Shown here: positions 1-64,000 of the stretch, piece by piece
How positions within the stretch are numbered: the stretch's first letter is position 1
Layout of the letters: the number at the start of each line of letters is the position of its first letter
Virus record (IMG/VR): IMGVR_UViG_3300031992_000063
Coordinates: 22,390 to 86,389 of that record
Length of the DNA stretch: 64,000 bases
Source: a virus
Taxonomy: Duplodnaviria; Heunggongvirae; Uroviricota; Caudoviricetes
Reading direction: 5' to 3' (one strand)
Position numbers and translations under genes: made by a program
Notes under the pieces: model-generated
The model's input: the letters and a program-made list of their open reading frames with translations, nothing else
What the model was told of the DNA's origin: nothing
Databases searched by the model: none

Positions 1-3000
1 ACCAATTATACAACTGCTGCCACCACCGCTACTTAGAGTGGATAGTTAATTGTAACAAGTGGTGATAGTTCTAATAATGTAGCTATTGAATTATATAGAA
101 ATAGCAGTGCCTCATGGCAAATTTATAATTCTAGTGGAGAATTATAGTTTAATAATAATTATACTACAGCAGCTTAGACAACTTATTCTCGTAATGCGCT
201 TAAATTAAGTTATAATACTGGTAATGCAACATTTGCAGGGACAGTAACTGCTACTGGAGGTTTCAGCGGCAGTCTCACTGGTAATGCTACTACCGCTGGT
301 TCAGCAGGAAAATTAACTTATCAATCTAAAATTAATACTTTAGAAGCATTAGATGCTTTCCATGAAGCTTAGACTTTTAAAGTCGCTACTCTTGCTTATT
401 TAGAAGGACATTCAGGTACACTTACTAAAAATGATGGTATAATTATTTCAGTTCCTTGGAGTGAATCATACGGCCATTAGTTTTATGTTGATGATAATAG
501 TTATTAGTTACATCATAGATTTTTACGGCCAGTAACAGTTAATGATGTTTCTACTCCTACTTGGGCCGATTGGGTTTAGATTATTGATAGCTCTAATTAT
601 ACAAGTTATACTGTAAAAAAAGATGGTACGGGAGCATCAGGAACTTGGGGAATTTCAATTAGCGGTAAAGCGACTACCGCTGGTACTGCAGATAAAATCA
701 GTAATTTGACTACTGCAGATTAGGCTTCTTCTGCCGCAACTTGGCGTAGAGTATGGATTTCTTATAATGATAATGTATATGGACGTCCAGCTTACACTGA
801 TAATTTAGTTTATCAAACTTCAACTAATACATTAAAAACGCCACATTTGCTAATTGAGCATGTCTCTGGCGGTTAGGCTGAAATGCATATAACATATAGC
901 ACTACAATAGATTATTGGTGGGGTGTGGGCACCGGAAATGAAAATCATGGGCTATATGATGTAAAAGCAAACAAGTGGATACTTTCTGCAGGAAGTGCTA
1001 ATACTTGGAGTTTTGTAGGAAATGCTGATACAGCAACCACTGCAACAAATCTTTCAGCAAAGCCTTCACTTGCGGCAAGCGAGAATAATATTACAGTGAC
1101 CGCTGGCGGAAAAACTAGTGATGCTTTTACTGTACCATATGCATCTAAAGCTGATACAATTAATTTAATCACTAATGAATAGTTTACTACAGATGCAGCT
1201 GGATGGTATACTGTGGCTTCATATAACTCTGCCAGTAATACAACCAGAGGAGATTTATGGTTTGCAATTTCTCATGGAGGCGGCGATATGTCTCCTTTAA
1301 GCTGCTGGATTCATTGTATTTTAACCTGGTCTACTGGTTCAATGGTTGATGCGCAATTCTTTGGTTCTAATAATTATGTTAAAGGCGTACGAATGACTAA
1401 AGATAGCGAAAAGACTTATATAGAAGTTAAATTCGGATCTTAGATAAAAAGTTCAAGTGCATTAATTGTACCAAGAAATATATTTACATCATTTAGTAAT
1501 AATTCTTATACATGGCATACTGGGGCACTTACTGCTTCCGCGTCAAATCGTACTATTGGTACAGAATATTTACATAATGGAAGTAGTATTAGTGTTTAGA
1601 ATACAATTGCCGCAAGCACGTTTATGGGACCTTTATATGGTAATGCGTCATCAGCTAGTAATATTAGCGAAAAAACTCCAATACTTGCTGCTTCTATTGA
1701 AAGTAATGAAATAAAAATTATAGATTTAGGTAACAGCGCTCCAGTTGCAGGGGCAGCGTAGCGGCATGCCATTGATTTTAGATGGTATAATTCTCACTGG
1801 GCAATAGGTAATTTACGCAGTGGTAATACTCAAAGTGCTGGATTTGGATTTAGTTATAGTAGCGATAGTGGAACAACTTATTCTAATTTAGTTACTATTT
1901 CTACCTCAGGGGAAATTACAGCGACCGGAGGATTTAGTGGTGATTTAACCGGTAATGTTAGTGGTTCTTCTGGAAGTTGTACTGGAAACGCAGCAACCGC
2001 GACAGGTATTTCAAAAGCAGGGGGCTCTACTGCTAACTTCTGGCGGGGTGACAATACTTGGTCTGATACATTAGTTGGCCCATTATATATTAACAGTACA
2101 ACAGATGCAGGTGGCACTGGTGATACGGGAGCATTAATAATTGGTAGCAAAACGGCAGAAAATATTGCCATTGATACTAATGAAGTTATGGCCCGCAACA
2201 ATAAATCTACTGCAACATTGTACCTTAATAACGATGGCGGACTAGTATCTATTGGTAGCGGTGGTTTATCGACAAGTGGAAAAATTACTAGTACATTAGA
2301 AGGTACTGCTGCTTAGTTTGGCAAGAATTCTGTATTAACAGTGACTGATAATGCTACTATTGCAAATAGAGCAGTTGATATTAAAGGAAAATTAAATTTA
2401 GATAGAGTTAGTAGTGCATCTTTTGGGCGTATTAGTTATTATTCTCCTTCCTATACAACTTGGTTTGATTATATGTCAGAGTCGGGGAATGGTAATGCGC
2501 CAACTGGCGGTAAACCAAGTACTTTAGGTAATGTAACTACTTGGGCTATTAGACATTTAATTGAACAAAATTCTGGGTACGGTTGGATTTGGGAATCATG
2601 TGCTAACGGTGCAGCTTCGGCAAATACAGTAACGCCAACGCCACGTATGGCATTAAGTTCAAATAATGGCCAACTAAGAATTGCGCCAAGTGCCTCATCT
2701 ACAACGAATGAAAGTGGCGGGTTAATTATTGATAGCTCAGTAAATGGTAGCTCTGGTAATGTAGCTCTAGAATTATGGCGTGGAAGTAATGCTTCATGGC
2801 AAATTGCTAATGAAGGCGGCAATTTATATATCCGTAATAACTGGACTACGGCCAAATAGACTTCATATACGCAAACTTCAGTTACAATTAATTATAATAC
2901 TGGTAATACAACATTCGCAGGAACAGTAACTGCAACTAAAGGCTTTAGTGGCCCATTAACTGGTAATGTTACTGGAAACGTTAGCGGCTCTTCTGGTTCA

Positions 3001-3675
3001 TGTACTGGTAACGCAGCAACTGCGACTACAGCTACTTATATTAAATGTACTGATACTCGCAATACTGAACTTAATCCTACGGATCTGAATGCAGCTACAG
3101 GCGTGCGTTTTGATTTTAAAGCAAAAGGTACTATTAGCTTAACCGCTACTGATCCTTACGCAGGAGTAATGTCATTTCGCCCTTACGCCAGTAATAGCGA
3201 CTGGTCAGGTGGCAATGCTCATCAATTAGCGTTTAATAGTGAAGGACTACATTGGCGTAATGGCGGCGCATCTTGGGGAAATTGGAATTAGATATTAGAT
3301 AGTAGTAATACATATGCAGCTGACGCCAATGGCTCTACTATTTCTCTTTCTTGGGGTGGCACAGCAACTTTAGCTACTATTAAAGGCGCTACTGTAAAAA
3401 TAACAATGCCAAATAATCCTAATACTGATTCTTCTGTTAAACAATCTTCCTCCACCTTACAAAACAAATGGCGCAAAGTAATACTTGGTTATAGTGAATA
3501 TGCTGCTTCTAACACAGCTGTAGGAGATGCCGTAACCAATGTTACATATATGGCATAGGATGTTGCGGTTTAGCCGCATACTGGCGCGATGCGCGCTAAT
3601 TCTTACAAAGTAACCGACAACGTAACTCTCCAATGGAACTCCACCGATAGTTCACTAGATTTCGTATTCGCATAA
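1..3675 (+). CDS. Tail fibre / receptor-binding protein, 5'-partial, more than 1200 codons; TAG read as sense
   Basis: Frame 1 is open from nt 1 to TAA at 3673-3675 and is interrupted only by about 19 TAG codons. Gly/Ser/Thr/Asn-rich repetitive tail-fibre composition with duplicated modules such as ...SASWQI.N..G.L.F.NN.TTA.(TAG)T.Y... The ORF track splits it into fragments 883..1182, 1213..1443, 2341..2859 and 3103..3291, all in the same frame. Confidence 0.75.
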
Positions 3676-3690
3676 GGATGGTGAATTCAT

Positions 3691-4026
3691 ATGTACACAT
3701 TACAGCTTGCTGATGGTTCAGCAATAGAAAATTTAAGGCGCTTAAATCCAAGCACTTTTATATTAGATGATACTGGCGCGAATATCTATGCCCGTCTATC
3801 TGATAGTAATCTTGAATTCGCCACCTTACTAAATGGGGACGAATTGGATGATGTGCTTATTGATTATACATTATAGAATTATACTGTCTAGGGAGGAACA
3901 ATCCGTTTTAGGATTGCTCCTCTCTAGGCTTTGGAAGAGCAAGAAAAACATAAGATAGAGCGAGAAAGATTGAAGAGAAATCATTGGTATATGGCCTTGA
4001 GAGTGGAAAAGGAGATGGGGTTGTGA
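3691..4026 (+). CDS. Small tail-associated protein (about 111 aa) with 3 in-frame TAG
   Basis: ATG 3691 in frame 1 reads through TAG three times to TGA at 4024-4026. Its stop overlaps the next gene's GTG start (GTGA junction). Contains a 17-bp hairpin. Confidence 0.45.
3885..3930 (+). other. 17-bp imperfect hairpin inside the 3691..4026 gene
   Basis: CTAGGGAGGAACAATCC-GTTTTA-GGATTGCTCCTCTCTAG. Confidence 0.4.
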
Positions 4027-6419
4027 GCTTACGTTTATGGGCGCCATTAAATGGCGACTTGCGGCAGATTGGAGCTTCTAATGCAGTATTAACGAATGAT
4101 GGAGCTACTGTTGATAATAACGGGAAAATTGGTAAATGTTATTCATTTGCTAATACTCATATTATAGTTGATAGCACTGATATTCAAGATATTTTATCAT
4201 CAACAACTTAGCCATTTTCAATGGCTTGTTGGATATATTTAAACAGCGATGAAACTGATAGAGTTATTATATTTGGAAATTATAGCGCCAATCCTTTTGT
4301 AAACTGGGAATTAGCTGCAAATTGTACTTAGCGTTTATGCGCGGGAGGTACAAGTAATTATGCTAATCGTACTAATAGTACTGTAGTTCCAAAAACTACT
4401 TGGACACATATTGCGGTAACATACAACGGAGCTACTACTACTTTCTATTAGAATGGTACTTCTGTTGGTAGTGTTAATGGCGTAAATACATTAACAACCA
4501 AAACAGCAAGTTCTAGATTTTATTTAGGCAGCGACGTTCGCAATGATGCTACGCGGTTAAAGGGAAAAATGAATGATTTTAGATTTTACGATCATTGCCT
4601 TTCTGCCGCTGAAGTTAAGGAAATTAGTTAGGGGCTGGTATTGCATTATAAGTTGGATGGAGGGGTGTTTGGAAATCCAAATCTATTAACCAATACAGAA
4701 AGATTAGATGCTAATGTTACCAAACCTTCAGGAGTGACAATTACTTCAAATGGATACAATAATTTTACTACCGCTACATATAATAATACATCTGGTACTT
4801 CATATCATGAATTATTAAGTTGGAGTGGGAAAGTAACGGTTTCAGCAAATGAAGTATATACTGCTTCATTTTATGCTAAATCTCCAACATCTGCTACATT
4901 AACTACCTATTTTTATAACAATACTTCTGGAGTAGTTTAGAATCAACTAGCAAAATCTTCTACCGGAGTAACTAGTAATGGTAGCGATGGAGTAATTTCT
5001 ATGGCATTAACTCCAAATTGGCAACGATATTGGATTACTTGGACGTTTAATTCTGTAGCAACATCTGCTACGAAAACTTTACTTTTTCGTCTTTTAAAGG
5101 GCTAGGGTGAAGTCTCAGTATGTGGTATTAAACTTGAAAAGGGTAATGCCGCGACTCCTTGGTGTCCCGCAGATAGCGAGCTATCAATTGATAGGACAAT
5201 TGTTGAAGATAGTAGTGGCTATAATCACAATGCCATATCCAATGGCTCCGCTGTAGTAACTCTAGATTCTGATACTCCTAAATATTCAGCTTCTACAAAA
5301 TTTATATCTGGTTCTAGAATAGCGATGCCCGTTGCTTCATCTACATGTCTGCCCACAGACGCTATTACGGTCAGTATATGGTATAAATCATCCGGTGGTA
5401 CTGCTCGATTTTTATCATGCACTGAAGGCGGCGGTTGGAACTTTGAAGTCAATTCTTCTAAAGCTTCTTTTCCCTTTTATATAAAAGGAAAAGGATATGG
5501 TCGTGTTATTGCTACTTAGAACTTCTATTCAGATAACATATGGCATATGATAACAGCATCATATAATGGAGTGAGTACTGCTAAAATTTATTTAGATGGT
5601 TAGTTAAATAATACGGCTACTATTACTAGCGGATGGGAAAATATACCGATTTCATATGCTACCTCTACTCCATTAACTCTTGGGGCAGAAGCTTAGACAA
5701 TCGCATCTCCAATTGCGGGAACTTATGTAGGCAATTTGAGTGATTTAAGAATATATTGTACTGCATTAAGCGATGATGCGGTACTTGAACTATATCACAC
5801 TGGCGCAAAAGTAGACAATAAAGCCAATATTCACACATATGAGATTAATGAAAATGGCGCGAATAAATTAACCAAAACTGGCATCTTATATGATAATATG
5901 ATAGAATCTATTAAAGTTCTGCCAGACGGAAGTTATTGGCAACTTCTCTTATTTCATTACGTAGATAACGGCAATAACCTTTTCACTTCTTCCAATGCCA
6001 CCAATTGTAACGACTTCGGTTTATATAGCCGCCTAAAAGATATAAATAATTTTACCTATAATGGAAAATATGAGTTCTATGTAATCCAAGATGATATAGA
6101 ATACCGATGGACACAAACAAACCAGCCAACCGCTTCTTCAGTTTCAGGATTAACTACTGTTAGTGGCTATGCCAACCCAGTTAATGGTCTAGCTAAAGCA
6201 AGCCAATCATATACATATATTGGCTATGGTACTTGGTGGGGTGCTTGCGGTGCGTGGACTAAATATTCAACTGGCGGAAAAACTGGTATTCCAGGTTTTG
6301 GCACTCATGATGTCAATGGTATGTGTACGCGTTATTTGGCATTGTATGCACGAATAGAAAAACCAGACGCAAAATTATCAAATCAAACTGCTAATAGTTT
6401 TGAATTTATAGAACTCTAA
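4023..6419 (+). CDS. Tail fibre / receptor-binding protein with two LamG (concanavalin A-like lectin) domains; TAG read as sense
   Basis: Frame 3 is open from GTG 4023 (RBS AAAGGAG 9 nt upstream) to TAA at 6417-6419, with about 9 in-frame TAG. LamG signatures are WTHIAVTYNGATTTFY(TAG)NG...RFYLGSD...FRFYDHCLSAAEV and a second copy ...ITVSIWYKSSGG...KIYLDG... The ORF track fragments 3984, 4641, 5325 and 5736 are all in frame 3. Confidence 0.75.
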
Positions 6420-6422
6420 TAT

Positions 6423-6452
6423 TTGACAATTCATTAACTAATATGATATAAT
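6423..6452 (+). promoter_or_regulatory. Consensus sigma70/SigA-type promoter (TTGACA - 18 nt - TGaTATAAT)
   Basis: Member of the promoter family repeated about 23 times in this window. Confidence 0.6.
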
Positions 6453-6543
6453 ATAATTATAGTAAAGGGCTGCTGCTTCGCGCCGGTCGCTTTACTGAAC
6501 CTATAAGGGGTGTATAGGCCCCTTATTATTTTAATAAGGGGGG

Positions 6544-6702
6544 ATGACTTATAGCGTAGTTAAAATCAACCGTTATTCAAGGAAGTTTGAGAGTAACGGA
6601 TACGACATATACAACGGACTTATCGGCAACAGAAATGTCTACGTCTTTAATGAAAATAAATACTGGTGGCACTGGAGCAGATTAGACCAACGCAGGAATT
6701 AA
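6544..6702 (+). CDS. Small ORF (52 aa) downstream of a strong RBS; frame 1
   Basis: AAGGGGGG followed by ATG 6544. It overlaps the open 5' end of the frame-2 tail-fibre gene. This could be a real leader gene or an alternative-frame artefact. Confidence 0.25.
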   Translation: MTYSVVKINRYSRKFESNGYDIYNGLIGNRNVYVFNENKYWWHWSRLDQRRN

Positions 6703-9004
6703 TTTTTATAATGGTACAACATTAACTGGACATATGGGTAGTAGTAATACAGTTGTAGGAATTTACGGAGCTGACTCAATAGTTTTACGTCCAGGTGGAG
6801 CATCGGGAAATTCAACCAAAGGATTAAAATTATCTGCATCTAGTTTATTACCATAGCCCGCTAATACAATTGATCTCGGTGGTACTAGCAATTATTGGAA
6901 AACCGCATATTTAAGTGATATATATTTGTCAAGCGCTACCGCCTCATAGGCGATTGTTACGGATGCGGATAAGAAATTAGTAAGTAAACAATATACTCAA
7001 GACAACGTCGCATCCACTCTTGTATCTAGAGACGCAAGTGGTGATTTTAGTGCTCACACTATTACAGCGGCATTAAATGGTAATGCCTCAACTGCAACTA
7101 AACTTGCTGCCGCATGCACTATTTGGGGACATTCTTTTGATGGTAGTGGAGATATAGATGGTAATCCTATATTAAAAAATAGTGGTTCACGCTATCATTA
7201 TATTTATATTAAATAGCATAATACAGATAATACTGTCGGGGCTATAATGTACGATACTGGTAATGCTACCAATGTTACAGCCGGCCATTGGTATTTTTAT
7301 TCATATAGTCCAAAAGCAACAGCCGATAGTGGAACAAGTGGTCATTTTGAACGTTATCATTTACCAGCAGTAGATATAGGACGAACCAGCGATAAAACTT
7401 ATCAAATATTAACTGATAAATCTGTAGTTACAGTAGCATAGGGCGGTACTGGTATAACTACAGCTACATATAAAAATGCTATTATTGCGGGTAATGCCAG
7501 TACTGTGACAAATGCTTTTTAGGCTATTCGCACTAATAATGGAGCTTTTTATGCTACTGCGTAGGATGGAGCACCAAGTTTTGGCACATTACCAGTCGCA
7601 TAGGGCGGCACTGGCGCAACAAGTGCGGGTGCTGCTTATTCCAATATTAAGAATGGTAATTTTTTGTCTTGTAGTACCGCAATAGATGATGCCGCAAAAG
7701 TAGCTAGTTATACTGGTTTTGCACTAAAAACTGGAATAACTATAAGTATTAAATTTACACTATAGAATACCGCTGCAAATCCTACTTTAAATGTTAATGG
7801 TACCGGGGCAAAAGCAATTTATTGTAATGGAACAAGAGTAACCACTAAAGGTTTAGCACAAAATTACATTTATAGATTAATGTATGATGGAACTGATTGG
7901 CAAATTATAAATCCATAGAATAATTTAATTGGAACATGTGATACTGCAGTAGATACCACTGCTAAAACTTTAGATATTCCAGGATTTATACCATATACCG
8001 GAGCAACAGTATGGATTCAATTTACTAATAATAATAGTACTGCCACTCCAACTTTAAATATTAATGGTTATGGAGCGAAAAATATTTATAATGCTGGTGG
8101 ATAGACACGTACTCAATGGTATGTTTTTAATAAGAATCAATATCAAATTTTCATGTATGATGGTACTAAATTTAATATGACTGGTAATACTTTAAGACGT
8201 GAAATCTCTTTAGGAACTACTAGCTCACATGGATATGAAACAATCTTTTTAGGAAATAATATAGTTTCTACATCTCAAAATGGTATGACAGGAGTATTAG
8301 GATTATATAATGCCAAAACAAATGTTTTAAGAATTACAGCTGAAAAAAATAATTCTACTACTAATCGTTATTGGTATTTGCCTGATTTAAATTCTAATCG
8401 TTATTTTGTTACGCGTAATGCAGACGGTAGCCTAGGGAGTGAATCATAGCCAGTATATATTAGCGCTCACGCGGCAGTTAGCCTTTGTACTGCCACCCTT
8501 GATCTCGTCTATCCTGTCGGTTCTATCTACATTTCCACGGTTGCTGACAATCCGGGTGGCGGCGCAGATGCTATTTTTCCGAATACAACATGGGTGGCAT
8601 TTGGAAAAGGTAGAATGCTTATTGGATATGATGATGCACAAGGTAGCACCTTTGGTACTGGTGGCGCAGAAGGCGGAAGTACGACAAAATCGCTTGTTGA
8701 CGTTAATCTTCCTAGCCATTAGCATTTAATTAGTAGTGATAAAGTATCTACTAATAGTACTGGAGCACACCAACATAAAGGTTATAATGACTGGGTAGCA
8801 ACCACAAACGGAGGTTCTGGTCGTTTAACTGGCCAACAGAGCGGTTCTTCAAATACTTCAAATCCTATTACTCAATCTGCTGGCGATCATTCTCATACAG
8901 TTTCTGGTGTAACTGATTTTACTCCAGCAGAAGGCTCTGGTGCAGTTCCCTTTGATGTAATGAACCCTTATGTTGTAGTTTATATGTGGAAACGTACCGT
9001 GTAA
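6650..9004 (+). CDS. Tail fibre protein with a C-terminal HxH needle-type domain; TAG read as sense; N-terminus uncertain
   Basis: Frame 2 is open from 6548 to TAA at 9002-9004 with about 13 in-frame TAG. The first ATG is at 6650. Contains ...VA(TAG)GGTGITTA... and ...VA(TAG)GGTGATSAGAA... tail-fibre motifs. The C-terminal ...GAHQHKG...AGDHSHTVSG... HxH motifs resemble T4 gp37 and lambda Stf tips. Confidence 0.7.
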
Positions 9005-9020
9005 AAGGAGGACTTAATAA

Positions 9021-9551
9021 ATGATTAAAATTAACAATTTAGAACTTCAAGAAATATCTTGTTCCTATACAGATTCTACTTTACGAATTGTTGCGGATAT
9101 TTAGAATATAACTCTCCAAGAGCTTGAATCTTACTTTTCTTTTAATACCGATGCTACCATTGAACAATATATTAATGATACCCTTATCAATAAATGGTAT
9201 TATAAGGAATTTAAATCAATTGGTTATGAAAAAACAGAAACTGGGTGGCATATCAATTTAACTCTTGAAGCCTATGTTATCGCTCAAGACAATATTACCG
9301 ATATATATAATTTACTTCAAGAAAAAGAAGACGCTCTTCTAGAGATTGCTTCTTTAATAGACACATCAGACACTCAAACCAATAAAATTAACGAAGCAAT
9401 TGAAAATGTTAATAAACAGATTGAAGAGTTAAAAAATTCAATATTAAAACGATTTAATGAATTACAACAAACAATTTATAACTTAAGTAATAACCAAACA
9501 CGATTAACTACTCGTGTAACCAATCTTGAGTTAAATCAAGGAGGTCGTTAA
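9021..9551 (+). CDS. Tail-associated hypothetical protein (176 aa), C-terminal coiled coil, 1 in-frame TAG
   Basis: RBS AAGGAGG followed by ATG 9021. Frame 3 runs to TAA at 9549-9551 with one TAG at codon 30. Missing from the ORF track because the TAG splits it. Confidence 0.55.
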
Positions 9552-9552
9552 T

Positions 9553-9660
9553 ATGGTTCAAATTTATGTACGACGTATCCGTGAGAAAAAAATGACATTG
9601 CAAGATGTACCATAGAAATGGCGCGAACAAGTTAAAACATATCTTGAAAATAATTAATTA
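9553..9660 (+). CDS. XkdX-like small phage protein (35 aa), 1 in-frame TAG
   Basis: ATG 9553 lies 1 nt after the previous stop, with RBS AAGGAGG. MVQIYVRRIREKKMTLQDVP(TAG)KWREQVKTYLENN resembles the XkdX family that follows tail-fibre genes in Bacillus phages. Confidence 0.45.
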
Positions 9661-9699
9661 AAATTAATTCTAACCTCACATCTTATATATAGAACTTCT

Positions 9700-9737
9700 A
9701 TGCCTAAAAGTTAAAAAGCTTTTAGGCATAATTTTTA
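9700..9737 (+). terminator. Rho-independent terminator
   Basis: ATGCCTAAAAG-TTAAAA-AGCTTTTAGGCAT followed by AATTTTT. Confidence 0.6.
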
Positions 9738-9752
9738 AGGAGGAAAAGGAGA

Positions 9753-10715
9753 ATGGAGTATACACATAAAAGTTGGGCAAATGGTGAAGTAATCACCGCG
9801 GCAGCACTAAATAATATTGAAGACGGAGTGAAGCGCGCAAACGATGCTGTTGATGGTATGGTAGCCAATGGAGTTTCTTCTAATTCACTAAATATTAATA
9901 ATAAAATTACCGGTACCAATGATGGTATTTTAACAGTAGATAAGAAATTAATAGTTGGAAATAATGATAGTAGCTCTACAACAGTAGTTAGTTTAAAAGG
10001 AATCCTTGAAACTAATAGTGAGATTATATTACCGTCAACTTAGTCTGACAATGCTAATTCTGCTACAAGTAAATCATATGTGGATAGTGAAATTAACAAT
10101 AAAATCGCTAATGCTCTTAATGATTATCAAGTGAAATCAATTAGTGTAGGACAAACTGGTGGAATTTCCACTTCAACTACTGATAAAGTAGTAACTTTAA
10201 CGCTTGCTACTGCTTCGGATAAACAATTGGGTGGAATCAAAGTAGGTAAAAATTTAACAATAGATAACGGTGTATTAAGTGGTGGTTATTCTGCTGCTGA
10301 GCCTTATATGGATGAAAATAATCCTGGGGCAGATGGATTAATGACAGCGAGCGATAAAGCAAAATTAACCAGTATCGCCGCAGGAGCAACAGCAAATATT
10401 GGTACTGTTACTGGCATCAGGATAAATAGCGATAGAGCCTATGCTCCAGAAGCAAGTGGCTAGGTAAATATTCAAGGAATAGTAACCGGAATTAAGGTAA
10501 GCAATAACACTATTCTTTCTCCAAATCCAGAAGCAACCGGTGAAGATATCGGTGTCGTTGATATTAGCAGCCACTTTTCTACTAAAGCTAATATCGCTAG
10601 CCCAACTTTTACCGGCACCGCTACTTTTGAGAAAATTAAAATCGGTAATTACGAACTTGACGAAACAAAACTATCACAATTACTTGCACTGCTTGAAAAT
10701 AATGGAGGCGAATAA
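9753..10715 (+). CDS. Tail fibre-like protein with the 'GLMxAxDKxKL' phage tail repeat (320 aa), 2 in-frame TAG
   Basis: RBS GGAGGAAAAGGAG followed by ATG 9753. The frame is continuous through TAG at 10041 and 10461 to TAA. Motif ...ADGLMTASDKAKLTSIAAGATAN... Confidence 0.65.
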
Positions 10716-10717
10716 TT

Positions 10718-10909
10718 ATGACTATAATGTCTAAACGCGGTTCATCTGACAACGTTCTAACATACGAACACATCTGCGACACCGTAGATGACTTACAAAC
10801 GATTGACCCTAAATACATAACTCTCGGCTCCGTCGCAATTGTTCTTAAAGGCGCGGCCGGACTTGAAGTTTATATGGCTACTTCTGATAAAGAATGGATT
10901 CATCTATAA
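10718..10909 (+). CDS. Hypothetical protein (63 aa)
   Basis: ORF track entry. RBS GGAGG. Confidence 0.5.
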   Translation: MTIMSKRGSSDNVLTYEHICDTVDDLQTIDPKYITLGSVAIVLKGAAGLEVYMATSDKEWIHL

Positions 10910-10922
10910 GGAGGAATAATAT

Positions 10923-12845
10923 ATGGATATTATTGATGTAATGCTTGCGAAAGCATTGTCTCCGCAAGGATAGGTTGAATCTTATGCGCGGCAATCTGAA
11001 ACAGCAGTAGCCAATGCGAATAGCGCCGTTGCCGCCATTGATAGTATTACGCAACAGACCAATACAAACAATACAAAATCATAGGAAACTCTCGCGGCGG
11101 CAGAGCAAGCATTAGAGAATGCTTCTGCCGCAGAAGAGCGTATTCAAGCGGCGCTAGACTCAATTCAAGGTTCTTCTACAGAGCAAATTGATGAAGAAAT
11201 TGATAAAATTGCGTTAAGTCTTGCCGCGACTGCTAATGGCTCTAAATTGACGCTTACTACGCCCTCTGGCGCGAAAAAAGAAGTAGAAGGATGGGCAATG
11301 CCGCAACAGCAGCAGCAAACCTTGTATTCTACCACCGGTTCTCACACCGATGGCGCAATGACGCAGAAGGCAGTTACTGATGCCTTAACTTCTTTAGACA
11401 ATAAAATTAAAACCAGCGGTGGCACAAGTAGTGGTGGCGTCAGCAATCTCGGTACTGATGCCGCAGGGCGTATCGTAGTAGTTGGCGCAGATGGTAATAT
11501 CATTGCTGGTGATATCACCGAAGCCGCTATTGTTCAGGCGCTAATTAAAGCAGGTACATATACCGCAGATGGCACTCTTGGTCTTACTATTGACTATGAA
11601 AATAAATCTTTTGAGCGTACCCAAGATGCTATTGGTTTGCGCGCAGGAGAAAACTTTGATGGTTATGCTATGTATGGCGGCAGAATGCGTTGTAATGTAC
11701 GAGATGATGGTACAATCACTGCCTTCTATGGAGATTTAAATTATAAAGAAGATGGCTCTAATGGGCAGGTTATGATTTATCAACCCAAGTTCTATTACCA
11801 GCGTTCTTTTGTCAAGGAAACGCCATCAGCTCACGGAACTATTATTCGGCGCGAAAATCTTATACTTTCCGCGCAGGAGCGAGTAGGCTTCCAACTTCAT
11901 CCTTTGTTTAAATCTGGCGATGAAGAACTAGATTATGTATTACTTCCTGCTTATGAAGGTAGTGTATATGATGCTAGTGAAAGTGCCTATCTTCTAAATA
12001 ACGAAAGCACTGTGGATATCGCCCAAGACAAATTGAGTTCTATTGCCGGTGCGAAGCCTTTTAATGGCACACATATGTCCTTAACAGTAGATATGGTTAA
12101 AGCACTCGCCGCAAATCGCGGTGCTGGTTGGCAACTAACTAATGCCGAATCCGAGTCCGCTCTACAAATGCTAGAAACAGTTGAGTTCGGTTCTATGAAC
12201 GGACAAGCCGCATTAGAGAAAGGTCTTACAGAAATCAACCGTGCCAATTCAACAGATTGTAGCGCAATTACTGGTTCTACTTCAAGCTTAGGTAATACTA
12301 CTGGCGCGGCGGAATCCACTGTAATTGACCGCGATGGCACTAGAACAACCTCTTCTGTTGCCGGTTCTCGCGCAATTAGCTACCGTGGTATGGAAAATCC
12401 TTGGGGTGAAATGTGGAGACTTATTGGTAATGGAGAAATCCAGGGCAATGGAAATACTCTCGGCGGCGTTCCTTATATCAATGGTAACCCGCTTAATATT
12501 CACCTTCCTCACGCATCTTCTGCTTGGATTTCTGCTATGGGATATCAAAATCTTAAATACGATTGGATGTATCTTCCAATTGAATGTGCTACAAGCGCGA
12601 ATAGCGCAGTTCCAGTAGGCGATGCTCTCTGGACTACTCAAAATCTTAATGCTACTAACCTCTTAGCAGTTGGCGGTTCAATTAATGCGAATGATGCCGC
12701 AGGCCCATTCTATTATAGCGCTGACATCGGTATGACAAGTGAAATTCGTTATTTTAATGGGCGCATTATGTTTGTGCCAACAAAGAACTCCATTTATGAT
12801 GCTAATATCACTAAATGGCGCGCGCACTATAAGGAGGGACAGTAA
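10923..12845 (+). CDS. Receptor-binding tail protein (about 640 aa), 2 in-frame TAG near the N-terminus
   Basis: RBS AAGGAGGA followed by ATG 10923. It is in the same frame as ORF 11247..12845 and joined to it through TAG codons at about 10974 and 11082. Confidence 0.65.
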
Positions 12846-12846
12846 T

Positions 12847-13092
12847 ATGATAGATTATGGAAGACAGTTTGGCTTTGTTGAGCCGCAAGAAGTAGAATTT
12901 ACAGATACTTCTGTATTTGTTGCTTCTAATATTCAGCCTAAAAATAAAAATGTAGAAGACTTTCAAATTAATGGATACGAATATGACCTTGTACAATATA
13001 CAAAGGATGAATATTTAATGAAGCAAGCCAATAGTATTGCCGCCTTACAACAAGAACTCGCCGCGGCAAAGATATTATTGGGGGTGGAGTAA
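12847..13092 (+). CDS. Hypothetical small tail-associated protein (81 aa)
   Basis: ATG 1 nt after the upstream stop, with RBS AAGGAGGG. Confidence 0.5.
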   Translation: MIDYGRQFGFVEPQEVEFTDTSVFVASNIQPKNKNVEDFQINGYEYDLVQYTKDEYLMKQANSIAALQQELAAAKILLGVE

Positions 13093-13095
13093 TCA

Positions 13096-13506
13096 ATGAC
13101 TTTAATTGAACTCGCGCGCAAATTGCGCCCATATATAGAAAAAGCGGCTTTATCTTTATCAGATGAAGATGCGCTAGAAGCCGTTGATTTATTTCCCCGC
13201 TGGGATGTTAATCACGGCGAATATGTAAAAGATGATAAAGTGAGATTTGAGGGCGTATTATATAAATGTCTTCAACAGCATTTTCCATAGGCAGGTTGGG
13301 CGCCAACATTGGCACCAAGCCTATGGACGAAAGTACTTATTCCAGATGAAAATGTTATTCCTGAATGGGAGCAGCCCGATAGCACTAATCCTTATATGAA
13401 AGGCGATAAGGTAATGTTTGATGGGAAAGTATATGAAAGTGCTATTGATAATAATATTTGGTCGCCCACTGCTTATCCAGCCGGCTGGGCAGAGGTAAAT
13501 ATTTGA
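13096..13506 (+). CDS. Tandem CBM5/12-type carbohydrate (chitin)-binding domain protein (136 aa), 1 in-frame TAG
   Basis: ORFs 13096..13290 and 13309..13506 share a frame and are joined by TAG. Two repeats of the ChtBD3 pattern: ...VKDDKVRFEGVLYKCLQQHFP(TAG)AGWAPTLAPSLW... and ...YMKGDKVMFDGKVYESA...AGW. Confidence 0.65.
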
Positions 13507-13531
13507 CTTTTTCCTAAATTTATAATATAAT
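13503..13531 (+). promoter_or_regulatory. Consensus promoter (TTGACT-17-TATAAT)
   Basis: Promoter family member. The upstream gene's TGA stop lies inside AATATTTGACT. Confidence 0.55.
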
Positions 13532-13562
13532 AATTATACAATGAAGGAAAGGAGAAAAGAAT

Positions 13563-13844
13563 ATGAAGCAGAGAATTAATATTACAGTAGATGAAAATGA
13601 TGAAGTTGAGCGTCTATTTCTAACTTATAATTCATATATGAGTATGCTTCAATATCTTGCCAACACGGATATGGGCAGTACCCCCGTATATGATAAGAAA
13701 TGGAAAGAAGCATCAGACCTTTGGGTCCAATTGGATAAGAAAAAGCGCGAAATTGAACTTAAATACAAGCCCGCCGGAGACTGGGATAGTTATGAATTTG
13801 ATTTTGAAAATCAGCAGGTGGTGTTTGTAAAAGATGAGGCTTGA
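13563..13844 (+). CDS. Hypothetical protein (93 aa)
   Basis: ORF track entry. RBS GGAGA. Confidence 0.5.
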   Translation: MKQRINITVDENDEVERLFLTYNSYMSMLQYLANTDMGSTPVYDKKWKEASDLWVQLDKKKREIELKYKPAGDWDSYEFDFENQQVVFVKDEA

Positions 13845-15132
13845 TTTCTCCGATTAGATTATAAAGATGTATATGCGCGAAGACCCCGAAGCGACTTGTA
13901 GAAATATTACTTTTTAGGTAACGGATGATTGTTGCTTGAATTGTAGCTATTGCTATTAGACACACAAGGGTCATCGTATGATGAGTAAAGAAACCGCGAA
14001 AGAAATAGTAGATTTATTGTTTAAATTGTATGACGAAAACAATGAAGATACTGTCATAAATCATCATACATATGGTATTGTTTTGGACTTTATCGGCGGC
14101 GAACCATTTATGAATATTGATATCATATCTTTCGTTACTGAATACTTTATTCAGGAATGCGTTCGCCGCGACCATATTTGGCTTACTAATTTTCGTGTAT
14201 CTATGAGTTCCAATGGATTATTATATTTTGAGCCAAAAGTCTAGGAATACTTGCGTAAGTATAAAGACTTTGTTAGCTTAAATATAACAATTGATGGACC
14301 GAAAGAAATACATGATACTTGCCGCAAAGATTTTAGCGGCGAGGGTAGTTTTGATAGGTCAATAAAGGCATGGGAACATTGGTATCATGAGGTAAAGGTA
14401 AATATGCCAGATACAAAAGTAACGATTGCGCCCGAAAACCTATCCTAGCTTGAGTCAACATTTGATTTCTTTCTAGCCAATGGCTGTACTACTATTCACG
14501 CAAATCCAATCTTTGAGCATCCTTGGACTATTCGTGAGGCAAGTGAATATTATCATATATTAATTCGCCTTGCGGATAAACTATTAAAGGTTGAAGGCGC
14601 GGAAAGTTCCCTATTCTCCGACTTTAAAGGTAAGCCTTTGCCGCCAGAGGATACTAATAACTATTGCGGCGGCACTGCGGCAATGTTGGCTTTTGACCCA
14701 GATGGCAAAGCATATCCTTGCTTGCGCTATATGGCAAGTTCACTTTCACCAGAACGGGCGCCACTTGTAATTGGAGATACGCATGGAATATATAATACAC
14801 CAGAATACAAAGCAATATATGATGATATGAAGGCGGTAACGCGGCAATCGCAATCTTTACAAGAATGTTTAGATTGCCCTGTCGCATCCGGTTGTGCGTG
14901 GTGCTCGGCAGAAAACTACAATGAATTCGGCACCTATAACAAACGCTCTATTAACATATGTTGGATGCATCGCGCCGAAGCACTTGCGAATGTATATTAT
15001 TGGAATAAGTATTATAAATTACATAATATCAAAGATACATTCCCATTATATCTACCTAGAAATATAGCGGAAAAAATAATTACAAATCACGAATATAATG
15101 AGTTATATATATTATCACACTCTAATATTTGA
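13834..15132 (+). CDS. Radical SAM / SPASM-domain protein (anSME/peptide-maturase-like, about 432 aa) with 5 in-frame TAG
   Basis: ATG 13834 overlaps the upstream stop in an ATGA junction. Frame 1 is continuous through TAG at 13855, 13915, 13957, 14245 and 14446 to TGA at 15130-15132. CxxxCxxC = ...ITF(TAG)VTDDCCLNCSYCY(TAG)THKG. GGEP motif LDFIGGEPFMN. SPASM-like CGGTAAM...YPC and CLDCPVASGCAWCSAEN. Confidence 0.7.
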
Positions 15133-15157
15133 CTTTTGTAGAAATTTCTGCTATAAT
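15129..15157 (+). promoter_or_regulatory. Consensus promoter (TTGACT-17-TATAAT)
   Basis: Promoter family member. The rSAM gene's TGA stop lies inside AATATTTGACT. Confidence 0.55.
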
Positions 15158-15227
15158 ATATACAGAAAGTGGGTAAGGAACCAACTTTCTAAAAAATAAT
15201 TTTCATAACATAAGGAGGTTATGAGGT

Positions 15228-15566
15228 ATGAAGTATTATTCTGAAAAACTTCATAAGGTCTTTGACACCGTCGAAGCTTGTCAGCGTGCGGAGTTTGAAG
15301 AAAAGGAAAAGGAAAATCTTGAAAAAATCCAGAAGGAAAAGGCTCTAAGGGAAGCTAAGGAGCGCAAGGAAAAGGAAGCCGCAGAGCGTAAAGCTATGGC
15401 TGATAAGGTTGAGACTGCGCGCAAAGCTTATCTTGAAGCACAGAAAGCTTATAGGACTGAACTAGAAGCATTCTGCCAGAAGTATGGCACCTATCATTAT
15501 ACAGTGAGTGATGCCGATGAGGTTCCTTCTCTATTTGATGCTTTCAAGTATGCCTTTACTTGGTAA
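15228..15566 (+). CDS. Charged coiled-coil hypothetical protein (112 aa)
   Basis: ORF track entry. RBS AAGGAGG. Confidence 0.55.
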   Translation: MKYYSEKLHKVFDTVEACQRAEFEEKEKENLEKIQKEKALREAKERKEKEAAERKAMADKVETARKAYLEAQKAYRTELEAFCQKYGTYHYTVSDADEVPSLFDAFKYAFTW

Positions 15567-15605
15567 GTAAGGCTTAGGACTGAGCCTTATCAGTCCAACT
15601 TTCTT

Positions 15606-15694
15606 AGCCCCTTAGTTGAATGGCACAACAGCTGACTCTAAATCAGTAAGTGGGATTGACCCCGCGGGTGAGCGTTCGAGTCGCTCAGGGGCCG
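15606..15694 (+). tRNA. Candidate amber-suppressor tRNA, anticodon CUA (reads UAG); isotype undetermined
   Basis: Cloverleaf: AGCCCCT / TA / D stem GTTG-AATGGCA-CAAC / anticodon stem GCTGA, loop CTCTAAA (U33, CUA, A37), TCAGT / 22-nt variable region with GTGGG-ATTGAC-CCCGC helix / T arm GAGCG-TTCGAGT-CGCTC / AGGGGCC / G73. A1-C72 is unpaired. Confidence 0.6.
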
Positions 15695-15781
15695 CGTGGG
15701 AAGCGGACGGCTAGCTACCGAAACGAGATAAGGATGCCCTATCATCCAGCCAAATTTTATTTCTATAGGGAGGAATATAAA

Positions 15782-16450
15782 ATGACGGGATTTATCTATG
15801 TAATTACAAATGATGTAAATGGAAAGTAGTATGTTGGAAAAACTACTGATACTTTAGCCGGACGATTTAGTGACCATTGTAAAGATTCGGTTTTATCTAA
15901 ATGTAAAGGAAGACCTTTATATTATGCTATGAATAAATATGGGAAAGAACATTTTCATATTTCGTAGTTAGAAGAATGTGAACTAGATATTTTACCAGAA
16001 AGAGAATAGTTTTGGATAAAAGAATTAGATACTTATCATAATGGTTATAATGCCACTCTTGGAGGAGAAGGCAAGCAATATTATGATTATAATCTATTCG
16101 TTCAAGATTTTAATAATGGTATGAATATTAAAGAAATTGCTTAGAAATATCATTGTGGTACAGAAACAGTAAGCAAGGCTTTGCGAAAGGCGGGATTAGA
16201 TACTTTTCGCGGAAGTAAATATAATGCTCGTTCAAATAGGATTCCAATATTACAATTTTCGATGGATGATAATTTTTTACAGGAATTTGACTCAATTTGG
16301 ACAGCCGCTAAGTGGATAATGGAAAATCATTTTACCACCTCTACTAATCAAGGTCAAGTATAGAGTAATATTAGCGGAGCAGCGCGATAGATAGGATATA
16401 GAAAATCAGCATATGGATTTAAGTGGCGGCTAAAAGAAGAAGAAAATTAA
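15782..16450 (+). CDS. GIY-YIG homing endonuclease (I-TevI/Seg-like) with 6 in-frame TAG
   Basis: RBS GGGAGG followed by ATG 15782. GFIYVITNDVNGK(TAG)YVGKT...FHIS(TAG)LEECE...ERE(TAG)FWIKELDTYHNGYNATLGG, a C-terminal HTH (KEIA(TAG)KY...) and ...YGFKWRLKEEEN. Frame 2 is continuous to TAA at 16448-16450. Confidence 0.75.
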
Positions 16451-16515
16451 ATTAATTCGACACATACAGCAAACTTTGATGAAATAACTGGAAATTATCA
16501 GCGTGTCGAGTATTT

Positions 16516-16586
16516 GCGCCATTCGTATAGCGGTAATATGTCTGCCTTCCAAGCAGATGCGGCGGGTTCGAGTCTCGCATGGCGCT
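16516..16586 (+). tRNA. tRNA-Gly(TCC)
   Basis: GCGCCAT acceptor, D stem GTAT/ATGT, anticodon loop CTTCCAA, T arm GCGGG-TTCGAGT-CTCGC. Confidence 0.7.
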
Positions 16587-16696
16587 TTAATAAATTGGGA
16601 CGCTTCACCTAGCCAAAGCCGTTAATCGAGGCTATAAGTATCGATTGGAGTGAAGCAAATTTTACCTGTTGGGAGAAGGCTTGGGTAAAATATTTT

Positions 16697-16894
16697 ATGC
16701 GGTGGCGAAATAATTTTATGAAACAATCTGAAGCATATGAGTTATTGCGAAAAGAATATCTTTCAAAATTACAAGATATTGGTTGCGATGGATGTATAGC
16801 AGAATATTACTGCATTGAGAATCATCTCCGAACAGACCGTTTTCCGCAAAAGGACTGCTCTGAAAAACTTAAAGATTACCTTCAACGGTTGTAA
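16697..16894 (+). CDS. Hypothetical protein (65 aa)
   Basis: ORF track entry. Confidence 0.45.
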   Translation: MRWRNNFMKQSEAYELLRKEYLSKLQDIGCDGCIAEYYCIENHLRTDRFPQKDCSEKLKDYLQRL

Positions 16895-17027
16895 TTAAAA
16901 GGAGATAAATCTATGAGTGAAAAGCAATGTCCTCACTATGTTGATAGCCACTCTTGCTATTGGTGTATTTTTAAAAATACCGAAAATTGCCCGAAGCAAG
17001 AGCAATCTGAAATGATGAGGTGGCAAA

Positions 17028-17201
17028 ATGGCAATAATATTGAAGTGTGTTGATGTTCCTGTAGCATGTGCTGTATGTCCCTTTGCAGAACGTATGGATA
17101 ATATGAGAACATATTGTAAATGGTATCCAACAGAACGACCAACATGTGATGGAGAGGAAATTCCAGAATATTGTCCGATTGAGCAAGTTGTATGTGAGTA
17201 A
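17028..17201 (+). CDS. Small Cys-rich (zinc-ribbon-like) protein (57 aa)
   Basis: ATG 17028 reads MAIILKCVDVPVACAVCPF...CKWYPTERPTCDGEEIPEYCPIEQVVCE. A second Cys-rich ORF, 16913..17053, precedes it. Confidence 0.35.
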   Translation: MAIILKCVDVPVACAVCPFAERMDNMRTYCKWYPTERPTCDGEEIPEYCPIEQVVCE

Positions 17202-17203
17202 AT

Positions 17204-17291
17204 GACACTATGGCCGAGTTGGTATGGCACCGTCCTGCTAAGACGAGGTCATCTGTAAAAGGGTGCGAAGGTTCAAGTCCTTCTGGTGTCG
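17204..17291 (+). tRNA. tRNA-Ser(GCT), class II
   Basis: Anticodon loop CTGCTAA, long variable arm, T arm GAAGG-TTCAAGT-CCTTC, G73. Confidence 0.65.
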
Positions 17292-17540
17292 TTCGAGTCC
17301 CTCACTATCTCGGCGCAAAAAGTGAGAACGCAGGCAAGCACGTATGCTACCCGGGAGCCACAACCCCGTAAGTCAGCCTAGGATGACAGAGCGTGAGAAC
17401 CAGCGTTAGGTTACTAGAGAAAATATAACGACGAATTTGATGTTCCGTAAAAACATTCCGTAGGCCCACACGAAAATGAGGACGTAATGGCGACACGAAG
17501 ATTCGCTAGCGGACTTAGGAGTTGCGAACCTAGGTGGCCG
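17292..17540 (+). ncRNA. About 250-nt non-coding spacer; begins with a tRNA 3'-half-like fragment (TTCGAGTCCCTCAC)
   Basis: No ORF and no cloverleaf. Contains repeated TTCCGTA motifs. Confidence 0.25.
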
Positions 17541-17600
17541 TGATTTCCCATAATTTGAACGCTAACGCAATTAGACAAGTAAAATTATGGGATTTTTATT
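17541..17600 (+). terminator. Rho-independent terminator
   Basis: 10-bp stem CCCATAATTT...AAATTATGGG followed by ATTTTTATTTG. Confidence 0.55.
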
Positions 17601-17627
17601 TGACTTTTTCTGAAATTGTAGTATAAT
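17600..17627 (+). promoter_or_regulatory. Consensus promoter (TTGACT-16/17-TATAAT)
   Basis: Promoter family member. Followed by the conserved TATAGAAAGTGAGGGAGAG leader. Confidence 0.55.
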
Positions 17628-17651
17628 TATTATAGAAAGTGAGGGAGAGAA

Positions 17652-17819
17652 ATGGAAAGATTTACACTTGAATATGAACTTGATAATGATAGGGTTTCTA
17701 TTGAAAGATATAGAGAACAAGGTGAACCTCTTCGTTATGCAGAATATTGTGAAGCTTTTGTAGCTTTTATGACTGCGATTGGATATCCCCAGATAAAACA
17801 AGTATTTGACAAAGAATGA
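17652..17819 (+). CDS. Small hypothetical protein (55 aa)
   Basis: ATG 6 nt after a GGGAGAGA leader. Ends TGA at 17817-17819. Confidence 0.35.
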   Translation: MERFTLEYELDNDRVSIERYREQGEPLRYAEYCEAFVAFMTAIGYPQIKQVFDKE

Positions 17820-17834
17820 AAATTGAGGTATAAT
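17806..17834 (+). promoter_or_regulatory. Perfect consensus promoter TTGACA-17-TATAAT driving the tRNA array
   Basis: TTGACA at 17806-17811 and TATAAT at 17829-17834, immediately upstream of tRNA-Ile. Confidence 0.6.
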
Positions 17835-17847
17835 AAATATACCGAAA

Positions 17848-17921
17848 CGGGCACTAGCTCAGTTGGTGAGAGCATCGGTCTTATAAACCGGTGGTCCTTG
17901 GTTCGAATCCAAGGTGCCCGA
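17848..17921 (+). tRNA. tRNA-Ile(TAT), AUA-reading
   Basis: CGGGCAC acceptor, GCTC-AGTTGGTGA-GAGC, anticodon loop CTTATAA, CTTGG-TTCGAAT-CCAAG. Confidence 0.6.
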
Positions 17922-17927
17922 TTATAA

Positions 17928-18001
17928 TGGGGTGTAGCCAAGTAGGCGAAGGCACGAGACTTTGACTCTCGGATGCGTAGGTTCGAGCCCTACCACCCCA
18001 G
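17928..18001 (+). tRNA. tRNA-Gln(TTG)
   Basis: U1-A72, G73, anticodon loop CTTTGAC, GTAGG-TTCGAGC-CCTAC. Confidence 0.65.
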
Positions 18002-18006
18002 CTTAT

Positions 18007-18082
18007 GACCCCTTAGTCCAACCAGGCAGCAGACAATAGACTTAAAATCTATCAAGTATGGGTTCGAATCCCATAGGGGTTA
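18007..18082 (+). tRNA. Class-I-shaped tRNA with Leu-type anticodon TAA (reads UUA/UUG); A73
   Basis: GACCCCT acceptor, anticodon arm ATAGA-CTTAAAA-TCTAT, 5-nt variable loop, ATGGG-TTCGAAT-CCCAT. Confidence 0.45.
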
Positions 18083-18960
18083 CTTGTCATAGGCAGGGAA
18101 GCACGATACCCTGACGTGCCCGGGTCACGAAAGCTACTGTGTGCTAGTGGATATGACATCGGCTGAAAAACGAGAAGGCATGGGAAAATAGATTGGTAGT
18201 CCCGGGCAGTTATTAGGGTAACTCCCTAAACTGCAGAGGAAGCGGCTTCATCTACCGCTCTCGTCACATAGTGTAGGCCGTTAGTCTCGGAGAGACCGAG
18301 GATAAATAAGCGAGGCCGCTCTGTGAAGCGGGTTGCGACGAGCAACCTCCGTGGATACACGACCCACGTAAAAAAGGTGCCGCGCTGATAGACCGCAAGT
18401 TCGCAATAGTCTATCATCTGGAGCAATGACAGGACTTTATGCGTGAAACTAAGCTCCTCGGCATCCTCACCAATTTGAGGGGAGAAATCCAAAAAATGGG
18501 ATGGAACGCATACGCTGAGTAAAACTGCGTAACAAAAAGAGAAAGTAAGACGCTCAATAATGGTCTACAAGAAGCGCAAACTGTATGGCTTTGCATGTGC
18601 CAGATTGCTCGGCGCTTAATAAAAGAGGAGCAAAGTAAGTGCTAGTATTCCATAAAATGGGAATGAATGGTTCTCATTGCTAGCAATTCGCCCAATATAG
18701 CTCAAAGGCGAGAGCAACGTTCGCGGAGATGCAGTTCGAGTCTGCTGAGGGCTTCGCGCGAATATATCGGCAACTGATATAATGATTAACAAGAAGTTGC
18801 GGCCGTATCTCAGGGTCGTTCTGGGAAGAGGGAAAATATTAGTTTTGGGTTGTAGGTTCGACCCCTACTACACTGGGCAAAGCGCTCGGTGTAATCGAGA
18901 GGAATACCATAAAACTAATACGGCTTAGCTAGCCTGACCTCGGTCAGCTTGATAGCTACA
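18083..18960 (+). ncRNA. About 880-nt structured non-coding region (unidentified large RNA candidate)
   Basis: No ORF longer than 90 aa on the + strand; only spurious minus-strand ORFs. Dense local helices. An RNase P P4-like GUCCCGGGC at about 18199. A tRNA-like fragment (GCUCAAAGGCGAGAGC D arm plus GCAG-UUCGAGU-CUGC T arm) at about 18690-18750. A T-arm-like GUAGG-UUCGACC-CCUAC at about 18845. Confidence 0.3.
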
Positions 18961-18966
18961 AGTTGA

Positions 18967-19039
18967 CCTCTTTATAGCAGAATAGTGTAGAGGTCTAGCA
19001 CGATTGGTTCATATCCAATAGACATAGGTTCAAATCCTG
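18967..19039 (+). tRNA. tRNA-Met/Ile2(CAT)
   Basis: Anticodon loop TTCATAT, ATAGG-TTCAAAT-CCTGT. A1-A72 mismatch. Confidence 0.55.
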
Positions 19040-19158
19040 TTTCTGCAATCGGCTTCATAAATCATATGAACGCCTCCATAATAAATAAGAACTTTGGCCT
19101 TCTGTTCTCCTTTTAACAAAGGCTTGGGAAGGCACAATATTATACTGGATGTGATAAT

Positions 19159-19812
19159 ATGACATTTAATGTTACAGCTCAAGCTAATCTTGGCGTAGCC
19201 AATGTACAAATTCAGTATGATGGGTAGAAGCGATTAAAGTTGAGAATAATGTGCGGAAAAAAGTCTATATATTATGACCCCGTATCCAATATGGTAATAC
19301 CATTAACATTCGGAAATGGCACATATTCATTTCGACTGTATGAAAATACCATTGGTAATTCATATAAACTAATTGCTTCAAGGTCACGTTCTATTCATAT
19401 GAAGGATGTTAATGCCTATAAATTAAATGCTAACTATTTTGTTAATTTTGATGAAGCTTCCTCCTTCTTTCAAATTGCGAAAAAATTAAGAGATTGGACC
19501 GCAATTAAGAATTATATTAGTAATAATTTTAGATACGATTATATCAAAGCCTTAACTGCACCAAAATCTAAAAATCTAGTGCCTCCAGACTTAGAAAAAG
19601 TTTTTTCAGAGAAAAGTGGTATTTGTGACGGACTTGCGGCATTAACTGTAGCATTCGCGCGCATCTGCGGCATTCCTGCTACATTAGTAATGGGAAAGGC
19701 AGACAGAAATGCACATGCTTGGGTAAAAGTTGGCGATGAATTATTTGATCCTACTTATGTTATCCAACGGCGCAGAACAAAAATTAAATATGTAGAAGAA
19801 CGTGAGTATTAA
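19159..19812 (+). CDS. Transglutaminase-like cysteine peptidase domain protein (about 217 aa), 1 in-frame TAG
   Basis: ATG 19159 is in frame with ORF 19240..19812 through TAG at about 19225. Cys, His and Asp are present in GICDGLAAL...NAHAWVKVGDELFDPTYV. Confidence 0.5.
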
Positions 19813-19816
19813 TTAT

Positions 19817-19844
19817 TTGACTTTCTTACAAATTATGTTATAAT
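19817..19844 (+). promoter_or_regulatory. Consensus promoter (TTGACT-16-TGtTATAAT)
   Basis: Promoter family member, immediately upstream of the interrupted tRNA. Confidence 0.55.
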
Positions 19845-19864
19845 ATATTTGTAAGAAAGGGAAT

Positions 19865-20028
19865 GGCCCTATAGCTCAGTTGGTAGAGCATGCGGCTGGT
19901 CAGAATAGCCAAGTAGTAAGGCATACCATCCCAAGAGAATTATTCTCGTAAGAAGGTAATCGCAAGTGCAATTCTTGCTTCTGGCGCCATTAACCGCAGT
20001 GTCGTAGGTTCAAGTCCTACTGGGGCCG
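19865..20028 (+). tRNA. Interrupted tRNA: canonical acceptor, D, T and anticodon stems with an about 91-nt structured insertion in the anticodon loop; anticodon undetermined
   Basis: GGCCCTA / TA / GCTC-AGTTGGTA-GAGC / A / TGCGG [98 nt] CCGCA / GTGTC / GTAGG-TTCAAGT-CCTAC / TGGGGCC / G. The insert contains nested helices GAGAA-TTA-TTCTC and GCAAG-TGCAATT-CTTGC. Confidence 0.5.
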
Positions 20029-20075
20029 AACATCTTTCATCATCTTCAAACATCTTTTAACATCTTTCAATCACC
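20029..20075 (+). repeat. Four tandem copies of an 8-11 nt unit (ACATCTTTCA / CATCTTCAA / ACATCTTTTA / ACATCTTTCAA)
   Basis: Direct repeats between two tRNAs, followed by the hairpin GGCGC-GAGA-GCGCC. Confidence 0.5.
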
Positions 20076-20097
20076 TCTAGGCGCGAGAGCGCCACTT

Positions 20098-20169
20098 GGG
20101 CCTATCGTCCAATGGTTAGGACTCTAGACTGTTAATCTAGGTATCTTGGTTCGAATCCAAGTGGGCCCG
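20098..20169 (+). tRNA. tRNA-Asn(GTT)
   Basis: GGGCCTA acceptor, GTCC-AATGGTTA-GGAC, anticodon loop CTGTTAA, CTTGG-TTCGAAT-CCAAG. Confidence 0.7.
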
Positions 20170-20173
20170 CTTT

Positions 20174-20288
20174 AAAGACACATCAGCAACTCTTATTTGC
20201 TTCAGGAGCCCGTTAAGTGTTGGTCCAAATCCAGCCCGTCCTGCGTAGGACGGTAGCCCAATAGTAGAGGCGCGGTTATAAGTGTGTC
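20174..20288 (+). ncRNA. About 115-nt structured element closed by an 8-bp long-range stem (AAGACACA...TGTGTCTT)
   Basis: Contains the hairpin CCGTCC-TGCGTA-GGACGG. No canonical cloverleaf. Confidence 0.3.
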
Positions 20289-20296
20289 TTGTTCTT

Positions 20297-20369
20297 GGGT
20301 TGATAGTGATAATGGTTAGCACTTCTGCCTTGCAAGCAGAGAGTCAGGGTTCAATTCCCTGTCGATCCA
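20297..20369 (+). tRNA. tRNA-Ala(TGC)
   Basis: G3-U70 present, anticodon loop CTTGCAA, CAGGG-TTCAATT-CCCTG, A73. Confidence 0.65.
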
Positions 20370-20434
20370 CTTCGAAAGACATGACGGTCATTCGATATTT
20401 TTCAGCAGGGAACTGGAACCGCCCTGCTCCCCTT

Positions 20435-20506
20435 GACCTTATCGTATAATGGTTATTACGCTAGCTTGTCACGCTAGTAATCGCAGTTCAATTCTGCGTA
20501 AGGTCG
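20435..20506 (+). tRNA. tRNA-Asp(GTC)
   Basis: GACCTTA/TAAGGTC acceptor, anticodon loop TTGTCAC, CGCAG-TTCAATT-CTGCG, G73. Confidence 0.65.
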
Positions 20507-20517
20507 TTTGTCTTAGC

Positions 20518-21153
20518 ACGTAGACATTAAATATTCGTGTCGGCCCGGACTCTGTGACTGTAAACACAGGCAACCGTTAACACGGATTTAGCACTTCAAC
20601 TACCACTGGCGTGATTGGGAGGAGTGTTTATGGATGAACTTCCTAAACTATACTCCATAATCAAACGCGATATGTGGCTTGCGGAAAACGGTATATAAAG
20701 AAGCGAAGCAAAGTGCAGTTTCATCTTCAGCCAGAGATCTGGTGGCGTAAAGGCATCGTCGTAATTAGTATAAATGTTGCTCGGCAACCACGCAACCCGG
20801 CCGTGGGCAGAATAGCTGGGGTAAATTGAAGATGAAAATCCTCAGCTCATGTGCGTGCTACCCACGGGTAACACAATAGTCGTGAGTTGGATGGGACCGT
20901 ATTGCGGCAACGGTATATAAAGACGCATCGCATAAGCTCAGCTTGCCCGTTGGGATCTTAAGAGCGAGTAGCGAAAGTACTCAACAAAGAATGCTCCCAA
21001 CTCCGATTCTCCTAGACATGAGTGGTTGGATTACACGGTGAGAGTCCGTGATAAACACCAATAAAAGGTCTATTGCGCGCAAGGGTTTGTAGGTAGTTCC
21101 TCCTTCTGAGGGAAAAACCTTCTTATCTTACAATTATAAGGAGAATATAAGTA
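20518..21153 (+). ncRNA. About 635-nt non-coding structured region containing a duplicated about 35-nt motif
   Basis: No + strand ORF. TTGCGGaAAACGGTATATAAAGAaGC..CAG at about 20676 and TTGCGGcAACGGTATATAAAGAcGC..CAG at about 20905, about 228 nt apart. Confidence 0.3.
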
Positions 21154-21690
21154 ATGGACGCAAGACTTAAGATTCTACCACCTTGGACTATCGTTATTCG
21201 TAAGTTTGAGGCTCTATTTGACGGCGACCCACAGATTGCTTTTAATACAGATTTTTCCGGTTCTCACCCAACAGTTGTACTTGCCTGTAACAATGGCGAT
21301 AAAGTAAATGCTCTTTGCCAGATTTTGCCAGATGAAATTAAGTTTGGTAATGTTACACTAAAGGTTATGGTTGATGGTACTCCATCTAATCGTGTTTTCA
21401 CAAGTAAGGTTGAACTATTTAATACTGCTTTTAGCGGCAATCCTGCCTTTGCTTATGCCGTATGTCCTGCAGAAGAAGGCTATCAGTGGATTGGCACTAC
21501 CTATGTAGTATTTAACAACTGTGTAGTGCAGTTTGCCGCAGATAATCTAAATGACTGTCACGGCATTATTAGTACCTTATATGAAACTATTGCCGAAGAA
21601 CTTCTAACAGGCCCGGCAACAGAAGGCGTATTCTATAATACAAATGTAGAGCGCGCTAATCTTGGTAAGCCACTCGGTGAATGGCCGTAA
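21154..21690 (+). CDS. Hypothetical protein (178 aa)
   Basis: ORF track entry. RBS AAGGAG. Confidence 0.55.
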   Translation: MDARLKILPPWTIVIRKFEALFDGDPQIAFNTDFSGSHPTVVLACNNGDKVNALCQILPDEIKFGNVTLKVMVDGTPSNRVFTSKVELFNTAFSGNPAFAYAVCPAEEGYQWIGTTYVVFNNCVVQFAADNLNDCHGIISTLYETIAEELLTGPATEGVFYNTNVERANLGKPLGEWP

Positions 21691-22330
21691 ATTTAAAAAT
21701 AATGACACTTACAGCAACTTTTTGGAACAAGATTTTCTGTATAAAAATTTTATAAAGGTGTCATGATAGTTTAGACGCTTACAGCAACTATTTAATACAA
21801 TTTGTGCCATATTTTTACAAATAATATTGTGCGTCTAGATTTTTAGCCATTGCGAGGATAGTTGCCCGCAACATCCTACGTTTTATCATATGAAATGGCT
21901 CGCGCGATTGCTGACGGCAGTAGAGCGCGCGTTATAAATATCGGAACTTGCCGTTTCCTTGCCATACGGTGGTAGTTCCGTTCAAGGCAGAAAACCTGCG
22001 GTCCAGCTGGACGCGATGATGGCTAGTTTGGGGTTTTACGCCACGCTTTTAGGAAGCGCAACCCGCTAGAACGAGATTCTAGCACGCCTCTCCCTATCCC
22101 TATACGCCTCTTAACAATGCGCACCACATAGGGCATTCTGTTAGAGCCTTACACGCCTCTTAACAATGCGGACCAAGTAAGGACATTTAGTCTCGATTAG
22201 TAAAACTTGTATACCGGTTACCTCTAAGCTAAGTTACGAGTTATAGGCTTTAATAAATATAGGAGCAATGAGCGGCTACTTTGCTTAATATTCGGCCCGC
22301 TGACGAGCGTCTATGACAAATCCTATATTT
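21691..22330 (+). ncRNA. About 640-nt non-coding region with two pairs of direct repeats
   Basis: AC(A/G)CTTACAGCAACT(T/A)TTT at about 21705 and 21770. ACGCCTCTTAACAATGCG(C/G)ACCA at about 22105 and 22152. GC-rich hairpins such as CGCGCG...CGCGCG. Confidence 0.3.
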
Positions 22331-22332
22331 AT

Positions 22333-22411
22333 GCCCGAGTGGCGGAATGGCAGACGCGCCTGACTCAAAATCAGGTTCGTAAGAGTGTGGGTTCAAGTCC
22401 CACCCCGGGCA
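22333..22411 (+). tRNA. tRNA-Leu(CAA), class II
   Basis: Anticodon loop CTCAAAA, 11-nt variable arm, GTGGG-TTCAAGT-CCCAC, A73. Confidence 0.7.
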
Positions 22412-22429
22412 CTTTAAAGGAGTGATTAT

Positions 22430-22858
22430 ATGAAAATACTACGAATACTTTTGTTGGCTTTAATTTTTACCTTTATCCCAGTCGGTTCTGCCGCAGCAGC
22501 GCCATCAAGAACAACCGAAAATGCTATTGTTCTCTCGCCGGACTATTAGTTTGAAATAGCAGAAGAGAATGAAGAGTGGCCTGAAATTTTAGAACTCATA
22601 GACGAAACATCAGAAGAATATGAGTTAATTGAGGCTATTAAGGTTAATATTGATGTGCCATGTGAATGGCTATATGTAAAGCTCGTTTATCCGCTTACGA
22701 CAGAGCAAGAACCGTTTGTACTTATTGTTAATGATAATAAGGAAATTACTAAACAGGAAATTGGCTTTGATGAGGATGGACGAGCTTGTATTGATTTCAT
22801 TAACTATGATACTGGCGAATATTGGATTTGTTTTTATGTTCTAATCGCAGAATAAATT
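22430..22858 (+). CDS. Secreted small protein (signal peptide; about 142 aa), 1 in-frame TAG
   Basis: RBS AAAGGAG followed by ATG 22430, reading MKILRILLLALIFTFIPVGSAAAAPS... It is in frame with ORF 22655..22855 through TAG at about 22547 and ends TAA. Confidence 0.5.
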
Positions 22859-22860
22859 AT

Positions 22861-22888
22861 TTGACTTTTATAAAAAATATGTTATAAT
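22861..22888 (+). promoter_or_regulatory. Consensus promoter (TTGACT-16-TGtTATAAT)
   Basis: Promoter family member, upstream of tRNA-Thr. Confidence 0.55.
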
Positions 22889-22946
22889 ATAATTGTAATA
22901 AAGGGAAAGATAATATTTATGCTGGCCCGTGTGATGGCCAGTAAAT

Positions 22947-23018
22947 GCTCCTATCGTACAACGGCTAGTACTGCTGCCTTGTAAGCAGCAAATGGCGGTT
23001 CGAATCCGTCTGGGAGCT
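22947..23018 (+). tRNA. tRNA-Thr(TGT)
   Basis: Anticodon loop CTTGTAA, GGCGG-TTCGAAT-CCGTC. Confidence 0.65.
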
Positions 23019-23111
23019 TTGTAATTTAGGGAACAAGTTACCGTAAAAGACTTGCGCGCACAGCGGACCTGTAACGGGGAGAGGAGGTCGTAAATATCCC
23101 CTTTCCGCCAT

Positions 23112-23186
23112 GCGCCATTAGCACAGTGGTAATGCAGCTGACTCTTAATCAGCGAATTCTGGGTTCGAATCCCTGATGGCGCACCA
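23112..23186 (+). tRNA. tRNA-Lys(CTT) with encoded CCA
   Basis: GCGCCAT/ATGGCGC acceptor, anticodon loop CTCTTAA, TTCGAAT T loop, ACCA at the 3' end. Confidence 0.65.
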
Positions 23187-23399
23187 TTAAATGACAATAC
23201 ATTACCCTCTACACTGTGTAGAGATGGAGTGTGAGTCGCACCTACGGGGTGTCTGGGTCCTAATGTAGCACCAGATAGTAGGAGTTAATCGCCCTATAAG
23301 GCTCACTAAGTCATTCATTTTATATTATATGGAACTAATTCACTCAGAGTTCCTGCGGTTCAAGAGTGAGGCTTGCGGCGCCTTAGACCGCTATTATAT
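23187..23399 (+). ncRNA. Structured spacer with several hairpins, including an about 75-nt element closed by the GTGAGTC/GGCTCAC stem
   Basis: CTCTACA-CTG-TGTAGAG and GGAACT...AGTTCC hairpins. No cloverleaf. Confidence 0.2.
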
Positions 23400-23508
23400 G
23401 CGGTGGTATCCAAGTAGACAAAGGGGCCAGCCGGTAAGTCTGGTGCCTGCGCCGGTATGCTAGCTAAACCGTAGGCTTCGCAGGTGCAAATCCTGACCCG
23501 CCGCACCA
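23400..23508 (+). ncRNA. tRNA-like gene (106 nt plus encoded CCA) with tRNA acceptor, D and T arms but a non-canonical, enlarged anticodon/variable region
   Basis: GCGGTGG...CCGCCGC-A-CCA acceptor. D arm TCCA-AGTAGACAA-AGGG (tRNA-Gln-like). T-like arm GCAGG-TGCAAAT-CCTG. Internal helices GCCAG/CTGGT and GCCTGCG/CGTAGGC. Confidence 0.35.
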
Positions 23509-23511
23509 TAT

Positions 23512-23584
23512 GCCTCTGTAGCTCAGTTGGAAGAGCACGTCCTTGGTAAGGACGAGGTCCCGAGTTCAAGTCTCGGCGGCGGCT
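23512..23584 (+). tRNA. tRNA-Thr(GGT)
   Basis: GCTC-AGTTGGAA-GAGC, anticodon loop TTGGTAA, CCGAG-TTCAAGT-CTCGG. Confidence 0.6.
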
Positions 23585-23828
23585 TTGGGTACTATTCCCC
23601 TTCCAAAGAATAGTCGTAGGACTAAGCCGGGTGGAAAGAAATCCGTGGCACAATACCGGTGTATAACGTTAGACCCAGGTAGGTTAAGGTTGCAGGTATG
23701 GGAAAACTGCGTAAAATGAATGTCGCCTTATGTTAGTGCCTCATGCGTAGACGTGTCGCTTTAGCTCATCAAGATAGCAGAGGTGTGGTGTGGTAGACCA
23801 CAGGGATGGAACCCTAAATTTACTATAC

Positions 23829-23901
23829 GCTCCTGTAGCGCAGTTGGTAGCGCAACGGACTTTTAATCCGTGTGTCGTGGGTTCGATTCCCACCAGGGGC
23901 A
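23829..23901 (+). tRNA. tRNA-Lys(TTT)
   Basis: GCGC-AGTTGGTA-GCGC, anticodon loop CTTTTAA, GTGGG-TTCGATT-CCCAC. Coordinate cross-checked against ORF 23790. Confidence 0.7.
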
Positions 23902-24003
23902 CGATGCTCGTTAATAGGGACGAGTATGATGGGTTCGCGGCCATCATTCCTATTCGGTTATTTTTGGTACCGGTTTATACGTAAGCCAAAACTGGTACGG
24001 CCT

Positions 24004-24074
24004 AGGAGCATAGCGTAATGGTAGCGTATCGGTCTCCAAAACCGTTGGTCTAGGTTCGAATCCTAGTGCTCCTG
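24004..24074 (+). tRNA. tRNA-Trp(CCA)
   Basis: AGGAGCA/TGCTCCT acceptor, anticodon loop CTCCAAA, CTAGG-TTCGAAT-CCTAG. Confidence 0.6.
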
Positions 24075-24244
24075 TTATCTAGTACAACAGCATAGCGTAC
24101 CAGGGAGACCTCTTATTACAGGCTCGGTTAGCCACGAGTCCAAGGGTAAGATTGGAATTCGACCCACGCTTCCTGCGCTCCGAGGTTAGCCCGCGGCTGG
24201 TGGTGTGGCAACCATTTGGCTATGGGTATTAGCAGGAGCTAATA

Positions 24245-24273
24245 TTTGACAATTACTAAAATTATGTTATAAT
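24245..24273 (+). promoter_or_regulatory. Consensus promoter (TTGACA-17-TGtTATAAT)
   Basis: Promoter family member. Confidence 0.55.
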
Positions 24274-24307
24274 TTATTTGTAAGAAAGAAAGAAAGGGAA
24301 TTAAAGT

Positions 24308-24529
24308 ATGAGAATTACACCCTGTCCTAAATGTGGAAGAATTCCTAAAATTGTTGAGTGCTGTCGGGCAAAAAATGGAGCAAGACGTAGAATTGTTTTT
24401 TGCCCTAATCTCTGTATTATTTGTACTCCTCGTGTATATTACACTTCTTTTACCTTTATCGGTGACGGAGATGACAACGCTGTTTATAAACTGTGGAATG
24501 AGAAAGTGAGGGCAAGTAAGAATGCGTGA
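24308..24529 (+). CDS. Cys-rich small protein, possibly Lar-family restriction-alleviation-like (73 aa)
   Basis: CPKCG...C..C plus a C-terminal ...AVYKLWNEK resembling the Lar-family ...AWNRR tail. Confidence 0.35.
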   Translation: MRITPCPKCGRIPKIVECCRAKNGARRRIVFCPNLCIICTPRVYYTSFTFIGDGDDNAVYKLWNEKVRASKNA

Positions 24530-24725
24530 TCCCAATCGTATTGATAAGTTTTGTAATGAACTCGCGCAGCTCTGGCACAAGGTTCCAGATTGGCGTTTTG
24601 GTCAGCTTATGTGTAATCTTCTTGGAGAATATACGAGAGCCACGAAGAAAGACCCTTTCTTTCCAGAAGATAATGAACTAATGAATTTTTTCAAAAACTA
24701 CTTTAGGAGAGATACCGATGAATAA
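24522..24725 (+). CDS. Hypothetical protein (67 aa)
   Basis: ORF track entry, overlapping the upstream stop. Confidence 0.45.
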   Translation: MRDPNRIDKFCNELAQLWHKVPDWRFGQLMCNLLGEYTRATKKDPFFPEDNELMNFFKNYFRRDTDE

Positions 24726-24969
24726 TGAAGTAATTAATAGTATGGATGTTGATGAATTACGAAATTATGCGTTTCATCTTCAAGAACTTGATGACGCAAG
24801 ACGGCAGTATATTGGCGCCCAAAGGGATATGATTGATATCCTTCAACAGCTTTATAATTGCCAGCTATATCGTGATGATAGTAATGTGAAACTTAATTCT
24901 AAATTAGCCATTGTTCAACGACTCCAAGAAGAATTAACGACAAAATATTCAGAAAAGCCTGTGAAATAA
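24718..24969 (+). CDS. Hypothetical protein (83 aa)
   Basis: ORF track entry. Confidence 0.45.
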   Translation: MNNEVINSMDVDELRNYAFHLQELDDARRQYIGAQRDMIDILQQLYNCQLYRDDSNVKLNSKLAIVQRLQEELTTKYSEKPVK

Positions 24970-25186
24970 TAATGACCATTACAGAATCCACCTGATATGG
25001 CTGTGGCTACAAGGCGCGGAAAGGTGGCGGCAATCTCTAGCCCGAGCAAGTTGAAATGATATACACCCTTGGGATGAAATGCATCACTAATGTAAGAGTG
25101 AGATATCACGTGAGAACGTATAGATATATAATGTAGCCGTGCTCCCAGTGGCATGTACCGTAACGTTGGACACTGGGCAAGCTTGT

Positions 25187-25257
25187 AGGAAACTGGTGTA
25201 ATGGTAACACACCCGGCTCCAACCCGGCAGATTAGCGTTCAAGTCGTTAGTTTCCTG
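25187..25257 (+). tRNA. tRNA-Trp(CCA), second copy
   Basis: GTGT-AATGGTA-ACAC, anticodon loop CTCCAAC, TAGCG-TTCAAGT-CGTTA. Confidence 0.55.
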
Positions 25258-25331
25258 TTTTAAGACTCGTGCAGCAACACTATTATTTGTAATTGACTTT
25301 TAATCAATCCGACAGAACGAGTCTTGTATAT

Positions 25332-25405
25332 GCCCGAGTAATCGAATTGGCATAGATATCTGGCTTAGAACCAGAGTTTTGTGGGTTCAACTCCCTCCTC
25401 GGGTA
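25332..25405 (+). tRNA. Class-I-shaped tRNA with Leu-type anticodon TAG (reads CUA/CUG); A73; acceptor identical to tRNA-Leu(CAA)
   Basis: GCCCGAG acceptor, anticodon arm TCTGG-CTTAGAA-CCAGA, 5-nt variable loop (GTTTT), GTGGG-TTCAACT-CCCTC. Confidence 0.45.
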
Positions 25406-25424
25406 CTTAATTTGGAGGTTAAAT

Positions 25425-25730
25425 ATGAATAAATATCCAATAATCACTTTATGCGGTAGTACTCGCTTTAAGGAGGACTTTGAGCGTGTTAATCGCGAAC
25501 TTACACTTCAGGGTAATATTGTTATTAGTGTTGGTTGCTTTGGTCATTCTGGTGATGTTTTTTCAGAGGCCGACAAGGTAATGCTTGATGATATTCATAA
25601 ACGCAAGATTGATATGGCTGACGCGATTTATGTAATCAATAAGAATGGTTATATTGGTGAAAGCACGAAGAGTGAAATTAAATATGCATTGGAGCATCAT
25701 AAAGCAGTAATGTTTATGGAGGCGCCATGA
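25425..25730 (+). CDS. Nucleoside 2-deoxyribosyltransferase-like / DUF4406-like protein (101 aa)
   Basis: ...ITLCGSTRF...ADAIYVINKNGYIGESTKSEIKYALEHHKAV. Confidence 0.4.
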   Translation: MNKYPIITLCGSTRFKEDFERVNRELTLQGNIVISVGCFGHSGDVFSEADKVMLDDIHKRKIDMADAIYVINKNGYIGESTKSEIKYALEHHKAVMFMEAP

Positions 25731-25972
25731 GGAAAGGCAGGGGCATTGACCATAATTGGCAAGTATGTAAATATCTTGGTGATATTGCCTTATATGCTAG
25801 ATGTAAATGTGGTTTTTATTATTCTTGTTCTTCCAGTAAACGCAATGAAGATGGAACTTGGAGTTTTGAGCAAGAAATTACAAAATTATATCACTATTGT
25901 CCTAACTGTGGCGCTCATAAAAAATATTATAACGAAACGCCGCAACAAGTAAATAAATATCTCTGGGAGTGA
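25727..25972 (+). CDS. Zinc-ribbon hypothetical protein (81 aa)
   Basis: CKCG...YHYCPNCGAHK. Confidence 0.45.
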   Translation: MRKGRGIDHNWQVCKYLGDIALYARCKCGFYYSCSSSKRNEDGTWSFEQEITKLYHYCPNCGAHKKYYNETPQQVNKYLWE

Positions 25973-25976
25973 TAGT

Positions 25977-26261
25977 ATGAGAGCTACTGCTGAAAAACGC
26001 CATAACGATTGGAAAAAAGCTATCCGTAAACGCCATATTGATAGGATAACAAGTTTTCCTGGCTCAGATGACTTATATGACAACCTCCATCAGTATTCCA
26101 AGAACAAAGTACATTGTTCTTGCCCTATATGCCGCGCGAAAACTAATAATAAAGATGGAAAAGGTTGGGCTCCAGTTAAAAATTGGTCTAGACATGATAA
26201 GCGCCAATTTGAATCAATGGAAAATCAAATACTTGACAATGAAGAGGAAAATGTGATATAA
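25977..26261 (+). CDS. Zinc-ribbon hypothetical protein (94 aa)
   Basis: CSCPICRAK. Confidence 0.45.
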   Translation: MRATAEKRHNDWKKAIRKRHIDRITSFPGSDDLYDNLHQYSKNKVHCSCPICRAKTNNKDGKGWAPVKNWSRHDKRQFESMENQILDNEEENVI

Positions 26262-26275
26262 TAATTATAGTGAAA

Positions 26276-26292
26276 GGAGGAAACTCCTTTTT
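26276..26292 (+). terminator. Rho-independent terminator
   Basis: GGAG-GAAA-CTCC followed by TTTTT. Confidence 0.5.
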
Positions 26293-26295
26293 ATC

Positions 26296-26364
26296 GAGGA
26301 TGTAGTGTAATGGTAACACGGGTCGCTTGGGACGACCAGTAGGCGTTCGAGTCGCACATCTTCG
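26296..26364 (+). tRNA. tRNA-Pro(TGG) with irregular T stem
   Basis: GTGT-AATGGTA-ACAC D arm (paralogous to Trp copy 2), anticodon arm GGTCG-CTTGGGA-CGACC, TTCGAGT T loop. Confidence 0.45.
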
Positions 26365-26369
26365 ACTTA

Positions 26370-26467
26370 TAGACCATTACAGCAATATTTTATGGGTAAA
26401 AGAAAACTTCTGAAAATAAGTTAACTGAAAGGGTTCAAGTCCCTTAAATAAATGGTCTAGTTTTTTT
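26370..26467 (+). ncRNA. tRNA-like element closed by a 9-bp stem, with a T-arm mimic (AAGGG-TTCAAGT-CCCTT), ending in a T7 run
   Basis: TAGACCATT...AAATGGTCTA long-range stem followed by GTTTTTTT. Possibly a terminator. Confidence 0.3.
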
Positions 26468-26480
26468 AAGGAGAAAATAA

Positions 26481-26615
26481 ATGAAACGATTTTGTATTTT
26501 TCATCGGTATAGGTTTAATTACTACTTAGTTACATTTAACTAGAAACAATTAATTGTTTGGTTTAGATGTACTAAATGTGGAAAAGAACGCGTAAAATGC
26601 TTTGAAGGAGAATAA
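26481..26615 (+). CDS. Small zinc-ribbon protein (44 aa), 1 in-frame TAG
   Basis: RBS AAGGAGA followed by ATG, then CxxxH...CTKCGKERVKC. Ends TAA immediately before the RBS of ORF 26621. Confidence 0.35.
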
Positions 26616-26620
26616 CAAGC

Positions 26621-26863
26621 ATGAAAGAAAATAAGTATGAAATTCATGTAGATGATATCGAACCATTTGTTAATGAAGTATATAGCGGATTTAAAATTTT
26701 ATGGAGCGGTAATATTGGTTGGGGAGAATATACTCTTTATAAAAAGATTGGAAATGACGATGAATGGTTTTGGGATGATGAATGCATGGAAAATCCTAAA
26801 GGCGATAAAGCATTTTTAAAATTATTACTTAATGATTTTGCTACTCAAATCGAGGTAAAATAA
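26621..26863 (+). CDS. Hypothetical protein (80 aa)
   Basis: ORF track entry. RBS GAAGGAG. Confidence 0.5.
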   Translation: MKENKYEIHVDDIEPFVNEVYSGFKILWSGNIGWGEYTLYKKIGNDDEWFWDDECMENPKGDKAFLKLLLNDFATQIEVK

Positions 26864-27310
26864 ATGAAATTATATACATCATACTGGGCGCAAGTTCGTA
26901 ATTTTCCAACAAACTTAATTGTTCTAAATACAACCATTTGGCCGCCTCGATGGTACAATGTGGGTGGAATAGATAAGCGTGGAGTAATTAGTCTTCATTG
27001 TGAACCATTGCGTCCGGGCCATTCATGTGATGGCTTATGTGATGGGCGTTGCGAACCGCGGCATCCGCAAGACTGCGCTTTTCTGCGCGAATACCGTAAG
27101 CAACTTGATGCCATTGATTTTGATGACTTTATACAGCATCTACTTGATTTATAGGCTCGCTTGCTTGAAGATTTTCCAGACAGAAAAGAATTAGATTTCG
27201 CTTTCATCTTCTTTGAAAAATATGATAATCCGTGTAGTGAGCGATGGGCAGTTCAAGATTGGCTTCGCGCGCACGGAGTTGAAATTGAAGAATGGCATCC
27301 TAATATTTGA
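26864..27310 (+). CDS. Cys-rich hypothetical protein (148 aa), 1 in-frame TAG
   Basis: ORF 26864..27154 continues in frame through TAG at 27152 to TGA at 27308-27310, which is embedded in the next promoter's -35. Confidence 0.5.
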
Positions 27311-27334
27311 CTTTTTGTAAAAATTCTGATATAA
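27306..27334 (+). promoter_or_regulatory. Consensus promoter (TTGACT-17-TGaTATAAT)
   Basis: Promoter family member. Followed by the TATAGAAAGTGAGGGAAAG leader. Confidence 0.55.
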
Positions 27335-27360
27335 TTTTTATAGAAAGTGAGGGAAAGAAC

Positions 27361-27723
27361 ATGTATAAGTATAGTATGGTATCTCATAGTCGCAGAAAGC
27401 ATCAACGTTGGCTTAATCGTTATTGTCGCTATGTAAATAGAGTAATAGAAGAAGACTCATTGTGGCGTGGCCGCTTCTATATTACACAACTTCAGTCAGA
27501 TATGGAATGGTTTGAAGATGGTAGCGGCGGTATTATTCATGCTCTTATCCAGATGAAAGATAGAAAGACTGACATTACTTTTGAAAAGTGGTATGACGGC
27601 CTTGATATGACTTGGGAATTTTGGATTGATTTTAATAATTTTATTGTCAATAAAGTAAGAGTTTGGGAAGAAAAGCCTAATCCTTATGATAATATAATTG
27701 ATTATAGAAAGAGGGCAAAGTAA
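27361..27723 (+). CDS. Hypothetical protein (120 aa)
   Basis: ATG 27361 after the GAGGGAAAG leader. The ORF track 27307 start is upstream of the promoter. Confidence 0.5.
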   Translation: MYKYSMVSHSRRKHQRWLNRYCRYVNRVIEEDSLWRGRFYITQLQSDMEWFEDGSGGIIHALIQMKDRKTDITFEKWYDGLDMTWEFWIDFNNFIVNKVRVWEEKPNPYDNIIDYRKRAK

Positions 27724-27724
27724 T

Positions 27725-27958
27725 ATGTATTATATGTATAAAGTTTGTTATTATGATTCTTACAGCGATGAAGAAAAATACAGCAAGGGAATTGTGTGTG
27801 CGACTAATTATGGGACCGCCGCAGACCGTGTAATTCATTCTTATGGAGAAGATAATGTATTGAATCTCTTTCTTAAAGAAATGATGACCAGCAGTATGGA
27901 TGATAAGGATTATTGCCTCTCCGAAGAGGATATTAAGTCCGTCTTTGAAGAAGAATAA
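27725..27958 (+). CDS. Hypothetical protein (77 aa)
   Basis: ATG 2 nt after the upstream stop, in frame with ORF 27698. Confidence 0.45.
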   Translation: MYYMYKVCYYDSYSDEEKYSKGIVCATNYGTAADRVIHSYGEDNVLNLFLKEMMTSSMDDKDYCLSEEDIKSVFEEE

Positions 27959-27959
27959 T

Positions 27960-28341
27960 ATACACCGCTAGATGGGTACAAGCGGTATAAAAGTATGCAA
28001 CCATCTCTCATAAGTAGGGAATAGGAAGTTTGAATCCAGCTATATGAGATGAATCCTGAAGCCCATGACTCTAAGGGACGATGCGTGAATGGCACTACTC
28101 AACCTTTTTCCTAAAATAGTAGCCTAAAAAGAGTCTGAAACGCTAGGTAGCCGAGCAGCGGCATAGGCTCGTTAAATATTTGCCGTATTCAAGCCGAGAT
28201 ACCAGCCACTCGGCTATATAAATCAACGACTGTGTATCATAGGTGTGATGGCGGCGGCACCTAAAATCGCCACCGTGCGGCGCCAGTGGGATAATGTAGC
28301 ATCAACCCTACAAAAGTTGCCCCTTTAAGACTGGCAGACGA
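27960..28341 (+). ncRNA. About 380-nt non-coding structured region (unidentified)
   Basis: No ORF. GC-rich hairpins ACCGCT...AGCGGT and CGGCGGCACC...GGTGCGGCGCC. Confidence 0.25.
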
Positions 28342-28372
28342 TCGGCGGCAAGAAATTGCCGCCTCTTTTTTA
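28342..28372 (+). terminator. Rho-independent terminator
   Basis: GGCGGCAAGAAATTGCCGCC followed by TCTTTTTTATTTG. Confidence 0.6.
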
Positions 28373-28400
28373 TTTGACTTTTTAAAAAATTATGATATAA
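28373..28400 (+). promoter_or_regulatory. Consensus promoter (TTGACT-16-TGaTATAAT)
   Basis: Promoter family member. Confidence 0.55.
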
Positions 28401-28426
28401 TTTTTATATAAGAAAGGGGAACAAAT

Positions 28427-28657
28427 ATGAGTAATAAAATTTATGATATTTTTAACCCAAATTCTGATTATAATAAATATGTTATTGAAAAGGTTAATAA
28501 AGAATTTATTGATAATAGAGAATGCTTTGTATGTAAACATTGTATAGATATATCTGATGATAGGAATACTTGTCATTTATGTGAATATACGCATGATTTA
28601 TTACCAAAAGAATTAACATGTTTACTTTGGGAATTGGAGGAAGAAAATGAATCTTAA
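28427..28657 (+). CDS. Cys-rich zinc-finger protein (76 aa)
   Basis: CFVCKHC...CHLCEY. Confidence 0.5.
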   Translation: MSNKIYDIFNPNSDYNKYVIEKVNKEFIDNRECFVCKHCIDISDDRNTCHLCEYTHDLLPKELTCLLWELEEENES

Positions 28658-29459
28658 TATTTATACAGAAGAAATGGCAAAATCGGCACTAGATAAGGCA
28701 TTCTTTATTGATAAAATTCCGGGCGCAAAATGCGTAATTGATTTTGGTTGTGCTGATGGCGCGATGATTAGATTTTTAGCGCCACTGTTCCCATCTATTG
28801 AGTTCTTTGGATATGATAGTAATGACGAACTTATTGAAATGGGCGAACAGGCGCTGTCAGAAGAAATTAGCAATGTATCATTTTGGCGAAAGGGAGAACT
28901 ACCTAGGATGATACATTGGATAAAAGACTCGTATTCTATGAATGAAGTTTGTCTTAATTTTTCATCCGTGCTGCATGAAGTATTTTCATTTAATAATGGT
29001 ATTGACGAAATTAAAACTCTGATTAAAGAAATTACACCTAAATATATTACTATTCGTGATATGTATTGGCATGCAGGGCCAGGCGTTAATTATCTAAGAT
29101 GCCAGGAAAAACGCATCAGAGAAGCGGTTCTGCCGCAATACCTTGAAGAATATGAAAATCATTTTGACTACATTCATAGCCCGAAAAATATTACTCACTT
29201 CCTTATGAAATATCAGTGGAAAGATAATGGATGGGAAGATGAATTAAAAGAAAATTATTACTCTTGGGATATCAATGATTTGCTTAAAATTGTTGATAAT
29301 GTTGAGTATGATAAAGAACATGGCGACCAGACTTGCTATGACCTTGTATTTTCTAACTATTACCAGCTTCCATATCTTACAGAAAAATGGCTTAACGAAT
29401 ATGGAATTTACAATGTAAACGCGCATACGCACGCGCAGTTTATTCTTAGGAGGATGTAA
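28647..29459 (+). CDS. Class I SAM-dependent methyltransferase (270 aa)
   Basis: Motif I VIDFGCADGAMI. Confidence 0.55.
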   Translation: MNLNIYTEEMAKSALDKAFFIDKIPGAKCVIDFGCADGAMIRFLAPLFPSIEFFGYDSNDELIEMGEQALSEEISNVSFWRKGELPRMIHWIKDSYSMNEVCLNFSSVLHEVFSFNNGIDEIKTLIKEITPKYITIRDMYWHAGPGVNYLRCQEKRIREAVLPQYLEEYENHFDYIHSPKNITHFLMKYQWKDNGWEDELKENYYSWDINDLLKIVDNVEYDKEHGDQTCYDLVFSNYYQLPYLTEKWLNEYGIYNVNAHTHAQFILRRM

Positions 29460-29460
29460 T

Positions 29461-29991
29461 ATGGCAACTTTATATATTCTATGCGGTCCCAGCGGATGCG
29501 GAAAAACTACTTGGGCGTGGAAATTTATGGGCGATGACATAGATGTCCGTTATGTTTCCCGCGATGAAATTCGTTTTAGTATGCTTAAAGAAGATGAAGA
29601 TTATTTTGCTCACGAGAAGGAAGTGTTCCGTAAGTTCGTAGGAACAATCGCGCAGACGCTTATTGATGACTTTGATGTAATTGCCGATGCTACTCATCTT
29701 ACAGAGGCTTCACGCAAAAAGCTTATTCGCGCAATTGATGAATATATCACGGACTATTCCATTACCTATGTAGTATTTTATACTCCAATTCAAAAGTGCT
29801 ATGAGAATGACGCTACTAGAACTGGAATAAGATATGTAGGAGAGCAGGTAATTCAAGGAATGTTCCGTTCCTTCAAGGCGCCGACTCTTAAAGAAGATTC
29901 TCGCGCAATTAAGATTATTGAAGTTGGAGAAGGAAAAGAAGATTTTTCCTATTTGATTGAACCTTATAGAAAGGAGTATGAAGATGACTAA
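29461..29991 (+). CDS. P-loop kinase (polynucleotide kinase-like, 176 aa)
   Basis: Walker A LYILCGPSGCGKTT. Adjacent to the phosphoesterase, mirroring the T4 Pnk domain pair. Confidence 0.55.
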   Translation: MATLYILCGPSGCGKTTWAWKFMGDDIDVRYVSRDEIRFSMLKEDEDYFAHEKEVFRKFVGTIAQTLIDDFDVIADATHLTEASRKKLIRAIDEYITDYSITYVVFYTPIQKCYENDATRTGIRYVGEQVIQGMFRSFKAPTLKEDSRAIKIIEVGEGKEDFSYLIEPYRKEYEDD

Positions 29992-30553
29992 TATTTGGCT
30001 TACATCGGATTTACACCTAATGCACTCTAAGTCCTTCCTTTGGGAACCTCGCGGCTTTTCTTCTACGGAAGAAATGTGCGAAGCTATCGTAGAAAGATGG
30101 AATTCGGTTGTTGATAAAGGAGATTTGGTATATAACCTTGGTGATATTGCGCTTTCAGATACAGATGCGGCAATTCCTTATCTTCAGCGGCTTAATGGTT
30201 ATCAGGTATGGCTTAGGGGCAACCACGATACTGATAATCGTGTAAATAAAGTGCTTGACGCTTGCCCCAACATTCATCTTCTTGGCACGCCTGACACTTC
30301 CTATGCTACTGTAATTAAATCGGGTAAGTGGCATTTTTATCTTTCTCACTATCCTACTTATACTTGTAATAATGAGCCTTGGCGCAAGGTAGCAAATCTT
30401 TGCGGCCATAGTCATACGCAGGATAAATGGGCAGATTGGGATAAAATGTGCTACCATGTAGAAATGGACGCGCATAATTGTTATCCAGTAAATCTGGAAG
30501 AAATTAAAAATGACATTTACGAGAAGCGTATTCAAGAGCAGACAAATATTTGA
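29957..30553 (+). CDS. Calcineurin-like metallophosphoesterase (198 aa)
   Basis: DLHLMH, GDIA, GNHD and GHSH motifs. Confidence 0.65.
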   Translation: MNLIERSMKMTNIWLTSDLHLMHSKSFLWEPRGFSSTEEMCEAIVERWNSVVDKGDLVYNLGDIALSDTDAAIPYLQRLNGYQVWLRGNHDTDNRVNKVLDACPNIHLLGTPDTSYATVIKSGKWHFYLSHYPTYTCNNEPWRKVANLCGHSHTQDKWADWDKMCYHVEMDAHNCYPVNLEEIKNDIYEKRIQEQTNI

Positions 30554-30577
30554 CTTCTACTGAAATTATAGTATAAT
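30550..30577 (+). promoter_or_regulatory. Consensus promoter (TTGACT-16-TATAAT)
   Basis: Promoter family member. The phosphoesterase gene's TGA lies inside AATATTTGACT. Confidence 0.55.
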
Positions 30578-30638
30578 ATATACATAAAGAAAAAACCTAC
30601 GGCCTTGTATAAGGCTAAGATGAAAAGGAGAAAATAAA

Positions 30639-32132
30639 ATGAGTGAATTTCTTAATGCGATGAAGAGCGAATTTAACTACGGCTATACTGAGAACGGCGG
30701 TATCAAGCATACTTCAACTTTGAATAGCGTGCTTGATATGTTTGCTATGGGTGGCTCTATGCGTAATCGTCCGGAAGAGGATATTATTCGTATGTTTAAG
30801 AAGGCATACGAAGAAGATGCTACTCTTGCTCTAAAGTGCCTCTTCTATCTGCGCGATTGCCGCGGCGGCCAGGGACAGCGTCGTTTCTTCCGCATCTGCT
30901 TCAAGTGGCTTGCTGACCATCACTGCGCTGAGGTGGTCCATCTAATTCCTTTTGTAGCAACCTACGGGCGCTATGATGACCTTTATACTCTGTTTGGTAC
31001 TGCTTGTCAGACCGATATGCTTGAATACTTTGAAAAGGTAATTAAGCAGAATGAGGACCATCTTGTATATAAGTGGCTTCCTTCTATCAATACTTCCTCT
31101 TACGAAACCCAGAAGCGCGGTCGTATCATCGCTACTTGGCTTGGTATGACTGAACGCCAGTATCGTAAGATGCTGTCTGAAGGCCGTAAGGCTTGTAAGC
31201 TTGTTGAAACTCTCATGAGCCAGCAGCGCTGGAATGAGATTGAATTTAATAAGCTACCCTCTCGCGCAGGTATTCTGTATAAGAAGGCGTTCATGCGCCG
31301 TGAAGAAACCAGAGAACGCTATGCTGCGTTTATGGATAGCAAGGAAACCAAGGTTAATGCTGGCGTGCTTAACCCCGTAGATATCGCACACCAGATTTTC
31401 AACAGCTACAATCCCTCTAAGACCGAACGAAAGGCTTGGGATAAGTATTGGGAATGTCTTCCCGACTACTACAACGGTCGCGAAGAGCCTGGCATTGCTG
31501 TTGTAGATGTTAGCGGCAGTATGTTTGGAACTCCTATAGAAGCGGCAGTCTCTCTTGGCGCTTATATCGCAGAACGCGGATATGGTCCTTTCAAGAACCA
31601 TTTCATTACTTTCAGCGGCAATCCCGAACTTATTGAGTTTAGTGGAATTGATTTGTATGATAAGTTTGTTCGCGCGCAGAGAGCAGACTGGGGCGGTAAT
31701 ACAAATATTGAGGCGGTTTTTGACCTGCTTCTAAATACCGCAATTAAGTCTCACATGTCAGCAGATAAGATGCCCAAGACTCTGTATATCTTCTCTGACA
31801 TGGAGTTTGACCACTGTATGACTTATGGCCCTGTTGTTTATGACCGTTGGGTTAGCGGTAATGCTATCATCGATGAAAAGCGGCTTCTTACTGTCATTGA
31901 AGCACAGGCAGAAAAGTGGACACGAAATGGCTATGAACTTCCTCGTGTAATCTTCTGGAACCTTAATGCTCGTCATGACAACATCCCCGCACTTGGTGGT
32001 AGATTCTCATATGTAAGTGGCTTCTCACCCGTTATGATTTCTACTATCCTTGGCGGCAAGGATGGATGGGACCTATGCCTTGAAAAGCTTAATAGTGATA
32101 GATACAGCGTAATTGCTAGTGTCTTAGTATAA
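30639..32132 (+). CDS. DUF2828-like protein with vWA/MIDAS domain (497 aa)
   Basis: MIDAS motif VVDVSGSM. Large helical N-terminal domain. Confidence 0.55.
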   Translation: MSEFLNAMKSEFNYGYTENGGIKHTSTLNSVLDMFAMGGSMRNRPEEDIIRMFKKAYEEDATLALKCLFYLRDCRGGQGQRRFFRICFKWLADHHCAEVVHLIPFVATYGRYDDLYTLFGTACQTDMLEYFEKVIKQNEDHLVYKWLPSINTSSYETQKRGRIIATWLGMTERQYRKMLSEGRKACKLVETLMSQQRWNEIEFNKLPSRAGILYKKAFMRREETRERYAAFMDSKETKVNAGVLNPVDIAHQIFNSYNPSKTERKAWDKYWECLPDYYNGREEPGIAVVDVSGSMFGTPIEAAVSLGAYIAERGYGPFKNHFITFSGNPELIEFSGIDLYDKFVRAQRADWGGNTNIEAVFDLLLNTAIKSHMSADKMPKTLYIFSDMEFDHCMTYGPVVYDRWVSGNAIIDEKRLLTVIEAQAEKWTRNGYELPRVIFWNLNARHDNIPALGGRFSYVSGFSPVMISTILGGKDGWDLCLEKLNSDRYSVIASVLV

Positions 32133-32145
32133 TTGGAGGATGTAA

Positions 32146-32547
32146 ATGATTAACATTCACGCAGGCCAGAGAGTCCTGTATAAACATAATGGACAGTGGA
32201 GGGTTGGAGAATTGGATTCAATCCCCCCTGTCATTAATGAAAAAGGTCTATTTGTCTATGTTATTCCACACGAATTTATTGGGAAGCCAAAAGACGAAGT
32301 TGCTTATGTTGAAGACGCGGAAATTAATAATCTATATTTAGATGCCAAGCCAGTAGAAGATTGGATGGCAGAATATAATCAGCTAATTTCAATGAATGAT
32401 TATATAGATATTGTTAATGACGAAGACTTTGACAAGAATGCCGAAAACGCATATGTATCTGATGGAGAATATTATTATTATTCAATTAACAAATTCACAG
32501 AACAGTGGCTTAAAAAGCAACCATTTGCTTATGTAGTGAGGTTTTAA
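32146..32547 (+). CDS. Hypothetical protein (133 aa)
   Basis: ORF track entry. RBS GGAGGA. Confidence 0.5.
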   Translation: MINIHAGQRVLYKHNGQWRVGELDSIPPVINEKGLFVYVIPHEFIGKPKDEVAYVEDAEINNLYLDAKPVEDWMAEYNQLISMNDYIDIVNDEDFDKNAENAYVSDGEYYYYSINKFTEQWLKKQPFAYVVRF

Positions 32548-32548
32548 T

Positions 32549-33175
32549 ATGGATAATAAACTAACATTTCATAAAATATTAAAGCATTGGAAAACAATTC
32601 GTATTCATAGAAAATGGGTAAGACATTATTGTCATATTGCCGGTATTACTTGGCGCGGAATTACTCATGACCTATCTAAATATTCGCCAACAGAATTTTT
32701 TGAATCCGCGCGCTATTGGACAGGAACACATTCGCCTATTGAAGAAGTGAAGCGAGAGAAAGGAGTATCTCGCGCCTGGCTTCATCATCGCGGCAGAAAC
32801 ACACATCATTGGGCGTATTGGGCAGATAATTTTAGTGAAGGATTTGTCATCCACCCTATGCCAATGGATGACTTTGTAGAAATGGTGTGTGATTTTCTTG
32901 GAGCCGGACGGGCATATTCAGGAAAGTGCTTTTCTTATAGCAACGAGCGCAGTTGGTGGCTCAAAGAGCGCGATGGCGGCAATGCCGCTATGAACCCAAT
33001 TAATAAGAAAATGTTAGATATAATTTTCTCTGACCTAGAATACGCCGAAAATCATCTAATATCTGGTTGCCCTACTAGTCTTATCACGATGGGGCCTGAA
33101 GATTTAATCAAAACCGGATATTTCCAAGAGATTTGGCGCACATGTATGAAAGAGTATGAAAATAGTCAAGTATAA
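32549..33175 (+). CDS. Hypothetical protein (208 aa), His-rich (possible HD-type hydrolase)
   Basis: ITHDLSKY...WLHHRGRNTHHW. Confidence 0.4.
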   Translation: MDNKLTFHKILKHWKTIRIHRKWVRHYCHIAGITWRGITHDLSKYSPTEFFESARYWTGTHSPIEEVKREKGVSRAWLHHRGRNTHHWAYWADNFSEGFVIHPMPMDDFVEMVCDFLGAGRAYSGKCFSYSNERSWWLKERDGGNAAMNPINKKMLDIIFSDLEYAENHLISGCPTSLITMGPEDLIKTGYFQEIWRTCMKEYENSQV

Positions 33176-33179
33176 TACT

Positions 33180-33208
33180 TGACTATTTTTAATTTTATGT
33201 TATAATTT
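33180..33208 (+). promoter_or_regulatory. Consensus promoter (TTGACT-17-TGtTATAAT)
   Basis: Promoter family member. Confidence 0.55.
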
Positions 33209-33234
33209 TTATGTAAGAAAGAGAGGGAGAGAAA

Positions 33235-33960
33235 ATGGCAGTAGCGCGTTCGTATGAAAAGTTTGAGATTCAGGGTGAGCCTTTTAAAGAGTCTGGGCGT
33301 TGGTATGTAAATGTTATGGCGCCGAAGGGTCTTAAAAAGGTGCGTTGGTATTCTGACGCCGAGCGTGCTGCCCAAGATAGGAAGGCAGGAGTAGAAGAAT
33401 CAGTATTTGACTTCAATGCCAAGCACGCATTTGGTTTTGATGAAGCCGGATATATTACAATTTATAAGGGCAACACCGAAGAAATTCGCGATTGGGCGCA
33501 GTCAGTATGGCCGCCTCGCGCTTGGTACAATTTGATTTTTGATTTCTATACTCCTTCTAGTATGGAAGTTAAGGATTTGCCCGCCTCTATTACCCCAATT
33601 AAACTGACTTGGGAAGAAGTACAAGACGAAGGATATCATATTAAGCCTTACGACACAGTAAGAGAATATGTACTTTCTCTTATCAAAGATAACTATGGCG
33701 CGGAAAGTACATTTCAAGGCACGCCCAATACTTGGATTGAAAGAGACTTGGTGGTATATTCTAAACAGACTGCTAATAATAGTTATGGAGAAAAGCATAC
33801 TTACATGCTTATGGATGCTAACCAAAATTTTTATCAGTGGGCAACCAATGCTAAAAATTATGATGTTGGTACCACAATAAAATTGAAGATGAAAATAAAA
33901 AGTCATACAGTTGTAGATAATGTTAAAACAACAATTGTATGGTATTGTAAGGAGATTTAA
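33235..33960 (+). CDS. Hypothetical protein (241 aa)
   Basis: ORF track entry. Confidence 0.5.
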   Translation: MAVARSYEKFEIQGEPFKESGRWYVNVMAPKGLKKVRWYSDAERAAQDRKAGVEESVFDFNAKHAFGFDEAGYITIYKGNTEEIRDWAQSVWPPRAWYNLIFDFYTPSSMEVKDLPASITPIKLTWEEVQDEGYHIKPYDTVREYVLSLIKDNYGAESTFQGTPNTWIERDLVVYSKQTANNSYGEKHTYMLMDANQNFYQWATNAKNYDVGTTIKLKMKIKSHTVVDNVKTTIVWYCKEI

Positions 33961-33961
33961 A

Positions 33962-34159
33962 ATGGTTATATTAGCATAGTATTATAATGGCTCTATTCAT
34001 AGATGTGAATGCGGCGCATTATTAGGCTATACACCAGAAGATATTAATGAAGGACAATTTATATATTGCCCTGTATGTCATATAAGATAGAAAACAATGA
34101 TGAACTTAAACTATGATGGACTAATTACAGAGGAGAAAAAGAATGACACTGTGGTTTGA
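33962..34159 (+). CDS. Small zinc-ribbon protein (65 aa), 2 in-frame TAG
   Basis: ATG overlaps the upstream TAA. CECG...CPVCH. Reads through 2 TAG to TGA and overlaps the start of ORF 34143. Confidence 0.3.
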
Positions 34160-34379
34160 AAATAGTTTGGGCGATATGCGCCAAGTGGCTCATTGCGATA
34201 CTTGGGAAGAAGTTAACCTATCAATACAAGATTTTATTGAGCAGGCTAATGCCGCAAAGGCTCCTGGCGCGCCAAAATTTAAAGTTTATTATATGAGAAG
34301 TTGGAAAGATAATACTACCGGAATGACAAAAATTGATATTGGTAGTTGGAGTGAATTCTTTTATGTAAGTGAGGAATAA
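34143..34379 (+). CDS. Hypothetical protein (78 aa)
   Basis: ORF track entry. RBS GAGGAG. Confidence 0.5.
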   Translation: MTLWFENSLGDMRQVAHCDTWEEVNLSIQDFIEQANAAKAPGAPKFKVYYMRSWKDNTTGMTKIDIGSWSEFFYVSEE

Positions 34380-34381
34380 AA

Positions 34382-34651
34382 ATGATTGTAAGCGCAGCAG
34401 TTCGGATATTTGATTTAAAGCAAAATAAAATTTGGGATATTCCGTGTCATCGGCATTGGCAAGCATTCTATATTCTAAAAGAATTTAACTATGTTAAGAA
34501 TGTAGATTATAAGGAAATAGCCCAGGGTTTTCTTGATGAAGAAGATAACTTCTATGACCGAGTTGCCGCATATAAACATGCTTGGCAATGTAGCCAAATT
34601 AAAGAAGAAGAATATAAGCCACGCGAACTCTTTAGTGAAGATTTGTGGTAA
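34382..34651 (+). CDS. Hypothetical protein (89 aa)
   Basis: ORF track entry. Confidence 0.5.
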   Translation: MIVSAAVRIFDLKQNKIWDIPCHRHWQAFYILKEFNYVKNVDYKEIAQGFLDEEDNFYDRVAAYKHAWQCSQIKEEEYKPRELFSEDLW

Positions 34652-34673
34652 GTAATTGACTTTTTCTAAAATT
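34645..34673 (+). promoter_or_regulatory. Consensus promoter (TTGACT-17-TGtTATAAT)
   Basis: Promoter family member. Confidence 0.55.
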
Positions 34674-34715
34674 ATGTTATAATATATCTATAAGAAAGGA
34701 AAGGAATGAAAATAA

Positions 34716-36092
34716 ATGAGCGTACATTGTGGTTATATTATTCAGGTAAAGGACCTTCGTCCGCATCCCAATGCTGACCGGCTTCAACTTCTTCATATAT
34801 TTGAGACCGATACTTGCGTTGGACTGGATGTAAAGGTTGGAGATATTGGCATGTATGTGCCTGCCGATATCAAGCTCGGAGAGCGTTTTTGTCAGGTAAA
34901 TGGACTTCTGCGGCAGAAAGATGAAAATGGAAACCCTATCGGAAATGGTTATCTTGACCCGCAGAAGCGTAATGTAAAGGCAATCAATCTGCGCGGACAG
35001 CGGTCGGATGGTATCTATCTACCTATCACTTCTCTAATGGATTTTTGTAAGATTTCCGACCTAAAGGTTGGCGACCAAATTACTGTTCTTAATGGTGAAA
35101 CCATTTGTGAGAAGTACATTCCGCGTGTTAATCCTGCTCGCGCCGGCTCTATGCCGCATCTTAAGGGAGTAAAGAAGAATATTTGTCCTCTGTTCGCAGA
35201 ACATGTAGAGACCGAGCAGCTTGCTTATAATCTTGATAAGTTTCATACTGGCGATATCGTACAGCTAACCCTCAAGATGCATGGTACCTCTCAGCGCACT
35301 GGTAATCTGCCAGTAATTCATGAACGCAAGCAGAACTTTATTCAGAAACTATTTCATCGTCCTGTAAAGACCTACACCGAATATGAAAACATTACCGGTA
35401 CTCGTCGTGTAGTTCTCGCGGGCGAACGCAAGGGTGGATTTTATGAAAGCGATGATTTTCGCTATGCTATGGCTGCTAAGTTTGACGGTAAACTTCCTCG
35501 CGGCATTACTGTCTACTATGAAGTGGTGGGTTTCCAGGGACCTAACGGCGCTTCAATTATGGGCCAAGTCGCTAATAGCAAGATTAAAGACAAGGCATTC
35601 GCACAGCAATACGGAGAAATGACTACCTTCTCTTATGGATGCGTACAAGACCATAAGTATGAAATGGAAGAACCTCTTGAGACTGGCGTATATCATCCTT
35701 GTTGCGAACTTTATGTTTATCGTATCACTATGACCAATGAAGATGGATTTGTAATGGAATTCTCTCCTGACCAGATTAAGCTTTGTTGCGAACAGTGGGG
35801 CGTAAATGTTGTTCCTGAATTTGAGCGCTTTATTATTCCTGACGGTGTAAATCCGGGAGAATATGTAGTGCGTAAGGTTGAAGAGTACTATGATGGCCCT
35901 GACCCTATCGGAAAGACTCATGTGCGTGAAGGCGTAGTTGCTCGTATTTGTAATCGGTCTAACTTTGCGGTGTATAAGCATAAGAACTTCTCCTTCAAGG
36001 TACTGGAAGGCATTGCGAAGGATGAAGCAGCCGCACCTGATATGGAAGAAGCGCAGGAAATTGTTGAGGAAGATAATAATGAATCAATGTGA
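34716..36092 (+). CDS. RNA ligase (Rnl2-like nucleotidyltransferase) with N-terminal tRNA-binding OB domain (458 aa)
   Basis: N-terminus GYIIQVKDLRPHPNADRLQLLHI...VGDIGMYVPADIKLG resembles the tRNA_bind/EMAP fold. Motif I KMHGTS = KxHG. Confidence 0.55.
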   Translation: MSVHCGYIIQVKDLRPHPNADRLQLLHIFETDTCVGLDVKVGDIGMYVPADIKLGERFCQVNGLLRQKDENGNPIGNGYLDPQKRNVKAINLRGQRSDGIYLPITSLMDFCKISDLKVGDQITVLNGETICEKYIPRVNPARAGSMPHLKGVKKNICPLFAEHVETEQLAYNLDKFHTGDIVQLTLKMHGTSQRTGNLPVIHERKQNFIQKLFHRPVKTYTEYENITGTRRVVLAGERKGGFYESDDFRYAMAAKFDGKLPRGITVYYEVVGFQGPNGASIMGQVANSKIKDKAFAQQYGEMTTFSYGCVQDHKYEMEEPLETGVYHPCCELYVYRITMTNEDGFVMEFSPDQIKLCCEQWGVNVVPEFERFIIPDGVNPGEYVVRKVEEYYDGPDPIGKTHVREGVVARICNRSNFAVYKHKNFSFKVLEGIAKDEAAAPDMEEAQEIVEEDNNESM

Positions 36093-36231
36093 TAAATGCC
36101 CTTATCTTAAAGACCAATTTGGCAATTTCGTAATGTGCGTTAAAACATCCCGTTTTATAAATTGGGAATATTGGAACAATATTGAACCAGAAGATTGTCC
36201 TTTAAAAGAGGAGGCCAAAGAACTTGAATAA
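36079..36231 (+). CDS. Small Cys-rich protein (50 aa)
   Basis: ATG 36079 with RBS GAGGAAG. Internal start within ORF 35938..36231. Confidence 0.4.
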   Translation: MNQCDKCPYLKDQFGNFVMCVKTSRFINWEYWNNIEPEDCPLKEEAKELE

Positions 36232-36409
36232 AATATGGTTTGGATGGCTTCATATTCCTGGTGGCGGCGTCGCTTGCGCGAAAATCTGTAATTACGACAA
36301 AGCCACCCAAACTTGTACTCTTATATTTAGTGGCGGCTTTACAGTGATAGAAGTGCCATTTAAAGATATGGAACCTATTAATGGATGTAAATTACCTTGG
36401 GAGGATTAA
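36224..36409 (+). CDS. Hypothetical protein (61 aa)
   Basis: ORF track entry. Confidence 0.45.
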   Translation: MNKIWFGWLHIPGGGVACAKICNYDKATQTCTLIFSGGFTVIEVPFKDMEPINGCKLPWED

Positions 36410-36537
36410 AAAATGACTAACGAAGTTCTTATTAAAAAGTATCAAGCAAGAATTAACCTACTAAATGCCCGTGATGCAGAAGGCAATCGCGGCATTGTCA
36501 ACAAACTTAAAAGAAAGATTCGGAGGCTTGAAAAGTA

Positions 36538-37470
36538 ATGGGACTATTAATTTTAGCTTTCTTCGCACTTATTAGTGGCTTTATTGCCGCCGCAGTGGTT
36601 GACAGAAGGCGACATCCTTCATTGAAGATTGCTTTGCCGCTAATAGGCATTGTACTTGCCGTTATTTTGGCAATTTGCGCTTGTATTTCATATGTTCCTA
36701 CTGGATATACTGGTATCGTAACTACCTTTGGTAAGGTACATGATGAAGTGCTTGACGCAGGAATTAAGTTCCATGCGCCGTGGGACAATGTAATTAAAAT
36801 GGATAATCGTGAACAGAAAGTTTCCTTTAGCCTACAAGCTTTCTCATCTGATATCCAAGAAGTATCTATTGCTGGGTCTGTTAATTTAAATATTAACAAG
36901 ACCGTAGCAATGGATTTATATAAAAATGTCGGTACGGATTATCTTAATATTATTGCGATGCCGCGTATCCTTGAGGATGTAAAGACAGTATTTAGTCAGT
37001 ATACTGCTGAAAACCTTATTGCCGAGCGCAATACTCTATCAGTTAAAATTGCTAATTTGCTTAGTGAAGATTTAAAGAAACAGGGCTTAAATATTATTAG
37101 TGTAGCAATTGAAGATGTAGATTTCTCTGATGCTTATACAAATAGTGTAGAAGCAAAGCAGGTTGCTACACAGGAAAAGCAGCGCGCTCAGACGCAGCAG
37201 GAGCAGCAGACTATGGAAGCTACACAGAAAGCCGAACGCGACCGCATTGCCGCGCAGGCCGCCGCAGATGTGGCTAAGATTGAAGCAGACGCAAAAGCTT
37301 ATGCTATTCAGGTTGAGGCAGAAGCAAAGGCAGAAGCCAATAAGAAAATGAACCAGTCGCTAACGCCTGAACTAATTGAATATACAAAAATTAATACATG
37401 GAATGGACAACTGCCCACAATTACTGGCGGGGCAACTCCTATTATTAATCTCACCGAAGAGGGCGAATAA
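36538..37470 (+). CDS. SPFH/band-7 (prohibitin/HflC-like) membrane protein (310 aa)
   Basis: N-terminal TM, SPFH core ...TGYTGIVTTFGKVHDEVLDAGIKFHAPWDNV..., Ala/Gln/Glu-rich C-terminal coiled coil. Confidence 0.65.
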   Translation: MGLLILAFFALISGFIAAAVVDRRRHPSLKIALPLIGIVLAVILAICACISYVPTGYTGIVTTFGKVHDEVLDAGIKFHAPWDNVIKMDNREQKVSFSLQAFSSDIQEVSIAGSVNLNINKTVAMDLYKNVGTDYLNIIAMPRILEDVKTVFSQYTAENLIAERNTLSVKIANLLSEDLKKQGLNIISVAIEDVDFSDAYTNSVEAKQVATQEKQRAQTQQEQQTMEATQKAERDRIAAQAAADVAKIEADAKAYAIQVEAEAKAEANKKMNQSLTPELIEYTKINTWNGQLPTITGGATPIINLTEEGE

Positions 37471-37484
37471 TGCCCTCTTTTTAT
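37457..37484 (+). terminator. Rho-independent terminator
   Basis: GAGGGCGAATAATGCCCTC followed by TTTTTATTTG. Confidence 0.6.
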
Positions 37485-37511
37485 TTGACTTTTTTTAGAA
37501 CTATGTTATAA
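37484..37511 (+). promoter_or_regulatory. Consensus promoter (TTGACT-16-TGtTATAAT)
   Basis: Promoter family member. Confidence 0.55.
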
Positions 37512-37543
37512 TTAAATTATGAGGTGAAGAAATATGAAACAGG

Positions 37544-38389
37544 ATGAGAATAATGCATAATATATATTATTTTACAGACATACATGGCATCCGTGCATTA
37601 TATGATGCCATAATAGAATATTGCTTTAAAGAAGATGATAGTCCCACTATTATTTTCGGCGGCGATGCTATTGACAGAGGAACAGATGGATATAGCATTA
37701 TGAAAGAAATGCTTGACAATCCAAATATTATTTATCTCAAAGGCAATCATGAAGATATTTTTATCAAGGCGGCGCGGCAACTTAAAGAAAAATTTGATTT
37801 TACAAATACTACTCGCGAACGCGCTTATACTGTATTAAAATCAACAATGATGTTTGATTATAAATATAATGATATCCAGCTTTCAATTAATAACGGTGGG
37901 ATGGAAACATTAACAGATTGGATAATGGATGGAATGCCAATGGATGTTGTAGAAAAAATTGACAATCTTCCTTATACACTTAGTTATGAGCATTATGATT
38001 TTTGTCATGCAGGTGGAGTTTATCCTACTTTTATGCGCGTAAATGAGTGTGAATATCACGAGATTACACCAGATAAAGATGATACAGATTTTCTATTATG
38101 GGATAGACATGCCTTTAGTTATGGATGGGCGCCCGGTAGAACATGTATTCATGGGCATACTCCTACTAGTGTATTATTGCGGCATTTCGGAAAAGGGTGT
38201 ATTGTCGCAAAACCATATAAATATTGCGGACGTTTTAATCCAGATTATACTGGAGATAAAATTGATATGGATACAGGTGTGGCGTTTACTAATAGAATTT
38301 TTGTACTTAATGTGCTTACGGGTAAAGCACAAGGGTTTAAGCTTAAAAAAAATGGACAAGTAAAACAGATTGAAACAATTCAACTGTAA
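37544..38389 (+). CDS. Ser/Thr protein phosphatase-type metallophosphoesterase (281 aa)
   Basis: DIHG...GGDAIDRG...GNHE motifs. Confidence 0.65.
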   Translation: MRIMHNIYYFTDIHGIRALYDAIIEYCFKEDDSPTIIFGGDAIDRGTDGYSIMKEMLDNPNIIYLKGNHEDIFIKAARQLKEKFDFTNTTRERAYTVLKSTMMFDYKYNDIQLSINNGGMETLTDWIMDGMPMDVVEKIDNLPYTLSYEHYDFCHAGGVYPTFMRVNECEYHEITPDKDDTDFLLWDRHAFSYGWAPGRTCIHGHTPTSVLLRHFGKGCIVAKPYKYCGRFNPDYTGDKIDMDTGVAFTNRIFVLNVLTGKAQGFKLKKNGQVKQIETIQL

Positions 38390-38415
38390 TTTTAGAACTT
38401 ATTTATGTAGAAGAA

Positions 38416-38447
38416 GGCTGCCGAGAGGCAGTTTTATTTTTTAATTA
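38416..38447 (+). terminator. Rho-independent terminator
   Basis: GCTGCC-GAGA-GGCAGT followed by TTTATTTTTT. Confidence 0.55.
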
Positions 38448-38467
38448 TTTTTAAGAGGAGTGTTAAT

Positions 38468-40426
38468 ATGGACAAAAACTTATATATGTCAAGAAAAGGA
38501 TATACAGGATATTATATACCTTCCCCAAGTGATCCATATGTTTATTTAACTTCTCTAATGAATGATGGAATTAATTTATCTGCTCGTATTGGAAGCTTGT
38601 TTAATGCTCAACTAGGAATTACTAATTCTCCAACCGGAAATGCTTTTAATACAAATATGTTTTAGTCACCATCAAATGCAGAAGAAACAAGTCTTAATTT
38701 TTTAAAAGAAGTTGCAGCATCATAGAGGGCACATGAAATATAGTTTATAGATGCTAGAATTAAAGAATTAAAATCATTAGGGAAAATTGGCTCAGAAGAA
38801 TAGATTATTATTGATGCTTTAGAGGTTATAAAAGATAATCCTAAGAATTTTGATTATAAAACTTTTATTACAGCTTTTAACATGGTCATTACTAATCTTA
38901 ACAAGTATAAATCAAGATTACAAGGATTTAATAAAACTTCTGTTGTTAATACACCTTAGGTAAATTTAGTTTAGTAGCTAGAAACTACTTTAAATGATTT
39001 CTCATCCTATAGAGTAAATTTTACTTTACATCAAGAAGAAATGATTAGACAATTAACATTATTATTTTTATAGCGGCCAGAAGGATAGCAATTTATTGCA
39101 GCGCAAATTGGAAAAAAAGGAGTTAGTAATGTTGCAGCCGCAACCGCTATGATACAACAACAATTAGCTTAGTTTTTATATGATAAAGGCTATTTAAAAT
39201 ATAGTAAAGACGAATATTCATTTGAAAATTTTATAAAAACTATTGACAAATTAAAAACTAAATTTAACGAATTTGAAACAGATACTAATATTAATAGTAT
39301 TTACCAAGACTAGCAATTATTAGATGAAATAATACAAATGTATGGTATCACAGTAACTGATAAAGTAAGAGAATATAAACGTAATGTTTCACAAAAAGCT
39401 AAAAAAGCACTTGATAAAGTTAGAAATCAATTACAAAATGATCCTATTATAAATAAAAATAAATATTTCTAGAATCTATTAAAACATGTACACGTTGCCT
39501 GGAAACCAAATACAAACTTTGATAATAAATTAGCTTTTCATAATGAACTAGTATCTAGCTTAGCATCAGCATTTAATTCGCATAAACATTTAGGTAATCT
39601 AAATTTAGCAACAGATATGCTATTAGGCCATATTGTTATAAATAATGGTATGCCAGATGAACAGGCTAATAATATAGTATAGAATACATTAAATAGCATT
39701 TATGATGATTTATCATCTAATTCTATAGGGCATGATGCAAACAAAATTTCAAAAGAATATTTGGATCAAATGGAATAGCTTAATAATTCATTAGAAGGAT
39801 TATCACACGCATTTGTTTTTCATGAATCTAATAAATCATTTAATACATTGGAGCGAGGAAAATGGCCGCAAGCAAATGGAAAAAATATACTTTTCGGAAG
39901 AAAAAATTTAAATTTATTTAATTATATTAATTCAATTAATAATTTAGGAGCATAGTTAGGAATTAGCACTGATTGGCTAACATTCGCTGCTTATAACTTA
40001 GCAGACAATACTTTAGGCGCAATTAATAAAAATCCTCTTGAATCATACTTTGCGATTTTTGCAGGTATGCTTATGTTTGATGATTTTGCAATTATTGGTC
40101 GAGATATAGCTGAAAATTCTATGTATAATAATGTTACTAACATTCATTTATATAAATTACAGGATACTTATTTTCCAGCTTCTGTTTTTTTAGATGCAAC
40201 TTATCAAGCATTAATGGCTGGCAAAGATGCAATTCAAAGTAATATTTTAAATGGCAATGCTTTTACAGTATCTATTTAGGCTCCTAATGTACCCTATACT
40301 CGTCAGGAAGCACCTCGTCTTAAAGATAGATGGCCAGTTCTACGAGACTTTGCATAGTCACATAATAAAATTAGTATTGAATTTGCTGCAGGCTTTTTAA
40401 CTTTAATGCGTAATATATTACCGTAA
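38468..40426 (+). CDS. Large TAG-rich hypothetical protein (about 652 aa; about 20 in-frame TAG including a TAG-TAG doublet), AT-rich
   Basis: RBS AGGAGT followed by ATG 38468. Frame 2 is open to TAA at 40424-40426 and interrupted only by TAG. The ORF track shows only fragments 38468..38665 and 40067..40279 of this frame. Confidence 0.5.
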
Positions 40427-40489
40427 TAATCTCTATCCCCAAAAGGATAGAGTTTATATATAAAATCTCCCCAAAGGAGGTGAACCTCT

Positions 40490-40933
40490 ATGACCCAAGG
40501 ACAACTTGAACGCGTATTAGATTGGCTCGTACATAATTTCGTGCAAGTTCTTCTAATATTTTCCATTTTCATTCAAATCACTCCGATTAAATGGAATCCA
40601 ATTTCATCATTCGTAAAATGGATTGGTAAACTACTTACACATGATATAAATAAAAAATTAGAGAATGTTGAGGATTCCGTTGAAGAAATTAAAACGGATA
40701 TTGATGCGAATGAAAAAGACAGAATTCGTTGGGAGATTTTAGAGTTCGCAAATTCATGTAGAAATGGAATAAATCACTCACATGATGAGTTTAGGCATAT
40801 TTCCGACCTACATGATAAATATGTGAAACTTCTAAAACGAACCGACGATCAAAATGGCGTATTCAATACAGAATACGAGTGGATACAATCTATTTATAAA
40901 AAGAGACTAGATCAAAACGACTTTCTTAAATAA
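40490..40933 (+). CDS. Membrane-anchored hypothetical protein (147 aa)
   Basis: RBS GGAGGTG. N-terminal TM (LLIFSIFIQI) then coiled coil. Confidence 0.5.
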   Translation: MTQGQLERVLDWLVHNFVQVLLIFSIFIQITPIKWNPISSFVKWIGKLLTHDINKKLENVEDSVEEIKTDIDANEKDRIRWEILEFANSCRNGINHSHDEFRHISDLHDKYVKLLKRTDDQNGVFNTEYEWIQSIYKKRLDQNDFLK

Positions 40934-40962
40934 TTGACTTTTTTCTTAATTTATTATATAAT
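40934..40962 (+). promoter_or_regulatory. Consensus promoter (TTGACT-17-TATAAT)
   Basis: Promoter family member. The upstream gene ends AAATAATTGACT. Confidence 0.55.
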
Positions 40963-40995
40963 AAATTATAACAAAGAACAGGAGAGAAAGTTGTA

Positions 40996-41511
40996 ATGAT
41001 ACAGGAAAAACGTAGTGCTGAACAAATTTCAACCCTAGAAATCTATACAGATGGGTCATGTAAAAGCCTAGGAAATACTCGCTTCGGCGGGTGGAGTTTT
41101 ATCGCATTACGCGGTGGGGTGTTTCTATATAGAGCTTCCGGCTGCGAAGAAGGTACCACAAATCAGCGAATGGAATTAATGGCAATTCGCAATGCTTTAG
41201 AATTCGCGCGGCAAAACCGGCATCCCAACGAACGAACTATTATATATAGTGATTCCGCTTACGCAATTAATTGCTTTGAAAAACATTGGTATGAAACTTG
41301 GCTAAAAAACGGCTGGACTAACGCTAGAGGAGACCCAGTCGCAAATGCCAAGCTTTGGATGGAAATTATTCCATACTTTGACAATTTTTGGTATTATTTT
41401 ACAAAAGTCAAAGCACATGCCAATAATTATTGGAATAATGAGTGCGACCGTCTCGCGCAGCTTGAGGCGCAAACACTTAAAGATAATTTTAGAGGTATAA
41501 ATAATGAATAA
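40996..41511 (+). CDS. rnhA: Ribonuclease H (RNase HI-like, 171 aa)
   Basis: IYTDGSC...GGWSF...NQRMELMA...IYSDSAY...KVKAH...NECDRLA. Confidence 0.75.
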   Translation: MIQEKRSAEQISTLEIYTDGSCKSLGNTRFGGWSFIALRGGVFLYRASGCEEGTTNQRMELMAIRNALEFARQNRHPNERTIIYSDSAYAINCFEKHWYETWLKNGWTNARGDPVANAKLWMEIIPYFDNFWYYFTKVKAHANNYWNNECDRLAQLEAQTLKDNFRGINNE

Positions 41512-41824
41512 AGAAATTTATCAAGTAGAACGAGACGAGTATGCCGGGCTAATTGGAGAAATGAAGACTTCCTGTTTTGATATGGAAAAAGAATATAATG
41601 AAGATAATGTTCATATTAAACTTGTAAGCAAAAAAACAGGTCATATAATCACTGAACGTATCATTGATGCAGAGCAGAATGAAACCTATTATATTTACGA
41701 GCTGCCCGAAAACGATGAACGAATGGCGCCCAAAAAGATTCGGCAATATCATCTTGAAAGCAAAGAAGAAGTACAAGCCTTTTTTGACATCCTTAATAAA
41801 CTTCAAAAGGAGGGTCCTAAATGA
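41504..41824 (+). CDS. Hypothetical protein (106 aa)
   Basis: ORF track entry. Confidence 0.5.
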   Translation: MNKEIYQVERDEYAGLIGEMKTSCFDMEKEYNEDNVHIKLVSKKTGHIITERIIDAEQNETYYIYELPENDERMAPKKIRQYHLESKEEVQAFFDILNKLQKEGPK

Positions 41825-42018
41825 CGGAACTGTTTCCAGATATTAGCGAATAGTTGCGCGCTGATGCTGAAATTGCTTGGCGGCTTGCTTCCTCTTTGCC
41901 GCCTGTAAGCGCAACAAAATTTCTAGAGGCTTATACAGCCTATAATCACACTGAAGAAGAGTAGGATTATTTAAAATTTTATTTTAATATAGAAATGGAG
42001 AAAATAGAAAATGAATAA
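41821..42018 (+). CDS. Small hypothetical protein (65 aa), 2 in-frame TAG
   Basis: ATGA overlap with the upstream stop. Reads through TAG at 41851 and 41962 to TAA and overlaps ATG 42011. Confidence 0.3.
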
Positions 42019-42574
42019 AGTTATTATTATTTCTGGTAAGTCTGGCGCAGGCAAAGACATGATTGGACATTTTATGAAGGAAGAACTTGAGAAGCATCAT
42101 CAGCGAGTACTTGTTATCCATTATGCAGATGCTGTAAAATGGGTACTTCGTGATTACTTTAATTGGGATGGAAAGAAAGATGAGCGCGGGCGCACGCTTC
42201 TCCAGCATATTGGAACTGATGTAGTGCGCGCTAAGTATCCTAATTTCTGGGTAAATATTGTAGCCGATTTGGTTTCAGCTTTTGAAGATGAATTTGATGT
42301 AGCAATTATTCCAGACGCACGCTTTGAAAATGAAGTTCAGATAGTAATGGAAAAATTTCCTTCTCTTACTTGTATTAGAGTAGAACGAACAAATGCGGAT
42401 GGAACGGCTTGGGTAAATCCTGTCTTTACGCCTGAACAGTTAGTTCATCCGAGTGAAACCTCTCTAGATGATTTTTCCTTTAATTATATTGTTCATAATG
42501 AGGCTGGATTGGAAGAACTTAAAGATAGCGCGGTTGCTATTCTTGAAGACCTCAATCTAATTGAAAAGGAGTAA
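42011..42574 (+). CDS. P-loop dNMP kinase-like protein (187 aa)
   Basis: Walker A IIISGKSGAGKD. Confidence 0.5.
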   Translation: MNKVIIISGKSGAGKDMIGHFMKEELEKHHQRVLVIHYADAVKWVLRDYFNWDGKKDERGRTLLQHIGTDVVRAKYPNFWVNIVADLVSAFEDEFDVAIIPDARFENEVQIVMEKFPSLTCIRVERTNADGTAWVNPVFTPEQLVHPSETSLDDFSFNYIVHNEAGLEELKDSAVAILEDLNLIEKE

Positions 42575-42576
42575 TT

Positions 42577-43761
42577 ATGCTACTAAGAGAATTAGACCCA
42601 GAAAAGTACTGGAGTTTTCCTTCAACCTATTCAAAAGAAAAGCGCGAACTTGAACTAAGTAAAATGATTAACTCCGGTTTATATAGTTTTCAGCTCAAAA
42701 CAGACGGGAACTATAGTGCTTTTATCTGTGATTTTGATGGAGATAAGCGTATTATTAGTCGCGGCGTTAGCACTGTTACTAAAGAATTCGGCCGCATTGA
42801 AGATAGACTATTCTTCTTTAATGCGGTTGCTGCCGCATTTGATAAGCCCACACGCATTATGGGTGAAGTATATTATGATAAAGGAATTGACAGAAATGTT
42901 GGTTCTGTATTGCGCGCGAGTCCAATAAAATCAAAGAGCATTCAAGACTCAGAGTTTTATATTGAAGCATCTAAAAATATCAAATTTTCAGCTAAAGATA
43001 AGCGAGATATTGAGAACAATGAGTTTCGCAATCAAAAGCTTAAGTGGCGTATTTTTGATATCTGGTTTTATGATGGGCAGGACTTAATGAATACGCCTTG
43101 GATTGAGCGGCAGAAATATGTTAAGGCTGCCGCGGAGCGCATTAATCATCCTTTGGTAACTTATGTTCATTATTATCCAATGGATGAAAACTTTTATGAT
43201 AAACTTAATATGATATTTTCTGCGGGAGGAGAAGGTGTTGTTTGCTACAAGAATTCTGGATTACCAGAACCAGGTAAGCGAACCGCACATAAGACTCTCA
43301 AAGTGAAGCGAGAACTTGAGAACCTTATTGACTGTGTAATTACAGGCACTGAACCCGCCGCTGAAGATTATAGCGGAAAAGATGTTGGTACATGGATGTA
43401 TTGGCGAGACACCCGTACTGGCGAAAAACTACAGGGACAACTGTTTGGTGATTATCAATCTGGGCGCACGATTAAACCAATTAGCCGTGGTGCGTATATG
43501 GAATGGCCCGGAGCCATCTATGTAAGCGTATATGATAATAATCATCAACTACAACAGTTATGTAAAGTTGCCGGTTTAACGGATGATTTTAAAGAACAAT
43601 TAAAGAATAACTTTAATGAATGGTATTTATGCCCGGTTACTATTGGCGGCATGGCCCTTAGTAATGCGAATGGCTTAAGTATCCGCCACCCTTACTTAAA
43701 ATCAATTCGTAAAGGCGATATTTCCCCTGAAGATTGTACGCTATCAAAAATTATTAACTAA
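42577..43761 (+). CDS. ATP-dependent DNA ligase (394 aa)
   Basis: Motif I KTDGN (KxDG), III MGEVYY, IV EGVVCYK, V LKVK. Confidence 0.6.
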   Translation: MLLRELDPEKYWSFPSTYSKEKRELELSKMINSGLYSFQLKTDGNYSAFICDFDGDKRIISRGVSTVTKEFGRIEDRLFFFNAVAAAFDKPTRIMGEVYYDKGIDRNVGSVLRASPIKSKSIQDSEFYIEASKNIKFSAKDKRDIENNEFRNQKLKWRIFDIWFYDGQDLMNTPWIERQKYVKAAAERINHPLVTYVHYYPMDENFYDKLNMIFSAGGEGVVCYKNSGLPEPGKRTAHKTLKVKRELENLIDCVITGTEPAAEDYSGKDVGTWMYWRDTRTGEKLQGQLFGDYQSGRTIKPISRGAYMEWPGAIYVSVYDNNHQLQQLCKVAGLTDDFKEQLKNNFNEWYLCPVTIGGMALSNANGLSIRHPYLKSIRKGDISPEDCTLSKIIN

Positions 43762-43790
43762 GCATTTTTAAAAAATGCTGAGGAGGACTT

Positions 43791-44396
43791 ATGGATTTAG
43801 AAGAACTATTTGGCTCGGTAGAAAAATATGGTTTTGATCCAGTAATGTATCAGTATTTTCATCAGCTTCTAGATAATAGAACAATTGTTATGAATGAATA
43901 TGTAACTGATGCTACTGTAGAAAAGGTATTCCTTCCAATGCGTGAATTTGAAAAGGACGATTCAAAAGACCCCGTCACGATTATATTAAATTCTTGCGGT
44001 GGCGATGTATCAAATGGTTTCTACCTAGCCCAATATATTTCTCAGTATTCCAAACCATTACATATTATCGTTCCAGGAATTGCCGCAAGTATGGCAGGAA
44101 TTATTCTTGCTGGCGGCGGGAAAAATGAGAATGTAACAAGATATTGTTTCCCAGCGTCATATGTATTACTACATGATGGATATGTCGCTTTGGAGTCTAG
44201 TGAAGCACGAACCGCGGATGACATTATGGATTTTAATAAACGAGTAGATGCTGATATTCGTCAATTTATTATTGACAATACTAACATTAGTGCCGAGTTA
44301 TATGATAAACATGCTCGTCAGCAGTGGTTTATCAAATCAACCGAGATGAAAGAACTTGGACTAATTGATCGCATTTACGGAGTTGATGATAAATGA
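43791..44396 (+). CDS. clpP: ClpP-family serine protease (201 aa)
   Basis: ClpP/S14 core ...ILNSCGGDVSNGFYLAQYI...HIIVPGIAASMAGIILAGG... Confidence 0.65.
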   Translation: MDLEELFGSVEKYGFDPVMYQYFHQLLDNRTIVMNEYVTDATVEKVFLPMREFEKDDSKDPVTIILNSCGGDVSNGFYLAQYISQYSKPLHIIVPGIAASMAGIILAGGGKNENVTRYCFPASYVLLHDGYVALESSEARTADDIMDFNKRVDADIRQFIIDNTNISAELYDKHARQQWFIKSTEMKELGLIDRIYGVDDK

Positions 44397-45631
44397 TTAA
44401 ACATTGGGCAGATACATCTGCTGTTTTACATTGGAACGCGGCTGAAGCTCAGGTAGCTATCAGCCCTTTAACTTTATCTGAATTAGAACATATTAAAACC
44501 AATGATCATGCTTCTTAGGAATTAAAATATAATGCTCGTGAGGCAATTAGGAAAATTGTTAGCGGTGCTTGCTATTCTGTGATTACATCTAATAATCATA
44601 AAATAGATAAGATGCTTAAAAAATATAATTTCCTAAGTGATATCAATGACCATCGTATCCTTTGCGCCGCAGAATTATATGCGGAAGAAAATGGAGAAGA
44701 TGTTATATTCATGACTTGCGATGCCGCTCAATACACATTCGCGCTACAAATGCCTCGTTTAATGGCAGTTTATACAGCCAACGAGAAGCCAAAGGAAGAT
44801 GAATGGTGTGGTTGGGCAAAATACTATCCTGATGATAATGAATTATCAATGTTATACTCTGATCCAAAGATAAATATACTTAAGGCTAAAAATAATGAGT
44901 TTTGCGAAATTTATAAAAACAGTGAATTAAAAGATATCCTATTCTGGACGGGTAATGAATATCGGCCTTTAAAATATAAAGAAATGAAAAATCCATATCT
45001 TAATGAAATTTTAAAACCACGCAATCTAGAATAGAAAATGGCATTTGATTTATTGTAGAATAAAAATATAAGAGTAAAATTATTAACATCTGCTTGGGGT
45101 GGTGGAAAAACTCTTATTGCTTTAACATATGGACTTGAATAGGTTGGAAAAGGTAATTTTAAAAAATTATTATTTATTCGCAATAATATCATAGTTGCTA
45201 ATACTAATGACATAGGTTTTTTGCCAGGAGACTTGCGTGAAAAAATGTCAATTTGGGGAGGTCCTTTAACAGACCATCTAGGTGGGCAGGAAATGCTAGA
45301 TTCTCTTATTGATTCTGGTATAATTGAAATTTTTCCATTATCACATATTAGAGGAAGGTCAATTAAAGATACTATTGTCATTTGCGATGAATGTGAAAAT
45401 ATGGATGATAAATTAGTTACATTACTCATGAGTCGTATTGAGGACGGCAGCGAATTAATTTTTTGCGGAGATGTAGCTCAAATAGACTCTCATAAGTTTG
45501 AACAAAACAATGGAATACGGTCAATGATATGTCATTTAAATGATGACCCTTTATTTGGCATGGTTAAGTTATTAAAATCAGAGCGTGGTCCCGTTGCAGC
45601 ATTGTGTGATAAAATGAGACCACCAGTTTAA
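44393..45631 (+). CDS. PhoH2-like protein (N-terminal PIN domain plus C-terminal PhoH ATPase, about 412 aa) with 4 in-frame TAG
   Basis: ATGA overlap start. ORFs 44579..45034 and 45221..45631 are in frame with the intervening segments through TAG codons. PhoH part GGGKTLIALTYGLE(TAG)VGKG...GFLPGDLREKM...IFCGDVAQIDS. Confidence 0.6.
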
Positions 45632-45634
45632 TAC

Positions 45635-45663
45635 TTGACTTTTTAATATGAATATGATATAAT
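45635..45663 (+). promoter_or_regulatory. Consensus promoter (TTGACT-17-TGaTATAAT)
   Basis: Promoter family member. Confidence 0.55.
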
Positions 45664-45756
45664 TATAAAAAGGGGAAGCGGGAGAGTAATTAACTCCTGA
45701 GATAATGTTGCTCACTCAACAAGCCCTTATTTTAACACTTAGTGAGGAGTGATAAT

Positions 45757-46572
45757 ATGTGGAAAATTTATAAGCACACTTTTCCAAATGGAAAGATTTA
45801 TATAGGACAAACTAAAAAAAGTTTATTAGCACGTTTTCAAAATGGACGAGGATATAAGAGCTGTCCGTTAATGTAGCGAGCAATTGATAAGTATGGATGG
45901 GAAAATGTTACTACTGAATTATTAGAAGATAAAATCCCCACCTTGGAAGCCGCTAATGAAAGGGAATAGTATTATATAGAATTATATGACGCTACAAACC
46001 CAATGATTGGATATAATATTTCTCCAGGTGGAGGAATTCTTTCTATAATAGATTATGACGCTATTTATCAAGAATGGATAAGTCACCCAGAACTTGGAGT
46101 AAAGGCAATAGCCACCAAATTAAATTATGATAGAAATACTATTGCCCGAGCCTTAGATGCCTACGGAGTTGATATTGCTGATAGAATGTCGCGTGTAGCC
46201 TCTTCTATTAGTCAATCATAGCGTAAATATGACCGTACGGCAATTTATAATGCTTGGAAAATTACACCAGATTATAAAACCCTTATGAAACAATTTAATT
46301 GCTCGGTAGATACCATTAGAAGGGCTCTTAAGGAAAATAATGTTTCAGAACAAGAAAGGCGCACTTTTGGCTAGCTTAATCAATAGGGATGCAATCGTAA
46401 AAAAATTAATCAGTATGATCTAAATGGAAACTTTATACAAACTTTCAATAGTATAGCAGAAGCTAACCTTTCATTAGGCAAGCAACCAAATTCTTCTAAT
46501 ATTATAAGCGCATGTAAAGGAAGACGTAAAACTGCCTATGGTTATAAATGGGCTTATTCAGAAAACATTTGA
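45757..46572 (+). CDS. GIY-YIG homing endonuclease, second copy (about 271 aa), with 5 in-frame TAG
   Basis: RBS GAGGAG followed by ATG 45757. KIYKHTFPNGKIYIGQTK...CPLM(TAG)RAIDKYGWE...ERE(TAG)YYIELYDATNPMIGYNISPGG, a C-terminal NUMOD-like DNA-binding region and ...YGYKWAYSENI. Ends TGA at 46570-46572. Confidence 0.7.
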
Positions 46573-46576
46573 CAAG

Positions 46577-46608
46577 TGGGCGCCATTTTGGCGCCCACTT
46601 TTTTATTT
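46577..46608 (+). terminator. Rho-independent terminator
   Basis: AAGTGGGCGCC-ATTTT-GGCGCCCACTT followed by TTTTTATTTG. Confidence 0.65.
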
Positions 46609-46636
46609 GACTTTTTTCTAAATTTAAGGTATAATA
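46608..46636 (+). promoter_or_regulatory. Consensus promoter (TTGACT-17-TATAAT)
   Basis: Promoter family member. Confidence 0.55.
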
Positions 46637-46669
46637 AAAGAAAAAAGGAGAAATATTGGGAGGAATAAT

Positions 46670-46825
46670 ATGAAGGATTTATATGACAAGATGATTGACG
46701 AATATTTTAATCGTCATCCAGATGCCGGACTTGCTTGGTGGATGCTACCATTAGACCAGCAGCCAGAAGACTTTAAGCAGGAGATGTATGACATTCTTTG
46801 GGACTTGACACATAAGGAGGAATAA
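46670..46825 (+). CDS. Small hypothetical protein (51 aa)
   Basis: RBS GGGAGGAATAAT followed by ATG. Ends TAA just before the RBS of ORF 46827. Confidence 0.35.
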   Translation: MKDLYDKMIDEYFNRHPDAGLAWWMLPLDQQPEDFKQEMYDILWDLTHKEE

Positions 46826-46826
46826 T

Positions 46827-47378
46827 ATGAAAATTTATTTAGCCGGCCCTATCTTTACCTATGGCGATTTGCTTCGTAATACTGAATGGGCAAAGAAAAT
46901 TCGTGATGCTATTCCAGATGTTGATTTATATTCTCCCGTGGAAAATACCGATATTAACGGTGTTGAAGGAAAGAAGAAGTTTGCTGGTTCTCAGGAAATT
47001 GCGAATGGCGATAATATTCGCTTAAACGCAACAGATATTCTTATTGCCTGTATAGACGGAGATGTTTTGCCTAGTGGTACTTGCGCCGAAATTGGTAAAT
47101 TTCATGAGAAAATTGAGCGTGGCGACCATAAATATATTGTTGGTATCTGTACAGATAATAGGCAAATGTATTTAACACATAGCGAAGCAAAGGACAAAGG
47201 TGGCGCTGCCGCATTAGGAGAACAGCAATACAGCTATCAAAACTTATATGTAACCGGACTTATCAAACAAGGCGGTATTCTCGTATCAAATATAGAAGAT
47301 GCTATTGCTTTTGTAAAGGAAAAAGAATATGAATTTGATACAACTATGCCTAATGAGTCCGTGTCAGATTGGAGGTAA
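46827..47378 (+). CDS. Nucleoside 2-deoxyribosyltransferase (183 aa)
   Basis: MKIYLAGPIFTYGDL...ILIACIDGDVLPSGTCAEIGKF. Confidence 0.65.
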   Translation: MKIYLAGPIFTYGDLLRNTEWAKKIRDAIPDVDLYSPVENTDINGVEGKKKFAGSQEIANGDNIRLNATDILIACIDGDVLPSGTCAEIGKFHEKIERGDHKYIVGICTDNRQMYLTHSEAKDKGGAAALGEQQYSYQNLYVTGLIKQGGILVSNIEDAIAFVKEKEYEFDTTMPNESVSDWR

Positions 47379-47380
47379 AT

Positions 47381-47770
47381 ATGAATATAAATACGACAGA
47401 TAAAGTTTAGACTGGAGAGTCAACTGCAGGAACTAGTACAAGTACAACTTATACTTACGGTAATCCTTCTTATCGCGCTGAAAAAGGTTGGGAGTGCCCT
47501 CGCTGCGGCCGCATTAATGCACCTTGGGTAAGATAGTGCGATTGTATCAGAAATAATTGGAATGTCACTTGCGATGATACCACTGGTGATGATTGGTGGA
47601 AAAAATATGTAACTTGCACGAGTAACGATACTTTTAAAATTCACCCCTACGAAATAACATATACTACGGCCCATAATCCTATTGTTGGTGGTAGTGATTA
47701 TTGGGATAATACAGAAAAAATATGGTCTAATGTATTAAAAAATGTAAGTAATATAAAGGAAGTTTATTAA
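47381..47770 (+). CDS. Zinc-ribbon protein (about 129 aa), 2 in-frame TAG
   Basis: RBS GGAGGT followed by ATG. GWECPRCGRINAPWVR(TAG)CDC. Ends TAA 2 nt before ATG 47773. Confidence 0.4.
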
Positions 47771-47772
47771 AT

Positions 47773-48219
47773 ATGAACGATATTATTCATTTACAATTAA
47801 ACAACTGGTTTTCTGGGCGCGATTATCCATCAGAAGAACCGTTCATTTATTGGATTTCAAATAATAAATTCTGCGATGATGAATGGTGTAAGGAAAATCA
47901 GCTCTGCGTAAATGCCGCATACCTTGATGCTTCAATTAACTGGTGTATTGCGGCACCGCGTGCTTGGGTAGAAGAACATTGTCCTATTATTCTATCTGAA
48001 GGTAATTTTACTTATTTTACACAGCAATCTTATTGGAATGATGAAATAGATAAAGCAGAATGGAAAACAATCCAGCATGTTAAGTGGTATTCTGAATTTA
48101 TCGTACGCGGAAATGAAGGACGGTGGGGTACTCACTTTCCAGAATATAAAGAAGAAAATTATGGTGTTCATTGGGAAGTAGAAGATGAAGATGGACATTA
48201 TTATGTAGAAGGAGACTAA
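47773..48219 (+). CDS. Hypothetical protein (148 aa)
   Basis: ORF track entry. Confidence 0.5.
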   Translation: MNDIIHLQLNNWFSGRDYPSEEPFIYWISNNKFCDDEWCKENQLCVNAAYLDASINWCIAAPRAWVEEHCPIILSEGNFTYFTQQSYWNDEIDKAEWKTIQHVKWYSEFIVRGNEGRWGTHFPEYKEENYGVHWEVEDEDGHYYVEGD

Positions 48220-48225
48220 TTTATT

Positions 48226-49518
48226 ATGAGTAATTTAATTTATGAAGTAAACGACAAACCAAAGACAATGAAAGAATATCTAGGATATTCATTTCAGGTT
48301 CTATTTTCTTGTATCACAGCAACACTACTAATTGCGCTAATTTGCGGCACAAATCTTAGTGCGGGTTTAGTCGCCGCAGGTATCTCTACGATTTTCTTTC
48401 TCTGTATCACAAAATTCTCTGCGCCGATTGTTATCTCTAATAGTGGAGCTACTGTTAGTGCTGTTATTGGCGCAATTATGCTATGTAGCGGAGTAGAAAA
48501 GAATTTGCTTGGTGTAATGTTCGGCGGACTCACAATTGCTATTATTTATTGTCTCGCCGCAGTAGCTATTAAAAAATTTGGCATTGGTTGGATAACAAAA
48601 TTAATTACACCAGTAATGTCTGGCGCAATTATTCTTATTATCTCTATTCAACTTGGCTTTTTTATTCCTACTTACGCGCAGGTTAATGGAGTTTATTCTC
48701 CTCTTGGCGTAGGAATTACTTTCCTTAGTATGCTATTTGTACTACTATTTGCTTTTTATGGAAAAGGGTTAATGAAGAGATGGCCTATCCTATTCGGCGT
48801 ACTTTGTAGTTATATTGTTTGTATTATTTTAACTGTTACGAATGTTGCTGATTTAGTTAATCTTAATCACTTTAAAAATATACAACTCTTTATGGTTCCT
48901 GACTTTGCGTTCTTCCACATTAATTTCAATACTTTTGACTGGTCAGTAATGCCACAAATTTTACTCAGCTTTACATTAGTAGCCCTTGGCGCGCTTGCTG
49001 AACACCTTGGCGATATGATTAATGCTTCCAATATTTGTGAAAGAAATTTCTTAGAGACACCTGGCTTACAGAAAACATTAGTCGGCGATGGAATTGGCTC
49101 ATTTATTGGCACAATTATCGGCGCACAACCTAATACCACTTATACAGAAAACCTATCAACTATTCTTATTAGCAAATGTGCTAGTGTCTATGTCACGCTT
49201 CTTGCCGCAATTGAGCTAATTTTACTAGGCTTCTTTGGTCCATTTAATAGTTTTATTCAAGCACTTCCTAATGCTACCTTCGCAGGTGCATCCATTTGCT
49301 GCTATGGTATGATTGGCGCATCAGCTATTAAATTTCTAAAGCAAACCAATATCAATTTTAATAATGAAAAAACTATTTGGATTTTCGCGGTAATGTTGAT
49401 GGTTGGTACTTCTGGTTTATCCATTAACTATCGCTCATTTGGAATTAGCGGCATTTGTCTAGCAATTATTACTGGCATTATTCTTAACTTAATTATTAAG
49501 GAGAAAGAAAATGTATAA
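48226..49518 (+). CDS. Nucleobase permease (NCS2/AzgA-like membrane transporter, 430 aa)
   Basis: About 12 predicted TM helices with NCS2-type glycine-rich segments. Confidence 0.5.
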   Translation: MSNLIYEVNDKPKTMKEYLGYSFQVLFSCITATLLIALICGTNLSAGLVAAGISTIFFLCITKFSAPIVISNSGATVSAVIGAIMLCSGVEKNLLGVMFGGLTIAIIYCLAAVAIKKFGIGWITKLITPVMSGAIILIISIQLGFFIPTYAQVNGVYSPLGVGITFLSMLFVLLFAFYGKGLMKRWPILFGVLCSYIVCIILTVTNVADLVNLNHFKNIQLFMVPDFAFFHINFNTFDWSVMPQILLSFTLVALGALAEHLGDMINASNICERNFLETPGLQKTLVGDGIGSFIGTIIGAQPNTTYTENLSTILISKCASVYVTLLAAIELILLGFFGPFNSFIQALPNATFAGASICCYGMIGASAIKFLKQTNINFNNEKTIWIFAVMLMVGTSGLSINYRSFGISGICLAIITGIILNLIIKEKENV

Positions 49519-49792
49519 CTCTTTATTTGAAATTCAACGCGCATGGCCGCTTGGCACAGTAGTTGCTGAAGAGCCTATATTTCAGCGCTTCTATTGTGCT
49601 GATGAGATTACATTTAATAAAATTAAAGAATGGTTTAATGGCGATGAAGTAAAACAAACTTCTCCACATCATGTCACGGTTACACGATTATCAAAAAAAA
49701 CTATAGAAGGATATCTGTATAATGGCGAACAATGGTTTCCTATGACACAAAATGGTACGGAATGGTCTATTTATATACCAGAGGAGTTTTAA
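49511..49792 (+). CDS. Hypothetical protein (93 aa)
   Basis: ORF track entry. Confidence 0.5.
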   Translation: MYNSLFEIQRAWPLGTVVAEEPIFQRFYCADEITFNKIKEWFNGDEVKQTSPHHVTVTRLSKKTIEGYLYNGEQWFPMTQNGTEWSIYIPEEF

Positions 49793-49794
49793 TA

Positions 49795-50004
49795 ATGTGC
49801 GGATTTGGTAATAGAACCTGTGGAATATGTGCTAATGCCAATGGTTGCCTTGCTTCCATGAATGACGACTATTTCTGCCTCGCTTCTAAACAAGAAGTAC
49901 AAAAGCGTTTAGAAGAAGGCCACTATGCTGATGATACATTGATTATGAAACAATATTTAGAAATTCCGGATGATTATATTAAATCATGTATGGCATGGGC
50001 ATAA
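49795..50004 (+). CDS. Cys-rich hypothetical protein (69 aa)
   Basis: Internal ATG of ORF 49732..50004, placed right after the upstream stop. MCGFGNRTCGICANANGC. Confidence 0.4.
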   Translation: MCGFGNRTCGICANANGCLASMNDDYFCLASKQEVQKRLEEGHYADDTLIMKQYLEIPDDYIKSCMAWA

Positions 50005-50006
50005 AT

Positions 50007-50040
50007 AGTAGGAGCTCAAACAATTGAGCTCCTATTATTT
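50007..50040 (+). terminator. Rho-independent terminator
   Basis: AGGAGCTC-AAACAATT-GAGCTCCT followed by ATTATTTG. Confidence 0.55.
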
Positions 50041-50066
50041 GACTTTTTCTAAAATTATGTTATAAT
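50038..50066 (+). promoter_or_regulatory. Consensus promoter (TTGACT-17-TGtTATAAT)
   Basis: Promoter family member. Confidence 0.55.
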
Positions 50067-50090
50067 AATTATAGAAAAAAGGAAAGGAGA

Positions 50091-50426
50091 ATGAAAATGG
50101 GTTTGGATATTTATATTTTCAAAGCTCGTACCAAGAAAGCATTTGAGGCCGATAATTGGTATAATTCCGATGCAGTACAAGAAGTATATTATGCTAGAAA
50201 ATTCTGGGACCTTCTAAGCGCAGCGTCATTCATTGATATAAATAATGATTGCGGCGAATATCTTGAACTTTCGCGCGAAAATGTTGAAGAACTGATTGAA
50301 ATTGCTACCCATAATGAAGATTATTTTGGTGGCTTTGAGACAGTACCTCGCTTATGCGAGATTCTGCGAGATTTTGAAGAAACCGAAGAAAACGGCTATC
50401 ATTATTATATGGAGTTTGATTACTAA
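50091..50426 (+). CDS. Hypothetical protein (111 aa)
   Basis: ORF track entry. RBS AAGGAGA. Confidence 0.5.
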   Translation: MKMGLDIYIFKARTKKAFEADNWYNSDAVQEVYYARKFWDLLSAASFIDINNDCGEYLELSRENVEELIEIATHNEDYFGGFETVPRLCEILRDFEETEENGYHYYMEFDY

Positions 50427-50905
50427 TGACATTTAAAGATTGTGCTAAATATTATCCCCTTGATTATACTTATGTTGGAGATTATAGTTTAAACGAAACT
50501 TATACGAAGGACCAGCTTGATTCAGATACGATTGCTGAGGCGCTTGAATGGAATGATGAGAGCGCAATCCCGTTTATCGTATATGATGCTGCCACACAAA
50601 AATTTGAGAATTGGTATTATGCTTTTTGGTGTGTAAAAGGTTATCTTAATGAAACCTATGAAATGGATGGATTTTATCCAGCAACGAATAGTGAGTCTTT
50701 TGGATGGGAAAAAGTAGACCCAAATAGCATTATTTACGCACCAGACGATGAACTCGCAAATGAATTGGGCTTCGGGCCGGATATGGGAAAAAATGATGAT
50801 TTTCGGCGCGAACAGGTTGCGTATGGATTTGATGTAGAAGCTTATACAAACGGAACCATCTTTACTACTCGTGAAAAACTAGAAAAATTTTTAAGTGAAG
50901 AATAA
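50426..50905 (+). CDS. Hypothetical acidic protein (159 aa)
   Basis: ORF track entry. Confidence 0.5.
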   Translation: MTFKDCAKYYPLDYTYVGDYSLNETYTKDQLDSDTIAEALEWNDESAIPFIVYDAATQKFENWYYAFWCVKGYLNETYEMDGFYPATNSESFGWEKVDPNSIIYAPDDELANELGFGPDMGKNDDFRREQVAYGFDVEAYTNGTIFTTREKLEKFLSEE

Positions 50906-50977
50906 TTTTATATTACCTATTCTATAAGAGTAGGTAATTTACTATACCCAAGTTTATGCCAATGAGGCAGGTAGAAA

Positions 50978-51199
50978 ATGACAAGAGATATTATAAATGA
51001 ATTTGAGCTATTTATTTATCAGCAAGGATGGACGCAAACTGACGCGGCAGAGAAAATCGGGTGTTCACAAGAACATTTAAGTAGGATTTTTCGTAGATTA
51101 AGAAATCCATCAGCAAAATTACTAGATAGAATGGAAATATTACTAGAGGAGCAACGATATGGCGAATTACGCAAATCAAAAAAGGATGGATATTCTTAA
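50978..51199 (+). CDS. Helix-turn-helix transcriptional regulator (73 aa)
   Basis: ...WTQTDAAEKIGCSQEHLSRIFRR... (XRE-like). Confidence 0.55.
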   Translation: MTRDIINEFELFIYQQGWTQTDAAEKIGCSQEHLSRIFRRLRNPSAKLLDRMEILLEEQRYGELRKSKKDGYS

Positions 51200-51521
51200 T
51201 GCGGATTTGTTAGAGCATAAGAAAAATACAGAAACGGACGGGTATTATTATCCTATGGATTATAAATATATAGATGCCGCCGCGTCAGAATTGAATGGCA
51301 ATGCCTTTAAGATTTGGCTTTATTTACTCCGATGGCGAAATAAAGGATATGTATTTTTCTCTCCCGCAGCAATTGAACATGCTATGGGTATCAAAAAGTC
51401 TAGTGTCAGCGACTCTGTCGCAGAACTTAAAAGAAAAGGAGTTATAATAGAAGATGCTGAGAGCCCGAATAAATTATATTTTAATGCCGTGCCTGATACA
51501 TGGCGCCAAAAATATGATTAA
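51159..51521 (+). CDS. Replication initiator-like winged-helix protein (120 aa)
   Basis: Winged-helix-type segment. Placed immediately upstream of the iteron array. Confidence 0.4.
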   Translation: MANYANQKRMDILNADLLEHKKNTETDGYYYPMDYKYIDAAASELNGNAFKIWLYLLRWRNKGYVFFSPAAIEHAMGIKKSSVSDSVAELKRKGVIIEDAESPNKLYFNAVPDTWRQKYD

Positions 51522-51524
51522 CGA

Positions 51525-51665
51525 TTTTCGTACCATTCATTCCGAAAATCGTACCATTCACTTTTATTGATACGAAAATCGTACCATTCGCGTCCGAAAA
51601 CCGTACCAATCAGTACGAAAACCGTTCCATTCGTCCGAAAATCGTACCAATGGTCCGAAAAACCT
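51525..51665 (+). repeat. Iteron array: about 6 direct repeats of about 19-21 nt, (C/A)CGAAAA(T/C)CGTACCA(T/A)T(C/G)
   Basis: ccgaaaatcgtaccattca / acgaaaatcgtaccattcg / ccgaaaaccgtaccaatca / acgaaaaccgttccattcg / ccgaaaatcgtaccaatgg / ccgaaaaacc. Confidence 0.6.
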
Positions 51666-51740
51666 GGGAGTAATATTAATATATAATTAATATATAAATA
51701 ATAAAAATAATAATATTTAAATAATGATATGGCGCTGCGC
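51666..51740 (+). other. AT-rich DNA-unwinding element adjacent to the iterons; together a candidate origin of replication
   Basis: taatattaatatataattaatatataaataataaaaataataatatttaaataatgatat. Confidence 0.5.
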
Positions 51741-51891
51741 GCAGAGGAGAACAATATGTGCCAAATTATAACAACTGGTTTTTGCCCTTACGCAGATAAT
51801 GAAGAAGGAATAACATGCGATGATTGTCCGTGGTCTGAGCCTGATAAGGAAACCGAATTTTTTAAAAAATATTTTGAGGAGCTAGAAAAAT

Positions 51892-52185
51892 ATGCTAGAA
51901 AAAATTAAAGCATGGCTTATTCATAAATTAGGTGGATATACATATAAATATACAATTGAGCCAAAGGTAATACATTCAACTTATCCAATTAAATTGTGTA
52001 AAACAATAATTACATATAGAGATGATTATCCTTTAACAGAAATTGAACTGGCGCACCAAGCCGCCATACAGATTGCGGATGCTATTATACGGGACCGCCT
52101 CTACGAATATGAAGAAGAAACTGATATGCTCCGTGAAGGAATGCATGTACGCCACTATACAGTTTATATCGCAGCTAAACATTGA
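51892..52185 (+). CDS. Hypothetical protein (97 aa)
   Basis: ORF track entry. A 49-aa Cys-rich ORF, 51757..51906, precedes it. Confidence 0.45.
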   Translation: MLEKIKAWLIHKLGGYTYKYTIEPKVIHSTYPIKLCKTIITYRDDYPLTEIELAHQAAIQIADAIIRDRLYEYEEETDMLREGMHVRHYTVYIAAKH

Positions 52186-52210
52186 CTTTTAATTTAAATT
52201 GAAGTATAAT
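52183..52210 (+). promoter_or_regulatory. Consensus promoter (TTGACT-16-TATAAT)
   Basis: Promoter family member. Confidence 0.55.
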
Positions 52211-52240
52211 ATAAAAAAGAGGAAAGAGGATAAAGTAGAA

Positions 52241-52516
52241 ATGATTGATCGTGAGAAAGTTATTAAAGGGTTGGAGTCTTGTGCAAAATGGATGGGAGAA
52301 AATGATGATAATGCTTGTAATAGTTGCCCTTATCATCATAGTCACTTCAGTTATGATGACAATAATTGTATTGCCATAGTTAATAATGATGCTATTACCC
52401 TACTGAAAGAACAGAAAACCTCGCGAAGCAATATTTCCAAAAAGCAGATGGAAGGTTGGTTGAAAGATAGACAGTATAGCGAATGGGCTAATAGAGCACA
52501 TGAGATGGGTGTATGA
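52241..52516 (+). CDS. Cys/His-rich hypothetical protein (about 91 aa)
   Basis: ATG 52241 downstream of the promoter. The ORF track start at 52199 precedes the transcription start. Confidence 0.45.
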   Translation: MIDREKVIKGLESCAKWMGENDDNACNSCPYHHSHFSYDDNNCIAIVNNDAITLLKEQKTSRSNISKKQMEGWLKDRQYSEWANRAHEMGV

Positions 52517-52525
52517 GGAAGTGAA

Positions 52526-52834
52526 ATGGGAATGAGTGCAACAGAGAATGTTATCAATGATTTGAACACGGCAAAATTCATATTGGGCAATACGCAGATA
52601 ACACTTACTCGAGAACTACGCATCAGAATTGGGCAGGCTATAAATAGCGCCATTGATTTGCTGGAAGAGCAGAAACCTGTTGAGCCAATAGATATTATAG
52701 ATGAAAAATATCCTGTAGGAGATAGCAATAGATATAAAGGATATCGTTGCGGTAAATGCCAAGAAATTATTTCATGGGATGCTAATTACTGCCCCTATTG
52801 CGGGAGAAAGGTGAAGTGGGAATGCGCGAACTAA
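52526..52834 (+). CDS. Zinc-ribbon protein (102 aa)
   Basis: CGKCQ...CPYCGRK. Confidence 0.45.
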   Translation: MGMSATENVINDLNTAKFILGNTQITLTRELRIRIGQAINSAIDLLEEQKPVEPIDIIDEKYPVGDSNRYKGYRCGKCQEIISWDANYCPYCGRKVKWECAN

Positions 52835-53121
52835 TTTATCGAGATGACTGCGACCTCAATGCGCCATCACTGGATAGAGATGGTATGATACGCGACCTAA
52901 TGAATGAATATTCTTTAAATTGGGACGAATGCGATGAAGAAAAAGTCTTTGAGTTCGCAAAAGAACTTATGGAGAAAGCACAAAATATAATTGATACTGC
53001 ACCAACAATCGCTACTGATGAAGTTATGGCATATAAATGCCCTGAATGTAGAGTGGTAAGTATCTTATATAATCCAGAGTATGAATCATACTGCCCGAAT
53101 TGCGACATAAGGAGAAGATAA
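52798..53121 (+). CDS. Zinc-ribbon protein (107 aa)
   Basis: CPECR...CPNCD. Confidence 0.45.
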   Translation: MREKGEVGMRELIYRDDCDLNAPSLDRDGMIRDLMNEYSLNWDECDEEKVFEFAKELMEKAQNIIDTAPTIATDEVMAYKCPECRVVSILYNPEYESYCPNCDIRRR

Positions 53122-53459
53122 TGGAAATATTAGTTGATTATGGTCCTGTTACGGAAGCAGGAATATTAGGAATATTAATAATAGCTATAGCTACCTTTAC
53201 ATTTATGATTGGTCTTGCGGGAATGTTTTTTGAACACGAAAAAGTTGGAATTATTTGTTTATCAATATTTATAATACTTGTAGTAGTTGGTATTACTTTT
53301 AAAACGAATCTATATGAAATTCCTACAGGTAAATATAAATACATAGTAGAAATTACAGATGAAAATAAATACAAAGAATTAGTACAAAAAGATTATACAT
53401 TCGTACGCGTGTATGATAATAGAGAGATTTATACAATTGTAGGAGATGAACTTAAATGA
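53100..53459 (+). CDS. Two-TM membrane protein (119 aa)
   Basis: ORF track entry. Hydrophobic N-terminal half. Confidence 0.5.
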   Translation: MRHKEKIMEILVDYGPVTEAGILGILIIAIATFTFMIGLAGMFFEHEKVGIICLSIFIILVVVGITFKTNLYEIPTGKYKYIVEITDENKYKELVQKDYTFVRVYDNREIYTIVGDELK

Positions 53460-53746
53460 AAGTAATTGCTAGACCACTTGGAACTGGTAAAACACGAGAA
53501 CTAATGGAAGCCGCCATTGAAGCCGATGGTATGATTCTAACAACCAATAAGCGAGCTTTGGCCGCAAAAGCGCAGGCATACGGCTTTGACTCTTTAGACA
53601 TTATTGACCTAGCAGATGTACTTTATGGTAATTTTGACCCAGAAAAACCTCTATTTATTCATAAACTAGAAGATGTAGCAGAAGAATATATTTCAAAGGA
53701 CTTTAACCTAAAACTTGCTGGCTTTAGCATTAGAATGGGAGAATAA
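53456..53746 (+). CDS. Hypothetical protein (96 aa)
   Basis: ORF track entry. Confidence 0.5.
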   Translation: MKVIARPLGTGKTRELMEAAIEADGMILTTNKRALAAKAQAYGFDSLDIIDLADVLYGNFDPEKPLFIHKLEDVAEEYISKDFNLKLAGFSIRMGE

Positions 53747-53747
53747 T

Positions 53748-54116
53748 ATGTACGATTATAGAAGAGCAATAACTAACGATATTAAAGAATATATTAATGA
53801 TAATCAGATGTTCCAAGAACCAGATGAAACATATGATGACTACATTCAGCGGCTTGAAGAAGACCTCTGGGATGTAGATGAGATTACTGGTAATGGTCCG
53901 TTCTACTATGCTTCCGAAGAAGAATGCGAAGATTATGTAGGACATGGACTTAGATACCTTGTTGAAGTGCTAACAGATTGGGATTTAGAACTGGCAAAGA
54001 ATGAGAATTTTCATGGTGCGCCCGCGCGCTATCTAGACTGTTTAATTAGATGTTATCTTCTTTATGAATGTATTGAAAAGGCGGTGAATGAACTTGGATA
54101 CACCTTTGAAATATAA
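53748..54116 (+). CDS. Hypothetical acidic protein (about 122 aa)
   Basis: ATG with RBS GGGAGAATAAT. Internal start of ORF 53715. Confidence 0.45.
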   Translation: MYDYRRAITNDIKEYINDNQMFQEPDETYDDYIQRLEEDLWDVDEITGNGPFYYASEEECEDYVGHGLRYLVEVLTDWDLELAKNENFHGAPARYLDCLIRCYLLYECIEKAVNELGYTFEI

Positions 54117-54264
54117 TTTAGAACTTGAAAAAGACAAAAGATGTTGGCTTTATAAATATGGATGCCCATGTCGTACCGCAGTATGCTGGGGATTACCTGA
54201 CGACGGATGCCCAGTATATGAGTGGTTTAAGCAAGTCATTGAATATCAGAAGCAATTAAGTAAT

Positions 54265-54292
54265 TGACTTTTAATAAAATTATGATATAATA
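54265..54292 (+). promoter_or_regulatory. Consensus promoter (TTGACT-16-TGaTATAAT)
   Basis: Promoter family member. Confidence 0.55.
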
Positions 54293-54323
54293 TATGTATA
54301 AGAAAAAGGAAAGGAGTGAGTAA

Positions 54324-56189
54324 ATGTCCCAGTCATATGATATTAACTCTATTCAAAGTTTAGACTTCCGCGAAGGTGTCCGTACTAGAATTCAGATGTA
54401 TCTTGGAAGCGATGATAACGAAGGAACTTATCAGGCATTAAAAGAGATTATCAATAACAGTACTGATGAAGCGCTTGCGGGATATGGCAAAAAGATAATA
54501 ATTACTTTAGAGCCCGCCACTAACGGTATCAGCGTTAGAGATTATGGGCGCGGAGTTCCATTCGGTATTAGAGAAGATGGAGAGAACGTACTTGTCTCTA
54601 TCTTTACTAAATCACATACTGGCGGCAAGTTCTCACATGATGCTTATAAGAATGCTTCAGGATTAAATGGAATTGGCGGTTCGTGCGTTTGTCTTTCCTC
54701 TACACGATTTGAAGTTACTAGTATTCGTGATGGAGCAAAGGCAACAGCAACCTTCAATAAAGGGATTTTGGATAGTTATGAAGAAAGAAAAGTGAGTGGT
54801 CTAAAAAATGGCACTTATATTTTCTTCATTCCAGACCCTGAAGTATTCTCAAATGGTCCAATTGGTTATGATTTTAACCGAATCTGTCAGGATATTAAAG
54901 ATATTTCATATCTTTATCCAGGCATTGAATTTATAGTATCAAATGAAAATGATGAGAAAACTTATTGCGCGAAAAATGGTATTATTGATTTTGTCGCTGA
55001 GAATGTAAAAAAGCCGCTTCAAAAAAGTATTATTACAGGTTCGGCGACAGATGGTACCGACAGTTTGGAGATTGCTTTTCAATGGGGCACGAAGCATGAA
55101 ACCAGTTATGTTTTTGTCAACGGTCTTAGATGTCCCGAGGGTGGTAGTCCAATTACTGGTGCGAGAAGCGCAATCACCAAGACATTCAATACACTTGCGA
55201 ATGCCTCCTTTGATGGTGAATATATTCGTAAGAATCTATTTTATGTAATTAATTGTAAAGTAGAAAATCCATCTTTTGCGAATCAGACCAAGTCTAAAAT
55301 CAATAACGCCTCATTACGAACCTTAGCTTCAACCGCATTCTCCAACGCGCTTAAAGATATGGCAACTCAGCATTCAAATGAATTTAATGCGATTGTAGAA
55401 ATGCTTCGTAAAATTGAGAAGGCGGAAGCCGCCGCGACAAAAGCAAGAGATGCCATTCTTAATATGGAGAAAAAGGAAACCGAACAGCGTAAGCGTAAGG
55501 TTACTTCTTCAGATAAATATAAGGATTGTGAAAAGCACTGTCAAGATTCAATGCTAATTATTTGTGAAGGTAATTCCGCATTAGGTGGCCTGATGCCCGC
55601 GCGTGATGTTAAGACAGAAGCATTATATGCTGTGCGCGGTAAGGTTAAAAACTTGATGAAGCATCCGCTAGATGAATGCCTGGAAAATCAGGAAGTCTCT
55701 GATATCATTATGGCGCTTGGATGCGGCATTCAGGAAAGGTATAGTAGTAAGAAACTTAATTATGGAAAAGTCGCGATTGCGGTTGACGCAGACGTTGACG
55801 GCTATAATATTATGTGCCTTATTACAACTCTCTTCTATGTCCTAATGCCGAAATTCATTGAAGAAGGAAGACTTGGTTGGCTGCGGGCGCCCCTTTACAG
55901 ATTGAGTAAAGGAAAGCAGCATGTATATGCGTATGATGAGGATGAGCTTACAGAATTAAGAAAAACTCATGCTGGATGGGAGCAATCAAGATACAAAGGA
56001 TTGGGGGAGATGCGCGCTGAGGATATGGAGGAGTCTATGCTTCATCCGAAAAATAGGCGGCTGGATATTCTTACAATTGGCGATGCTGAAGCTGCGGCAG
56101 ATTGTTTACAAATGTTGATGGGCACGGAAGTTGAAGGGCGCCGAGACTTCTTATTTGAGAACGTGGATTTTAGTATTTTGAATAATTAA
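54324..56189 (+). CDS. Type II DNA topoisomerase, ATPase plus TOPRIM subunit (GyrB/ParE-like; T4 gp39/gp60-like), 621 aa
   Basis: GHKL ...INNSTDEALAGYGKKIIITLEP...VRDYGRGVP... and TOPRIM ...MLIICEGNSALGG... Confidence 0.75.
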   Translation: MSQSYDINSIQSLDFREGVRTRIQMYLGSDDNEGTYQALKEIINNSTDEALAGYGKKIIITLEPATNGISVRDYGRGVPFGIREDGENVLVSIFTKSHTGGKFSHDAYKNASGLNGIGGSCVCLSSTRFEVTSIRDGAKATATFNKGILDSYEERKVSGLKNGTYIFFIPDPEVFSNGPIGYDFNRICQDIKDISYLYPGIEFIVSNENDEKTYCAKNGIIDFVAENVKKPLQKSIITGSATDGTDSLEIAFQWGTKHETSYVFVNGLRCPEGGSPITGARSAITKTFNTLANASFDGEYIRKNLFYVINCKVENPSFANQTKSKINNASLRTLASTAFSNALKDMATQHSNEFNAIVEMLRKIEKAEAAATKARDAILNMEKKETEQRKRKVTSSDKYKDCEKHCQDSMLIICEGNSALGGLMPARDVKTEALYAVRGKVKNLMKHPLDECLENQEVSDIIMALGCGIQERYSSKKLNYGKVAIAVDADVDGYNIMCLITTLFYVLMPKFIEEGRLGWLRAPLYRLSKGKQHVYAYDEDELTELRKTHAGWEQSRYKGLGEMRAEDMEESMLHPKNRRLDILTIGDAEAAADCLQMLMGTEVEGRRDFLFENVDFSILNN

Positions 56190-56208
56190 ATTTTTATGGA
56201 GATAAAAT

Positions 56209-56724
56209 ATGAAAACTGGACTTTGCGGATTATATAGATTTAAAAATAAGCAAGGTGAAATTATTTATATTGGTAAGGCTGATGATATTCATAAACGATT
56301 AAAAGGGCATAAACATCTTGAACCAGAACAATATCAAGAGGTATCAACTATTGAATATGCTATAGTTAATAATAAAGCAGATAGAGATATTATAGAGACT
56401 ATGTTAATTTCACAAATTAATCCCAAATATAATACAACACAAAAGTATACAGAACAAGCAAGTTTAATAATAGATGGAGAGATAATGCTTTTATGGCAAA
56501 AAGTTGATCCCAAAGAATATAATTTTCAAGCAAAGAAAAAAGAACATAGAGGCACAGGAGTACAAGGTCGTCCACGTATAGAAGTACCACCATTATTTTA
56601 CGAGTTATATCCTAAATGGAAAAATGGTGAAATAACAGCCACTGCTATGGCAAAAGAAGTTGGTTTAACTCACTGTACATTTTATCGTCGTGTAAAAGAA
56701 TATGAAGCTACTTTAAATAAGTAA
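56209..56724 (+). CDS. GIY-YIG nuclease with C-terminal HTH (171 aa), AT-rich, no TAG
   Basis: GLYRFKNKQGEIIYIGKADDIHKRLKGH...ETMLISQINPKYNT. C-terminal ...ITATAMAKEVGLTHCTFYRRVKEY. Confidence 0.65.
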   Translation: MKTGLCGLYRFKNKQGEIIYIGKADDIHKRLKGHKHLEPEQYQEVSTIEYAIVNNKADRDIIETMLISQINPKYNTTQKYTEQASLIIDGEIMLLWQKVDPKEYNFQAKKKEHRGTGVQGRPRIEVPPLFYELYPKWKNGEITATAMAKEVGLTHCTFYRRVKEYEATLNK

Positions 56725-56758
56725 GAAGTTCCCTTATTTAAGAATATGAATTTTAGTA

Positions 56759-57928
56759 TTGAGAATAATTAAGATGGATAATAAATATTACGTTTACAAA
56801 TATTATATTAATGACCAATTATTATATGTAGGACGAACTAATAACTTTATAGAACGATTTAAACAGCATTTGCGGGAAAATTCAGAATATAATAAAGTAA
56901 CTAGAATTGATATAGCCACTTTTGATTTAGATGGCGATATGATGTTATATGAAAAATATTATATTACGAAATTTCATCCGCCTTTAAATAAGAAGGATAT
57001 GCAATTTTCTAGTCCATCTTTTAAATTACCTGAACCTGAATGGATAAGTTATACTAGAGAAGAATTTGATAATATTTCCTCTCAATATAAAAAAAATAAC
57101 TATGGAAAACTCGTAGAAAACAAAATTAAATTATCAAAAATTATTCTCCCAGATAATACAGTTAAAATTCCTGGTAATATCCCGTTATCTTGGTTTAAAC
57201 AGTTTGATATGAATACACAAGTATTTAATTATAATGAAAAATATAGTATTTATTTTACAAGTGCCTATGATACTGCTACACCAAAAGAACAGAAAAAGAT
57301 GTATAAATGGGATAAAAATGAGATAATTAATTACTGGTGTTTAATAGCAGAAAATAAATTAGATAAAATTCCTTATATTAAAGATTATCCATATGATGCT
57401 CCAACATTAAATTTAACAATTAAAAAAAATAATTCTGACATAATGTATTGTTCTTTAGATTGGTTCAGAATCACTTTGGATAAAAATCAAGGATTTTATT
57501 ATTTTGGGCCATATTTTAAAAATAAAATTATTAGTGAAGATGGTATATTTAATATTGAAAAAGAAATTCAAGAGTATGAAATAATAGAACTATTTCATAC
57601 ACCAACAGTATCAAAAGTTTTAAAAGATGCATTGGGTAATGATGAGATTGAAGTAAAAAAAATTCTTTCTTGGAATATATTATATGTATCGTATAAAAAC
57701 AATATAATAGATACTGCCATTATTAAAATAAATTTCTTATCTACTGAAGATGATGAAACAATATTTGAAAATAATTTATTAATTATTAATCAAGAAGAGA
57801 TTTCAGATTCCGATCATATGATAGCACAAAATTATGCTCCTTGTGGTGTTTTAAGAAAATATAAAAATACTTTTATTCGTGATAAATATTTTGAAAAACT
57901 ATTAATTGACAATTCTCTAAATTTATGA
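56759..57928 (+). CDS. GIY-YIG domain protein (389 aa), very AT-rich
   Basis: YVYKYYINDQLLYVGRTNNFIERFKQH...EKYYITKFHPPLNKKD. Confidence 0.6.
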   Translation: MRIIKMDNKYYVYKYYINDQLLYVGRTNNFIERFKQHLRENSEYNKVTRIDIATFDLDGDMMLYEKYYITKFHPPLNKKDMQFSSPSFKLPEPEWISYTREEFDNISSQYKKNNYGKLVENKIKLSKIILPDNTVKIPGNIPLSWFKQFDMNTQVFNYNEKYSIYFTSAYDTATPKEQKKMYKWDKNEIINYWCLIAENKLDKIPYIKDYPYDAPTLNLTIKKNNSDIMYCSLDWFRITLDKNQGFYYFGPYFKNKIISEDGIFNIEKEIQEYEIIELFHTPTVSKVLKDALGNDEIEVKKILSWNILYVSYKNNIIDTAIIKINFLSTEDDETIFENNLLIINQEEISDSDHMIAQNYAPCGVLRKYKNTFIRDKYFEKLLIDNSLNL

Positions 57929-57934
57929 TATAAT
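57906..57934 (+). promoter_or_regulatory. Consensus promoter (TTGACA-17-TGaTATAAT)
   Basis: Promoter family member. Followed by the ATAGAAAGTGAGAAAG leader. Confidence 0.55.
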
Positions 57935-57964
57935 AAATATAGAAAGTGAGAAAGAATAATATTT

Positions 57965-58180
57965 ATGGATAAAAAAATCATAAATTATAATGTACTAGTT
58001 CGTAATGGTATGGGATGTATGAATAGACATATTCTCGAACAAAATGCTGAATATACTATTGCATATTGTACTTTACATAATAAAGAAATTAGTCAACATG
58101 GTTATGATTGTATGTCGTGTGAATATAATCCGTATTATAAAAATAAAAATATACTTAAAGGAGGCGACAGAGATGACTGA
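57965..58180 (+). CDS. Cys-rich zinc-finger protein (71 aa)
   Basis: CMNRH...CTLH...CMSCEY. Confidence 0.45.
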   Translation: MDKKIINYNVLVRNGMGCMNRHILEQNAEYTIAYCTLHNKEISQHGYDCMSCEYNPYYKNKNILKGGDRDD

Positions 58181-59339
58181 CAAAGCACAGCAAGCGTTAG
58201 AGAGTATTAAGAAAAATTTTTCAAATGCCTCTTTTACATTAAAAGATTTAAATGAGAAAAGCCAAGAACAATATTTTAGTGCTTCTTTAACTTCTTTAGT
58301 AAAAGAACATTATTTACTAAAACTTAATACTAAACCAGTAAAATATCAATTATCGAATATAAATATTGATGTTAGTGATAAATTTCTAGAAAAAGAAAAA
58401 GAAAAAGAAAAAGAAAAAGAAAAAGAAAAAGAAAAAGAAAAGGAAAAAGAAAAAGAAAAACCTATAAATAAATATCCAATTAATATATAGCTATTACATG
58501 GAGATAGTAGAATAGAATTACAACAAATTGCAAACAATTCAATAGATTGTGTTATAACAGATCCTCCATATTTTATTGATGGTATGGGTGATAACTGGCA
58601 AGTAGATAAATTAAAAGAAAAAGCTAGTAAGGCAAATGTAGTACAGTCAATGCCAGTTGGAATGAAATTTGATCCGAAACAAGGTATTGAATTACAGAAA
58701 TTTATGGAAGTAATTTCAAAAGAAATATATCGTATTTTAAAACCTGGCGGATTCTATATTAGTTTTTCTCAAGCACGATTATATCATAGAATGGCAATGG
58801 CAGTAGAAAATTGCGGATTTGAAATAAGGGATATGCTTATTTGGAAACGAGAAGGACAAGCAAAAGCATTTTCACAAAATCATTTTGTACATAAAATGAA
58901 TATTTCAGAAGAAGAAAAAGAAAAAATAATAACTTCTCTAGGAGATAGAAAAACACCGCAATTAAAGCCTCAAATTGAACCAATGGTACTAGCTCAAAAG
59001 CCAAAAGAAGGTACATTTGTACAAAATTGGTTAAAATATAATATTGGATTAATAGATACTACTCAATCTCTTGATGGAATGTTTCCTGGGAATGTAATGG
59101 AAGTACCAAAAGAAAAAAATGCAGTTGCTCATTTTACAGTAAAACCAGTTAAATTAATAGAGCATTTAATTAAAATCTTTTCTCCAGAGGGCGCGATAAT
59201 TTGTGATCCATTTTTAGGAAGTGGAACTACTGGAATAGCTTGCATACATACTAATCGTAATTTTATTGGAATTGAATTAAATGATGAATATTTTTCATTA
59301 GCAAAAGAAAGGATCGAAAAAGAGAATGGAACTAATTGA
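58173..59339 (+). CDS. DNA methyltransferase (DPPY-type N6-A/N4-C) fused through a sense TAG to an N-terminal domain carrying an (EK)13 repeat; about 388 aa
   Basis: RBS GGAGG followed by ATG 58173 ...(EK)n...PINI(TAG)LLHGDSRIELQQIANNSIDCVITDPPYF... (MTase N-terminal signature and motif IV) ...ICDPFLGSGTTGIAC (motif I). ORF 58584..59339 is in the same frame. No independent start codon lies between the TAG and the DPPY motif. Confidence 0.6.
58389..58458 (+). repeat. Hexanucleotide tandem repeat (GAAAAA/AAAGAA)x12 encoding (EK)n
   Basis: gaaaaagaaaaagaaaaa... inside the methyltransferase fusion gene. Confidence 0.7.
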
Positions 59340-60039
59340 TAAATATATTCCATTAACAAAAGAAGAAATAATCAATGATTACATAAAAATTAAAGAATAT
59401 CATCAAAAATATCTTCAATCTTATGGAATTATTATGCCAGCTGAAAATACTAATGCGGCATATCAATTGATATATTTATATCATTTTTTAGGAAAAGCAA
59501 TTCATAAAGATGTTATATCTAATTTTGTATTATCACAAAATCCTAAAGCAAGCGGAGATCAGCAGGTTCGCCATCTTGGTGCACAAAAAGGTTATTGTGT
59601 GATTTATAATGGAGAAGTGTATAATGGAGAAAAGGTAAAAAAAGGATATTATTGTTTATTTACTTTAGAAAAACCAAATCCAGCTTGGATTAACAAGCAA
59701 GAAGCTAGAGCCATTTCAATTACTACAGATGACTTTGAATTACTAAAAAAGAATTACAATAATTGTTGTGCTACTTGTGGAGCAAAAGAAGGGTCTATTC
59801 ATAGATATAGTGGTCAAAAAGTTAAATTACAAAAAGGACATTGTAATCCAAATTTACCTTTAAAAAGTGGTAATATTATTCCACAATGTCAATATTGTAA
59901 TCAAAATATATATAAAGATGATTTTATTTTTACATTAGAAGGACGACCACAAAGTATTAATAATCCGAAATATATTTTGAAAAGCTCAGAAAAAGTACAA
60001 CTGGCAATGTATGAAATTTTAAAAGAAAAATTTCAATAA
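59326..60039 (+). CDS. Putative restriction endonuclease partner of the methyltransferase (237 aa), Cys4 zinc motif
   Basis: Overlaps the methyltransferase stop. CCATCGAK...HC...CQYCN. Confidence 0.4.
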   Translation: MELIDKYIPLTKEEIINDYIKIKEYHQKYLQSYGIIMPAENTNAAYQLIYLYHFLGKAIHKDVISNFVLSQNPKASGDQQVRHLGAQKGYCVIYNGEVYNGEKVKKGYYCLFTLEKPNPAWINKQEARAISITTDDFELLKKNYNNCCATCGAKEGSIHRYSGQKVKLQKGHCNPNLPLKSGNIIPQCQYCNQNIYKDDFIFTLEGRPQSINNPKYILKSSEKVQLAMYEILKEKFQ

Positions 60040-60068
60040 TTGACAATTCTTCAAATTCATGATATAAT
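60040..60068 (+). promoter_or_regulatory. Consensus promoter (TTGACA-17-TGaTATAAT)
   Basis: Promoter family member. Confidence 0.55.
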
Positions 60069-60094
60069 AAAGTATAAAGAAAAGGAGTGAGATA

Positions 60095-62164
60095 ATGATT
60101 AAAAATGTAGACTTTCAACGCACCATTGAGGATGCATTCTTAAAGTATGGCGCATCAATTGCGCAAGAGAGGTCTTTACCTGATGTAAGAGATATGCTGA
60201 AAATTGGTTTGCGGCAGGGTCTATACGCACAATTTACCAACAAACTCACTCATAAAGATAAGTTCCAGAAGGCGCAGAAGAGCGTCGCTGCGGCAATGTC
60301 GCAATCATATGTTCACGGCGATGTAGCAATGTACGACGCTCTTATTCGCGCCGCTCGTCCTTGGTCAAGCCGCTACCCATTGGAAGATGTCCAAGGCAGC
60401 TACGGCAATCCCTCATCTCCAGATAGTCATGCTGCCGCCCGTTATGTTGAAATGAAGTCTGGCGAAATCGCTGATTATATGTTTAACGGGCTAAAGAAAA
60501 ATGCTATCACCGAATGGTATGACAACTATGATAGTACAGAACAAATTCCATCTGTATTTCCTTCTATTGGATATTGGAATATTGTTAATGGATGTCAGGG
60601 CATTGCGGTTGCTATGGCAACTTCCGTTCCTCAGTTTAACCTCAAAGAAGTGAATGATGCGTTAATTAAAATTATTAAAAATCCAGACGTATCATTTAAT
60701 GAAATTTATTGTGCCCCAGACTTCGCAACTGGCGGCCTTATCACTAATGCGGATGAAGTTAAGGAAAGCTTAAAGAATGGAAAAGGAAAATCTATTCGTT
60801 TGCGCGCAAAGATGACATATCTCCCAAAGGAACATGCGCTTCAAGCAACTGAGCTTCCATATGGTGTATTTACGAATACAGTAATGGACCAACTTGCTTC
60901 ACTAGTAAATGATAATCCAGAATATGGCATTGATAAAGTTATTGATTATACCAAGCAGGAAGCAGATATTCGTATCTATCTTTCTAAGGGACAAAATCCT
61001 GATAAAATGATTGCGAAACTTTATCATGATACCATGCTAGAAAATCATTATTCTATCAATATGATTTTGCTAGATAAAGGTCGTTTTCCAAAGGTATTTG
61101 GATGGCGCGATGCATGTGATGCTTATATTACACATATCCGTAATTGTAAGCGTAACATGATCCAGTTTGACTTGGATAAAGCACTCGCGCGCGAAAATAT
61201 CGTCAATGGATTGCTTTTAGCAGTGGCAAATATTGATGATATTGTTGCTATTATTCGTGCTTCCGAAAGTCCGAAAGAAGCCGCGGAAGCGCTTATAGCT
61301 AAATATAAGTTTAACAAGCCACAAGTTGAAGCTATTCTCGCTATGAAGCTATCGGCCCTAACAAGAATTGACGGCGTAAAATTAAATGAAGAACTGGAAG
61401 AACTTGTTAAATTTATTGCGGAATGTAGATACATATTAAATGAACCTGCCGCGTTAGATGAAAAATTGATTGAGGCATTGAATAATGTTTCGCAGAAATT
61501 TGGTGATGCTCGTAGAACAAGAGTAGAGAATATTCTTGGAGACGAAGAAGAACCAGAAGAAATTAAAGAAGAAGATGTTATTGTTCTTCAGAATGGTAAT
61601 AATATCAAGATAATTAAAAAAGGTGAAAAGTGCGGAAAGGCACAAGATGCTTTTTATAGTACAAACCTAGGGTCTTTGATATTAATTACTGACGCTGGGA
61701 AAATGTATAGTGAAACAATTCATAAAATTAAATATAATCAAGTAGTAAAACTTACAGATATATTCCCAATTGGCGCCGAAAAGCCTCTTCTTCTAATTGA
61801 TAGTCGTACATTTAATGCCTTCCAATCTATAACTTGTGTAACGAAAAATGGGTTTATTAAAAAGAGTCATACCTCTGAGTATCTTACTCGCGCAAAGAAG
61901 GGCATCGGAGTTATTAAACTAGATGATGACGCGCTAGTATCTGTTATCCTTAGTAGCGATGATGATGATAAAGTAGTTGTTGTAAGTAATACCGATTATT
62001 ATAATTGCTATTCATTGTCAGAAATTGGATACACTGGGCGTATGACAAAAGGCGTAAAAGCAATTAAACTAGATAAAGATGGTTATGTAAAACAGGCTTT
62101 CTGGACTGGTGATAATAAATATAAAATTACTGGAAGAGCAGTAAAAGGAGTAAAAAATGGATAA
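60095..62164 (+). CDS. Type II DNA topoisomerase, DNA breakage-reunion subunit (GyrA/ParC-like; T4 gp52-like), 689 aa
   Basis: ...YVHGDVAMYDALIRAARPWSSRYPL... matches the GyrA HPHGDxAxYxxxVRMAQ region. Confidence 0.75.
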   Translation: MIKNVDFQRTIEDAFLKYGASIAQERSLPDVRDMLKIGLRQGLYAQFTNKLTHKDKFQKAQKSVAAAMSQSYVHGDVAMYDALIRAARPWSSRYPLEDVQGSYGNPSSPDSHAAARYVEMKSGEIADYMFNGLKKNAITEWYDNYDSTEQIPSVFPSIGYWNIVNGCQGIAVAMATSVPQFNLKEVNDALIKIIKNPDVSFNEIYCAPDFATGGLITNADEVKESLKNGKGKSIRLRAKMTYLPKEHALQATELPYGVFTNTVMDQLASLVNDNPEYGIDKVIDYTKQEADIRIYLSKGQNPDKMIAKLYHDTMLENHYSINMILLDKGRFPKVFGWRDACDAYITHIRNCKRNMIQFDLDKALARENIVNGLLLAVANIDDIVAIIRASESPKEAAEALIAKYKFNKPQVEAILAMKLSALTRIDGVKLNEELEELVKFIAECRYILNEPAALDEKLIEALNNVSQKFGDARRTRVENILGDEEEPEEIKEEDVIVLQNGNNIKIIKKGEKCGKAQDAFYSTNLGSLILITDAGKMYSETIHKIKYNQVVKLTDIFPIGAEKPLLLIDSRTFNAFQSITCVTKNGFIKKSHTSEYLTRAKKGIGVIKLDDDALVSVILSSDDDDKVVVVSNTDYYNCYSLSEIGYTGRMTKGVKAIKLDKDGYVKQAFWTGDNKYKITGRAVKGVKNG

Positions 62165-62534
62165 AAGATACGTGGAACTGTTTAAGGAGCTCGCCAAGGC
62201 CACTGCCGTATCGGCAGAACAGGTAATGGATTATGATAGAGCTAAGAACGATGAAGAAGGGCTGAAAACCGCACAGACAATGCGCGATGATTATAACGCT
62301 CTTCACGATAAAATTAATGATGGTTCAGAACTTGATAAAGCTGATTTTGCTAAGCTACTAGTTGGCGCAATGATTATTGTAAATCAGATTCAGGACCGTC
62401 TTGCTACTTTACAGAAGGCAATGTCTGGTTATCAGACTGACCTTGTCCCCAAGCTTAATAAAATTATTGAAGCTGAAACTGAGGATGAGGTAAAGAAAAT
62501 CGCAATTGAAGAGTTTAGTATTAAGGAAGATTAA
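62157..62534 (+). CDS. Hypothetical coiled-coil protein (125 aa)
   Basis: ORF track entry. Confidence 0.5.
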   Translation: MDKRYVELFKELAKATAVSAEQVMDYDRAKNDEEGLKTAQTMRDDYNALHDKINDGSELDKADFAKLLVGAMIIVNQIQDRLATLQKAMSGYQTDLVPKLNKIIEAETEDEVKKIAIEEFSIKED

Positions 62535-62537
62535 TAC

Positions 62538-62566
62538 TTGACTTTTTAAGAAATTTATTATATAAT
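62538..62566 (+). promoter_or_regulatory. Consensus promoter (TTGACT-17-TATAAT)
   Basis: Promoter family member. Confidence 0.55.
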
Positions 62567-62614
62567 AATTACAGAACAAAGGGGAAACCCGAGAAAAAAA
62601 AAGGAGAAGAAAAA

Positions 62615-62980
62615 ATGACAGTAAATTCAGAAAAGGTACTCAATTACATGAAGGAACATTATGGCGAAGAACTCACAAAGAAGGGCATTGCGGAAGCACT
62701 AGATGTGCCATTTGCGTCTGTAACAGGCTCAATGAATGCTCTTATTAAGAATGGTTATGCGGTAACAACTCGTAAGGAAACTGTTGAGGATGCTCCCGCA
62801 ACGGAAACTCGCAAGGCTAAGACCCACGATGTACTATATCATATGCTTACAGAAGCAGGTCTAGCTTATGACCCAGTGGCTGAGGAAGCTCGTAAGGTAG
62901 CTGAGAAGGAAGCCGCAAAGGCAGCTCGTGCCGCAGAACGTGCCGCTAAGAAGGCTGCTAAGGAAGCCGCCGCAGAATAA
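62615..62980 (+). CDS. Histone-like DNA-binding protein with Ala/Lys-rich C-terminal tail (121 aa)
   Basis: ...AEKEAAKAARAAERAAKKAAKEAAAE. Confidence 0.45.
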   Translation: MTVNSEKVLNYMKEHYGEELTKKGIAEALDVPFASVTGSMNALIKNGYAVTTRKETVEDAPATETRKAKTHDVLYHMLTEAGLAYDPVAEEARKVAEKEAAKAARAAERAAKKAAKEAAAE

Positions 62981-63021
62981 TTTTAAATTAAAATAAAGAA
63001 AAGAAAAAGGAGTAAAGTAAA

Positions 63022-63918
63022 ATGAAAAGTATTGGTATTCAGTCAAAGAATCAGATGAATCTAGTTGGTAAGCTTCTAAATGTTGATTTTGGAGAGGGCA
63101 AGCTCTCTGATGGTCGTGAATATAAGCGCGCGACCGTAACAATTCGTGTAACTCAGCCAGTTGATGGTAAGGAAGAGACAAGCGAAATTCCGGTAGGTTT
63201 CTTCGCTACACCTTATACTTCTACTGGTAAGCAGAATCCGGCTTACAAGTCTCTTCTAGACCTACAGAATCTGAAGACGGCACAGAATGTTGGTATTGAT
63301 GCCGCAGACCAGGTTCGTATTACAAGTGGCGTTCTAAGTGAAAATAACTTTGTATCTCGTAGCGGTAATCTTATTACCGGTTGGCAGATTCGCGGTTCTT
63401 TCATTAATGCCGCAAAGATGGCAGATATTGCCTCATTTGTAACTGAAATTTTCATCATTGATATGCATGATGAAGAGGATAGAAATGGTGAACCTACTGG
63501 TCGTCTCGTAGTTCGCGGCGGCGTGGTTCAGTATAATAGCAAGCTAGATGTTATTGACTTTATTGTTGAAGCACCTGACAAGGTTGAATTTATTTCTCGT
63601 AATTGGGAAAATGGTACAACTGTTACAGTTAAGGGTCGTGTTCGTGTAACTTCTCATGAGACTGAAAGTTCTAGTGAGAGCAGTAGCTGGGGCGAAGATA
63701 TTCCCGATACCACGACTACTTTCGTTCGTGAGCTAATTATCACTGGTGGCGACGATGGTCCTAAGGATGAGGAATTTAGTTATGACCCTGCGGAAATCAA
63801 GAAGGCATTCAATCAGCGTAAGGCTGCGATTGAGCAGATGCAGATTGATGCTCGTGCTCGTACGAGCAAGCAGGGTGGTAGTAACCAGACTAGCGCAAAG
63901 AAGTATGATTGGGAGTAA
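63022..63918 (+). CDS. Single-stranded DNA-binding protein-like (OB folds, acidic C-terminus), 298 aa
   Basis: Acidic tail ...DDGPKDEEFSYDP. Placed next to replication genes. Confidence 0.45.
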   Translation: MKSIGIQSKNQMNLVGKLLNVDFGEGKLSDGREYKRATVTIRVTQPVDGKEETSEIPVGFFATPYTSTGKQNPAYKSLLDLQNLKTAQNVGIDAADQVRITSGVLSENNFVSRSGNLITGWQIRGSFINAAKMADIASFVTEIFIIDMHDEEDRNGEPTGRLVVRGGVVQYNSKLDVIDFIVEAPDKVEFISRNWENGTTVTVKGRVRVTSHETESSSESSSWGEDIPDTTTTFVRELIITGGDDGPKDEEFSYDPAEIKKAFNQRKAAIEQMQIDARARTSKQGGSNQTSAKKYDWE

Positions 63919-63959
63919 GGCGTAAGCCTTACCCCACTCTTTTAAGAGGTGAGATTAAA

Positions 63960-64000
63960 TGGCAGAAATTGATATCTTCTCTTTGGAACCTTCTAAGATT
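63960..64000 (+). CDS. 5' end of the next gene (MAEIDIFSLEPSKI...), truncated by the window
   Basis: ATG 63960 after a hairpin. Confidence 0.3.

What the first reader, a model, noticed from the sequence alone, without database searches (positions are those of the whole stretch)
15606..15694. Candidate amber-suppressor tRNA (anticodon CUA) with hybrid architecture, just downstream of a consensus promoter
The sequence folds into a cloverleaf whose anticodon loop is C-U-C-U-A-A-A, giving U33, anticodon CUA and A37. This is the only CUA-anticodon tRNA I could find in the window, and it sits between the recoded structural block and the tRNA array. It is unusual in two ways. It has a class-I-type 4-bp D stem (GUUG/CAAC) with a 7-nt D loop, yet a 22-nt variable region that can form a 5-bp helix like a class II tRNA. 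It also has an unpaired A1-C72 with G2-C71 and G73, which are GlnRS-type identity features. It is expressed from the consensus promoter at 15129 through gene 15228..15566.
Basis: seen in the sequence. Interest (0 to 1): 0.9.

Follow-up and report, generated by a model that had tools for sequence, protein, structure and literature searches.

The report
Five-armed amber suppressor tRNA, Trp-derived
This is a real phage tRNA that most likely reads the stop codon UAG as glutamine; it descends from a tryptophan tRNA and carries an inserted extra hairpin whose loop looks like a glutamine anticodon, a design I did not find described in the papers I could search.

Summary
It is the only CUA tRNA in the window. 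The genome uses TAG as a sense codon. Ortholog alignments put Gln opposite TAG about 12 times more often than background; Ser, Tyr, Leu and Trp are not enriched. CAG is depleted where TAG is used, and no ORF ends in TAG.

The tRNA belongs to a family of at least 42 distinct sequences in rumen and gut phages, including published phage phAss-1. All have a weak or mismatched 1:72 pair, and nearly all have G73. The best-preserved member, minus its extra arm, is 87-89% identical to E. coli tRNA-Trp. The family is therefore a natural counterpart of the su+7 suppressor (tRNA-Trp CUA, charged with Gln), plus an ~18-nt insertion.

The inserted loop carries YUGA in 41 of 44 long CUA tRNAs, against 3 of 42 control tRNAs. 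In most members it is CUYUGAA, the Gln anticodon loop. tRNAscan-SE has mis-filed one member as "Gln-CUG pseudo".

That the arm serves as a surrogate Gln identity element is my inference, not shown. Verdict: new variant of a known kind.

The parts
15606..15694 (+). Amber-suppressor tRNA (anticodon CUA), five arms, 89 nt to the discriminator; no encoded CCA
   Evidence: ARAGORN; Rfam tRNA 51.7 bits; MFE fold gives the same cloverleaf; covariation in 40 homologs
15606..15612 (+). Acceptor stem 5' strand (AGCCCCU); pairs with 15687-15693 (AGGGGCC). A1.C72 is unpaired; G73 is at 15694
   Evidence: Family 1:72 = UA16, AC10, AU7, UU5, GU3, UG1, never GC or CG; G73 in 40 of 42
15615..15629 (+). D arm: 4-bp stem GUUG/CAAC with 7-nt loop AAUGGCA (G18 G19 present); G10 at 15615
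15631..15647 (+). Anticodon arm GCUGA-CUCUAAA-UCAGU; anticodon CUA at 15638-15640
   Evidence: The loop CUCUAAA is invariant in all 40 aligned homologs
15650..15665 (+). Inserted extra arm in the variable region: stem GUGGG/CCCGC, loop AUUGAC containing UUGA (Gln anticodon UUG plus A). It is followed by 4 unpaired nt, GGGU (15666-15669)
   Evidence: Folds alone at -8.0 kcal/mol. YTGA in 41 of 44 long CUA tRNAs against 3 of 42 controls. It appears as a single insertion relative to E. coli tRNA-Trp
15670..15686 (+). T arm GAGCG-UUCGAGU-CGCUC
   Evidence: all 5 pairs covary
15129..15157 (+). Sigma-70-type promoter TTGACT-17-TATAAT with extended -10 TG; candidate promoter of the transcription unit that ends in the tRNA
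   Evidence: 11 of 12 matches. Relatives L016, L011, L061, L088 and L094 have a TATAAT 20-35 nt upstream of their tRNA. Function not tested
15162..15224 (+). cow-rumen-4 RNA motif (Rfam RF02948) in the 5' leader of the small ORF; its second hairpin loop holds the Shine-Dalgarno AAGGAGG
   Evidence: 63.8 bits against a gathering score of 48.5
15228..15566 (+). Small Lys/Glu-rich ORF (112 aa, no TAG, no Pfam family) between the promoter and the tRNA
15568..15596 (+). Two-state RNA element starting 2 nt after the ORF stop codon. S1 is UAAGGCU/AGCCUUA (15568-15574 with 15583-15589). S2 is GGACUGA/UCAGUCC (15577-15583 with 15590-15596), followed by a U-rich tail. The helices share A15583, so they exclude each other: candidate anti-terminator and terminator gating read-through into the tRNA
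   Evidence: Terminator-like call. Both helices covary across 12 loci; connecting loops are 0-4 nt. No Rfam hit

Best explanation
SHOWN. This is a genuine phage tRNA gene with anticodon CUA in a genome that uses TAG as a sense codon standing for glutamine.

It belongs to a widespread family of five-armed CUA tRNAs in rumen and gut phages. The family body derives from bacterial tRNA-Trp by a C35-to-U change (CCA to CUA) plus an ~18-nt hairpin inserted just 3' of the anticodon stem. The hairpin loop keeps the motif YUGA. In most members it is the full heptamer CUYUGAA or CUYUGAC, which is the anticodon loop of tRNA-Gln. The stems vary and covary. The 1:72 pair is always weak or mismatched, and N73 is almost always G.

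INFERRED MECHANISM.
1. The tRNA is transcribed, probably from the 15129 promoter through a regulated terminator.
2. It is matured and receives CCA post-transcriptionally.
3. A host glutaminyl-tRNA synthetase charges it with Gln. This would work as for the E. coli su+7 suppressor (tRNA-Trp with CUA), because U35, G73, G10 and an open 1:72 pair fit GlnRS.
4. It then decodes UAG in the recoded structural and other TAG-containing genes.

The extra arm most likely secures Gln identity. It could offer the synthetase the U35-G36 anticodon signature that the decoding arm has lost, and it could also exclude TrpRS or other enzymes.

My confidence that this is a functional UAG-to-Gln suppressor is about 0.9. 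My confidence that the extra arm is an identity element read as a Gln anticodon is about 0.3-0.35. The overall figure given is a blend of the two.
For: tRNA calls and fold. Covariation.

TAG is a sense codon: a 1225-codon frame with 19 TAGs, others with 9, 14 and 19.

TAG = Gln:
- Opposite the window's TAGs, orthologs have Q in 45 of 132 non-TAG cells (34%, background 2.8%). In the reverse direction Q is 51 of 172. S, Y, L and W are at or below background.
- A TAG in PhoH aligns with a Gln in the one solved PhoH-like structure matched, PDB 3b85; the other two TAGs there align with D and A.
- CAG falls to 5.1-5.7 per 1000 codons in TAG-containing genes against 17.4 in TAG-free genes. TAG+CAG+CAA is 32.7 per 1000 in the structural block against 30.1 in TAG-free genes, but 47.2 in the other TAG-containing ORFs. 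No ORF ends in TAG.

Family: 79 CUA tRNAs (54 unique) in the held IMG/VR loci, 44 unique long ones. They sit at the syntenic position after the structural block in L033-L039, L041 and L056. An identical copy is in L027.

Acceptor statistics.

Extra-arm motif:
- YTGA in 41 of 44 against 3 of 42 control long tRNAs.
- The phages' own tRNA-Gln loops are CUUUGAC, CUCUGAA, CUCUGAC and CUUUGAA, the same heptamers.
- In the 7-nt-loop register the two closing pairs are Watson-Crick in 26 of 26 sequences, and pair 2 covaries: CG17, GC4, UA4, AU1.
- tRNAscan-SE read a family member as 'Gln CTG pseudo'.

Ancestry: L056 minus the arm is 87-88% identical to tRNA-Trp in 5426 of 5426 E. coli genomes. Direct alignment gives 64/72 with one insertion.

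No aaRS or release factor in the window ORFs of 140 aa or more that were scanned (three such ORFs at 47773-48219, 50426-50905 and 63022-63918 were not scanned).

Literature:
- GlnRS identity lies in 1-72, 3-70, N73, 10-25, U35 and G36.
- An amber tRNA-Ser (long arm) switches to Gln through acceptor-stem changes.
- Gln-inserting tRNA-Asn amber suppressors all have a destabilised 1-72 pair.

phAss-1 carries the same long tRNA, annotated tRNA-Sup-CTA.
Against: - No expression, CCA-addition, charging or proteomic data exist for this phage.
- The host is unknown, so the presence of GlnRS is assumed. The strong SD sites, the sigma-70 promoter and the Clostridia prediction for phAss-1 only hint at Bacillota.
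- C3-G70 and A36 depart from the E. coli GlnRS identity set.
- In the window's own tRNA the extra-arm loop is 6 nt (AUUGAC). In its subfamily the loop ranges from 4 to 8 nt, so the full anticodon-loop geometry is not conserved; only YUGA is.
- A 5-bp arm in the variable position is not expected to reach the anticodon-binding domain of GlnRS in the canonical docking mode.
- Short CUA tRNAs without any extra arm coexist in several of these phages, so the arm is not indispensable for amber suppression.
- The window tRNA is only 70% identical to E. coli tRNA-Trp and gives no BLAST hit. Its Trp ancestry rests on family continuity.
- Identity to phage-encoded tRNAs does not single out any isotype.
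Confidence: 0.55

Rival explanations
1. The tRNA is a functional UAG-to-Gln suppressor, but the extra arm has no identity role. It is a tolerated insertion, for example a relic of a duplicated anticodon arm. Charging relies only on U35, G73, G10 and the open 1:72 pair, as in laboratory amber suppressors.
For: Laboratory precedents need no extra arm: su+7, amber tRNA-Ser and amber tRNA-Asn become Gln acceptors through anticodon or acceptor changes alone. Short CUA tRNAs without the arm coexist in the same phages. The loop size of the arm is not conserved in the window's subfamily.
Against: YUGA is kept in 41 of 44 sequences while the stems diverge and covary. The only variation allowed (C/U at '34', A/C at '38') is the variation seen in true tRNA-Gln loops. 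A neutral relic would not be expected to hold G36 across this divergence.
Confidence: 0.2
2. The extra arm is a negative or protective element rather than a positive identity signal. It would block TrpRS (the ancestral synthetase), LysRS or other enzymes drawn to CUA suppressors. Alternatively it would act as a decoy or shield against host anticodon nucleases or tRNA-targeting defences.
For: The body is tRNA-Trp-like, so discrimination against TrpRS is a real problem. The window encodes an RNA end-healing and sealing set (kinase 29461-29991, phosphoesterase 29978-30553, RNA ligase 34716-36092), which hints at tRNA damage and repair during infection. Long variable arms are known antideterminants in other systems (own knowledge).
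Against: A steric block would not need a conserved loop sequence identical to the Gln anticodon. Nothing links the motif to any nuclease.
Confidence: 0.15
3. The second hairpin (YUG) is the true anticodon arm and the CUA hairpin is the insertion. The molecule would then be an ordinary tRNA-Gln (as tRNAscan-SE read one member), or a pseudogene, and not a suppressor.
For: tRNAscan-SE called a family member 'Gln CTG, pseudo, 31.5 bits'. In the main subfamily the second hairpin has a 7-nt loop CUYUGAA and a 3-6 bp stem.
Against: - In the window and its subfamily the second loop is 4-8 nt, so it cannot decode.
- The CUA arm aligns base for base with the anticodon arm of tRNA-Trp, and the other hairpin is the insertion.
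- CUCUAAA is invariant.
- These genomes need a UAG decoder and have no other CUA tRNA.
- Infernal and ARAGORN both choose the CUA arm.
Confidence: 0.04
4. Because of its long variable arm, G73 and G2-C71, the tRNA is charged by SerRS and inserts serine at UAG (or another class II amino acid, Leu or Tyr).
For: Long arm, G73 and G2-C71 are part of the E. coli Ser identity set (own knowledge; for allo-tRNAs charged by SerRS).
Against: Ser, Leu and Tyr are not enriched opposite TAG: S 6 of 132, L 10 of 132, Y 4 of 132, at or below background. The D arm is class I type. 3-4 unpaired nt follow the arm. The body is tRNA-Trp-like.
Confidence: 0.03
5. It is a pyrrolysine tRNA, as ARAGORN labels it.
For: Only the CUA anticodon and G73; the ARAGORN label is automatic for CUA.
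Against: tRNA-Pyl has a 3-nt variable loop, a 6-bp anticodon stem, G1:C72 and atypical D and T loops. Here the variable region is 22 nt, the anticodon stem 5 bp, 1:72 is A.C, and G18G19 and UUCGA are standard. No pyl genes were seen in the ORFs I scanned.
Confidence: 0.01

Closest known systems
E. coli su+7 amber suppressor (tRNA-Trp with anticodon CUA, inserts glutamine)
   Same: tRNA-Trp body with the single anticodon change C35 to U. Weak 1:72 pair and G73. Read by GlnRS, so UAG becomes Gln (review cited; details from own knowledge). Family member L056 is 64/72 identical to E. coli tRNA-Trp.
   Different: This one is natural, phage-encoded and used genome-wide. It carries an ~18-nt inserted arm with a Gln anticodon-like loop. 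1:72 is often fully mismatched (A.C in the window). The window copy has diverged to 70% identity.
tRNA-Sup(CUA) of TAG-recoded ('code 15') phages: crAss-like, Lak, phAss-1 and others
   Same: Phage-encoded CUA tRNA in a genome with in-frame TAGs concentrated in structural and late genes. TAG = Gln. No phage aaRS, so the host enzyme is presumed. The phAss-1 long tRNA-Sup-CTA is identical to family member L060.
   Different: The papers I could search describe these only as suppressor tRNAs with a predicted Gln isotype. None mentions the extra arm, its YUGA motif or the tRNA-Trp ancestry.
supE-type suppressors (tRNA-Gln with CUA)
   Same: Insert Gln at UAG. Same acceptor-end logic: weak 1:72 and G73.
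   Different: supE has a tRNA-Gln body with a short variable loop. Here the body is tRNA-Trp-like, and G3-C70 is replaced by C3-G70.
Class II tRNAs (Ser, Leu, Tyr) and the amber tRNA-Ser switched to Gln identity
   Same: A helical arm in the variable region. Precedent that GlnRS accepts a CUA tRNA carrying a long arm once the acceptor end is right.
   Different: Class I D arm (4 bp, 7-nt loop). 3-4 unpaired nt after the arm. The arm arose by insertion into a class I tRNA. Its loop sequence is conserved, unlike class II arms (3 of 42 controls have YTGA).
Anticodon-arm mimics bound by synthetases outside tRNAs (for example the E. coli thrS operator and the yeast HisRS mRNA element), and engineered tRNAs with a functional hairpin in the variable arm
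   Same: A hairpin that displays an anticodon-like loop can be recognised by the cognate synthetase (PMC6542539, listed; thrS from own knowledge). The variable arm tolerates a grafted functional hairpin (PMC7590224, listed).
   Different: Those mimics sit in mRNAs or are man-made. Here the mimic would sit inside a natural, decoding tRNA. Recognition by GlnRS is not shown.

Membership tests
Canonical elongator tRNA (Rfam RF00005) | Cloverleaf with 7-bp acceptor stem and 5-bp T stem, U8, G18G19, U33, purine 37, T loop UUCRA | tested here: met
   Covariation in 40 homologs.
Phage amber-suppressor tRNA of TAG-recoded (code 15) phages | Anticodon CUA | tested here: met
   15638-15640 CTA in a 7-nt loop CUCUAAA.
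Phage amber-suppressor tRNA of TAG-recoded (code 15) phages | Host genome (the phage) uses in-frame TAG as a sense codon, never as a terminator | tested here: met
   85 in-frame TAGs in the listed ORFs of the two TAG-containing groups; 0 of 60 counted ORFs end in TAG.
Phage amber-suppressor tRNA of TAG-recoded (code 15) phages | TAG corresponds to Gln in conserved proteins | tested here: met
   Q is 34% and 30% of residues opposite TAG against a 2.8% background. One of three TAGs in PhoH aligns with a Gln of PDB 3b85. CAG depletion in TAG-containing genes.
Phage amber-suppressor tRNA of TAG-recoded (code 15) phages | tRNA is expressed, CCA-tailed and charged with Gln in infected cells | not testable with these tools
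   Needs tRNA sequencing, aminoacylation assays and proteomics.
GlnRS substrate (E. coli tRNA-Gln identity set) | Weak or unpaired 1:72 and G73 | tested here: met
   A1.C72 and G73. In the family, 1:72 is never GC or CG and G73 is 40 of 42. Identity set.
GlnRS substrate (E. coli tRNA-Gln identity set) | G2-C71 and G3-C70 | tested here: inconclusive
   G2-C71 is present. 3:70 is C-G in the window (family: CG 27, GC 15). The identity set of the unknown host's GlnRS may differ.
GlnRS substrate (E. coli tRNA-Gln identity set) | G10 (10-25 pair) and U35 | tested here: met
   G10-C25 and U35 present.
GlnRS substrate (E. coli tRNA-Gln identity set) | G36 in the anticodon | tested here: not met
   The anticodon is CUA (A36). 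A U-G-A is instead present in the extra-arm loop (15657-15659).
tRNA-Trp lineage | Sequence similarity of the body to bacterial tRNA-Trp, including the A1-U72/G73 end | tested here: met
   Family member L056: 87-88% identity to tRNA-Trp in 5426 of 5426 E. coli genomes and 64/72 in direct alignment. The window itself is only 48/69 with no BLAST hit. It is linked through L019 and L016 and by synteny.
tRNA-Trp lineage | Anticodon CCA and Trp decoding | tested here: not met
   The anticodon is CUA. W is not enriched opposite TAG (1 of 132 and 2 of 172).
Class II tRNA (Ser/Leu/Tyr) | Long helical variable arm together with a class II D arm and Ser, Leu or Tyr decoding or identity | tested here: not met
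   An arm is present, but the D arm is class I type (4 bp, 7-nt loop). The arm is an insertion into a tRNA-Trp-like body. S, L and Y are not enriched opposite TAG.
tRNA-Pyl | 3-nt variable loop, 6-bp anticodon stem, G1:C72, atypical D and T loops, pyl genes nearby | tested here: not met
   One search compared with the features listed. No pyl genes in the ORFs scanned.
allo-tRNA (8/4 or 9/3 acceptor branch) | 8+4 or 9+3 bp acceptor and T stems | tested here: not met
   The 7/5 configuration is supported by covariation. Definition.
Theta (HDV-like) ribozyme-processed phage tRNA | Minimal HDV-like ribozyme starting within 5 nt of the tRNA 3' end | tested here: not met
   A descriptor rebuilt from the published segment layout finds the positive control, but gives 0 hits in the window and in all the viral loci held at that point, L001-L101. 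No Rfam HDV hit.

The most novel reading that the evidence does not exclude
The tRNA physically separates the 'identity anticodon' from the 'decoding anticodon'. The inserted arm would display a Gln anticodon loop (YUG-A) that the glutaminyl-tRNA synthetase, or another anticodon-reading factor, recognises. This might involve a switch in which the extra arm rather than the CUA arm stacks under the D stem. The CUA arm would then read UAG on the ribosome. That would be a natural solution to the problem that changing an anticodon destroys synthetase recognition, and a template for designing orthogonal suppressor tRNAs.
Probability: 0.3. Interest if true: 0.92.

Novelty: new variant of a known kind. 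Interest (0 to 1): 0.7.

Why it matters
Phage stop-codon recoding is known, but how a CUA tRNA gets reliably charged with Gln by a host that treats UAG as stop is an open question raised in the field's own papers.

This family gives a concrete, testable answer in two parts:
1. The phages re-invented the classic su+7 trick, a tRNA-Trp with one anticodon change.
2. They added an arm carrying the Gln anticodon signature.

If the arm is read by the synthetase, it is a new principle of tRNA identity: a surrogate anticodon outside the anticodon arm. It would also be directly useful for engineering suppressor tRNAs.

There is a practical consequence as well. These tRNAs are mis-called by standard tools, as 'tRNA-Pyl' by ARAGORN and 'Gln-CTG pseudo' by tRNAscan-SE. 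That may contribute to surveys finding suppressor tRNAs in only about 40% of TAG-recoded phages.

Tried and rejected
- Ser, Leu, Tyr or Trp as the meaning of TAG: rejected, no enrichment opposite TAG.
- tRNA-Pyl and allo-tRNA: rejected on anatomy.
- Theta/HDV-like ribozyme at the 3' end. A first permissive scan gave only noise. Three stricter versions missed the control. The corrected descriptor finds the control and nothing in the window or the held viral loci L001-L101.
- Rfam at E up to 10 on 15100-15900: nothing for the 5' or 3' flanking elements.
- Close relatives in INPHARED: none for the locus or for the window tRNA. Only phAss-1 matches the other subfamily.
- Host identification by scanning bacterial genomes for the anticodon arm: 29 hits. 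Only 2 are real long CUA tRNAs, both on phage-like MAG contigs. The rumen Clostridia hits were chance matches in coding sequence, not CRISPR spacers.
- Ancestry from identity to phage-encoded tRNAs: not decisive.
- MAFFT alignments of the extra arm and of the upstream element were shifted in several rows, so I used motif-anchored tabulations instead.
- Short CUA tRNAs have no E. coli match.
- A phage-encoded aaRS or release factor in the window: none in the ORFs scanned.
- The generalisation test on opal (UCA) suppressors was not run. I hold no UCA tRNAs, and the tRNA-Trp anticodon arms were too diverse to design a search.
Full report

Yes, at exactly the stated coordinates. ARAGORN reports a 90-nt tRNA with anticodon CTA at 15606-15695. 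It labels the tRNA "Pyl" only because of the anticodon. Rfam's tRNA model matches 15606-15694 at 51.7 bits against a gathering score of 29. Thermodynamic folding of the 89 nt on its own returns the same five-arm cloverleaf (-32.6 kcal/mol, z = -2.2).

- A1.C72 unpaired, G2-C71, G73.
- A 4-bp D stem GUUG/CAAC with a 7-nt loop.
- Anticodon loop CUCUAAA.
- A 22-nt variable region with the 5-bp helix GUGGG/CCCGC.

It is the only CUA tRNA among the window's 20 tRNA genes. The one extra Rfam hit, at 19865-20028, is a Thr-GGU tRNA with a 91-nt insertion in its anticodon loop.

The gene is under selection as a tRNA. In an alignment of 40 homologs, all 7 acceptor pairs, all 5 T-stem pairs and 3 of 4 D-stem pairs show compensatory changes. 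89.5% of cells are paired, against 62% in shuffles and at most 51% when partners are slid.

**2. What does UAG mean in this genome?**

Treating TAG as a sense codon opens long frames. Examples are 1225 codons with 19 TAGs, and others with 9, 14 and 19 TAGs. Most other genes have none.

I translated the window and 27 related IMG/VR loci with TAG as X and aligned orthologs:
- Opposite the window's TAGs, Gln makes up 45 of 132 non-TAG residues (34%), against a Gln background of 2.8%.
- In the reverse direction Gln is 51 of 172.
- Ser, Tyr, Leu and Trp are at or below background.

In TAG-containing genes CAG falls to about 5 per 1000 codons, against 17 per 1000 in TAG-free genes. In the structural block TAG+CAG+CAA totals 33 per 1000, close to the 30 in TAG-free genes; in the other TAG-containing ORFs it is 47. 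No ORF ends in TAG. One TAG in the PhoH-like protein aligns with a Gln of the one solved structure matched, PDB 3b85; the other two TAGs there align with Asp and Ala.

So TAG = Gln, the known "code 15" of recoded phages.

**3. The tRNA is one of a large family.**

Exact-match scans of IMG/VR with two anticodon-arm sequences, plus loci fetched through a structural protein, gave 79 CUA tRNAs, 54 of them unique. Of the unique ones, 44 are long, 86-96 nt.
- L027 is identical to the window tRNA.
- L016 has the same 5' half, a compensated T arm, and A1-U72 instead of A1.C72.
- Syntenic relatives carry the long CUA tRNA at the same place, right after the recoded structural block.

After removing two genuinely class II-like CUA tRNAs (L018, L076), 42 unique members remain:
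- 1:72 is U-A 16, A.C 10, A-U 7, U.U 5, G.U 3, U.G 1. It is never G-C or C-G.
- 2:71 is G-C or G.U in 40.
- N73 is G in 40.
- G10 is invariant.

The published phage phAss-1 (OQ749652) carries a short and a long CUA tRNA side by side, both annotated tRNA-Sup-CTA. Its long one is identical to family member L060.

**4. Where the "hybrid" architecture comes from.**

Identity to the phages' own tRNAs did not single out an isotype.

With the extra arm removed, family member L056 is 87-88% identical to the annotated tRNA-Trp gene in all 5426 complete E. coli genomes. Direct alignment gives 64/72 identities. One 18-19-nt insertion sits immediately 3' of the anticodon stem. The anticodon has changed from CCA to CUA. 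The old Trp variable loop (GGU-GUU) is still visible 3' of the insert.

The window's copy has diverged (48/69, no BLAST hit). It is tied to the family by three things:
- synteny;
- L016;
- L019, which combines L056's acceptor stem with the window's anticodon stem and an almost identical extra arm.

So the molecule is not a class I/class II chimera. It is a class I tRNA of the tRNA-Trp lineage with an inserted hairpin.

This makes it a natural counterpart of the E. coli su+7 suppressor. That is a tRNA-Trp whose single C35-to-U change makes it an amber suppressor charged with Gln. The review cites this finding; the further details are from my own knowledge. It fits GlnRS because the two identity sets are neighbours. 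According to the same review, an open 1:72 pair favours GlnRS. All selected Gln-inserting tRNA-Asn amber suppressors had a destabilised 1-72 pair. An amber tRNA-Ser with its long arm became a Gln acceptor through acceptor-stem changes alone.

**5. The extra arm carries a Gln anticodon motif.**

This is the new point.
- In 41 of 44 long CUA tRNAs the loop of the inserted arm contains YUGA. Among 42 other long tRNAs from the same contigs (Ser, Leu, Tyr and a few others) only 3 have it anywhere in the variable region.
- In the larger subfamily the loop is CUCUGAA, CUUUGAA, CUCUGAC or UUUUGAU. That is C32-U33-[Y34-U35-G36]-A37-N38.
- These are the same heptamers as the anticodon loops of the phages' own tRNA-Gln(UUG/CUG) genes. 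They differ from the real anticodon loop CUCUAAA only by G in place of A at "36".
- The only variation tolerated is C/U at "34" and A/C at "38". That is the variation seen in true tRNA-Gln loops.
- The stems differ and covary. In the 7-nt-loop register the two closing pairs are Watson-Crick in 26 of 26 unique sequences, and the second is C-G 17, G-C 4, U-A 4, A-U 1.
- In the supplementary table of Kienbeck et al. 2024, tRNAscan-SE called a family member "Gln CTG, pseudo, 31.5 bits". It took the second hairpin for the anticodon arm.

In the window's own tRNA the arm is GUGGG-AUUGAC-CCCGC, -8.0 kcal/mol on its own. In its subfamily the loop is 4-8 nt, so only YUGA is conserved there, not the full loop geometry.

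**6. How it most likely works.**

Shown:
- a tRNA gene under purifying selection;
- a CUA anticodon;
- TAG = Gln;
- a tRNA-Trp-derived body with a weak 1:72 pair and G73;
- an inserted arm with a conserved Gln-anticodon motif;
- no aaRS or release factor among the window's larger ORFs that I scanned.

Inferred: a host GlnRS charges the tRNA with Gln, as for su+7, and it then decodes UAG in the recoded genes. The review states that G36 contributes to both binding and recognition by GlnRS. The CUA anticodon has lost G36, while the extra arm keeps U-G-A. My preferred reading is that the arm secures Gln identity, either by offering the missing signature or by excluding TrpRS and others.

I rate "functional UAG-to-Gln suppressor" at about 0.9. 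I rate the surrogate-anticodon role at about 0.3.

Arguments against the surrogate role:
- The geometry is unfavourable. A 5-bp arm in the variable position should not reach the anticodon-binding domain in the canonical docking mode.
- The loop size varies.
- Short CUA tRNAs without the arm coexist in several of these phages.

**7. Expression.**

Between it and the tRNA lie three elements:
- an Rfam cow-rumen-4 RNA (15162-15224);
- a 112-aa ORF;
- a conserved element, starting 2 nt after the ORF's stop codon, made of two interleaved helices that share a nucleotide.

The second helix plus its U-rich tail is the only terminator-like site in the region. Both helices covary across 12 loci, and the connecting loops are 0-4 nt, so the helices exclude each other. 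This looks like an anti-terminator/terminator switch that gates read-through into the suppressor tRNA. Such a switch would suit a timed change of genetic code, but this is inference. In several relatives a TATAAT lies 20-35 nt upstream of the tRNA.

No CCA is encoded. No theta (HDV-like) ribozyme follows the tRNA here or in any held viral locus.

**8. Novelty.**

Amber suppressor tRNAs in TAG-to-Gln phages are known, so the basic call is a new member of a known kind.

Three things appear in none of the papers I could search or read: the five-arm design, its tRNA-Trp origin, and the conserved Gln-anticodon motif in the inserted arm. These include the phAss-1 paper, the Borges et al. survey, the theta-ribozyme paper and a review of non-canonical tRNAs. 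Subscription-only papers were not searchable.

I therefore file it as a new variant of a known kind, interest 0.7.

Noticed in passing
window 15568-15596: Two interleaved, mutually exclusive helices sit directly after the stop codon of ORF 15228-15566 and 10 nt before the tRNA. S1 is UAAGGCU/AGCCUUA. S2 is GGACUGA/UCAGUCC plus a U-rich tail. Both covary in 12 loci, and there is no Rfam family. Candidate translation-coupled terminator/anti-terminator controlling the suppressor tRNA.
   Followed up: partly
window 15162-15224: Rfam cow-rumen-4 RNA (63.8 bits) lies between the strong promoter and the small Lys/Glu-rich ORF. The loop of its second hairpin contains the Shine-Dalgarno AAGGAGG. In relative L016 a similar promoter plus first hairpin directly precedes the tRNA, with no ORF.
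   Followed up: partly
window 15697-15752: Conserved structured element UGGGAAGC-hairpin-ACGAGAUAAGGA-hairpin-AGCCA. I found it only downstream of long CUA tRNAs (6 loci), with covarying hairpins, at a variable distance from the tRNA 3' end, running into the RBS of the next gene (a GIY-YIG endonuclease). It is not a theta ribozyme and has no Rfam hit. It may be the leader of the downstream gene.
   Followed up: partly
window 19865-20028: tRNA found by Rfam (51.6 bits) but missed by default ARAGORN. It has a 91-95-nt insertion in the anticodon loop. ARAGORN in intron mode reads it as Thr-GGU. The nature of the insertion is unknown.
   Followed up: partly
window 18007-18083, 22333-22412, 25332-25406: The three tRNAs with Leu anticodons are only 75-80 nt long, so they lack the long variable arm that bacterial tRNA-Leu normally has. 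Many 'Leu' tRNAs in related loci are also 75-78 nt. Their charging identity is unclear.
   Followed up: no
L001, L026, L028, L060, L072, L080, L084, L091, L092; L131 1410-1575 (phAss-1): Many related phages carry two CUA tRNAs close together: a short class I one (73-78 nt, U1.C72, G73, UGGGG... acceptor) and the long five-armed one. Why both are kept is unexplained.
   Followed up: partly
L082 2437-2528; L088 527-612; L104 3829-3912: Other class I-type tRNAs also carry an inserted arm in the variable region. Ile-UAU (92 nt) has the 7-nt loop CUCACAA plus U1.U72 and A73. His-GUG is 86 nt and Lys-UUU is 84 nt. Their loops do not match their own isotype's anticodon, so the Gln pattern does not obviously generalise.
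   Followed up: partly
window 29461-32132 and 34716-36092: RNA end-healing and sealing set: AAA_33 kinase, metallophosphoesterase, DUF2828/DUF7788 protein and an RNA ligase (weak PF09414 hit). It is reminiscent of tRNA repair systems and of the RNA ligase reported as enriched in tRNA-rich recoded phages.
   Followed up: no
window 22098-22134: Rfam abiF RNA motif, just above the gathering score (37.9 against 37), inside the tRNA array.
   Followed up: no
window 15783-16450, 45757-46572, 56209-56724, 56774-57928: Four GIY-YIG homing-endonuclease-like genes. The first two contain in-frame TAGs (6 and 5); the last two contain none.
   Followed up: no
L056, L041, L070, L035, L033, L011, L066 (3' of their CUA tRNAs): A different recurring downstream element: a long hairpin TCGNCNC...GNGNCGA enclosing UACAGCAA and about 50 AU-rich nt. 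Not identified.
   Followed up: no
Kienbeck et al. 2024 supplementary file 3; ARAGORN output: Standard tools mis-file this tRNA type. tRNAscan-SE called one member 'Gln CTG pseudo', and ARAGORN calls them 'tRNA-Pyl'. This may contribute to the low detection rate of suppressor tRNAs in recoded phages.
   Followed up: partly

What the first reader, a model, noticed from the sequence alone, without database searches (positions are those of the whole stretch)
17292..28365. More than 4 kb of structured non-coding sequence interleaved with the tRNA array: candidate large ncRNAs
Several long stretches lack plausible ORFs on either strand yet are rich in GC-clamped hairpins and internal repeats. They are 18083-18960 (880 nt), 20518-21153 (635 nt), 21691-22330 (640 nt), 27960-28341 (380 nt), plus 17292-17540 and 23187-23399. 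One has a duplicated about 35-nt motif 228 nt apart at 20676 and 20905. Another has two separate pairs of direct repeats, at 21705/21770 and 22105/22152. Large ornate RNAs such as ROOL and GOLLD, and group I introns, are known to cluster next to tRNA genes in phages, and these regions have the right size and context. I could not identify any family by eye. There are also tRNA fragments at about 17292 and 18690-18750 that suggest decayed tRNA genes.
Basis: inference. Interest (0 to 1): 0.65.

Follow-up and report, generated by a model that had tools for sequence, protein, structure and literature searches.

The report
Small structured-RNA genes among phage tRNAs
The "empty" stretches between this phage's tRNA genes hold about two dozen small, conserved, folded RNA genes rather than a few giant RNAs, and they include a new family of tRNA-mimicking Y-RNA-like molecules and an orphan antitoxin RNA.

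Summary
About 4.2 kb of 17292-28365 is neither tRNA nor credible ORF, even when TAG is read as sense. It is GC-rich, and it is conserved and covaries in related phages.

No Rfam family for ROOL, GOLLD, HEARO, group I introns, RNase P, tmRNA or 6S matches the window. The long stretches break into modules of 50-300 nt. Each module is conserved in its own subset of 60 related phage contigs, and the order differs between contigs. This is therefore an array of small RNA genes, apparently co-transcribed with the tRNAs.

- **New family.** Five window copies share a closing stem (AGAC...GUCU) and an invariant ACAGCAA motif, and they display tRNA parts. The copy at 20174-20291 has the T-arm, acceptor-hairpin and D-arm layout of YrlA Y RNAs.
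- **Ro60-like gene.** A protein with a Ro60-like fold is encoded 10 kb downstream on the same strand.
- **Orphan abiF RNAs.** Two tandem abiF antitoxin motifs have no toxin gene nearby.
- **Intron-like insert.** tRNA-Thr(GGU) carries a 91-nt insert.
- **Unclassified RNAs.** More than 15 modules match no known family, and several show strong covariation.

True ROOL RNAs occur in 23 relatives, but not in this window.

The parts
16455..16511 (+). Scaffold-family small RNA: closing stem, then ACAGCAA, then a short hairpin insert. It lies just upstream of tRNA-Gly and outside the finding's range.
   Evidence: Motif and stem scan. Single-sequence fold z = -1.95.
17293..17598 (+). RNA 'A', about 300 nt with about 10 helices. 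It ends in a long hairpin plus a U-run just before the promoter at 17600. Class unknown.
   Evidence: 7 relatives. 25 of 42 pairs show compensatory change, 90% of cells are paired, and slid controls give at most 7. No Rfam hit.
18160..18281 (+). Module B1, a multi-stem RNA of about 120 nt with a covarying closing stem.
   Evidence: 9 relatives; 7 of 29 pairs compensatory. Its position relative to B5 differs between relatives.
18290..18416 (+). Modules B2 (18290-18350) and B3 (18350-18416), small two-hairpin RNAs.
   Evidence: B3: 12 distinct sequences, 8 of 14 pairs compensatory. B2: 4 sequences.
18418..18685 (+). Modules B4 (18418-18575) and B5 (18572-18685).
   Evidence: B4: 7 of 25 pairs compensatory. 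B5: 18 loci, 9 of 20 pairs compensatory.
18690..18752 (+). tRNA-like element with D- and T-arms but only a stub in place of the anticodon arm. Neither ARAGORN nor Rfam calls it.
   Evidence: Sequence and alignment A3. Relatives have a tRNA-like element or a true tRNA-Asp at this position. No Rfam hit.
18768..18968 (+). Module B7, about 200 nt. It has a T-arm-like hairpin followed by a 7-bp acceptor-like hairpin and ends in a 10-bp hairpin before tRNA-Met.
   Evidence: 10 relatives; 14 of 38 pairs compensatory. T-arm scan. Terminator-like hairpin at 18942-18968.
19864..20029 (+). tRNA-Thr(GGU) with a 91-nt intron-like insert (19900-19990) in the anticodon loop. The insert itself folds into D-like and T-like hairpins.
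   Evidence: Rfam tRNA at 51.6 bits with a 95-nt insertion. ARAGORN intron mode. Homologous 46-56-nt inserts in relatives.
20174..20291 (+). Scaffold-family RNA 'H', a Y-RNA-like tRNA mimic: 9-bp closing stem, UCAGCAA motif, small hairpin, T-arm, 7-bp acceptor-like hairpin, D-arm.
   Evidence: 15 relatives. 97% of cells paired, 14 of 32 pairs compensatory, 0 of 500 shuffles as high. Local YrlA match at 16.8 bits. CM R1 scores 132.7 bits.
20371..20434 (+). Module G1, two conserved hairpins between tRNA-Ala and tRNA-Asp.
   Evidence: 5 sequences, conserved, but no compensatory changes.
20573..20716 (+). Module C1, a pseudoknotted RNA of about 145 nt with a variable central hairpin. It is the most widespread module. 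Class unknown.
   Evidence: 25 loci. 98% of cells paired and 10 of 19 pairs compensatory across two crossing helices; slid controls give at most 4.
20725..21125 (+). Modules C2 (20725-20835) and C3 (20836-21125). C3 repeats an 18-nt core motif of C1.
   Evidence: C2: 3 sequences, 3 of 27 pairs compensatory. C3: only one relative, so the evidence is weak. Repeat shown.
21702..21839 (+). Two tandem short scaffold-family RNAs (21702-21764 and 21770-21839).
   Evidence: Fold z = -2.4 and -2.9.
21845..22090 (+). Modules D2 (21845-21954) and D3 (21955-22090).
   Evidence: D2: 13 of 18 pairs compensatory. D3: 4 of 22. They occur separately in relatives.
22098..22183 (+). Two tandem abiF RNA motifs (22098-22134 and 22147-22183) with no toxin gene nearby: an orphan antitoxin-type RNA.
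   Evidence: Rfam RF03085 at 37.9 bits (GA 37) and 29.8 bits. No Abi_2 domain in the array ORFs tested. Antitoxin role of the two-motif RNA: PMC12373285.
22255..22330 (+). Module D4, directly upstream of tRNA-Leu(CAA).
   Evidence: 4 sequences, 5 of 16 pairs compensatory.
23028..23110 (+). Module I, between tRNA-Thr and tRNA-Lys.
   Evidence: 6 sequences at 79-96% identity; 2 of 23 pairs compensatory.
23190..23508 (+). Modules E1 (23190-23322), E2 (23330-23400, with a pseudoknot seen in the alignment) and E3 (23400-23508, a tRNA-like RNA with a 7-bp acceptor stem, encoded ACCA and a 9-nt loop).
   Evidence: E1: 8 of 38 pairs compensatory. E2: 10 sequences, with the loop CUAUCC/GGAUAG replaced by CACUC/GAGUG in the window. 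E3: fold, found only in L001.
23903..24003 (+). Module J2, between tRNA-Lys and tRNA-Trp.
   Evidence: 3 sequences, 4 of 27 pairs compensatory.
26370..26459 (+). Scaffold-family RNA that carries only a T-arm, directly after tRNA-Pro.
   Evidence: CM R1 scores 29.5 bits, E = 0.0016.
27960..28365 (+). Modules F1 (27960-28130) and F2 (28150-28365). F2 ends in an intrinsic terminator just before the promoter at 28374.
   Evidence: F1: 6 of 34 pairs compensatory. F2: 12 sequences, 9 of 41. Terminator at 28344-28363.
30639..32132 (+). Gene for a Ro60-like protein (Pfam DUF2828 + DUF7788), the proposed partner of the scaffold RNAs. It sits in an RNA-repair cluster.
   Evidence: Pfam. AF2 model with pLDDT 73. 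The top three Foldseek PDB hits are Ro60, best E = 1.4e-5 and TM 0.48/0.51. Neighbouring kinase, phosphoesterase and RNA ligase genes.

Best explanation
The region is a dense array of small RNA genes in the early, plus-strand part of a phage that reads TAG as sense. Its relatives are roughly 130-195 kb.

**Expression (inferred).** Strong sigma-70-type promoters would drive polycistronic transcripts in which tRNAs alternate with independent structured RNAs of 50-300 nt. RNase P and RNase Z cuts at the flanking tRNAs would release them.

**Shown**
- The modules are conserved, strand-specific and covarying.
- They are gained, lost and reordered like cassettes.

**The part I can name**
- One family has five window copies and 77 hits in relatives. 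It shares a closing stem (AGAC-NNN...NNN-GUCU), an invariant single-stranded (U/A)CAGCAA just above the 5' strand, and an A/U-rich 3' loop.
- On this scaffold it displays tRNA pieces: nothing, an anticodon-stem-loop look-alike, a T-arm, a T-arm + acceptor hairpin + D-arm, or a whole circularly permuted tRNA.
- The T + acceptor + D form is built like the bacterial and phage Y RNA YrlA.

**Mechanism (inferred)**
- The stem and the CAGCAA motif are the binding site of the phage's Ro60-like protein (30639-32132).
- The tRNA-like module recruits or titrates proteins that recognise tRNA. These could be processing or repair enzymes, or host tRNA-cleaving defence nucleases.
- The tandem abiF motifs would likewise sequester a host AbiF-type toxin.
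- The other modules (A, B1-B7, C1-C3, D2-D4, E1-E3, F1-F2, I, J2) are new, unclassified structured RNAs, probably with similar RNA-metabolism or counter-defence roles.
For: **Non-coding**
-.
- Frame-breaking indels are visible in the alignments.

**Modular and shuffled**
- BLAST and nhmmer hits are per module, differ in order between loci, and are all on the plus strand.

**Structure**
- RNA H: 97% of cells paired, 14 of 32 pairs compensatory, 0 of 500 shuffles as high, slid controls at most 3.
- RNA A: 25 of 42 pairs compensatory.
- RNA C1 pseudoknot: 10 of 19 pairs compensatory.
- B1-B7, D, E and F modules.
- The 13 U-G cells at pair 48-109 and 11 at pair 16-119 would be A-C on the other strand.

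**Transcription signals**
- Nine plus-strand promoters match 11-12 of 12 consensus positions. Terminators lie at 28344 and 18942.

**Scaffold family**
- The motif occurs 126 times on the plus strand (88 with a closing stem) and 16 times on the minus strand (6 with a stem).
- There are 99 distinct members. Their architectures are tallied.
- CM R1 gives 77 hits at E <= 0.01 in 1.0 Mb searched on both strands, all on the plus strand.

**YrlA likeness**
- Rfam YrlA aligns family members full-length at 47.8 and 40.9 bits, E = 6e-8 and 6e-6.
- The window copy matches locally across the T-AS-D domain.

**Ro60-like protein**
-.
- It lies within 10 kb of the array in 17 relatives.
- Loci fetched through more distant Ro-like genes (42-54% identity) carry the same RNA on the same strand. 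CAGCAA is kept there while the stem covaries.

**Published precedent**
- Phage Ro60 with Y RNAs: PMC4201824, PMC12135203.
- A two-motif abiF RNA as antitoxin: PMC12373285.
Against: - There are no expression or RNA-end data.
- Single-sequence fold z-scores are modest, from -0.2 to -3.
- The consensus structures were derived from the same alignments of fairly close relatives on which pairs were counted. Covariation is therefore inflated by shared ancestry.
- Some pieces have at most two relatives and no covariation: 18084-18160, C3, E3, J1 and J3.
- The scaffold lacks the GNCGAA(N)G motif that defines YrlA, and it scores below Rfam's threshold.
- The Ro60 link rests on a medium-confidence model (pLDDT 73, TM about 0.5). 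The Ro60-like gene is 10 kb from RNA H, and tRNA arrays are also close to the Ro-like gene, so co-occurrence is confounded.
- The decoy function is pure inference.
Confidence: 0.7

Rival explanations
1. The stretches are one or a few large ornate RNAs (ROOL-, GOLLD- or HEARO-like) of a divergent or new class, each folding as a unit of 400-900 nt.
For: - The context fits. 23 of 60 related loci carry a true ROOL in this array (345.6 bits in L033).
- 18084-18974 folds better than shuffles, z = -3.1.
- RNA A (about 300 nt) and F1+F2 (about 400 nt) are collinear in several relatives.
Against: - No Rfam match even at E <= 10, and no nhmmer match to ROOL.
- The modules inside each stretch occur alone and in different orders in relatives.
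- Supported helices are local to modules.
Confidence: 0.07
2. The tRNA-like scaffold RNAs and the insert-bearing tRNA-Thr are precursors of working tRNAs. They would be permuted or intron-containing tRNA genes, matured by cutting and re-joining with the phage's own kinase, phosphoesterase and ligase. Permuted tRNA genes of the red alga Cyanidioschyzon are matured in a comparable way.
For: - Seven family members contain all four arms in permuted order (for example the 113-nt L008/L072 member).
- The acceptor-hairpin loop is 5 nt. In the members I read by eye (L053, L056) it is exactly A-CCA-U (sequences).
- Removing 91 nt from tRNA-Thr restores a canonical CUGGUAA loop.
- Similar inserts recur in relatives with conserved structure.
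- RNA ligase, kinase and phosphoesterase genes lie nearby.
Against: - About half of the family carries no tRNA arms, or only an anticodon-like hairpin or a T-arm. These members cannot become tRNAs.
- In the common form the anticodon loop is absent.
- I saw no bulge-helix-bulge motif at the junctions when inspecting the fold.
- No splicing endonuclease was identified.
Confidence: 0.12
3. The stretches are decaying intergenic DNA: remnants of tRNA genes and spacers with terminators and processing hairpins, but no RNA product with a function of its own.
For: - T-arm-like strings lie outside called tRNAs.
- Some pieces have few or no relatives: C3, J1, J3 and 18084-18160.
- The array is highly mosaic.
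Against: - Modules are kept at 80-95% identity in 7-25 loci. The small ORFs beside them are found in 1-2 loci.
- Compensatory changes preserve helices, including a pseudoknot.
- The family recurs next to Ro-like genes in more distant phages.
Confidence: 0.06
4. The stretches encode small proteins that standard gene calling misses because TAG is read as an amino acid.
For: - The phage does use in-frame TAG.
- With TAG open, plus-strand ORFs of 133 aa and 101 aa appear at 21802 and 23191.
- A 22-codon ORF with a good Shine-Dalgarno sequence sits inside C1, as read from the sequence.
Against: - The other four listed intervals have no plus-strand ORF of at least 60 aa under code 15.
- The two ORFs have no PHROG match. 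They cross module boundaries that are separate in relatives, and 1-2-nt indels break their frames.
- The C1 mini-ORF lies in the variable hairpin and is absent from most relatives.
- In-frame TAGs elsewhere are confined to the gene blocks at 706-16450 and 38405-47770.
Confidence: 0.03

Closest known systems
YrlA-type Y RNAs bound by Ro60/Rsr in bacteria and phages (Rfam RF02553; Chen et al. 2014, PMC4201824; Thermus phage phiLo, PMC12135203)
   Same: - A 5'-3' closing stem with a short conserved motif in the adjoining loop.
- An internal tRNA-like domain in the order T-arm, acceptor-like hairpin, D-arm.
- Several copies per genome.
- Same strand and neighbourhood as a Ro60-type gene and RNA-repair genes.
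- The Rfam YrlA model aligns family members full-length, E = 6e-8.
   Different: - The motif is ACAGCAA, not GNCGAA(N)G.
- All scores are below the curated threshold (best 47.8 bits against 69; the window copy scores 16.8 locally).
- The protein is DUF2828/DUF7788, with no TROVE Pfam hit, and is Ro60-like only by fold.
- The family is modular, with anticodon-hairpin-only, T-only and whole permuted-tRNA versions.
- Members are scattered through a tRNA array, about 10 kb from the protein gene rather than within 4 kb.
ROOL and other large ornate RNAs of phage tRNA regions (Rfam RF03087)
   Same: The genomic setting is the same. True ROOL RNAs sit in this array in 23 related loci.
   Different: The window has no ROOL. 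Its RNAs are 50-300 nt and independent of one another.
abiF motif RNA / RCd22, the RNA antitoxin of the AbiF system (RF03085; PMC12373285). By analogy, phage pseudo-ToxI decoys (my own knowledge).
   Same: Two tandem abiF hairpins a few nucleotides apart, as in RCd22. The first reaches Rfam's threshold.
   Different: No abiF/Abi_2 toxin gene follows them. They sit inside a lytic-phage RNA array, which suggests a decoy rather than a toxin-antitoxin module.
Small stable RNAs co-transcribed and processed with the phage T4 tRNA cluster (species 1 and 2 RNAs; my own knowledge, not tested here)
   Same: Non-tRNA structured RNAs interleaved with phage tRNAs and presumably released by tRNA processing.
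   Different: The number (more than 20) and diversity are far larger. No sequence relation was tested.
Circularly permuted tRNA genes of Cyanidioschyzon merolae, and group I introns in bacterial tRNA anticodon loops (my own knowledge)
   Same: Some members have the 3' half before the 5' half, with the acceptor ends joined by a short loop. One tRNA carries an insert in the anticodon loop.
   Different: - No bulge-helix-bulge junction was seen.
- The 91-nt insert is too short for a group I intron and gets no Rfam intron hit.
- Most members lack an anticodon.

Membership tests
YrlA (Y RNA-like, RF02553) | T stem-loop, acceptor-like stem-loop and D stem-loop in that order, inside a 5'-3' closing stem | tested here: met
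   Window 20174-20291. All helices are supported by covariation. Local alignment to the YrlA model covers positions 30-81.
YrlA (Y RNA-like, RF02553) | GNCGAA(N0-1)G motif near the 5' end, the presumed Ro60 contact (PMC4201824) | tested here: not met
   The window has GACACAUCAGCAA. The conserved element across the family is (U/A)CAGCAA. In L047 the model's GGCGAAUG column aligns to CUAAAGAUG.
YrlA (Y RNA-like, RF02553) | Score at or above Rfam's gathering threshold (69 bits) | tested here: not met
   16.8 bits for the window copy. The best relatives score 47.8 and 40.9 bits.
YrlA (Y RNA-like, RF02553) | Encoded within about 4 kb of a Ro60 ortholog on the same strand | tested here: inconclusive
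   Same strand, but 10.3 kb from a protein that is Ro60-like by fold only. Co-occurrence within 10 kb holds in relatives and in more distant phages.
YrlA (Y RNA-like, RF02553) | Physically bound by Ro60/Rsr | not testable with these tools
   This needs co-immunoprecipitation or a gel-shift assay.
ROOL (RF03087) | Match to the 574-position covariance model at 99.1 bits or more | tested here: not met
   No hit in the window at the gathering threshold or at E <= 5-10. nhmmer with the L033 ROOL finds 23 relatives but not the window.
GOLLD, HEARO, group I intron, RNase P RNA, tmRNA, 6S RNA | Match to the Rfam model; for tmRNA, also an ARAGORN call | tested here: not met
   None is listed.
abiF RNA (RF03085) | Hairpin with the conserved GCCUCU..AAC..AUGC loop, scoring at least 37 bits | tested here: met
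   22098-22134 scores 37.9 bits. The second copy, 22147-22183, scores 29.8 bits, below threshold.
abiF RNA (RF03085) | Located upstream of an abiF (Abi_2) toxin gene | tested here: not met
   D4 RNA, tRNA-Leu and a 141-aa ORF follow the motifs. No Abi_2 domain was found in the 21 window ORFs scanned. ORFs further away were not all scanned.
tRNA (RF00005) with a group I intron | An insert in the anticodon loop that matches a group I intron model and has the size for its core (at least about 200 nt) | tested here: not met
   The tRNA-Thr insert is 91 nt with no intron-family hit. Longer inserts in relatives were not examined.

The most novel reading that the evidence does not exclude
This phage clade may encode a library of tRNA-part mimics on one common protein-binding scaffold (stem + ACAGCAA). 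The mimics are anticodon stem-loops resembling tRNA-Lys(UUU), Asn(GUU) and Tyr(GUA), T-arms, and whole permuted tRNAs. Loaded on a divergent Ro60-like protein, they would act as decoys or sensors for host tRNA-cleaving immune nucleases, alongside an orphan abiF antitoxin decoy. That would make the tRNA array an RNA-based counter-defence island.

Alternatively, the permuted and insert-bearing tRNA genes may be matured by a phage-encoded cut-and-ligate pathway not known in bacteria or their viruses.
Probability: 0.25. Interest if true: 0.85.

Novelty: new variant of a known kind. Interest (0 to 1): 0.72.

Why it matters
- **Gene content of tRNA arrays.** Phage tRNA arrays are usually read as codon-supply or tRNA-replacement kits. 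Here roughly a third of an 11-kb array is made of other conserved, folded RNAs, so RNA genes may rival protein genes in this part of the genome.
- **A testable handle on Y RNAs.** The scaffold family is modular: one constant protein-binding foot and interchangeable tRNA-like heads. This bears on what Y RNAs and Ro60-type proteins do in bacteria and phages, which is still an open question.
- **A possible new counter-defence mode.** If the heads titrate anticodon nucleases, and the abiF pair titrates AbiF, this would be a compact RNA-only route to counter-defence.
- **Candidates for structural work.** Several modules are well supported for structural or ribozyme/riboswitch-type studies: RNA A, the C1 pseudoknot, B7 and F2.
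- **A practical warning.** ORF-free, GC-rich stretches in recoded phages are neither gene-calling failures nor necessarily giant RNAs.

Tried and rejected
- **GenBank phages.** A distant BLAST of 17200-23500 hit only tRNAs, so there is no annotated relative.
- **Rfam.** There was no large-RNA, intron, RNase P or tmRNA hit. cow-rumen-4 at 15162 turned out to be an unrelated 5'-leader-type motif, not the scaffold.
- **PDB by sequence.** The search with the 497-aa protein found nothing. Only the fold comparison revealed the Ro60 likeness.
- **The conserved 178-aa ORF 21154-21690.** The AF2 model had pLDDT 47, so no fold search was made. PHROG and Pfam gave nothing.
- **DUF2828 literature.** The search returned only incidental mentions.
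- **IMG/VR pattern scan.** The scan for AGACNNNTCAGCAA...GGTTCGA gave 44 stretches. Those from outside this phage clade lacked the closing stem and are chance matches. The family was later found in more distant phages through the Ro-like gene instead.
- **RNA A as a minimal RNase P RNA, and the tRNA-Thr junction as bulge-helix-bulge.** I considered both because of AAGUC/ACAGA strings in RNA A. Neither holds on inspection or in Rfam.
- **A 22-codon ORF inside C1.** It lies in the non-conserved hairpin.
- **Provenance.** The lookup through the look-up of encoding contigs gave sample accessions but no habitat label.

Full report
**1. What the window is**

All credible genes lie on the plus strand. 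Opening TAG raises plus-strand ORF content from 11,196 to 17,497 aa. In-frame TAGs are confined to two gene blocks, 706-16450 and 38405-47770. A tRNA with anticodon CUA sits at 15606. This is therefore a phage that reads TAG as sense.

A conserved 178-aa ORF (21154-21690) retrieved 60 related IMG/VR loci at 72-92% protein identity. Many come from contigs of 130-195 kb. GenBank phages hold no relative; only tRNAs matched.

Downstream of the array lies an RNA-repair-type cluster:
- a methyltransferase (28647);
- a P-loop kinase of the polynucleotide-kinase type (29461);
- a metallophosphoesterase (29957);
- a 497-aa DUF2828/DUF7788 protein (30639);
- an RNA ligase (34716).

**2. Checking the observation**

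ARAGORN finds 19 tRNAs. Rfam adds a twentieth, at 19865-20028, with a 95-nt insertion.

The listed intervals have no plausible ORFs under the standard code. With TAG open, two large plus-strand ORFs appear: 21802-22203 (6 TAG) and 23191-23496 (2 TAG). Neither matches a PHROG. Both cross modules that are separate in relatives, and 1-2-nt indels break their frames.

From the ORF coverage, I estimate about 4.2 kb of 17292-28365 is neither ORF nor tRNA. GC is 0.47-0.50 there, against about 0.36 elsewhere. The stretch 18084-18974 folds better than shuffles: z = -3.1 on the plus strand and -2.5 on the minus strand, with the plus strand 25 kcal/mol more stable.

Repeats and tRNA-like strings:
- The 21702/21772 and 22098/22147 repeats are real.
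- The "35-nt" repeat is an 18-nt repeat at 20687/20909.
- The T-arm-like string at 17292 is not conserved in relatives.
- The 18690-18752 tRNA-like element is conserved in position.

**3. Not large RNAs**

Rfam reports only tRNAs, cow-rumen-4 (15162-15224) and abiF (22098-22134, with a weaker copy at 22147-22183). This held at gathering thresholds and in lax scans of 15-kb, 2.6-kb and 1.7-kb pieces. There is no ROOL, GOLLD, HEARO, group I intron, RNase P RNA, tmRNA or 6S.

The decisive point is comparative. BLAST and nhmmer against the 60 loci show that each long stretch is a chain of short blocks. Each block is 80-95% identical in its own subset of loci, always on the plus strand, and the order varies. 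Region 18083-18975 illustrates this:

| Genome | Order of modules |
|---|---|
| Window | B1-B2-B3-B4-B5-(tRNA-like)-B7 |
| L005 | B3/B4-B5-B2-B1 |
| L010 | B3-B5-B1-B7 |
| L026 | B4-B5-B1 |

The modules are found in 7-25 loci, which is similar to the tRNAs (10-28). The small ORFs embedded in the array (19159-19812, 22430-22855) are found in 1-2 loci.

A true ROOL (345.6 bits) lies in L033, and nhmmer finds ROOL in 23 of the 60 loci, always inside the array. It is absent from this window.

**4. The modules are structured RNAs**

Tests with shuffle and slide controls:

| Module | Sequences | Cells paired | Pairs with compensatory change | Best slid control | Shuffles as high |
|---|---|---|---|---|---|
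| RNA H | 14 | 97% | 14 of 32 | 3 | 0 of 500 |
| RNA A | 8 | 90% | 25 of 42 | 7 | 0 of 500 |
| RNA C1 (two crossing helices) | 18 | 98% | 10 of 19 | 4 | 0 of 500 |

RNAalifold on the other modules also gives compensatory pairs:

| Module | Compensatory pairs |
|---|---|
| B1 | 7 of 29 |
| B3 | 8 of 14 |
| B4 | 7 of 25 |
| B5 | 9 of 20 |
| B7 | 14 of 38 |
| D2 | 13 of 18 |
| D3 | 4 of 22 |
| D4 | 5 of 16 |
| E1 | 8 of 38 |
| F1 | 6 of 34 |
| F2 | 9 of 41 |

- E2 shows a loop-to-downstream pairing that changes from CUAUCC/GGAUAG to CACUC/GAGUG in the window.
- Many conserved U-G pairs fix the strand as plus.
- Weakly supported pieces are C3, E3, J1, J3, G1 and 18084-18160.

Nine plus-strand promoters match 11-12 of 12 consensus positions, at 15129, 17600, 17806, 19817, 22861, 24246, 26233, 27307 and 28374. 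Terminators at 18942 and 28344 frame the units. Co-transcription with the tRNAs, and release by tRNA processing, are inferred and not shown.

**5. A scaffold family of tRNA mimics**

RNA H (20174-20291) has a 9-bp closing stem. Inside it come a T-arm, a 7-bp hairpin in the place of the acceptor stem, and a D-arm. This is the layout of YrlA Y RNAs (PMC4201824), and the Rfam YrlA model matches that domain locally.

The 5' end of H, AGAC-ACA-UCAGCAA, recurs at 16455, 21702, 21770 and 26370. Each time a matching 3' strand closes a stem.

Occurrence in relatives:
- In the 60 loci the motif occurs 126 times on the plus strand (88 with a closing stem) and 16 times on the minus strand (6 with a stem).
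- With further loci there are 99 distinct members of 47-128 nt.
- A covariance model of H finds 77 matches at E <= 0.01 in 1.0 Mb searched on both strands, all on the plus strand. One is the window copy at 26363-26466.

The insert varies between members:

| Insert | Members |
|---|---|
| T + D arms | 31 |
| No tRNA part recognised | 27 |
| Anticodon-stem-loop look-alike only | 19 |
| Anticodon stem-loop + T + D (a whole permuted tRNA) | 7 |
| T-arm only | 5 |
| T-arm + anticodon stem-loop | 2 |
| D-arm only | 2 |
| D-arm + anticodon stem-loop | 1 |

The anticodon look-alikes have 7-nt loops such as CUUUUAA, CUGUUAA and CUGUAAA. In the members I read by eye, the acceptor-hairpin loop is 5 nt and sometimes exactly A-CCA-U.

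The Rfam YrlA model aligns two members full-length at 47.8 and 40.9 bits (E = 6e-8 and 6e-6). This is below its 69-bit threshold, and its GGCGAAUG column is not matched. The family therefore works like a YrlA-type Y RNA but fails two defining tests. I file it as a new variant, not a member.

**6. The likely protein partner**

- The 497-aa protein has no TROVE Pfam hit and no sequence match in the PDB.
- Its AF2 model has pLDDT 73 and pTM 0.67, with a helical-repeat N-terminal part and an alpha/beta C-terminal part.
- Its only three full-length Foldseek matches are Ro60: Thermus phage phiLo Ro60 (E = 1.4e-5, TM 0.48/0.51) and two Ro60 complexes. All later hits cover only the vWA or repeat part.
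- Relatives encode it within 10 kb of the array.
- In loci fetched through more distant homologues (42-54% identity, other sample sets), the same RNA lies within 10 kb on the same strand. It keeps ACAGCAA while the stem bases covary: GAC/GUC becomes GGC/GCC or GUC/GAC.
- Phage Ro60 proteins that bind Y-like RNAs, with a short motif in the bulge next to the 5'-3' stem, are documented (PMC4201824, PMC12135203). Ro/TROVE proteins with a tRNA-like partner are noted in jumbo-phage RNA-repair systems (PMC7824862).

Binding here is inferred, not shown.

**7. Other identifiable pieces**

*abiF motifs.* The two abiF motifs, 12 nt apart, resemble RCd22, a two-motif RNA that neutralises the AbiF toxin (PMC12373285). 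No Abi_2 gene is nearby, so a decoy role is plausible but untested.

*tRNA-Thr insert.* ARAGORN in intron mode reads 19864-20029 as tRNA-Thr(GGU) with a 91-nt insert. Removing the insert restores a CUGGUAA loop. Relatives carry homologous 46-56-nt inserts at the same site. These share a covarying stem, a T-loop-like hairpin (GGUGCAAGNCC) and a conserved 3' CAAUUAACC. The insert is too small for a group I intron and has no Rfam intron hit. How or whether it is removed is unknown.

**8. Verdict**

The finding is real and richer than proposed, but the label "large ncRNAs" is wrong. The best description is a cassette-like array of small structured RNA genes. It contains a new Y-RNA-like scaffold family paired with a Ro60-like protein, an orphan antitoxin-type RNA, an insert-bearing tRNA and many unclassified RNAs. 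Function is inferred from architecture and context only. Expression data and binding assays are the decisive missing evidence.

Noticed in passing
window 706-16450 and 38405-47770; tRNA at 15606-15695: In-frame TAG codons (up to 18 per gene) are confined to two gene blocks; the rest of the window has almost none. The tRNA(CUA), which ARAGORN labels 'Pyl', has a long variable arm. The amino acid inserted at TAG is therefore unclear.
   Followed up: partly
L033:2016-2610 and 22 other related loci (e.g. L052:8482-9073, L016:1276-1866): True ROOL RNAs (345.6 bits in L033) sit inside the tRNA array of 23 of the 60 relatives, about 1 kb upstream of the conserved 178-aa ORF in the loci checked. This window lacks one.
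   Followed up: partly
related loci, e.g. L005:12765-13033, L007:1100-1362, L006:9082-9428, L005:11532-12343: ARAGORN intron mode predicts many insert-bearing tRNAs in relatives. They include the tRNA(CUA) suppressor with about 175-nt inserts and tRNA-Leu(UAA) with 261-327-nt and 726-nt inserts, which could be group I introns. Some of the 96 predictions are surely false.
   Followed up: partly
window 21154-21690: A 178-aa ORF in the middle of the RNA array is the most conserved element of the region. It is present in all 60 loci and has 1276 database homologues, all unnamed. It has no Pfam or PHROG hit, and its AF2 model was unusable (pLDDT 47).
   Followed up: partly
window 15162-15224: A cow-rumen-4 RNA motif (63.8 bits) lies between a strong promoter (15129) and the ORF at 15228. 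It looks like a 5' leader with a Shine-Dalgarno-like loop.
   Followed up: no
window 23400-23508 and 19900-19990: The tRNA-like RNA E3 has a 7-bp acceptor stem, an encoded ACCA, a long extra arm and a 9-nt 'anticodon' loop. It shares an unusual D-loop (CCAAGUAG) and T-loop (GUGCAAWUC) with the insert of tRNA-Thr.
   Followed up: partly
window 20029-20066: A 10-nt unit (AACATCTTTN) is repeated three times in tandem between the insert-bearing tRNA-Thr and tRNA-Asn.
   Followed up: no
L008:2936-3055, L017:2965-3080: Sub-threshold Rfam matches to cow-rumen-3 (60-64 bits, threshold 86.7) and DUF3800-XI (about 28 bits, threshold 37.8) occur in the arrays of relatives. This points to further RNA cassettes that this window lacks.
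   Followed up: no
window 28647-36092: An RNA-repair-type gene cluster follows the array directly: methyltransferase, polynucleotide-kinase-like P-loop kinase, metallophosphoesterase, Ro60-like protein, DUF5662 and RNA ligase.
   Followed up: partly
window 19159-19812: The largest ORF inside the array is a transglutaminase-like (papain-fold) protein with one in-frame TAG. It is found in only about 2 relatives.
   Followed up: no

What the first reader, a model, noticed from the sequence alone, without database searches (positions are those of the whole stretch)
18007..25405. Two class-I-shaped tRNAs carrying leucine anticodons (UAA and UAG)
The tRNAs at 18007-18082 (anticodon UAA) and 25332-25405 (anticodon UAG) have A73 and leucine-type anticodons but only 5-nt variable loops. 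Bacterial tRNA-Leu is always class II. The second shares its acceptor stem and T arm almost exactly with the bona fide class II tRNA-Leu(CAA) at 22333, so it looks like a Leu tRNA from which the variable hairpin has been deleted. If they are charged with Leu they supply UUA/CUA decoding for this AT-rich phage. If they are charged by another synthetase they would mis-read Leu codons.
Basis: seen in the sequence. Interest (0 to 1): 0.55.

Follow-up and report, generated by a model that had tools for sequence, protein, structure and literature searches.

The report
Phage leucine tRNAs lacking the long arm
The two genes are real leucine-type tRNAs that have lost the long variable arm, a form already sequenced in phage T5 and common in phage tRNA clusters, so the finding is correct but ordinary.

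Summary
They are cloverleaf tRNAs with 5-nt variable loops, A73 and anticodons UAA and UAG. Apart from the missing arm, they carry the bacterial tRNA-Leu body: U8-A14, A15-U48, G18G19 and a 3-bp D stem with a large D loop.

The form is not rare. The T5-like record AJ604531 annotates the same pair, tRNA-Leu reading CUA and UUA, each 77 nt with CCA. They share the D loop GAAUUGGCAUA and V loop GUUUU of the window's UAG tRNA, and a note says the UUA-reading tRNA given a CUA anticodon is an effective amber suppressor.

In viral contigs picked without reference to Leu, 20 of 77 unique tRNA-Leu genes have a short loop, against 1/29 Tyr and 1/44 Ser. In this phage's own family, all 32 Leu(UAG) genes are short. 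Orthologues show compensatory stem changes. Published work shows LeuRS does not strictly need the arm.

Most likely they are ordinary Leu-charged elongator tRNAs for UUA/UUG and CUA/CUN. Charging was not tested, and I found no support for misreading. This is a new member of a known kind and of low interest.

The parts
18007..18082 (+). tRNA-Leu(UAA) with a short variable loop. It has a 5-nt V loop (CAAGU), a 3-bp D stem, a 13-nt D loop, G1-U72 and A73. CCA is not encoded.
   Evidence: ARAGORN. Rfam 56.5 bits. An identical copy lies in the related contig L125/L372. It is 87.8% identical over 74 nt to the annotated tRNA-Leu of Lactobacillus phages Bacchae and LpeD.
25332..25405 (+). tRNA-Leu(UAG) with a short variable loop. 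It has a 5-nt V loop (GUUUU), D loop GAAUUGGCAUA, G1-U72, a U50-U64 mismatch and A73. CCA is not encoded.
   Evidence: ARAGORN. Rfam 55.9 bits. Orthologues in L125, L020 and L129, each lying near a tRNA-Trp gene as in the window, carry compensatory D-stem and anticodon-stem changes. It has the same D loop and V loop as T5-like tRNA-Leu1 and Leu2.
22333..22411 (+). tRNA-Leu(CAA) with a reduced variable region of 11 nt and an A6-C67 mismatch.
   Evidence: ARAGORN. Rfam 56.1 bits. Alignment A1. Orthologues with an 11-nt V region occur in the phage family.
17806..17834 (+). Promoter-like site TTGACA-17-TATAAT (12 of 12 matches). It lies 14 nt upstream of the tight cluster tRNA-Ile(UAU), tRNA-Gln(UUG), tRNA-Leu(UAA) at 17848-18083.
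   Evidence: Consensus scan. tRNA coordinates. That this site drives expression is inferred only.

Best explanation
Both genes encode functional elongator tRNAs of the short-variable-loop tRNA-Leu type carried by phages and mobile elements. They descend from ordinary class II tRNA-Leu through loss of the variable hairpin and keep the rest of the Leu body.

Inferred steps:
- They are transcribed from the phage tRNA array. The UAA gene sits in a three-tRNA cluster behind a consensus promoter.
- Host RNase P and 3' processing enzymes mature them, and the host adds CCA, which is not encoded.
- The host LeuRS charges them with leucine. That enzyme reads A73 and the D/T-loop core, not the anticodon, and does not strictly need the long arm.
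- They then decode UUA/UUG and CUA (possibly all CUN). Together with Leu(CAA) this could give the phage its own supply for all six Leu codons, if UAG reads all CUN.

Shown here: the gene structure, the Leu identity elements, family membership, conservation and covariation.

Inferred only: expression, leucylation and decoding. These rest on homology to the T5-like tRNAs and on published LeuRS biochemistry.
For: 1. Both are clean cloverleafs.

2. Leu identity elements are present. These are A73, U8-A14, A15-U48, G18G19, U54-U55-C56-A58, and A20a clearly in the UAG tRNA. A review lists these as the E. coli set and states that the long arm is not crucial (PMC9976931). Deleting the arm in A. aeolicus tRNA-Leu mainly lowers affinity (PMC2377443).

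3. Among the unique tRNAs from 132 loci, mostly viral contigs, the 158 short-V tRNA-Leu match the 54 long-V ones and differ from other class I tRNAs. A73 is 99% and 100% against 57%. U48 is 100% and 100% against 37%. A 17-nt D arm is 85% and 67% against 19%.

4. The D-loop body motifs go with Leu anticodons. The T5-type motif occurs in 170 of 4263 unique tRNAs, and 168 of those have one of the six Leu anticodons. The second motif gives 48 of 58. This fits charging that ignores the anticodon.

5. T5-like record AJ604531 annotates tRNA-Leu1 (CUA codon) and tRNA-Leu2 (UUA codon), each 77 nt with CCA. A note says Leu2 with a CUA anticodon is an effective amber suppressor, whereas Lys and Pro are not. 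Alignment shows the same D and V loops.

6. Orthologues show selection on structure. In L125 all 3 D-stem pairs are changed compensatorily. The 46-sequence alignment is 98% paired, with 19 of 20 pairs covarying. In 60 loci of this phage family, 32 of 32 Leu(UAG) genes are short.

7. TTA and CTA make up 37% and 16% of Leu codons.

8. S. coelicolor LeuRS leucylates a natural type I tRNA-Leu (PMC6614811).
Against: - No expression, processing or charging data exist for this phage, and the host is unknown.
- E. coli LeuRS did not charge the S. coelicolor type I tRNA-Leu(CAA). Acceptance of armless Leu tRNAs therefore depends on the enzyme and the tRNA.
- The UAA tRNA has one more nucleotide between A15 and G18 than the usual Leu D loop. 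In E. coli the placement of G18G19 matters.
- Folded alone, the UAG sequence prefers a non-cloverleaf minimum-energy structure.
- The UAG tRNA has a U50-U64 mismatch and A37 rather than G37.
- The covariation sets were pre-selected by ARAGORN, which favours paired stems.
Confidence: 0.85

Rival explanations
1. They are Leu-charged tRNAs, but the phage keeps them mainly as an anti-defence measure. They would replace host tRNA-Leu that is cleaved or depleted during infection. Loss of the arm, or the altered anticodon loop, would make them poor substrates for a host tRNA-targeting nuclease. This concerns why they are kept and overlaps with the best explanation.
For: - A healing-and-sealing gene set lies next to the array: an AAA_33 kinase at 29461-29991, a metallophosphoesterase at 29957-30553 and an RNA ligase at 34716-36092.
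- Homologues of the phosphoesterase and of the DUF2828 protein occur beside tRNA arrays in dozens of unrelated loci.
- P-SSM7 has its short Leu(UAA) next to a tRNA ligase gene.
- Published work proposes that phage tRNAs evade anticodon nucleases through anticodon-loop changes (PMC10264068). A recent abstract calls tRNA arrays putative anti-defence units (PMC12803027).
- Arm loss is specific to Leu. Ser and Tyr keep theirs.
Against: - I found no defence nuclease reported to recognise the Leu variable arm.
- The Leu-specific loss has a simpler explanation. SerRS needs the arm (PMC7609411; PMC9976931), whereas LeuRS does not, so loss is simply tolerated for Leu.
- Heavy use of TTA in late genes fits plain codon supply.
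Confidence: 0.3
2. They are charged by a synthetase other than LeuRS. UUA and CUA would then be partly or wholly read as another amino acid in phage proteins.
For: - The shape is class I.
- The phage already recodes TAG, so it does alter the code.
- The UAA tRNA shares A35, A36 and A73 with tRNA-Phe.
Against: - The bodies carry the Leu set and lack G3-U70 (Ala). Their anticodons do not match any other anticodon-reading system.
- The same body types occur with all six Leu anticodons and almost never with others.
- The T5-like homologue works as an amber suppressor after an anticodon swap, as expected for anticodon-independent charging.
- CTA codons align with Leu-majority columns at 4 of 5 positions, and TTA with L/I/V at 9 of 11 positions, in distant topoisomerase homologues. 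L is the top aligned residue in a second gene set.
Confidence: 0.03
3. They are decaying or non-functional tRNA gene copies that a gene finder still recognises.
For: - The UAG tRNA has a U50-U64 mismatch and G1-U72.
- Its minimum-energy fold is not the cloverleaf.
- tRNA content turns over quickly among relatives.
Against: - The U50-U64 pair and the whole T arm are conserved in the orthologues.
- Stems change by compensatory substitutions.
- G1-U72 is found in 39% of the short-V family.
- All 32 Leu(UAG) genes in the 60 related loci are short.
- A consensus promoter lies directly upstream of the UAA cluster.
Confidence: 0.05

Closest known systems
tRNA-Leu1 (CUA codon) and tRNA-Leu2 (UUA codon) of T5-like phages (T5, BF23, Salmonella phage 5; GenBank AJ604531)
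   Same: - The same pair of anticodons.
- The same length class (74 nt plus CCA), 3-bp D stem, D loop GAAUUGGCAUA, V loop GUUUU and A73 as the window's UAG tRNA.
- About 84% identity over 61 nt.
- They also sit in a large phage tRNA array.
   Different: - The T5 genes encode CCA and the window's do not.
- The window's UAA tRNA belongs to a second body type (CCAA..GGCAG D loop, CAAGU V loop). That type is shared with Lactobacillus phages Bacchae, LpeD and LP65 and with cyanophage P-SSM7.
- The host and the phage family differ.
Short-variable-loop tRNA-Leu(TAG) in bacterial tRNA gene arrays (mycobacterial clusters, PMC6582537; Acidobacteriota and other arrays found here)
   Same: - A Leu(UAG) with a short variable loop sits inside a dense tRNA array, while the housekeeping isoacceptor stays class II.
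- The same pattern match gave at least 120 hits in bacterial genome contigs, mostly in arrays of up to 31 tRNAs per 8 kb.
   Different: Those are on chromosomes, plasmids or MAG contigs rather than in a lytic-type phage genome. Their function is equally untested.
Streptomyces coelicolor type I tRNA-Leu(CAA) (Fan et al. 2019, PMC6614811)
   Same: It is a natural bacterial tRNA-Leu with a 5-nt variable loop. It coexists with class II isoacceptors and was shown to be leucylated by the single LeuRS.
   Different: - It is a chromosomal housekeeping gene.
- Its V loop is ACAGC (C48), not U48.
- In that system A73 is not the key determinant.
- E. coli LeuRS does not charge it.
Animal mitochondrial tRNA-Leu(UUR/CUN)
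   Same: A short variable loop, with Leu identity resting on A73 and A14.
   Different: Mitochondrial tRNAs have degenerate D and T loops and a dedicated LeuRS. The phage tRNAs keep canonical G18G19 and a UUCRANU T loop and must use a bacterial LeuRS.

Membership tests
Bacterial tRNA-Leu (LeuRS substrate, E. coli-type identity set) | Discriminator A73 | tested here: met
   A at 18082 and at 25405. A73 occurs in 99% of 158 short-V phage Leu tRNAs.
Bacterial tRNA-Leu (LeuRS substrate, E. coli-type identity set) | Tertiary core: U8-A14, the A15-U48 Levitt pair, and U54-U55-C56-A58 | tested here: met
   Both tRNAs have U8, A14, A15, U as the last V-loop base, and T loops UUCGAAU or UUCAACU. The element list comes from PMC9976931.
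Bacterial tRNA-Leu (LeuRS substrate, E. coli-type identity set) | G18G19 and A20a in the correct D-loop register, with a 3-bp D stem | tested here: inconclusive
   The UAG tRNA has D loop GAAUUGGCAUA, which from memory has the same register as E. coli tRNA-Leu, so the feature appears met. The UAA tRNA has CAACCAGGCAGCA, with one extra base before GG and one after. That register is shared with the Lactobacillus phage homologues, but its effect on LeuRS is unknown.
Bacterial tRNA-Leu (LeuRS substrate, E. coli-type identity set) | Long variable arm (class II shape) | tested here: not met
   Both have 5-nt V loops. The arm is a structural hallmark of the family. It is reported not to be an identity determinant for E. 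coli LeuRS.
Bacterial tRNA-Leu (LeuRS substrate, E. coli-type identity set) | Actual aminoacylation with leucine | not testable with these tools
   Only indirect evidence exists: the GenBank note on the T5-like Leu2 suppressor and the S. coelicolor biochemistry.
Phage and tRNA-array tRNA-Leu with a short variable loop (T5 type) | A Leu anticodon on a Leu-type D arm, with a 4-8 nt variable loop ending in U48 | tested here: met
   Both genes qualify. The family comprises 158 unique members in 132 loci, 20 of 77 tRNA-Leu in a sample chosen without reference to Leu, and most Leu genes in 60 related loci.
Phage and tRNA-array tRNA-Leu with a short variable loop (T5 type) | Sequence homology to annotated members | tested here: met
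   The UAG tRNA hits 344 phage records at roughly 80-86% identity with no length difference. The UAA tRNA hits 35 records, the best at 87.8%. The features under most of the listed hits are annotated tRNA-Leu; some records have no annotation there.
Suppressor or recoding tRNA (sense-codon reassignment) | Codons read by the tRNA align with a non-cognate amino acid in homologues | tested here: not met
   CTA aligns with L-majority columns at 4 of 5 positions and TTA with L/I/V at 9 of 11. L is the top aligned residue for both codons in a second set. The samples are small.

The most novel reading that the evidence does not exclude
Loss of the variable arm from tRNA-Leu may be a selected trait of phage and mobile-element tRNAs, not neutral erosion. 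It affects about a quarter of phage tRNA-Leu genes but almost no Ser or Tyr genes. It could let these tRNAs escape a host factor that recognises class II tRNA-Leu, such as a tRNA-targeting defence nuclease or toxin. It could also change how they compete for LeuRS during infection. I found no systematic description or test of this bias in the papers I could search.
Probability: 0.15. Interest if true: 0.55.

Novelty: new member of a known kind. Interest (0 to 1): 0.18.

Why it matters
For this window it matters little. The two genes are normal members of a phage tRNA-Leu type that has been in sequence databases since the T5-era tRNA region, and automated pipelines already annotate it as tRNA-Leu.

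The survey did give one general point. Armless tRNA-Leu is common in phage and mobile tRNA arrays: about 26% of tRNA-Leu in a sample chosen without reference to Leu, and nearly all Leu(UAG) genes in this phage family. Ser and Tyr keep their arms. Textbook statements that bacterial-system tRNA-Leu is always class II should therefore not be used to flag such genes as anomalies. The bias is what one expects if LeuRS, unlike SerRS, does not need the arm.

Tried and rejected
- Megablast of the 12-kb array against INPHARED phages found no match. The phage has no close cultured relative.
- Two UAA-specific pattern scans of viral contigs found only one contig, L125. Orthologue evidence for the UAA gene is therefore thin: an identical copy, plus cross-family homologues at 76-88%.
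- Single-sequence folding gave the cloverleaf for UAA. For UAG it gave a non-cloverleaf minimum-energy structure. I rejected that as evidence against function, because the comparative data support the cloverleaf.
- The codon-to-residue test used distant homologues. It showed no sign of reassignment, but with 5-11 positions per codon it cannot separate Leu from Ile or Val.
- I tried to read Larkin et al. 2002 (PMC115294), which is not held, and relied on the review instead.
- Searches for an explicit description of armless phage tRNA-Leu found only the mycobacterial array remark and the S. coelicolor paper. Papers on phage tRNAs and anticodon nucleases do not discuss the arm.
- I first took 30639-32132 for RtcB because of its PHROG label. 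Pfam shows it is a DUF2828/DUF7788 protein, so I corrected this.
- I did not settle which amino acid TAG encodes.


Full report
**What is there**

ARAGORN finds 19 tRNA genes on the + strand between 15.6 and 26.4 kb. They include tRNA-Leu(taa) at 18007-18083 and tRNA-Leu(tag) at 25332-25406.

Read directly from the sequence, both are 7/3/5/5-bp cloverleafs. Each has a 5-nt variable loop (CAAGU and GUUUU), G1-U72, A73 and no encoded CCA. At 76 and 74 nt they cannot hide a long arm.

It has only an 11-nt variable region. It shares the 5' acceptor strand with the UAG tRNA, and its T arm differs at two positions.

**Context**

The window is part of a large phage.
- Genes run on the + strand.
- Many late-type ORFs are open only if TAG is read as sense. 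Examples are 1-3675 with 19 in-frame TAGs and 38390-40426 with 19.
- A tRNA with anticodon CUA lies at 15606-15695.
- No cultured phage is a near match.
- One array-internal ORF (21154-21690) recovers 60 loci from contigs of up to about 190 kb in viral metagenome contigs. The topoisomerase subunit has thousands of metagenomic homologues, the best 120 at 79-99% identity.
- Next to the array lie a kinase (AAA_33), a metallophosphoesterase, a DUF2828/DUF7788 protein and an RNA ligase.
- Strong sigma-70-type promoter matches, all on the + strand, punctuate the array. One 12/12 site lies 14 nt upstream of the Ile(UAU)-Gln-Leu(UAA) cluster.

**Are they Leu tRNAs?**

The E. coli leucine identity set is A73, the A15-U48 Levitt pair, G18G19 and A20a in the D loop, and the D/T-loop tertiary pairs. 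The anticodon and the long arm are not crucial (review PMC9976931). In A. aeolicus, deleting the arm mainly lowers affinity (PMC2377443).

Both window tRNAs have U8, A14, A15, U48, G18G19, a canonical T loop and A73. The UAG tRNA's D loop, GAAUUGGCAUA, matches the register of the E. coli tRNA-Leu D loop as I recall it; I did not fetch the E. coli sequence. The UAA tRNA's D loop has one extra base on each side of GG, so its register is less certain.

I compared the unique tRNAs from 132 loci, mostly viral contigs:

| Feature | Short-V tRNA-Leu (158) | Long-V tRNA-Leu (54) | Other class I tRNAs |
|---|---|---|---|
| A73 | 99% | 100% | 57% |
| U48 | 100% | 100% | 37% |
| 17-nt D arm | 85% | 67% | 19% |

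The body types are also tied to the Leu codon boxes. Among 4263 unique tRNAs, the T5-type D-loop motif occurs 170 times, 168 of them with one of the six Leu anticodons. The second motif gives 48 of 58. One body carrying UAA, CAA, UAG, CAG, GAG and AAG anticodons is what anticodon-independent leucine identity predicts.

**Is the form unusual?**

No.
- Sensitive blastn of the UAG tRNA hits 344 phage records, mostly T5-like, at roughly 80-86% identity with no length difference. The UAA tRNA hits 35 records, including Lactobacillus, Pseudomonas, Enterococcus and cyanophage genomes. The features under most of the listed hits are annotated tRNA-Leu.
- The curated T5-like record AJ604531 lists tRNA-Leu1 (CUA codon) and tRNA-Leu2 (UUA codon), each 77 nt including CCA. 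A note says Leu2 given a CUA anticodon is an effective amber suppressor, whereas Lys and Pro are not. Alignment shows the same D loop and V loop as the window's UAG tRNA.
It reached the same limit in bacterial genome contigs. There the hits sit mostly in dense tRNA arrays.
- In viral contigs chosen through a tRNA-Met-like pattern, and so independently of Leu, 20 of 77 unique tRNA-Leu genes are short. The figures for Tyr and Ser are 1 of 29 and 1 of 44.

In this phage's own family the counts are:

| Anticodon | Short variable loop | Long variable arm |
|---|---|---|
| UAG | 32 | 0 |
| CAA | 34 | 11 |
| AAG | 14 | 4 |
| CAG | 5 | 0 |
| UAA | 5 | 28 |

The short UAA gene is therefore the less common state in the family.

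The literature has noted such tRNAs. A mycobacterial tRNA cluster encodes a tRNA-Leu(TAG) with a short variable loop (PMC6582537). S. coelicolor has a chromosomal type I tRNA-Leu(CAA) that its LeuRS charges (PMC6614811).

**Are the genes maintained?**

The closest contig (L125/L372) has an identical UAA gene. Its UAG orthologue has all three D-stem pairs changed compensatorily, changes in the anticodon stem, and an 8-nt rather than 5-nt variable loop. L020 and L129 give further orthologues, each lying near a tRNA-Trp gene as in the window. L127 carries a class II Leu(UAG) with the identical D loop, which links the two shapes.

On 46 UAG-type sequences the cloverleaf is 98% paired. Nineteen of 20 pairs show double changes, no shuffle reaches the observed covariation score, and slid registers drop to 35-49% paired. 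The caveat is that ARAGORN found these sequences, and it favours paired stems.

**Mechanism**

The best-supported reading is ordinary. The tRNAs are transcribed from the array, processed, given CCA by the host, charged by the host LeuRS, and used to read UUA/UUG and CUA (perhaps all CUN). The phage uses TTA for 37% of Leu codons, rising to 54% in TAG-containing late ORFs, and CTA for 16%. Expression, charging and decoding are inferred, not shown.

Reasons for caution:
- E. coli LeuRS did not charge the Streptomyces type I tRNA.
- The UAA D-loop register is atypical.
- The UAG sequence alone does not fold to the cloverleaf at minimum energy.

**Rivals**

- Misreading by another synthetase is poorly supported. 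No other identity set fits, the bodies go with Leu anticodons only, and TTA and CTA codons align with Leu or aliphatic columns in distant homologues. That last test is small.
- Pseudogenes are unlikely given the conservation and covariation.
- An anti-defence rationale is compatible with the neighbouring healing-and-sealing genes and with recent literature. It concerns why the tRNAs are kept, not what they are. The simplest reason the arm is lost only from Leu is that SerRS needs it and LeuRS does not.

**Verdict**

These are armless Leu tRNAs, very probably Leu-charged. The premise of rarity is wrong, so this is a new member of a known kind and of low interest.

Noticed in passing
window 19865-20028 (+): A tRNA gene matches Rfam at 51.6 bits and has a 91-nt insertion in the anticodon loop. 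Removing it gives an Asn(GUU)-like loop, CUGUUAA. The homologue in L125 (3265-3337) is uninterrupted. Other relatives show gaps of roughly 35-40 nt and about 465 nt between the two halves, so the insert varies in length across the family. It is too short for a typical group I intron, and how it is spliced is unknown.
   Followed up: partly
window 15606-15695 (+); TAG-rich ORFs at 1-16450, 38390-40426 and 44393-46572: TAG is read as sense in late-type genes. The likely suppressor tRNA(CUA) has a class II shape, with a variable arm of about 22 nt, an A1-C72 mismatch and G73. Relatives L125 and L020 also have long-arm CUA tRNAs with different bodies. Its nearest neighbours in my set are long-arm tRNA-Ile(UAU) and tRNA-Thr. 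Residues aligned to TAG positions are most often Q (7 of 27), which is inconclusive.
   Followed up: partly
window 29461-29991, 29957-30553, 30639-32132 and 34716-36092 (+): A kinase (AAA_33), a metallophosphoesterase, a DUF2828/DUF7788 protein (PHROG 'RNA-binding protein') and an RNA ligase lie just downstream of the tRNA array. This looks like an RNA healing-and-sealing set. Homologues of the phosphoesterase and the DUF2828 protein lie beside tRNA arrays in dozens of unrelated viral and bacterial loci.
   Followed up: partly
window 15162-15224 (+): A cow-rumen-4 RNA motif (RF02948) scores 63.8 bits. It sits directly behind an 11/12 promoter-like site (15129-15157) and upstream of a small ORF (15225-15566) that is conserved in L125 and L020.
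   Followed up: no
window 22098-22134 (+): A borderline match to the abiF RNA motif (RF03085), at 37.9 bits against a gathering score of 37, lies inside the tRNA array.
   Followed up: no
L133, L135, L160, L164, L166, L172 and viral loci such as L114, L105, L010: Many tRNA arrays encode a tRNA with anticodon UAU, called Ile, that is 91-95 nt long with a 21-27 nt variable arm. This is the reverse of the Leu case. The window's own Ile(UAU), at 17848-17921, is an ordinary 74-nt tRNA.
   Followed up: no
L133-L212 (bacterial genome contigs): Many Acidobacteriota (Terriglobia) contigs, some longer than 1 Mb, carry a conserved block Leu(tag, 77 nt) - Tyr - Ser - Ser - Leu(caa, 77-78 nt). It is sometimes part of arrays of up to 31 tRNAs. 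I did not determine whether these arrays are integrated mobile elements.
   Followed up: no
window 22333-22411 and relatives (L372-L431): Variable-region lengths of tRNA-Leu in this phage family are 5-8 nt and 11-20 nt. Orthologous UAG genes have 5 or 8 nt and CAA genes 5-20 nt. This suggests repeated shortening rather than a single deletion.
   Followed up: partly
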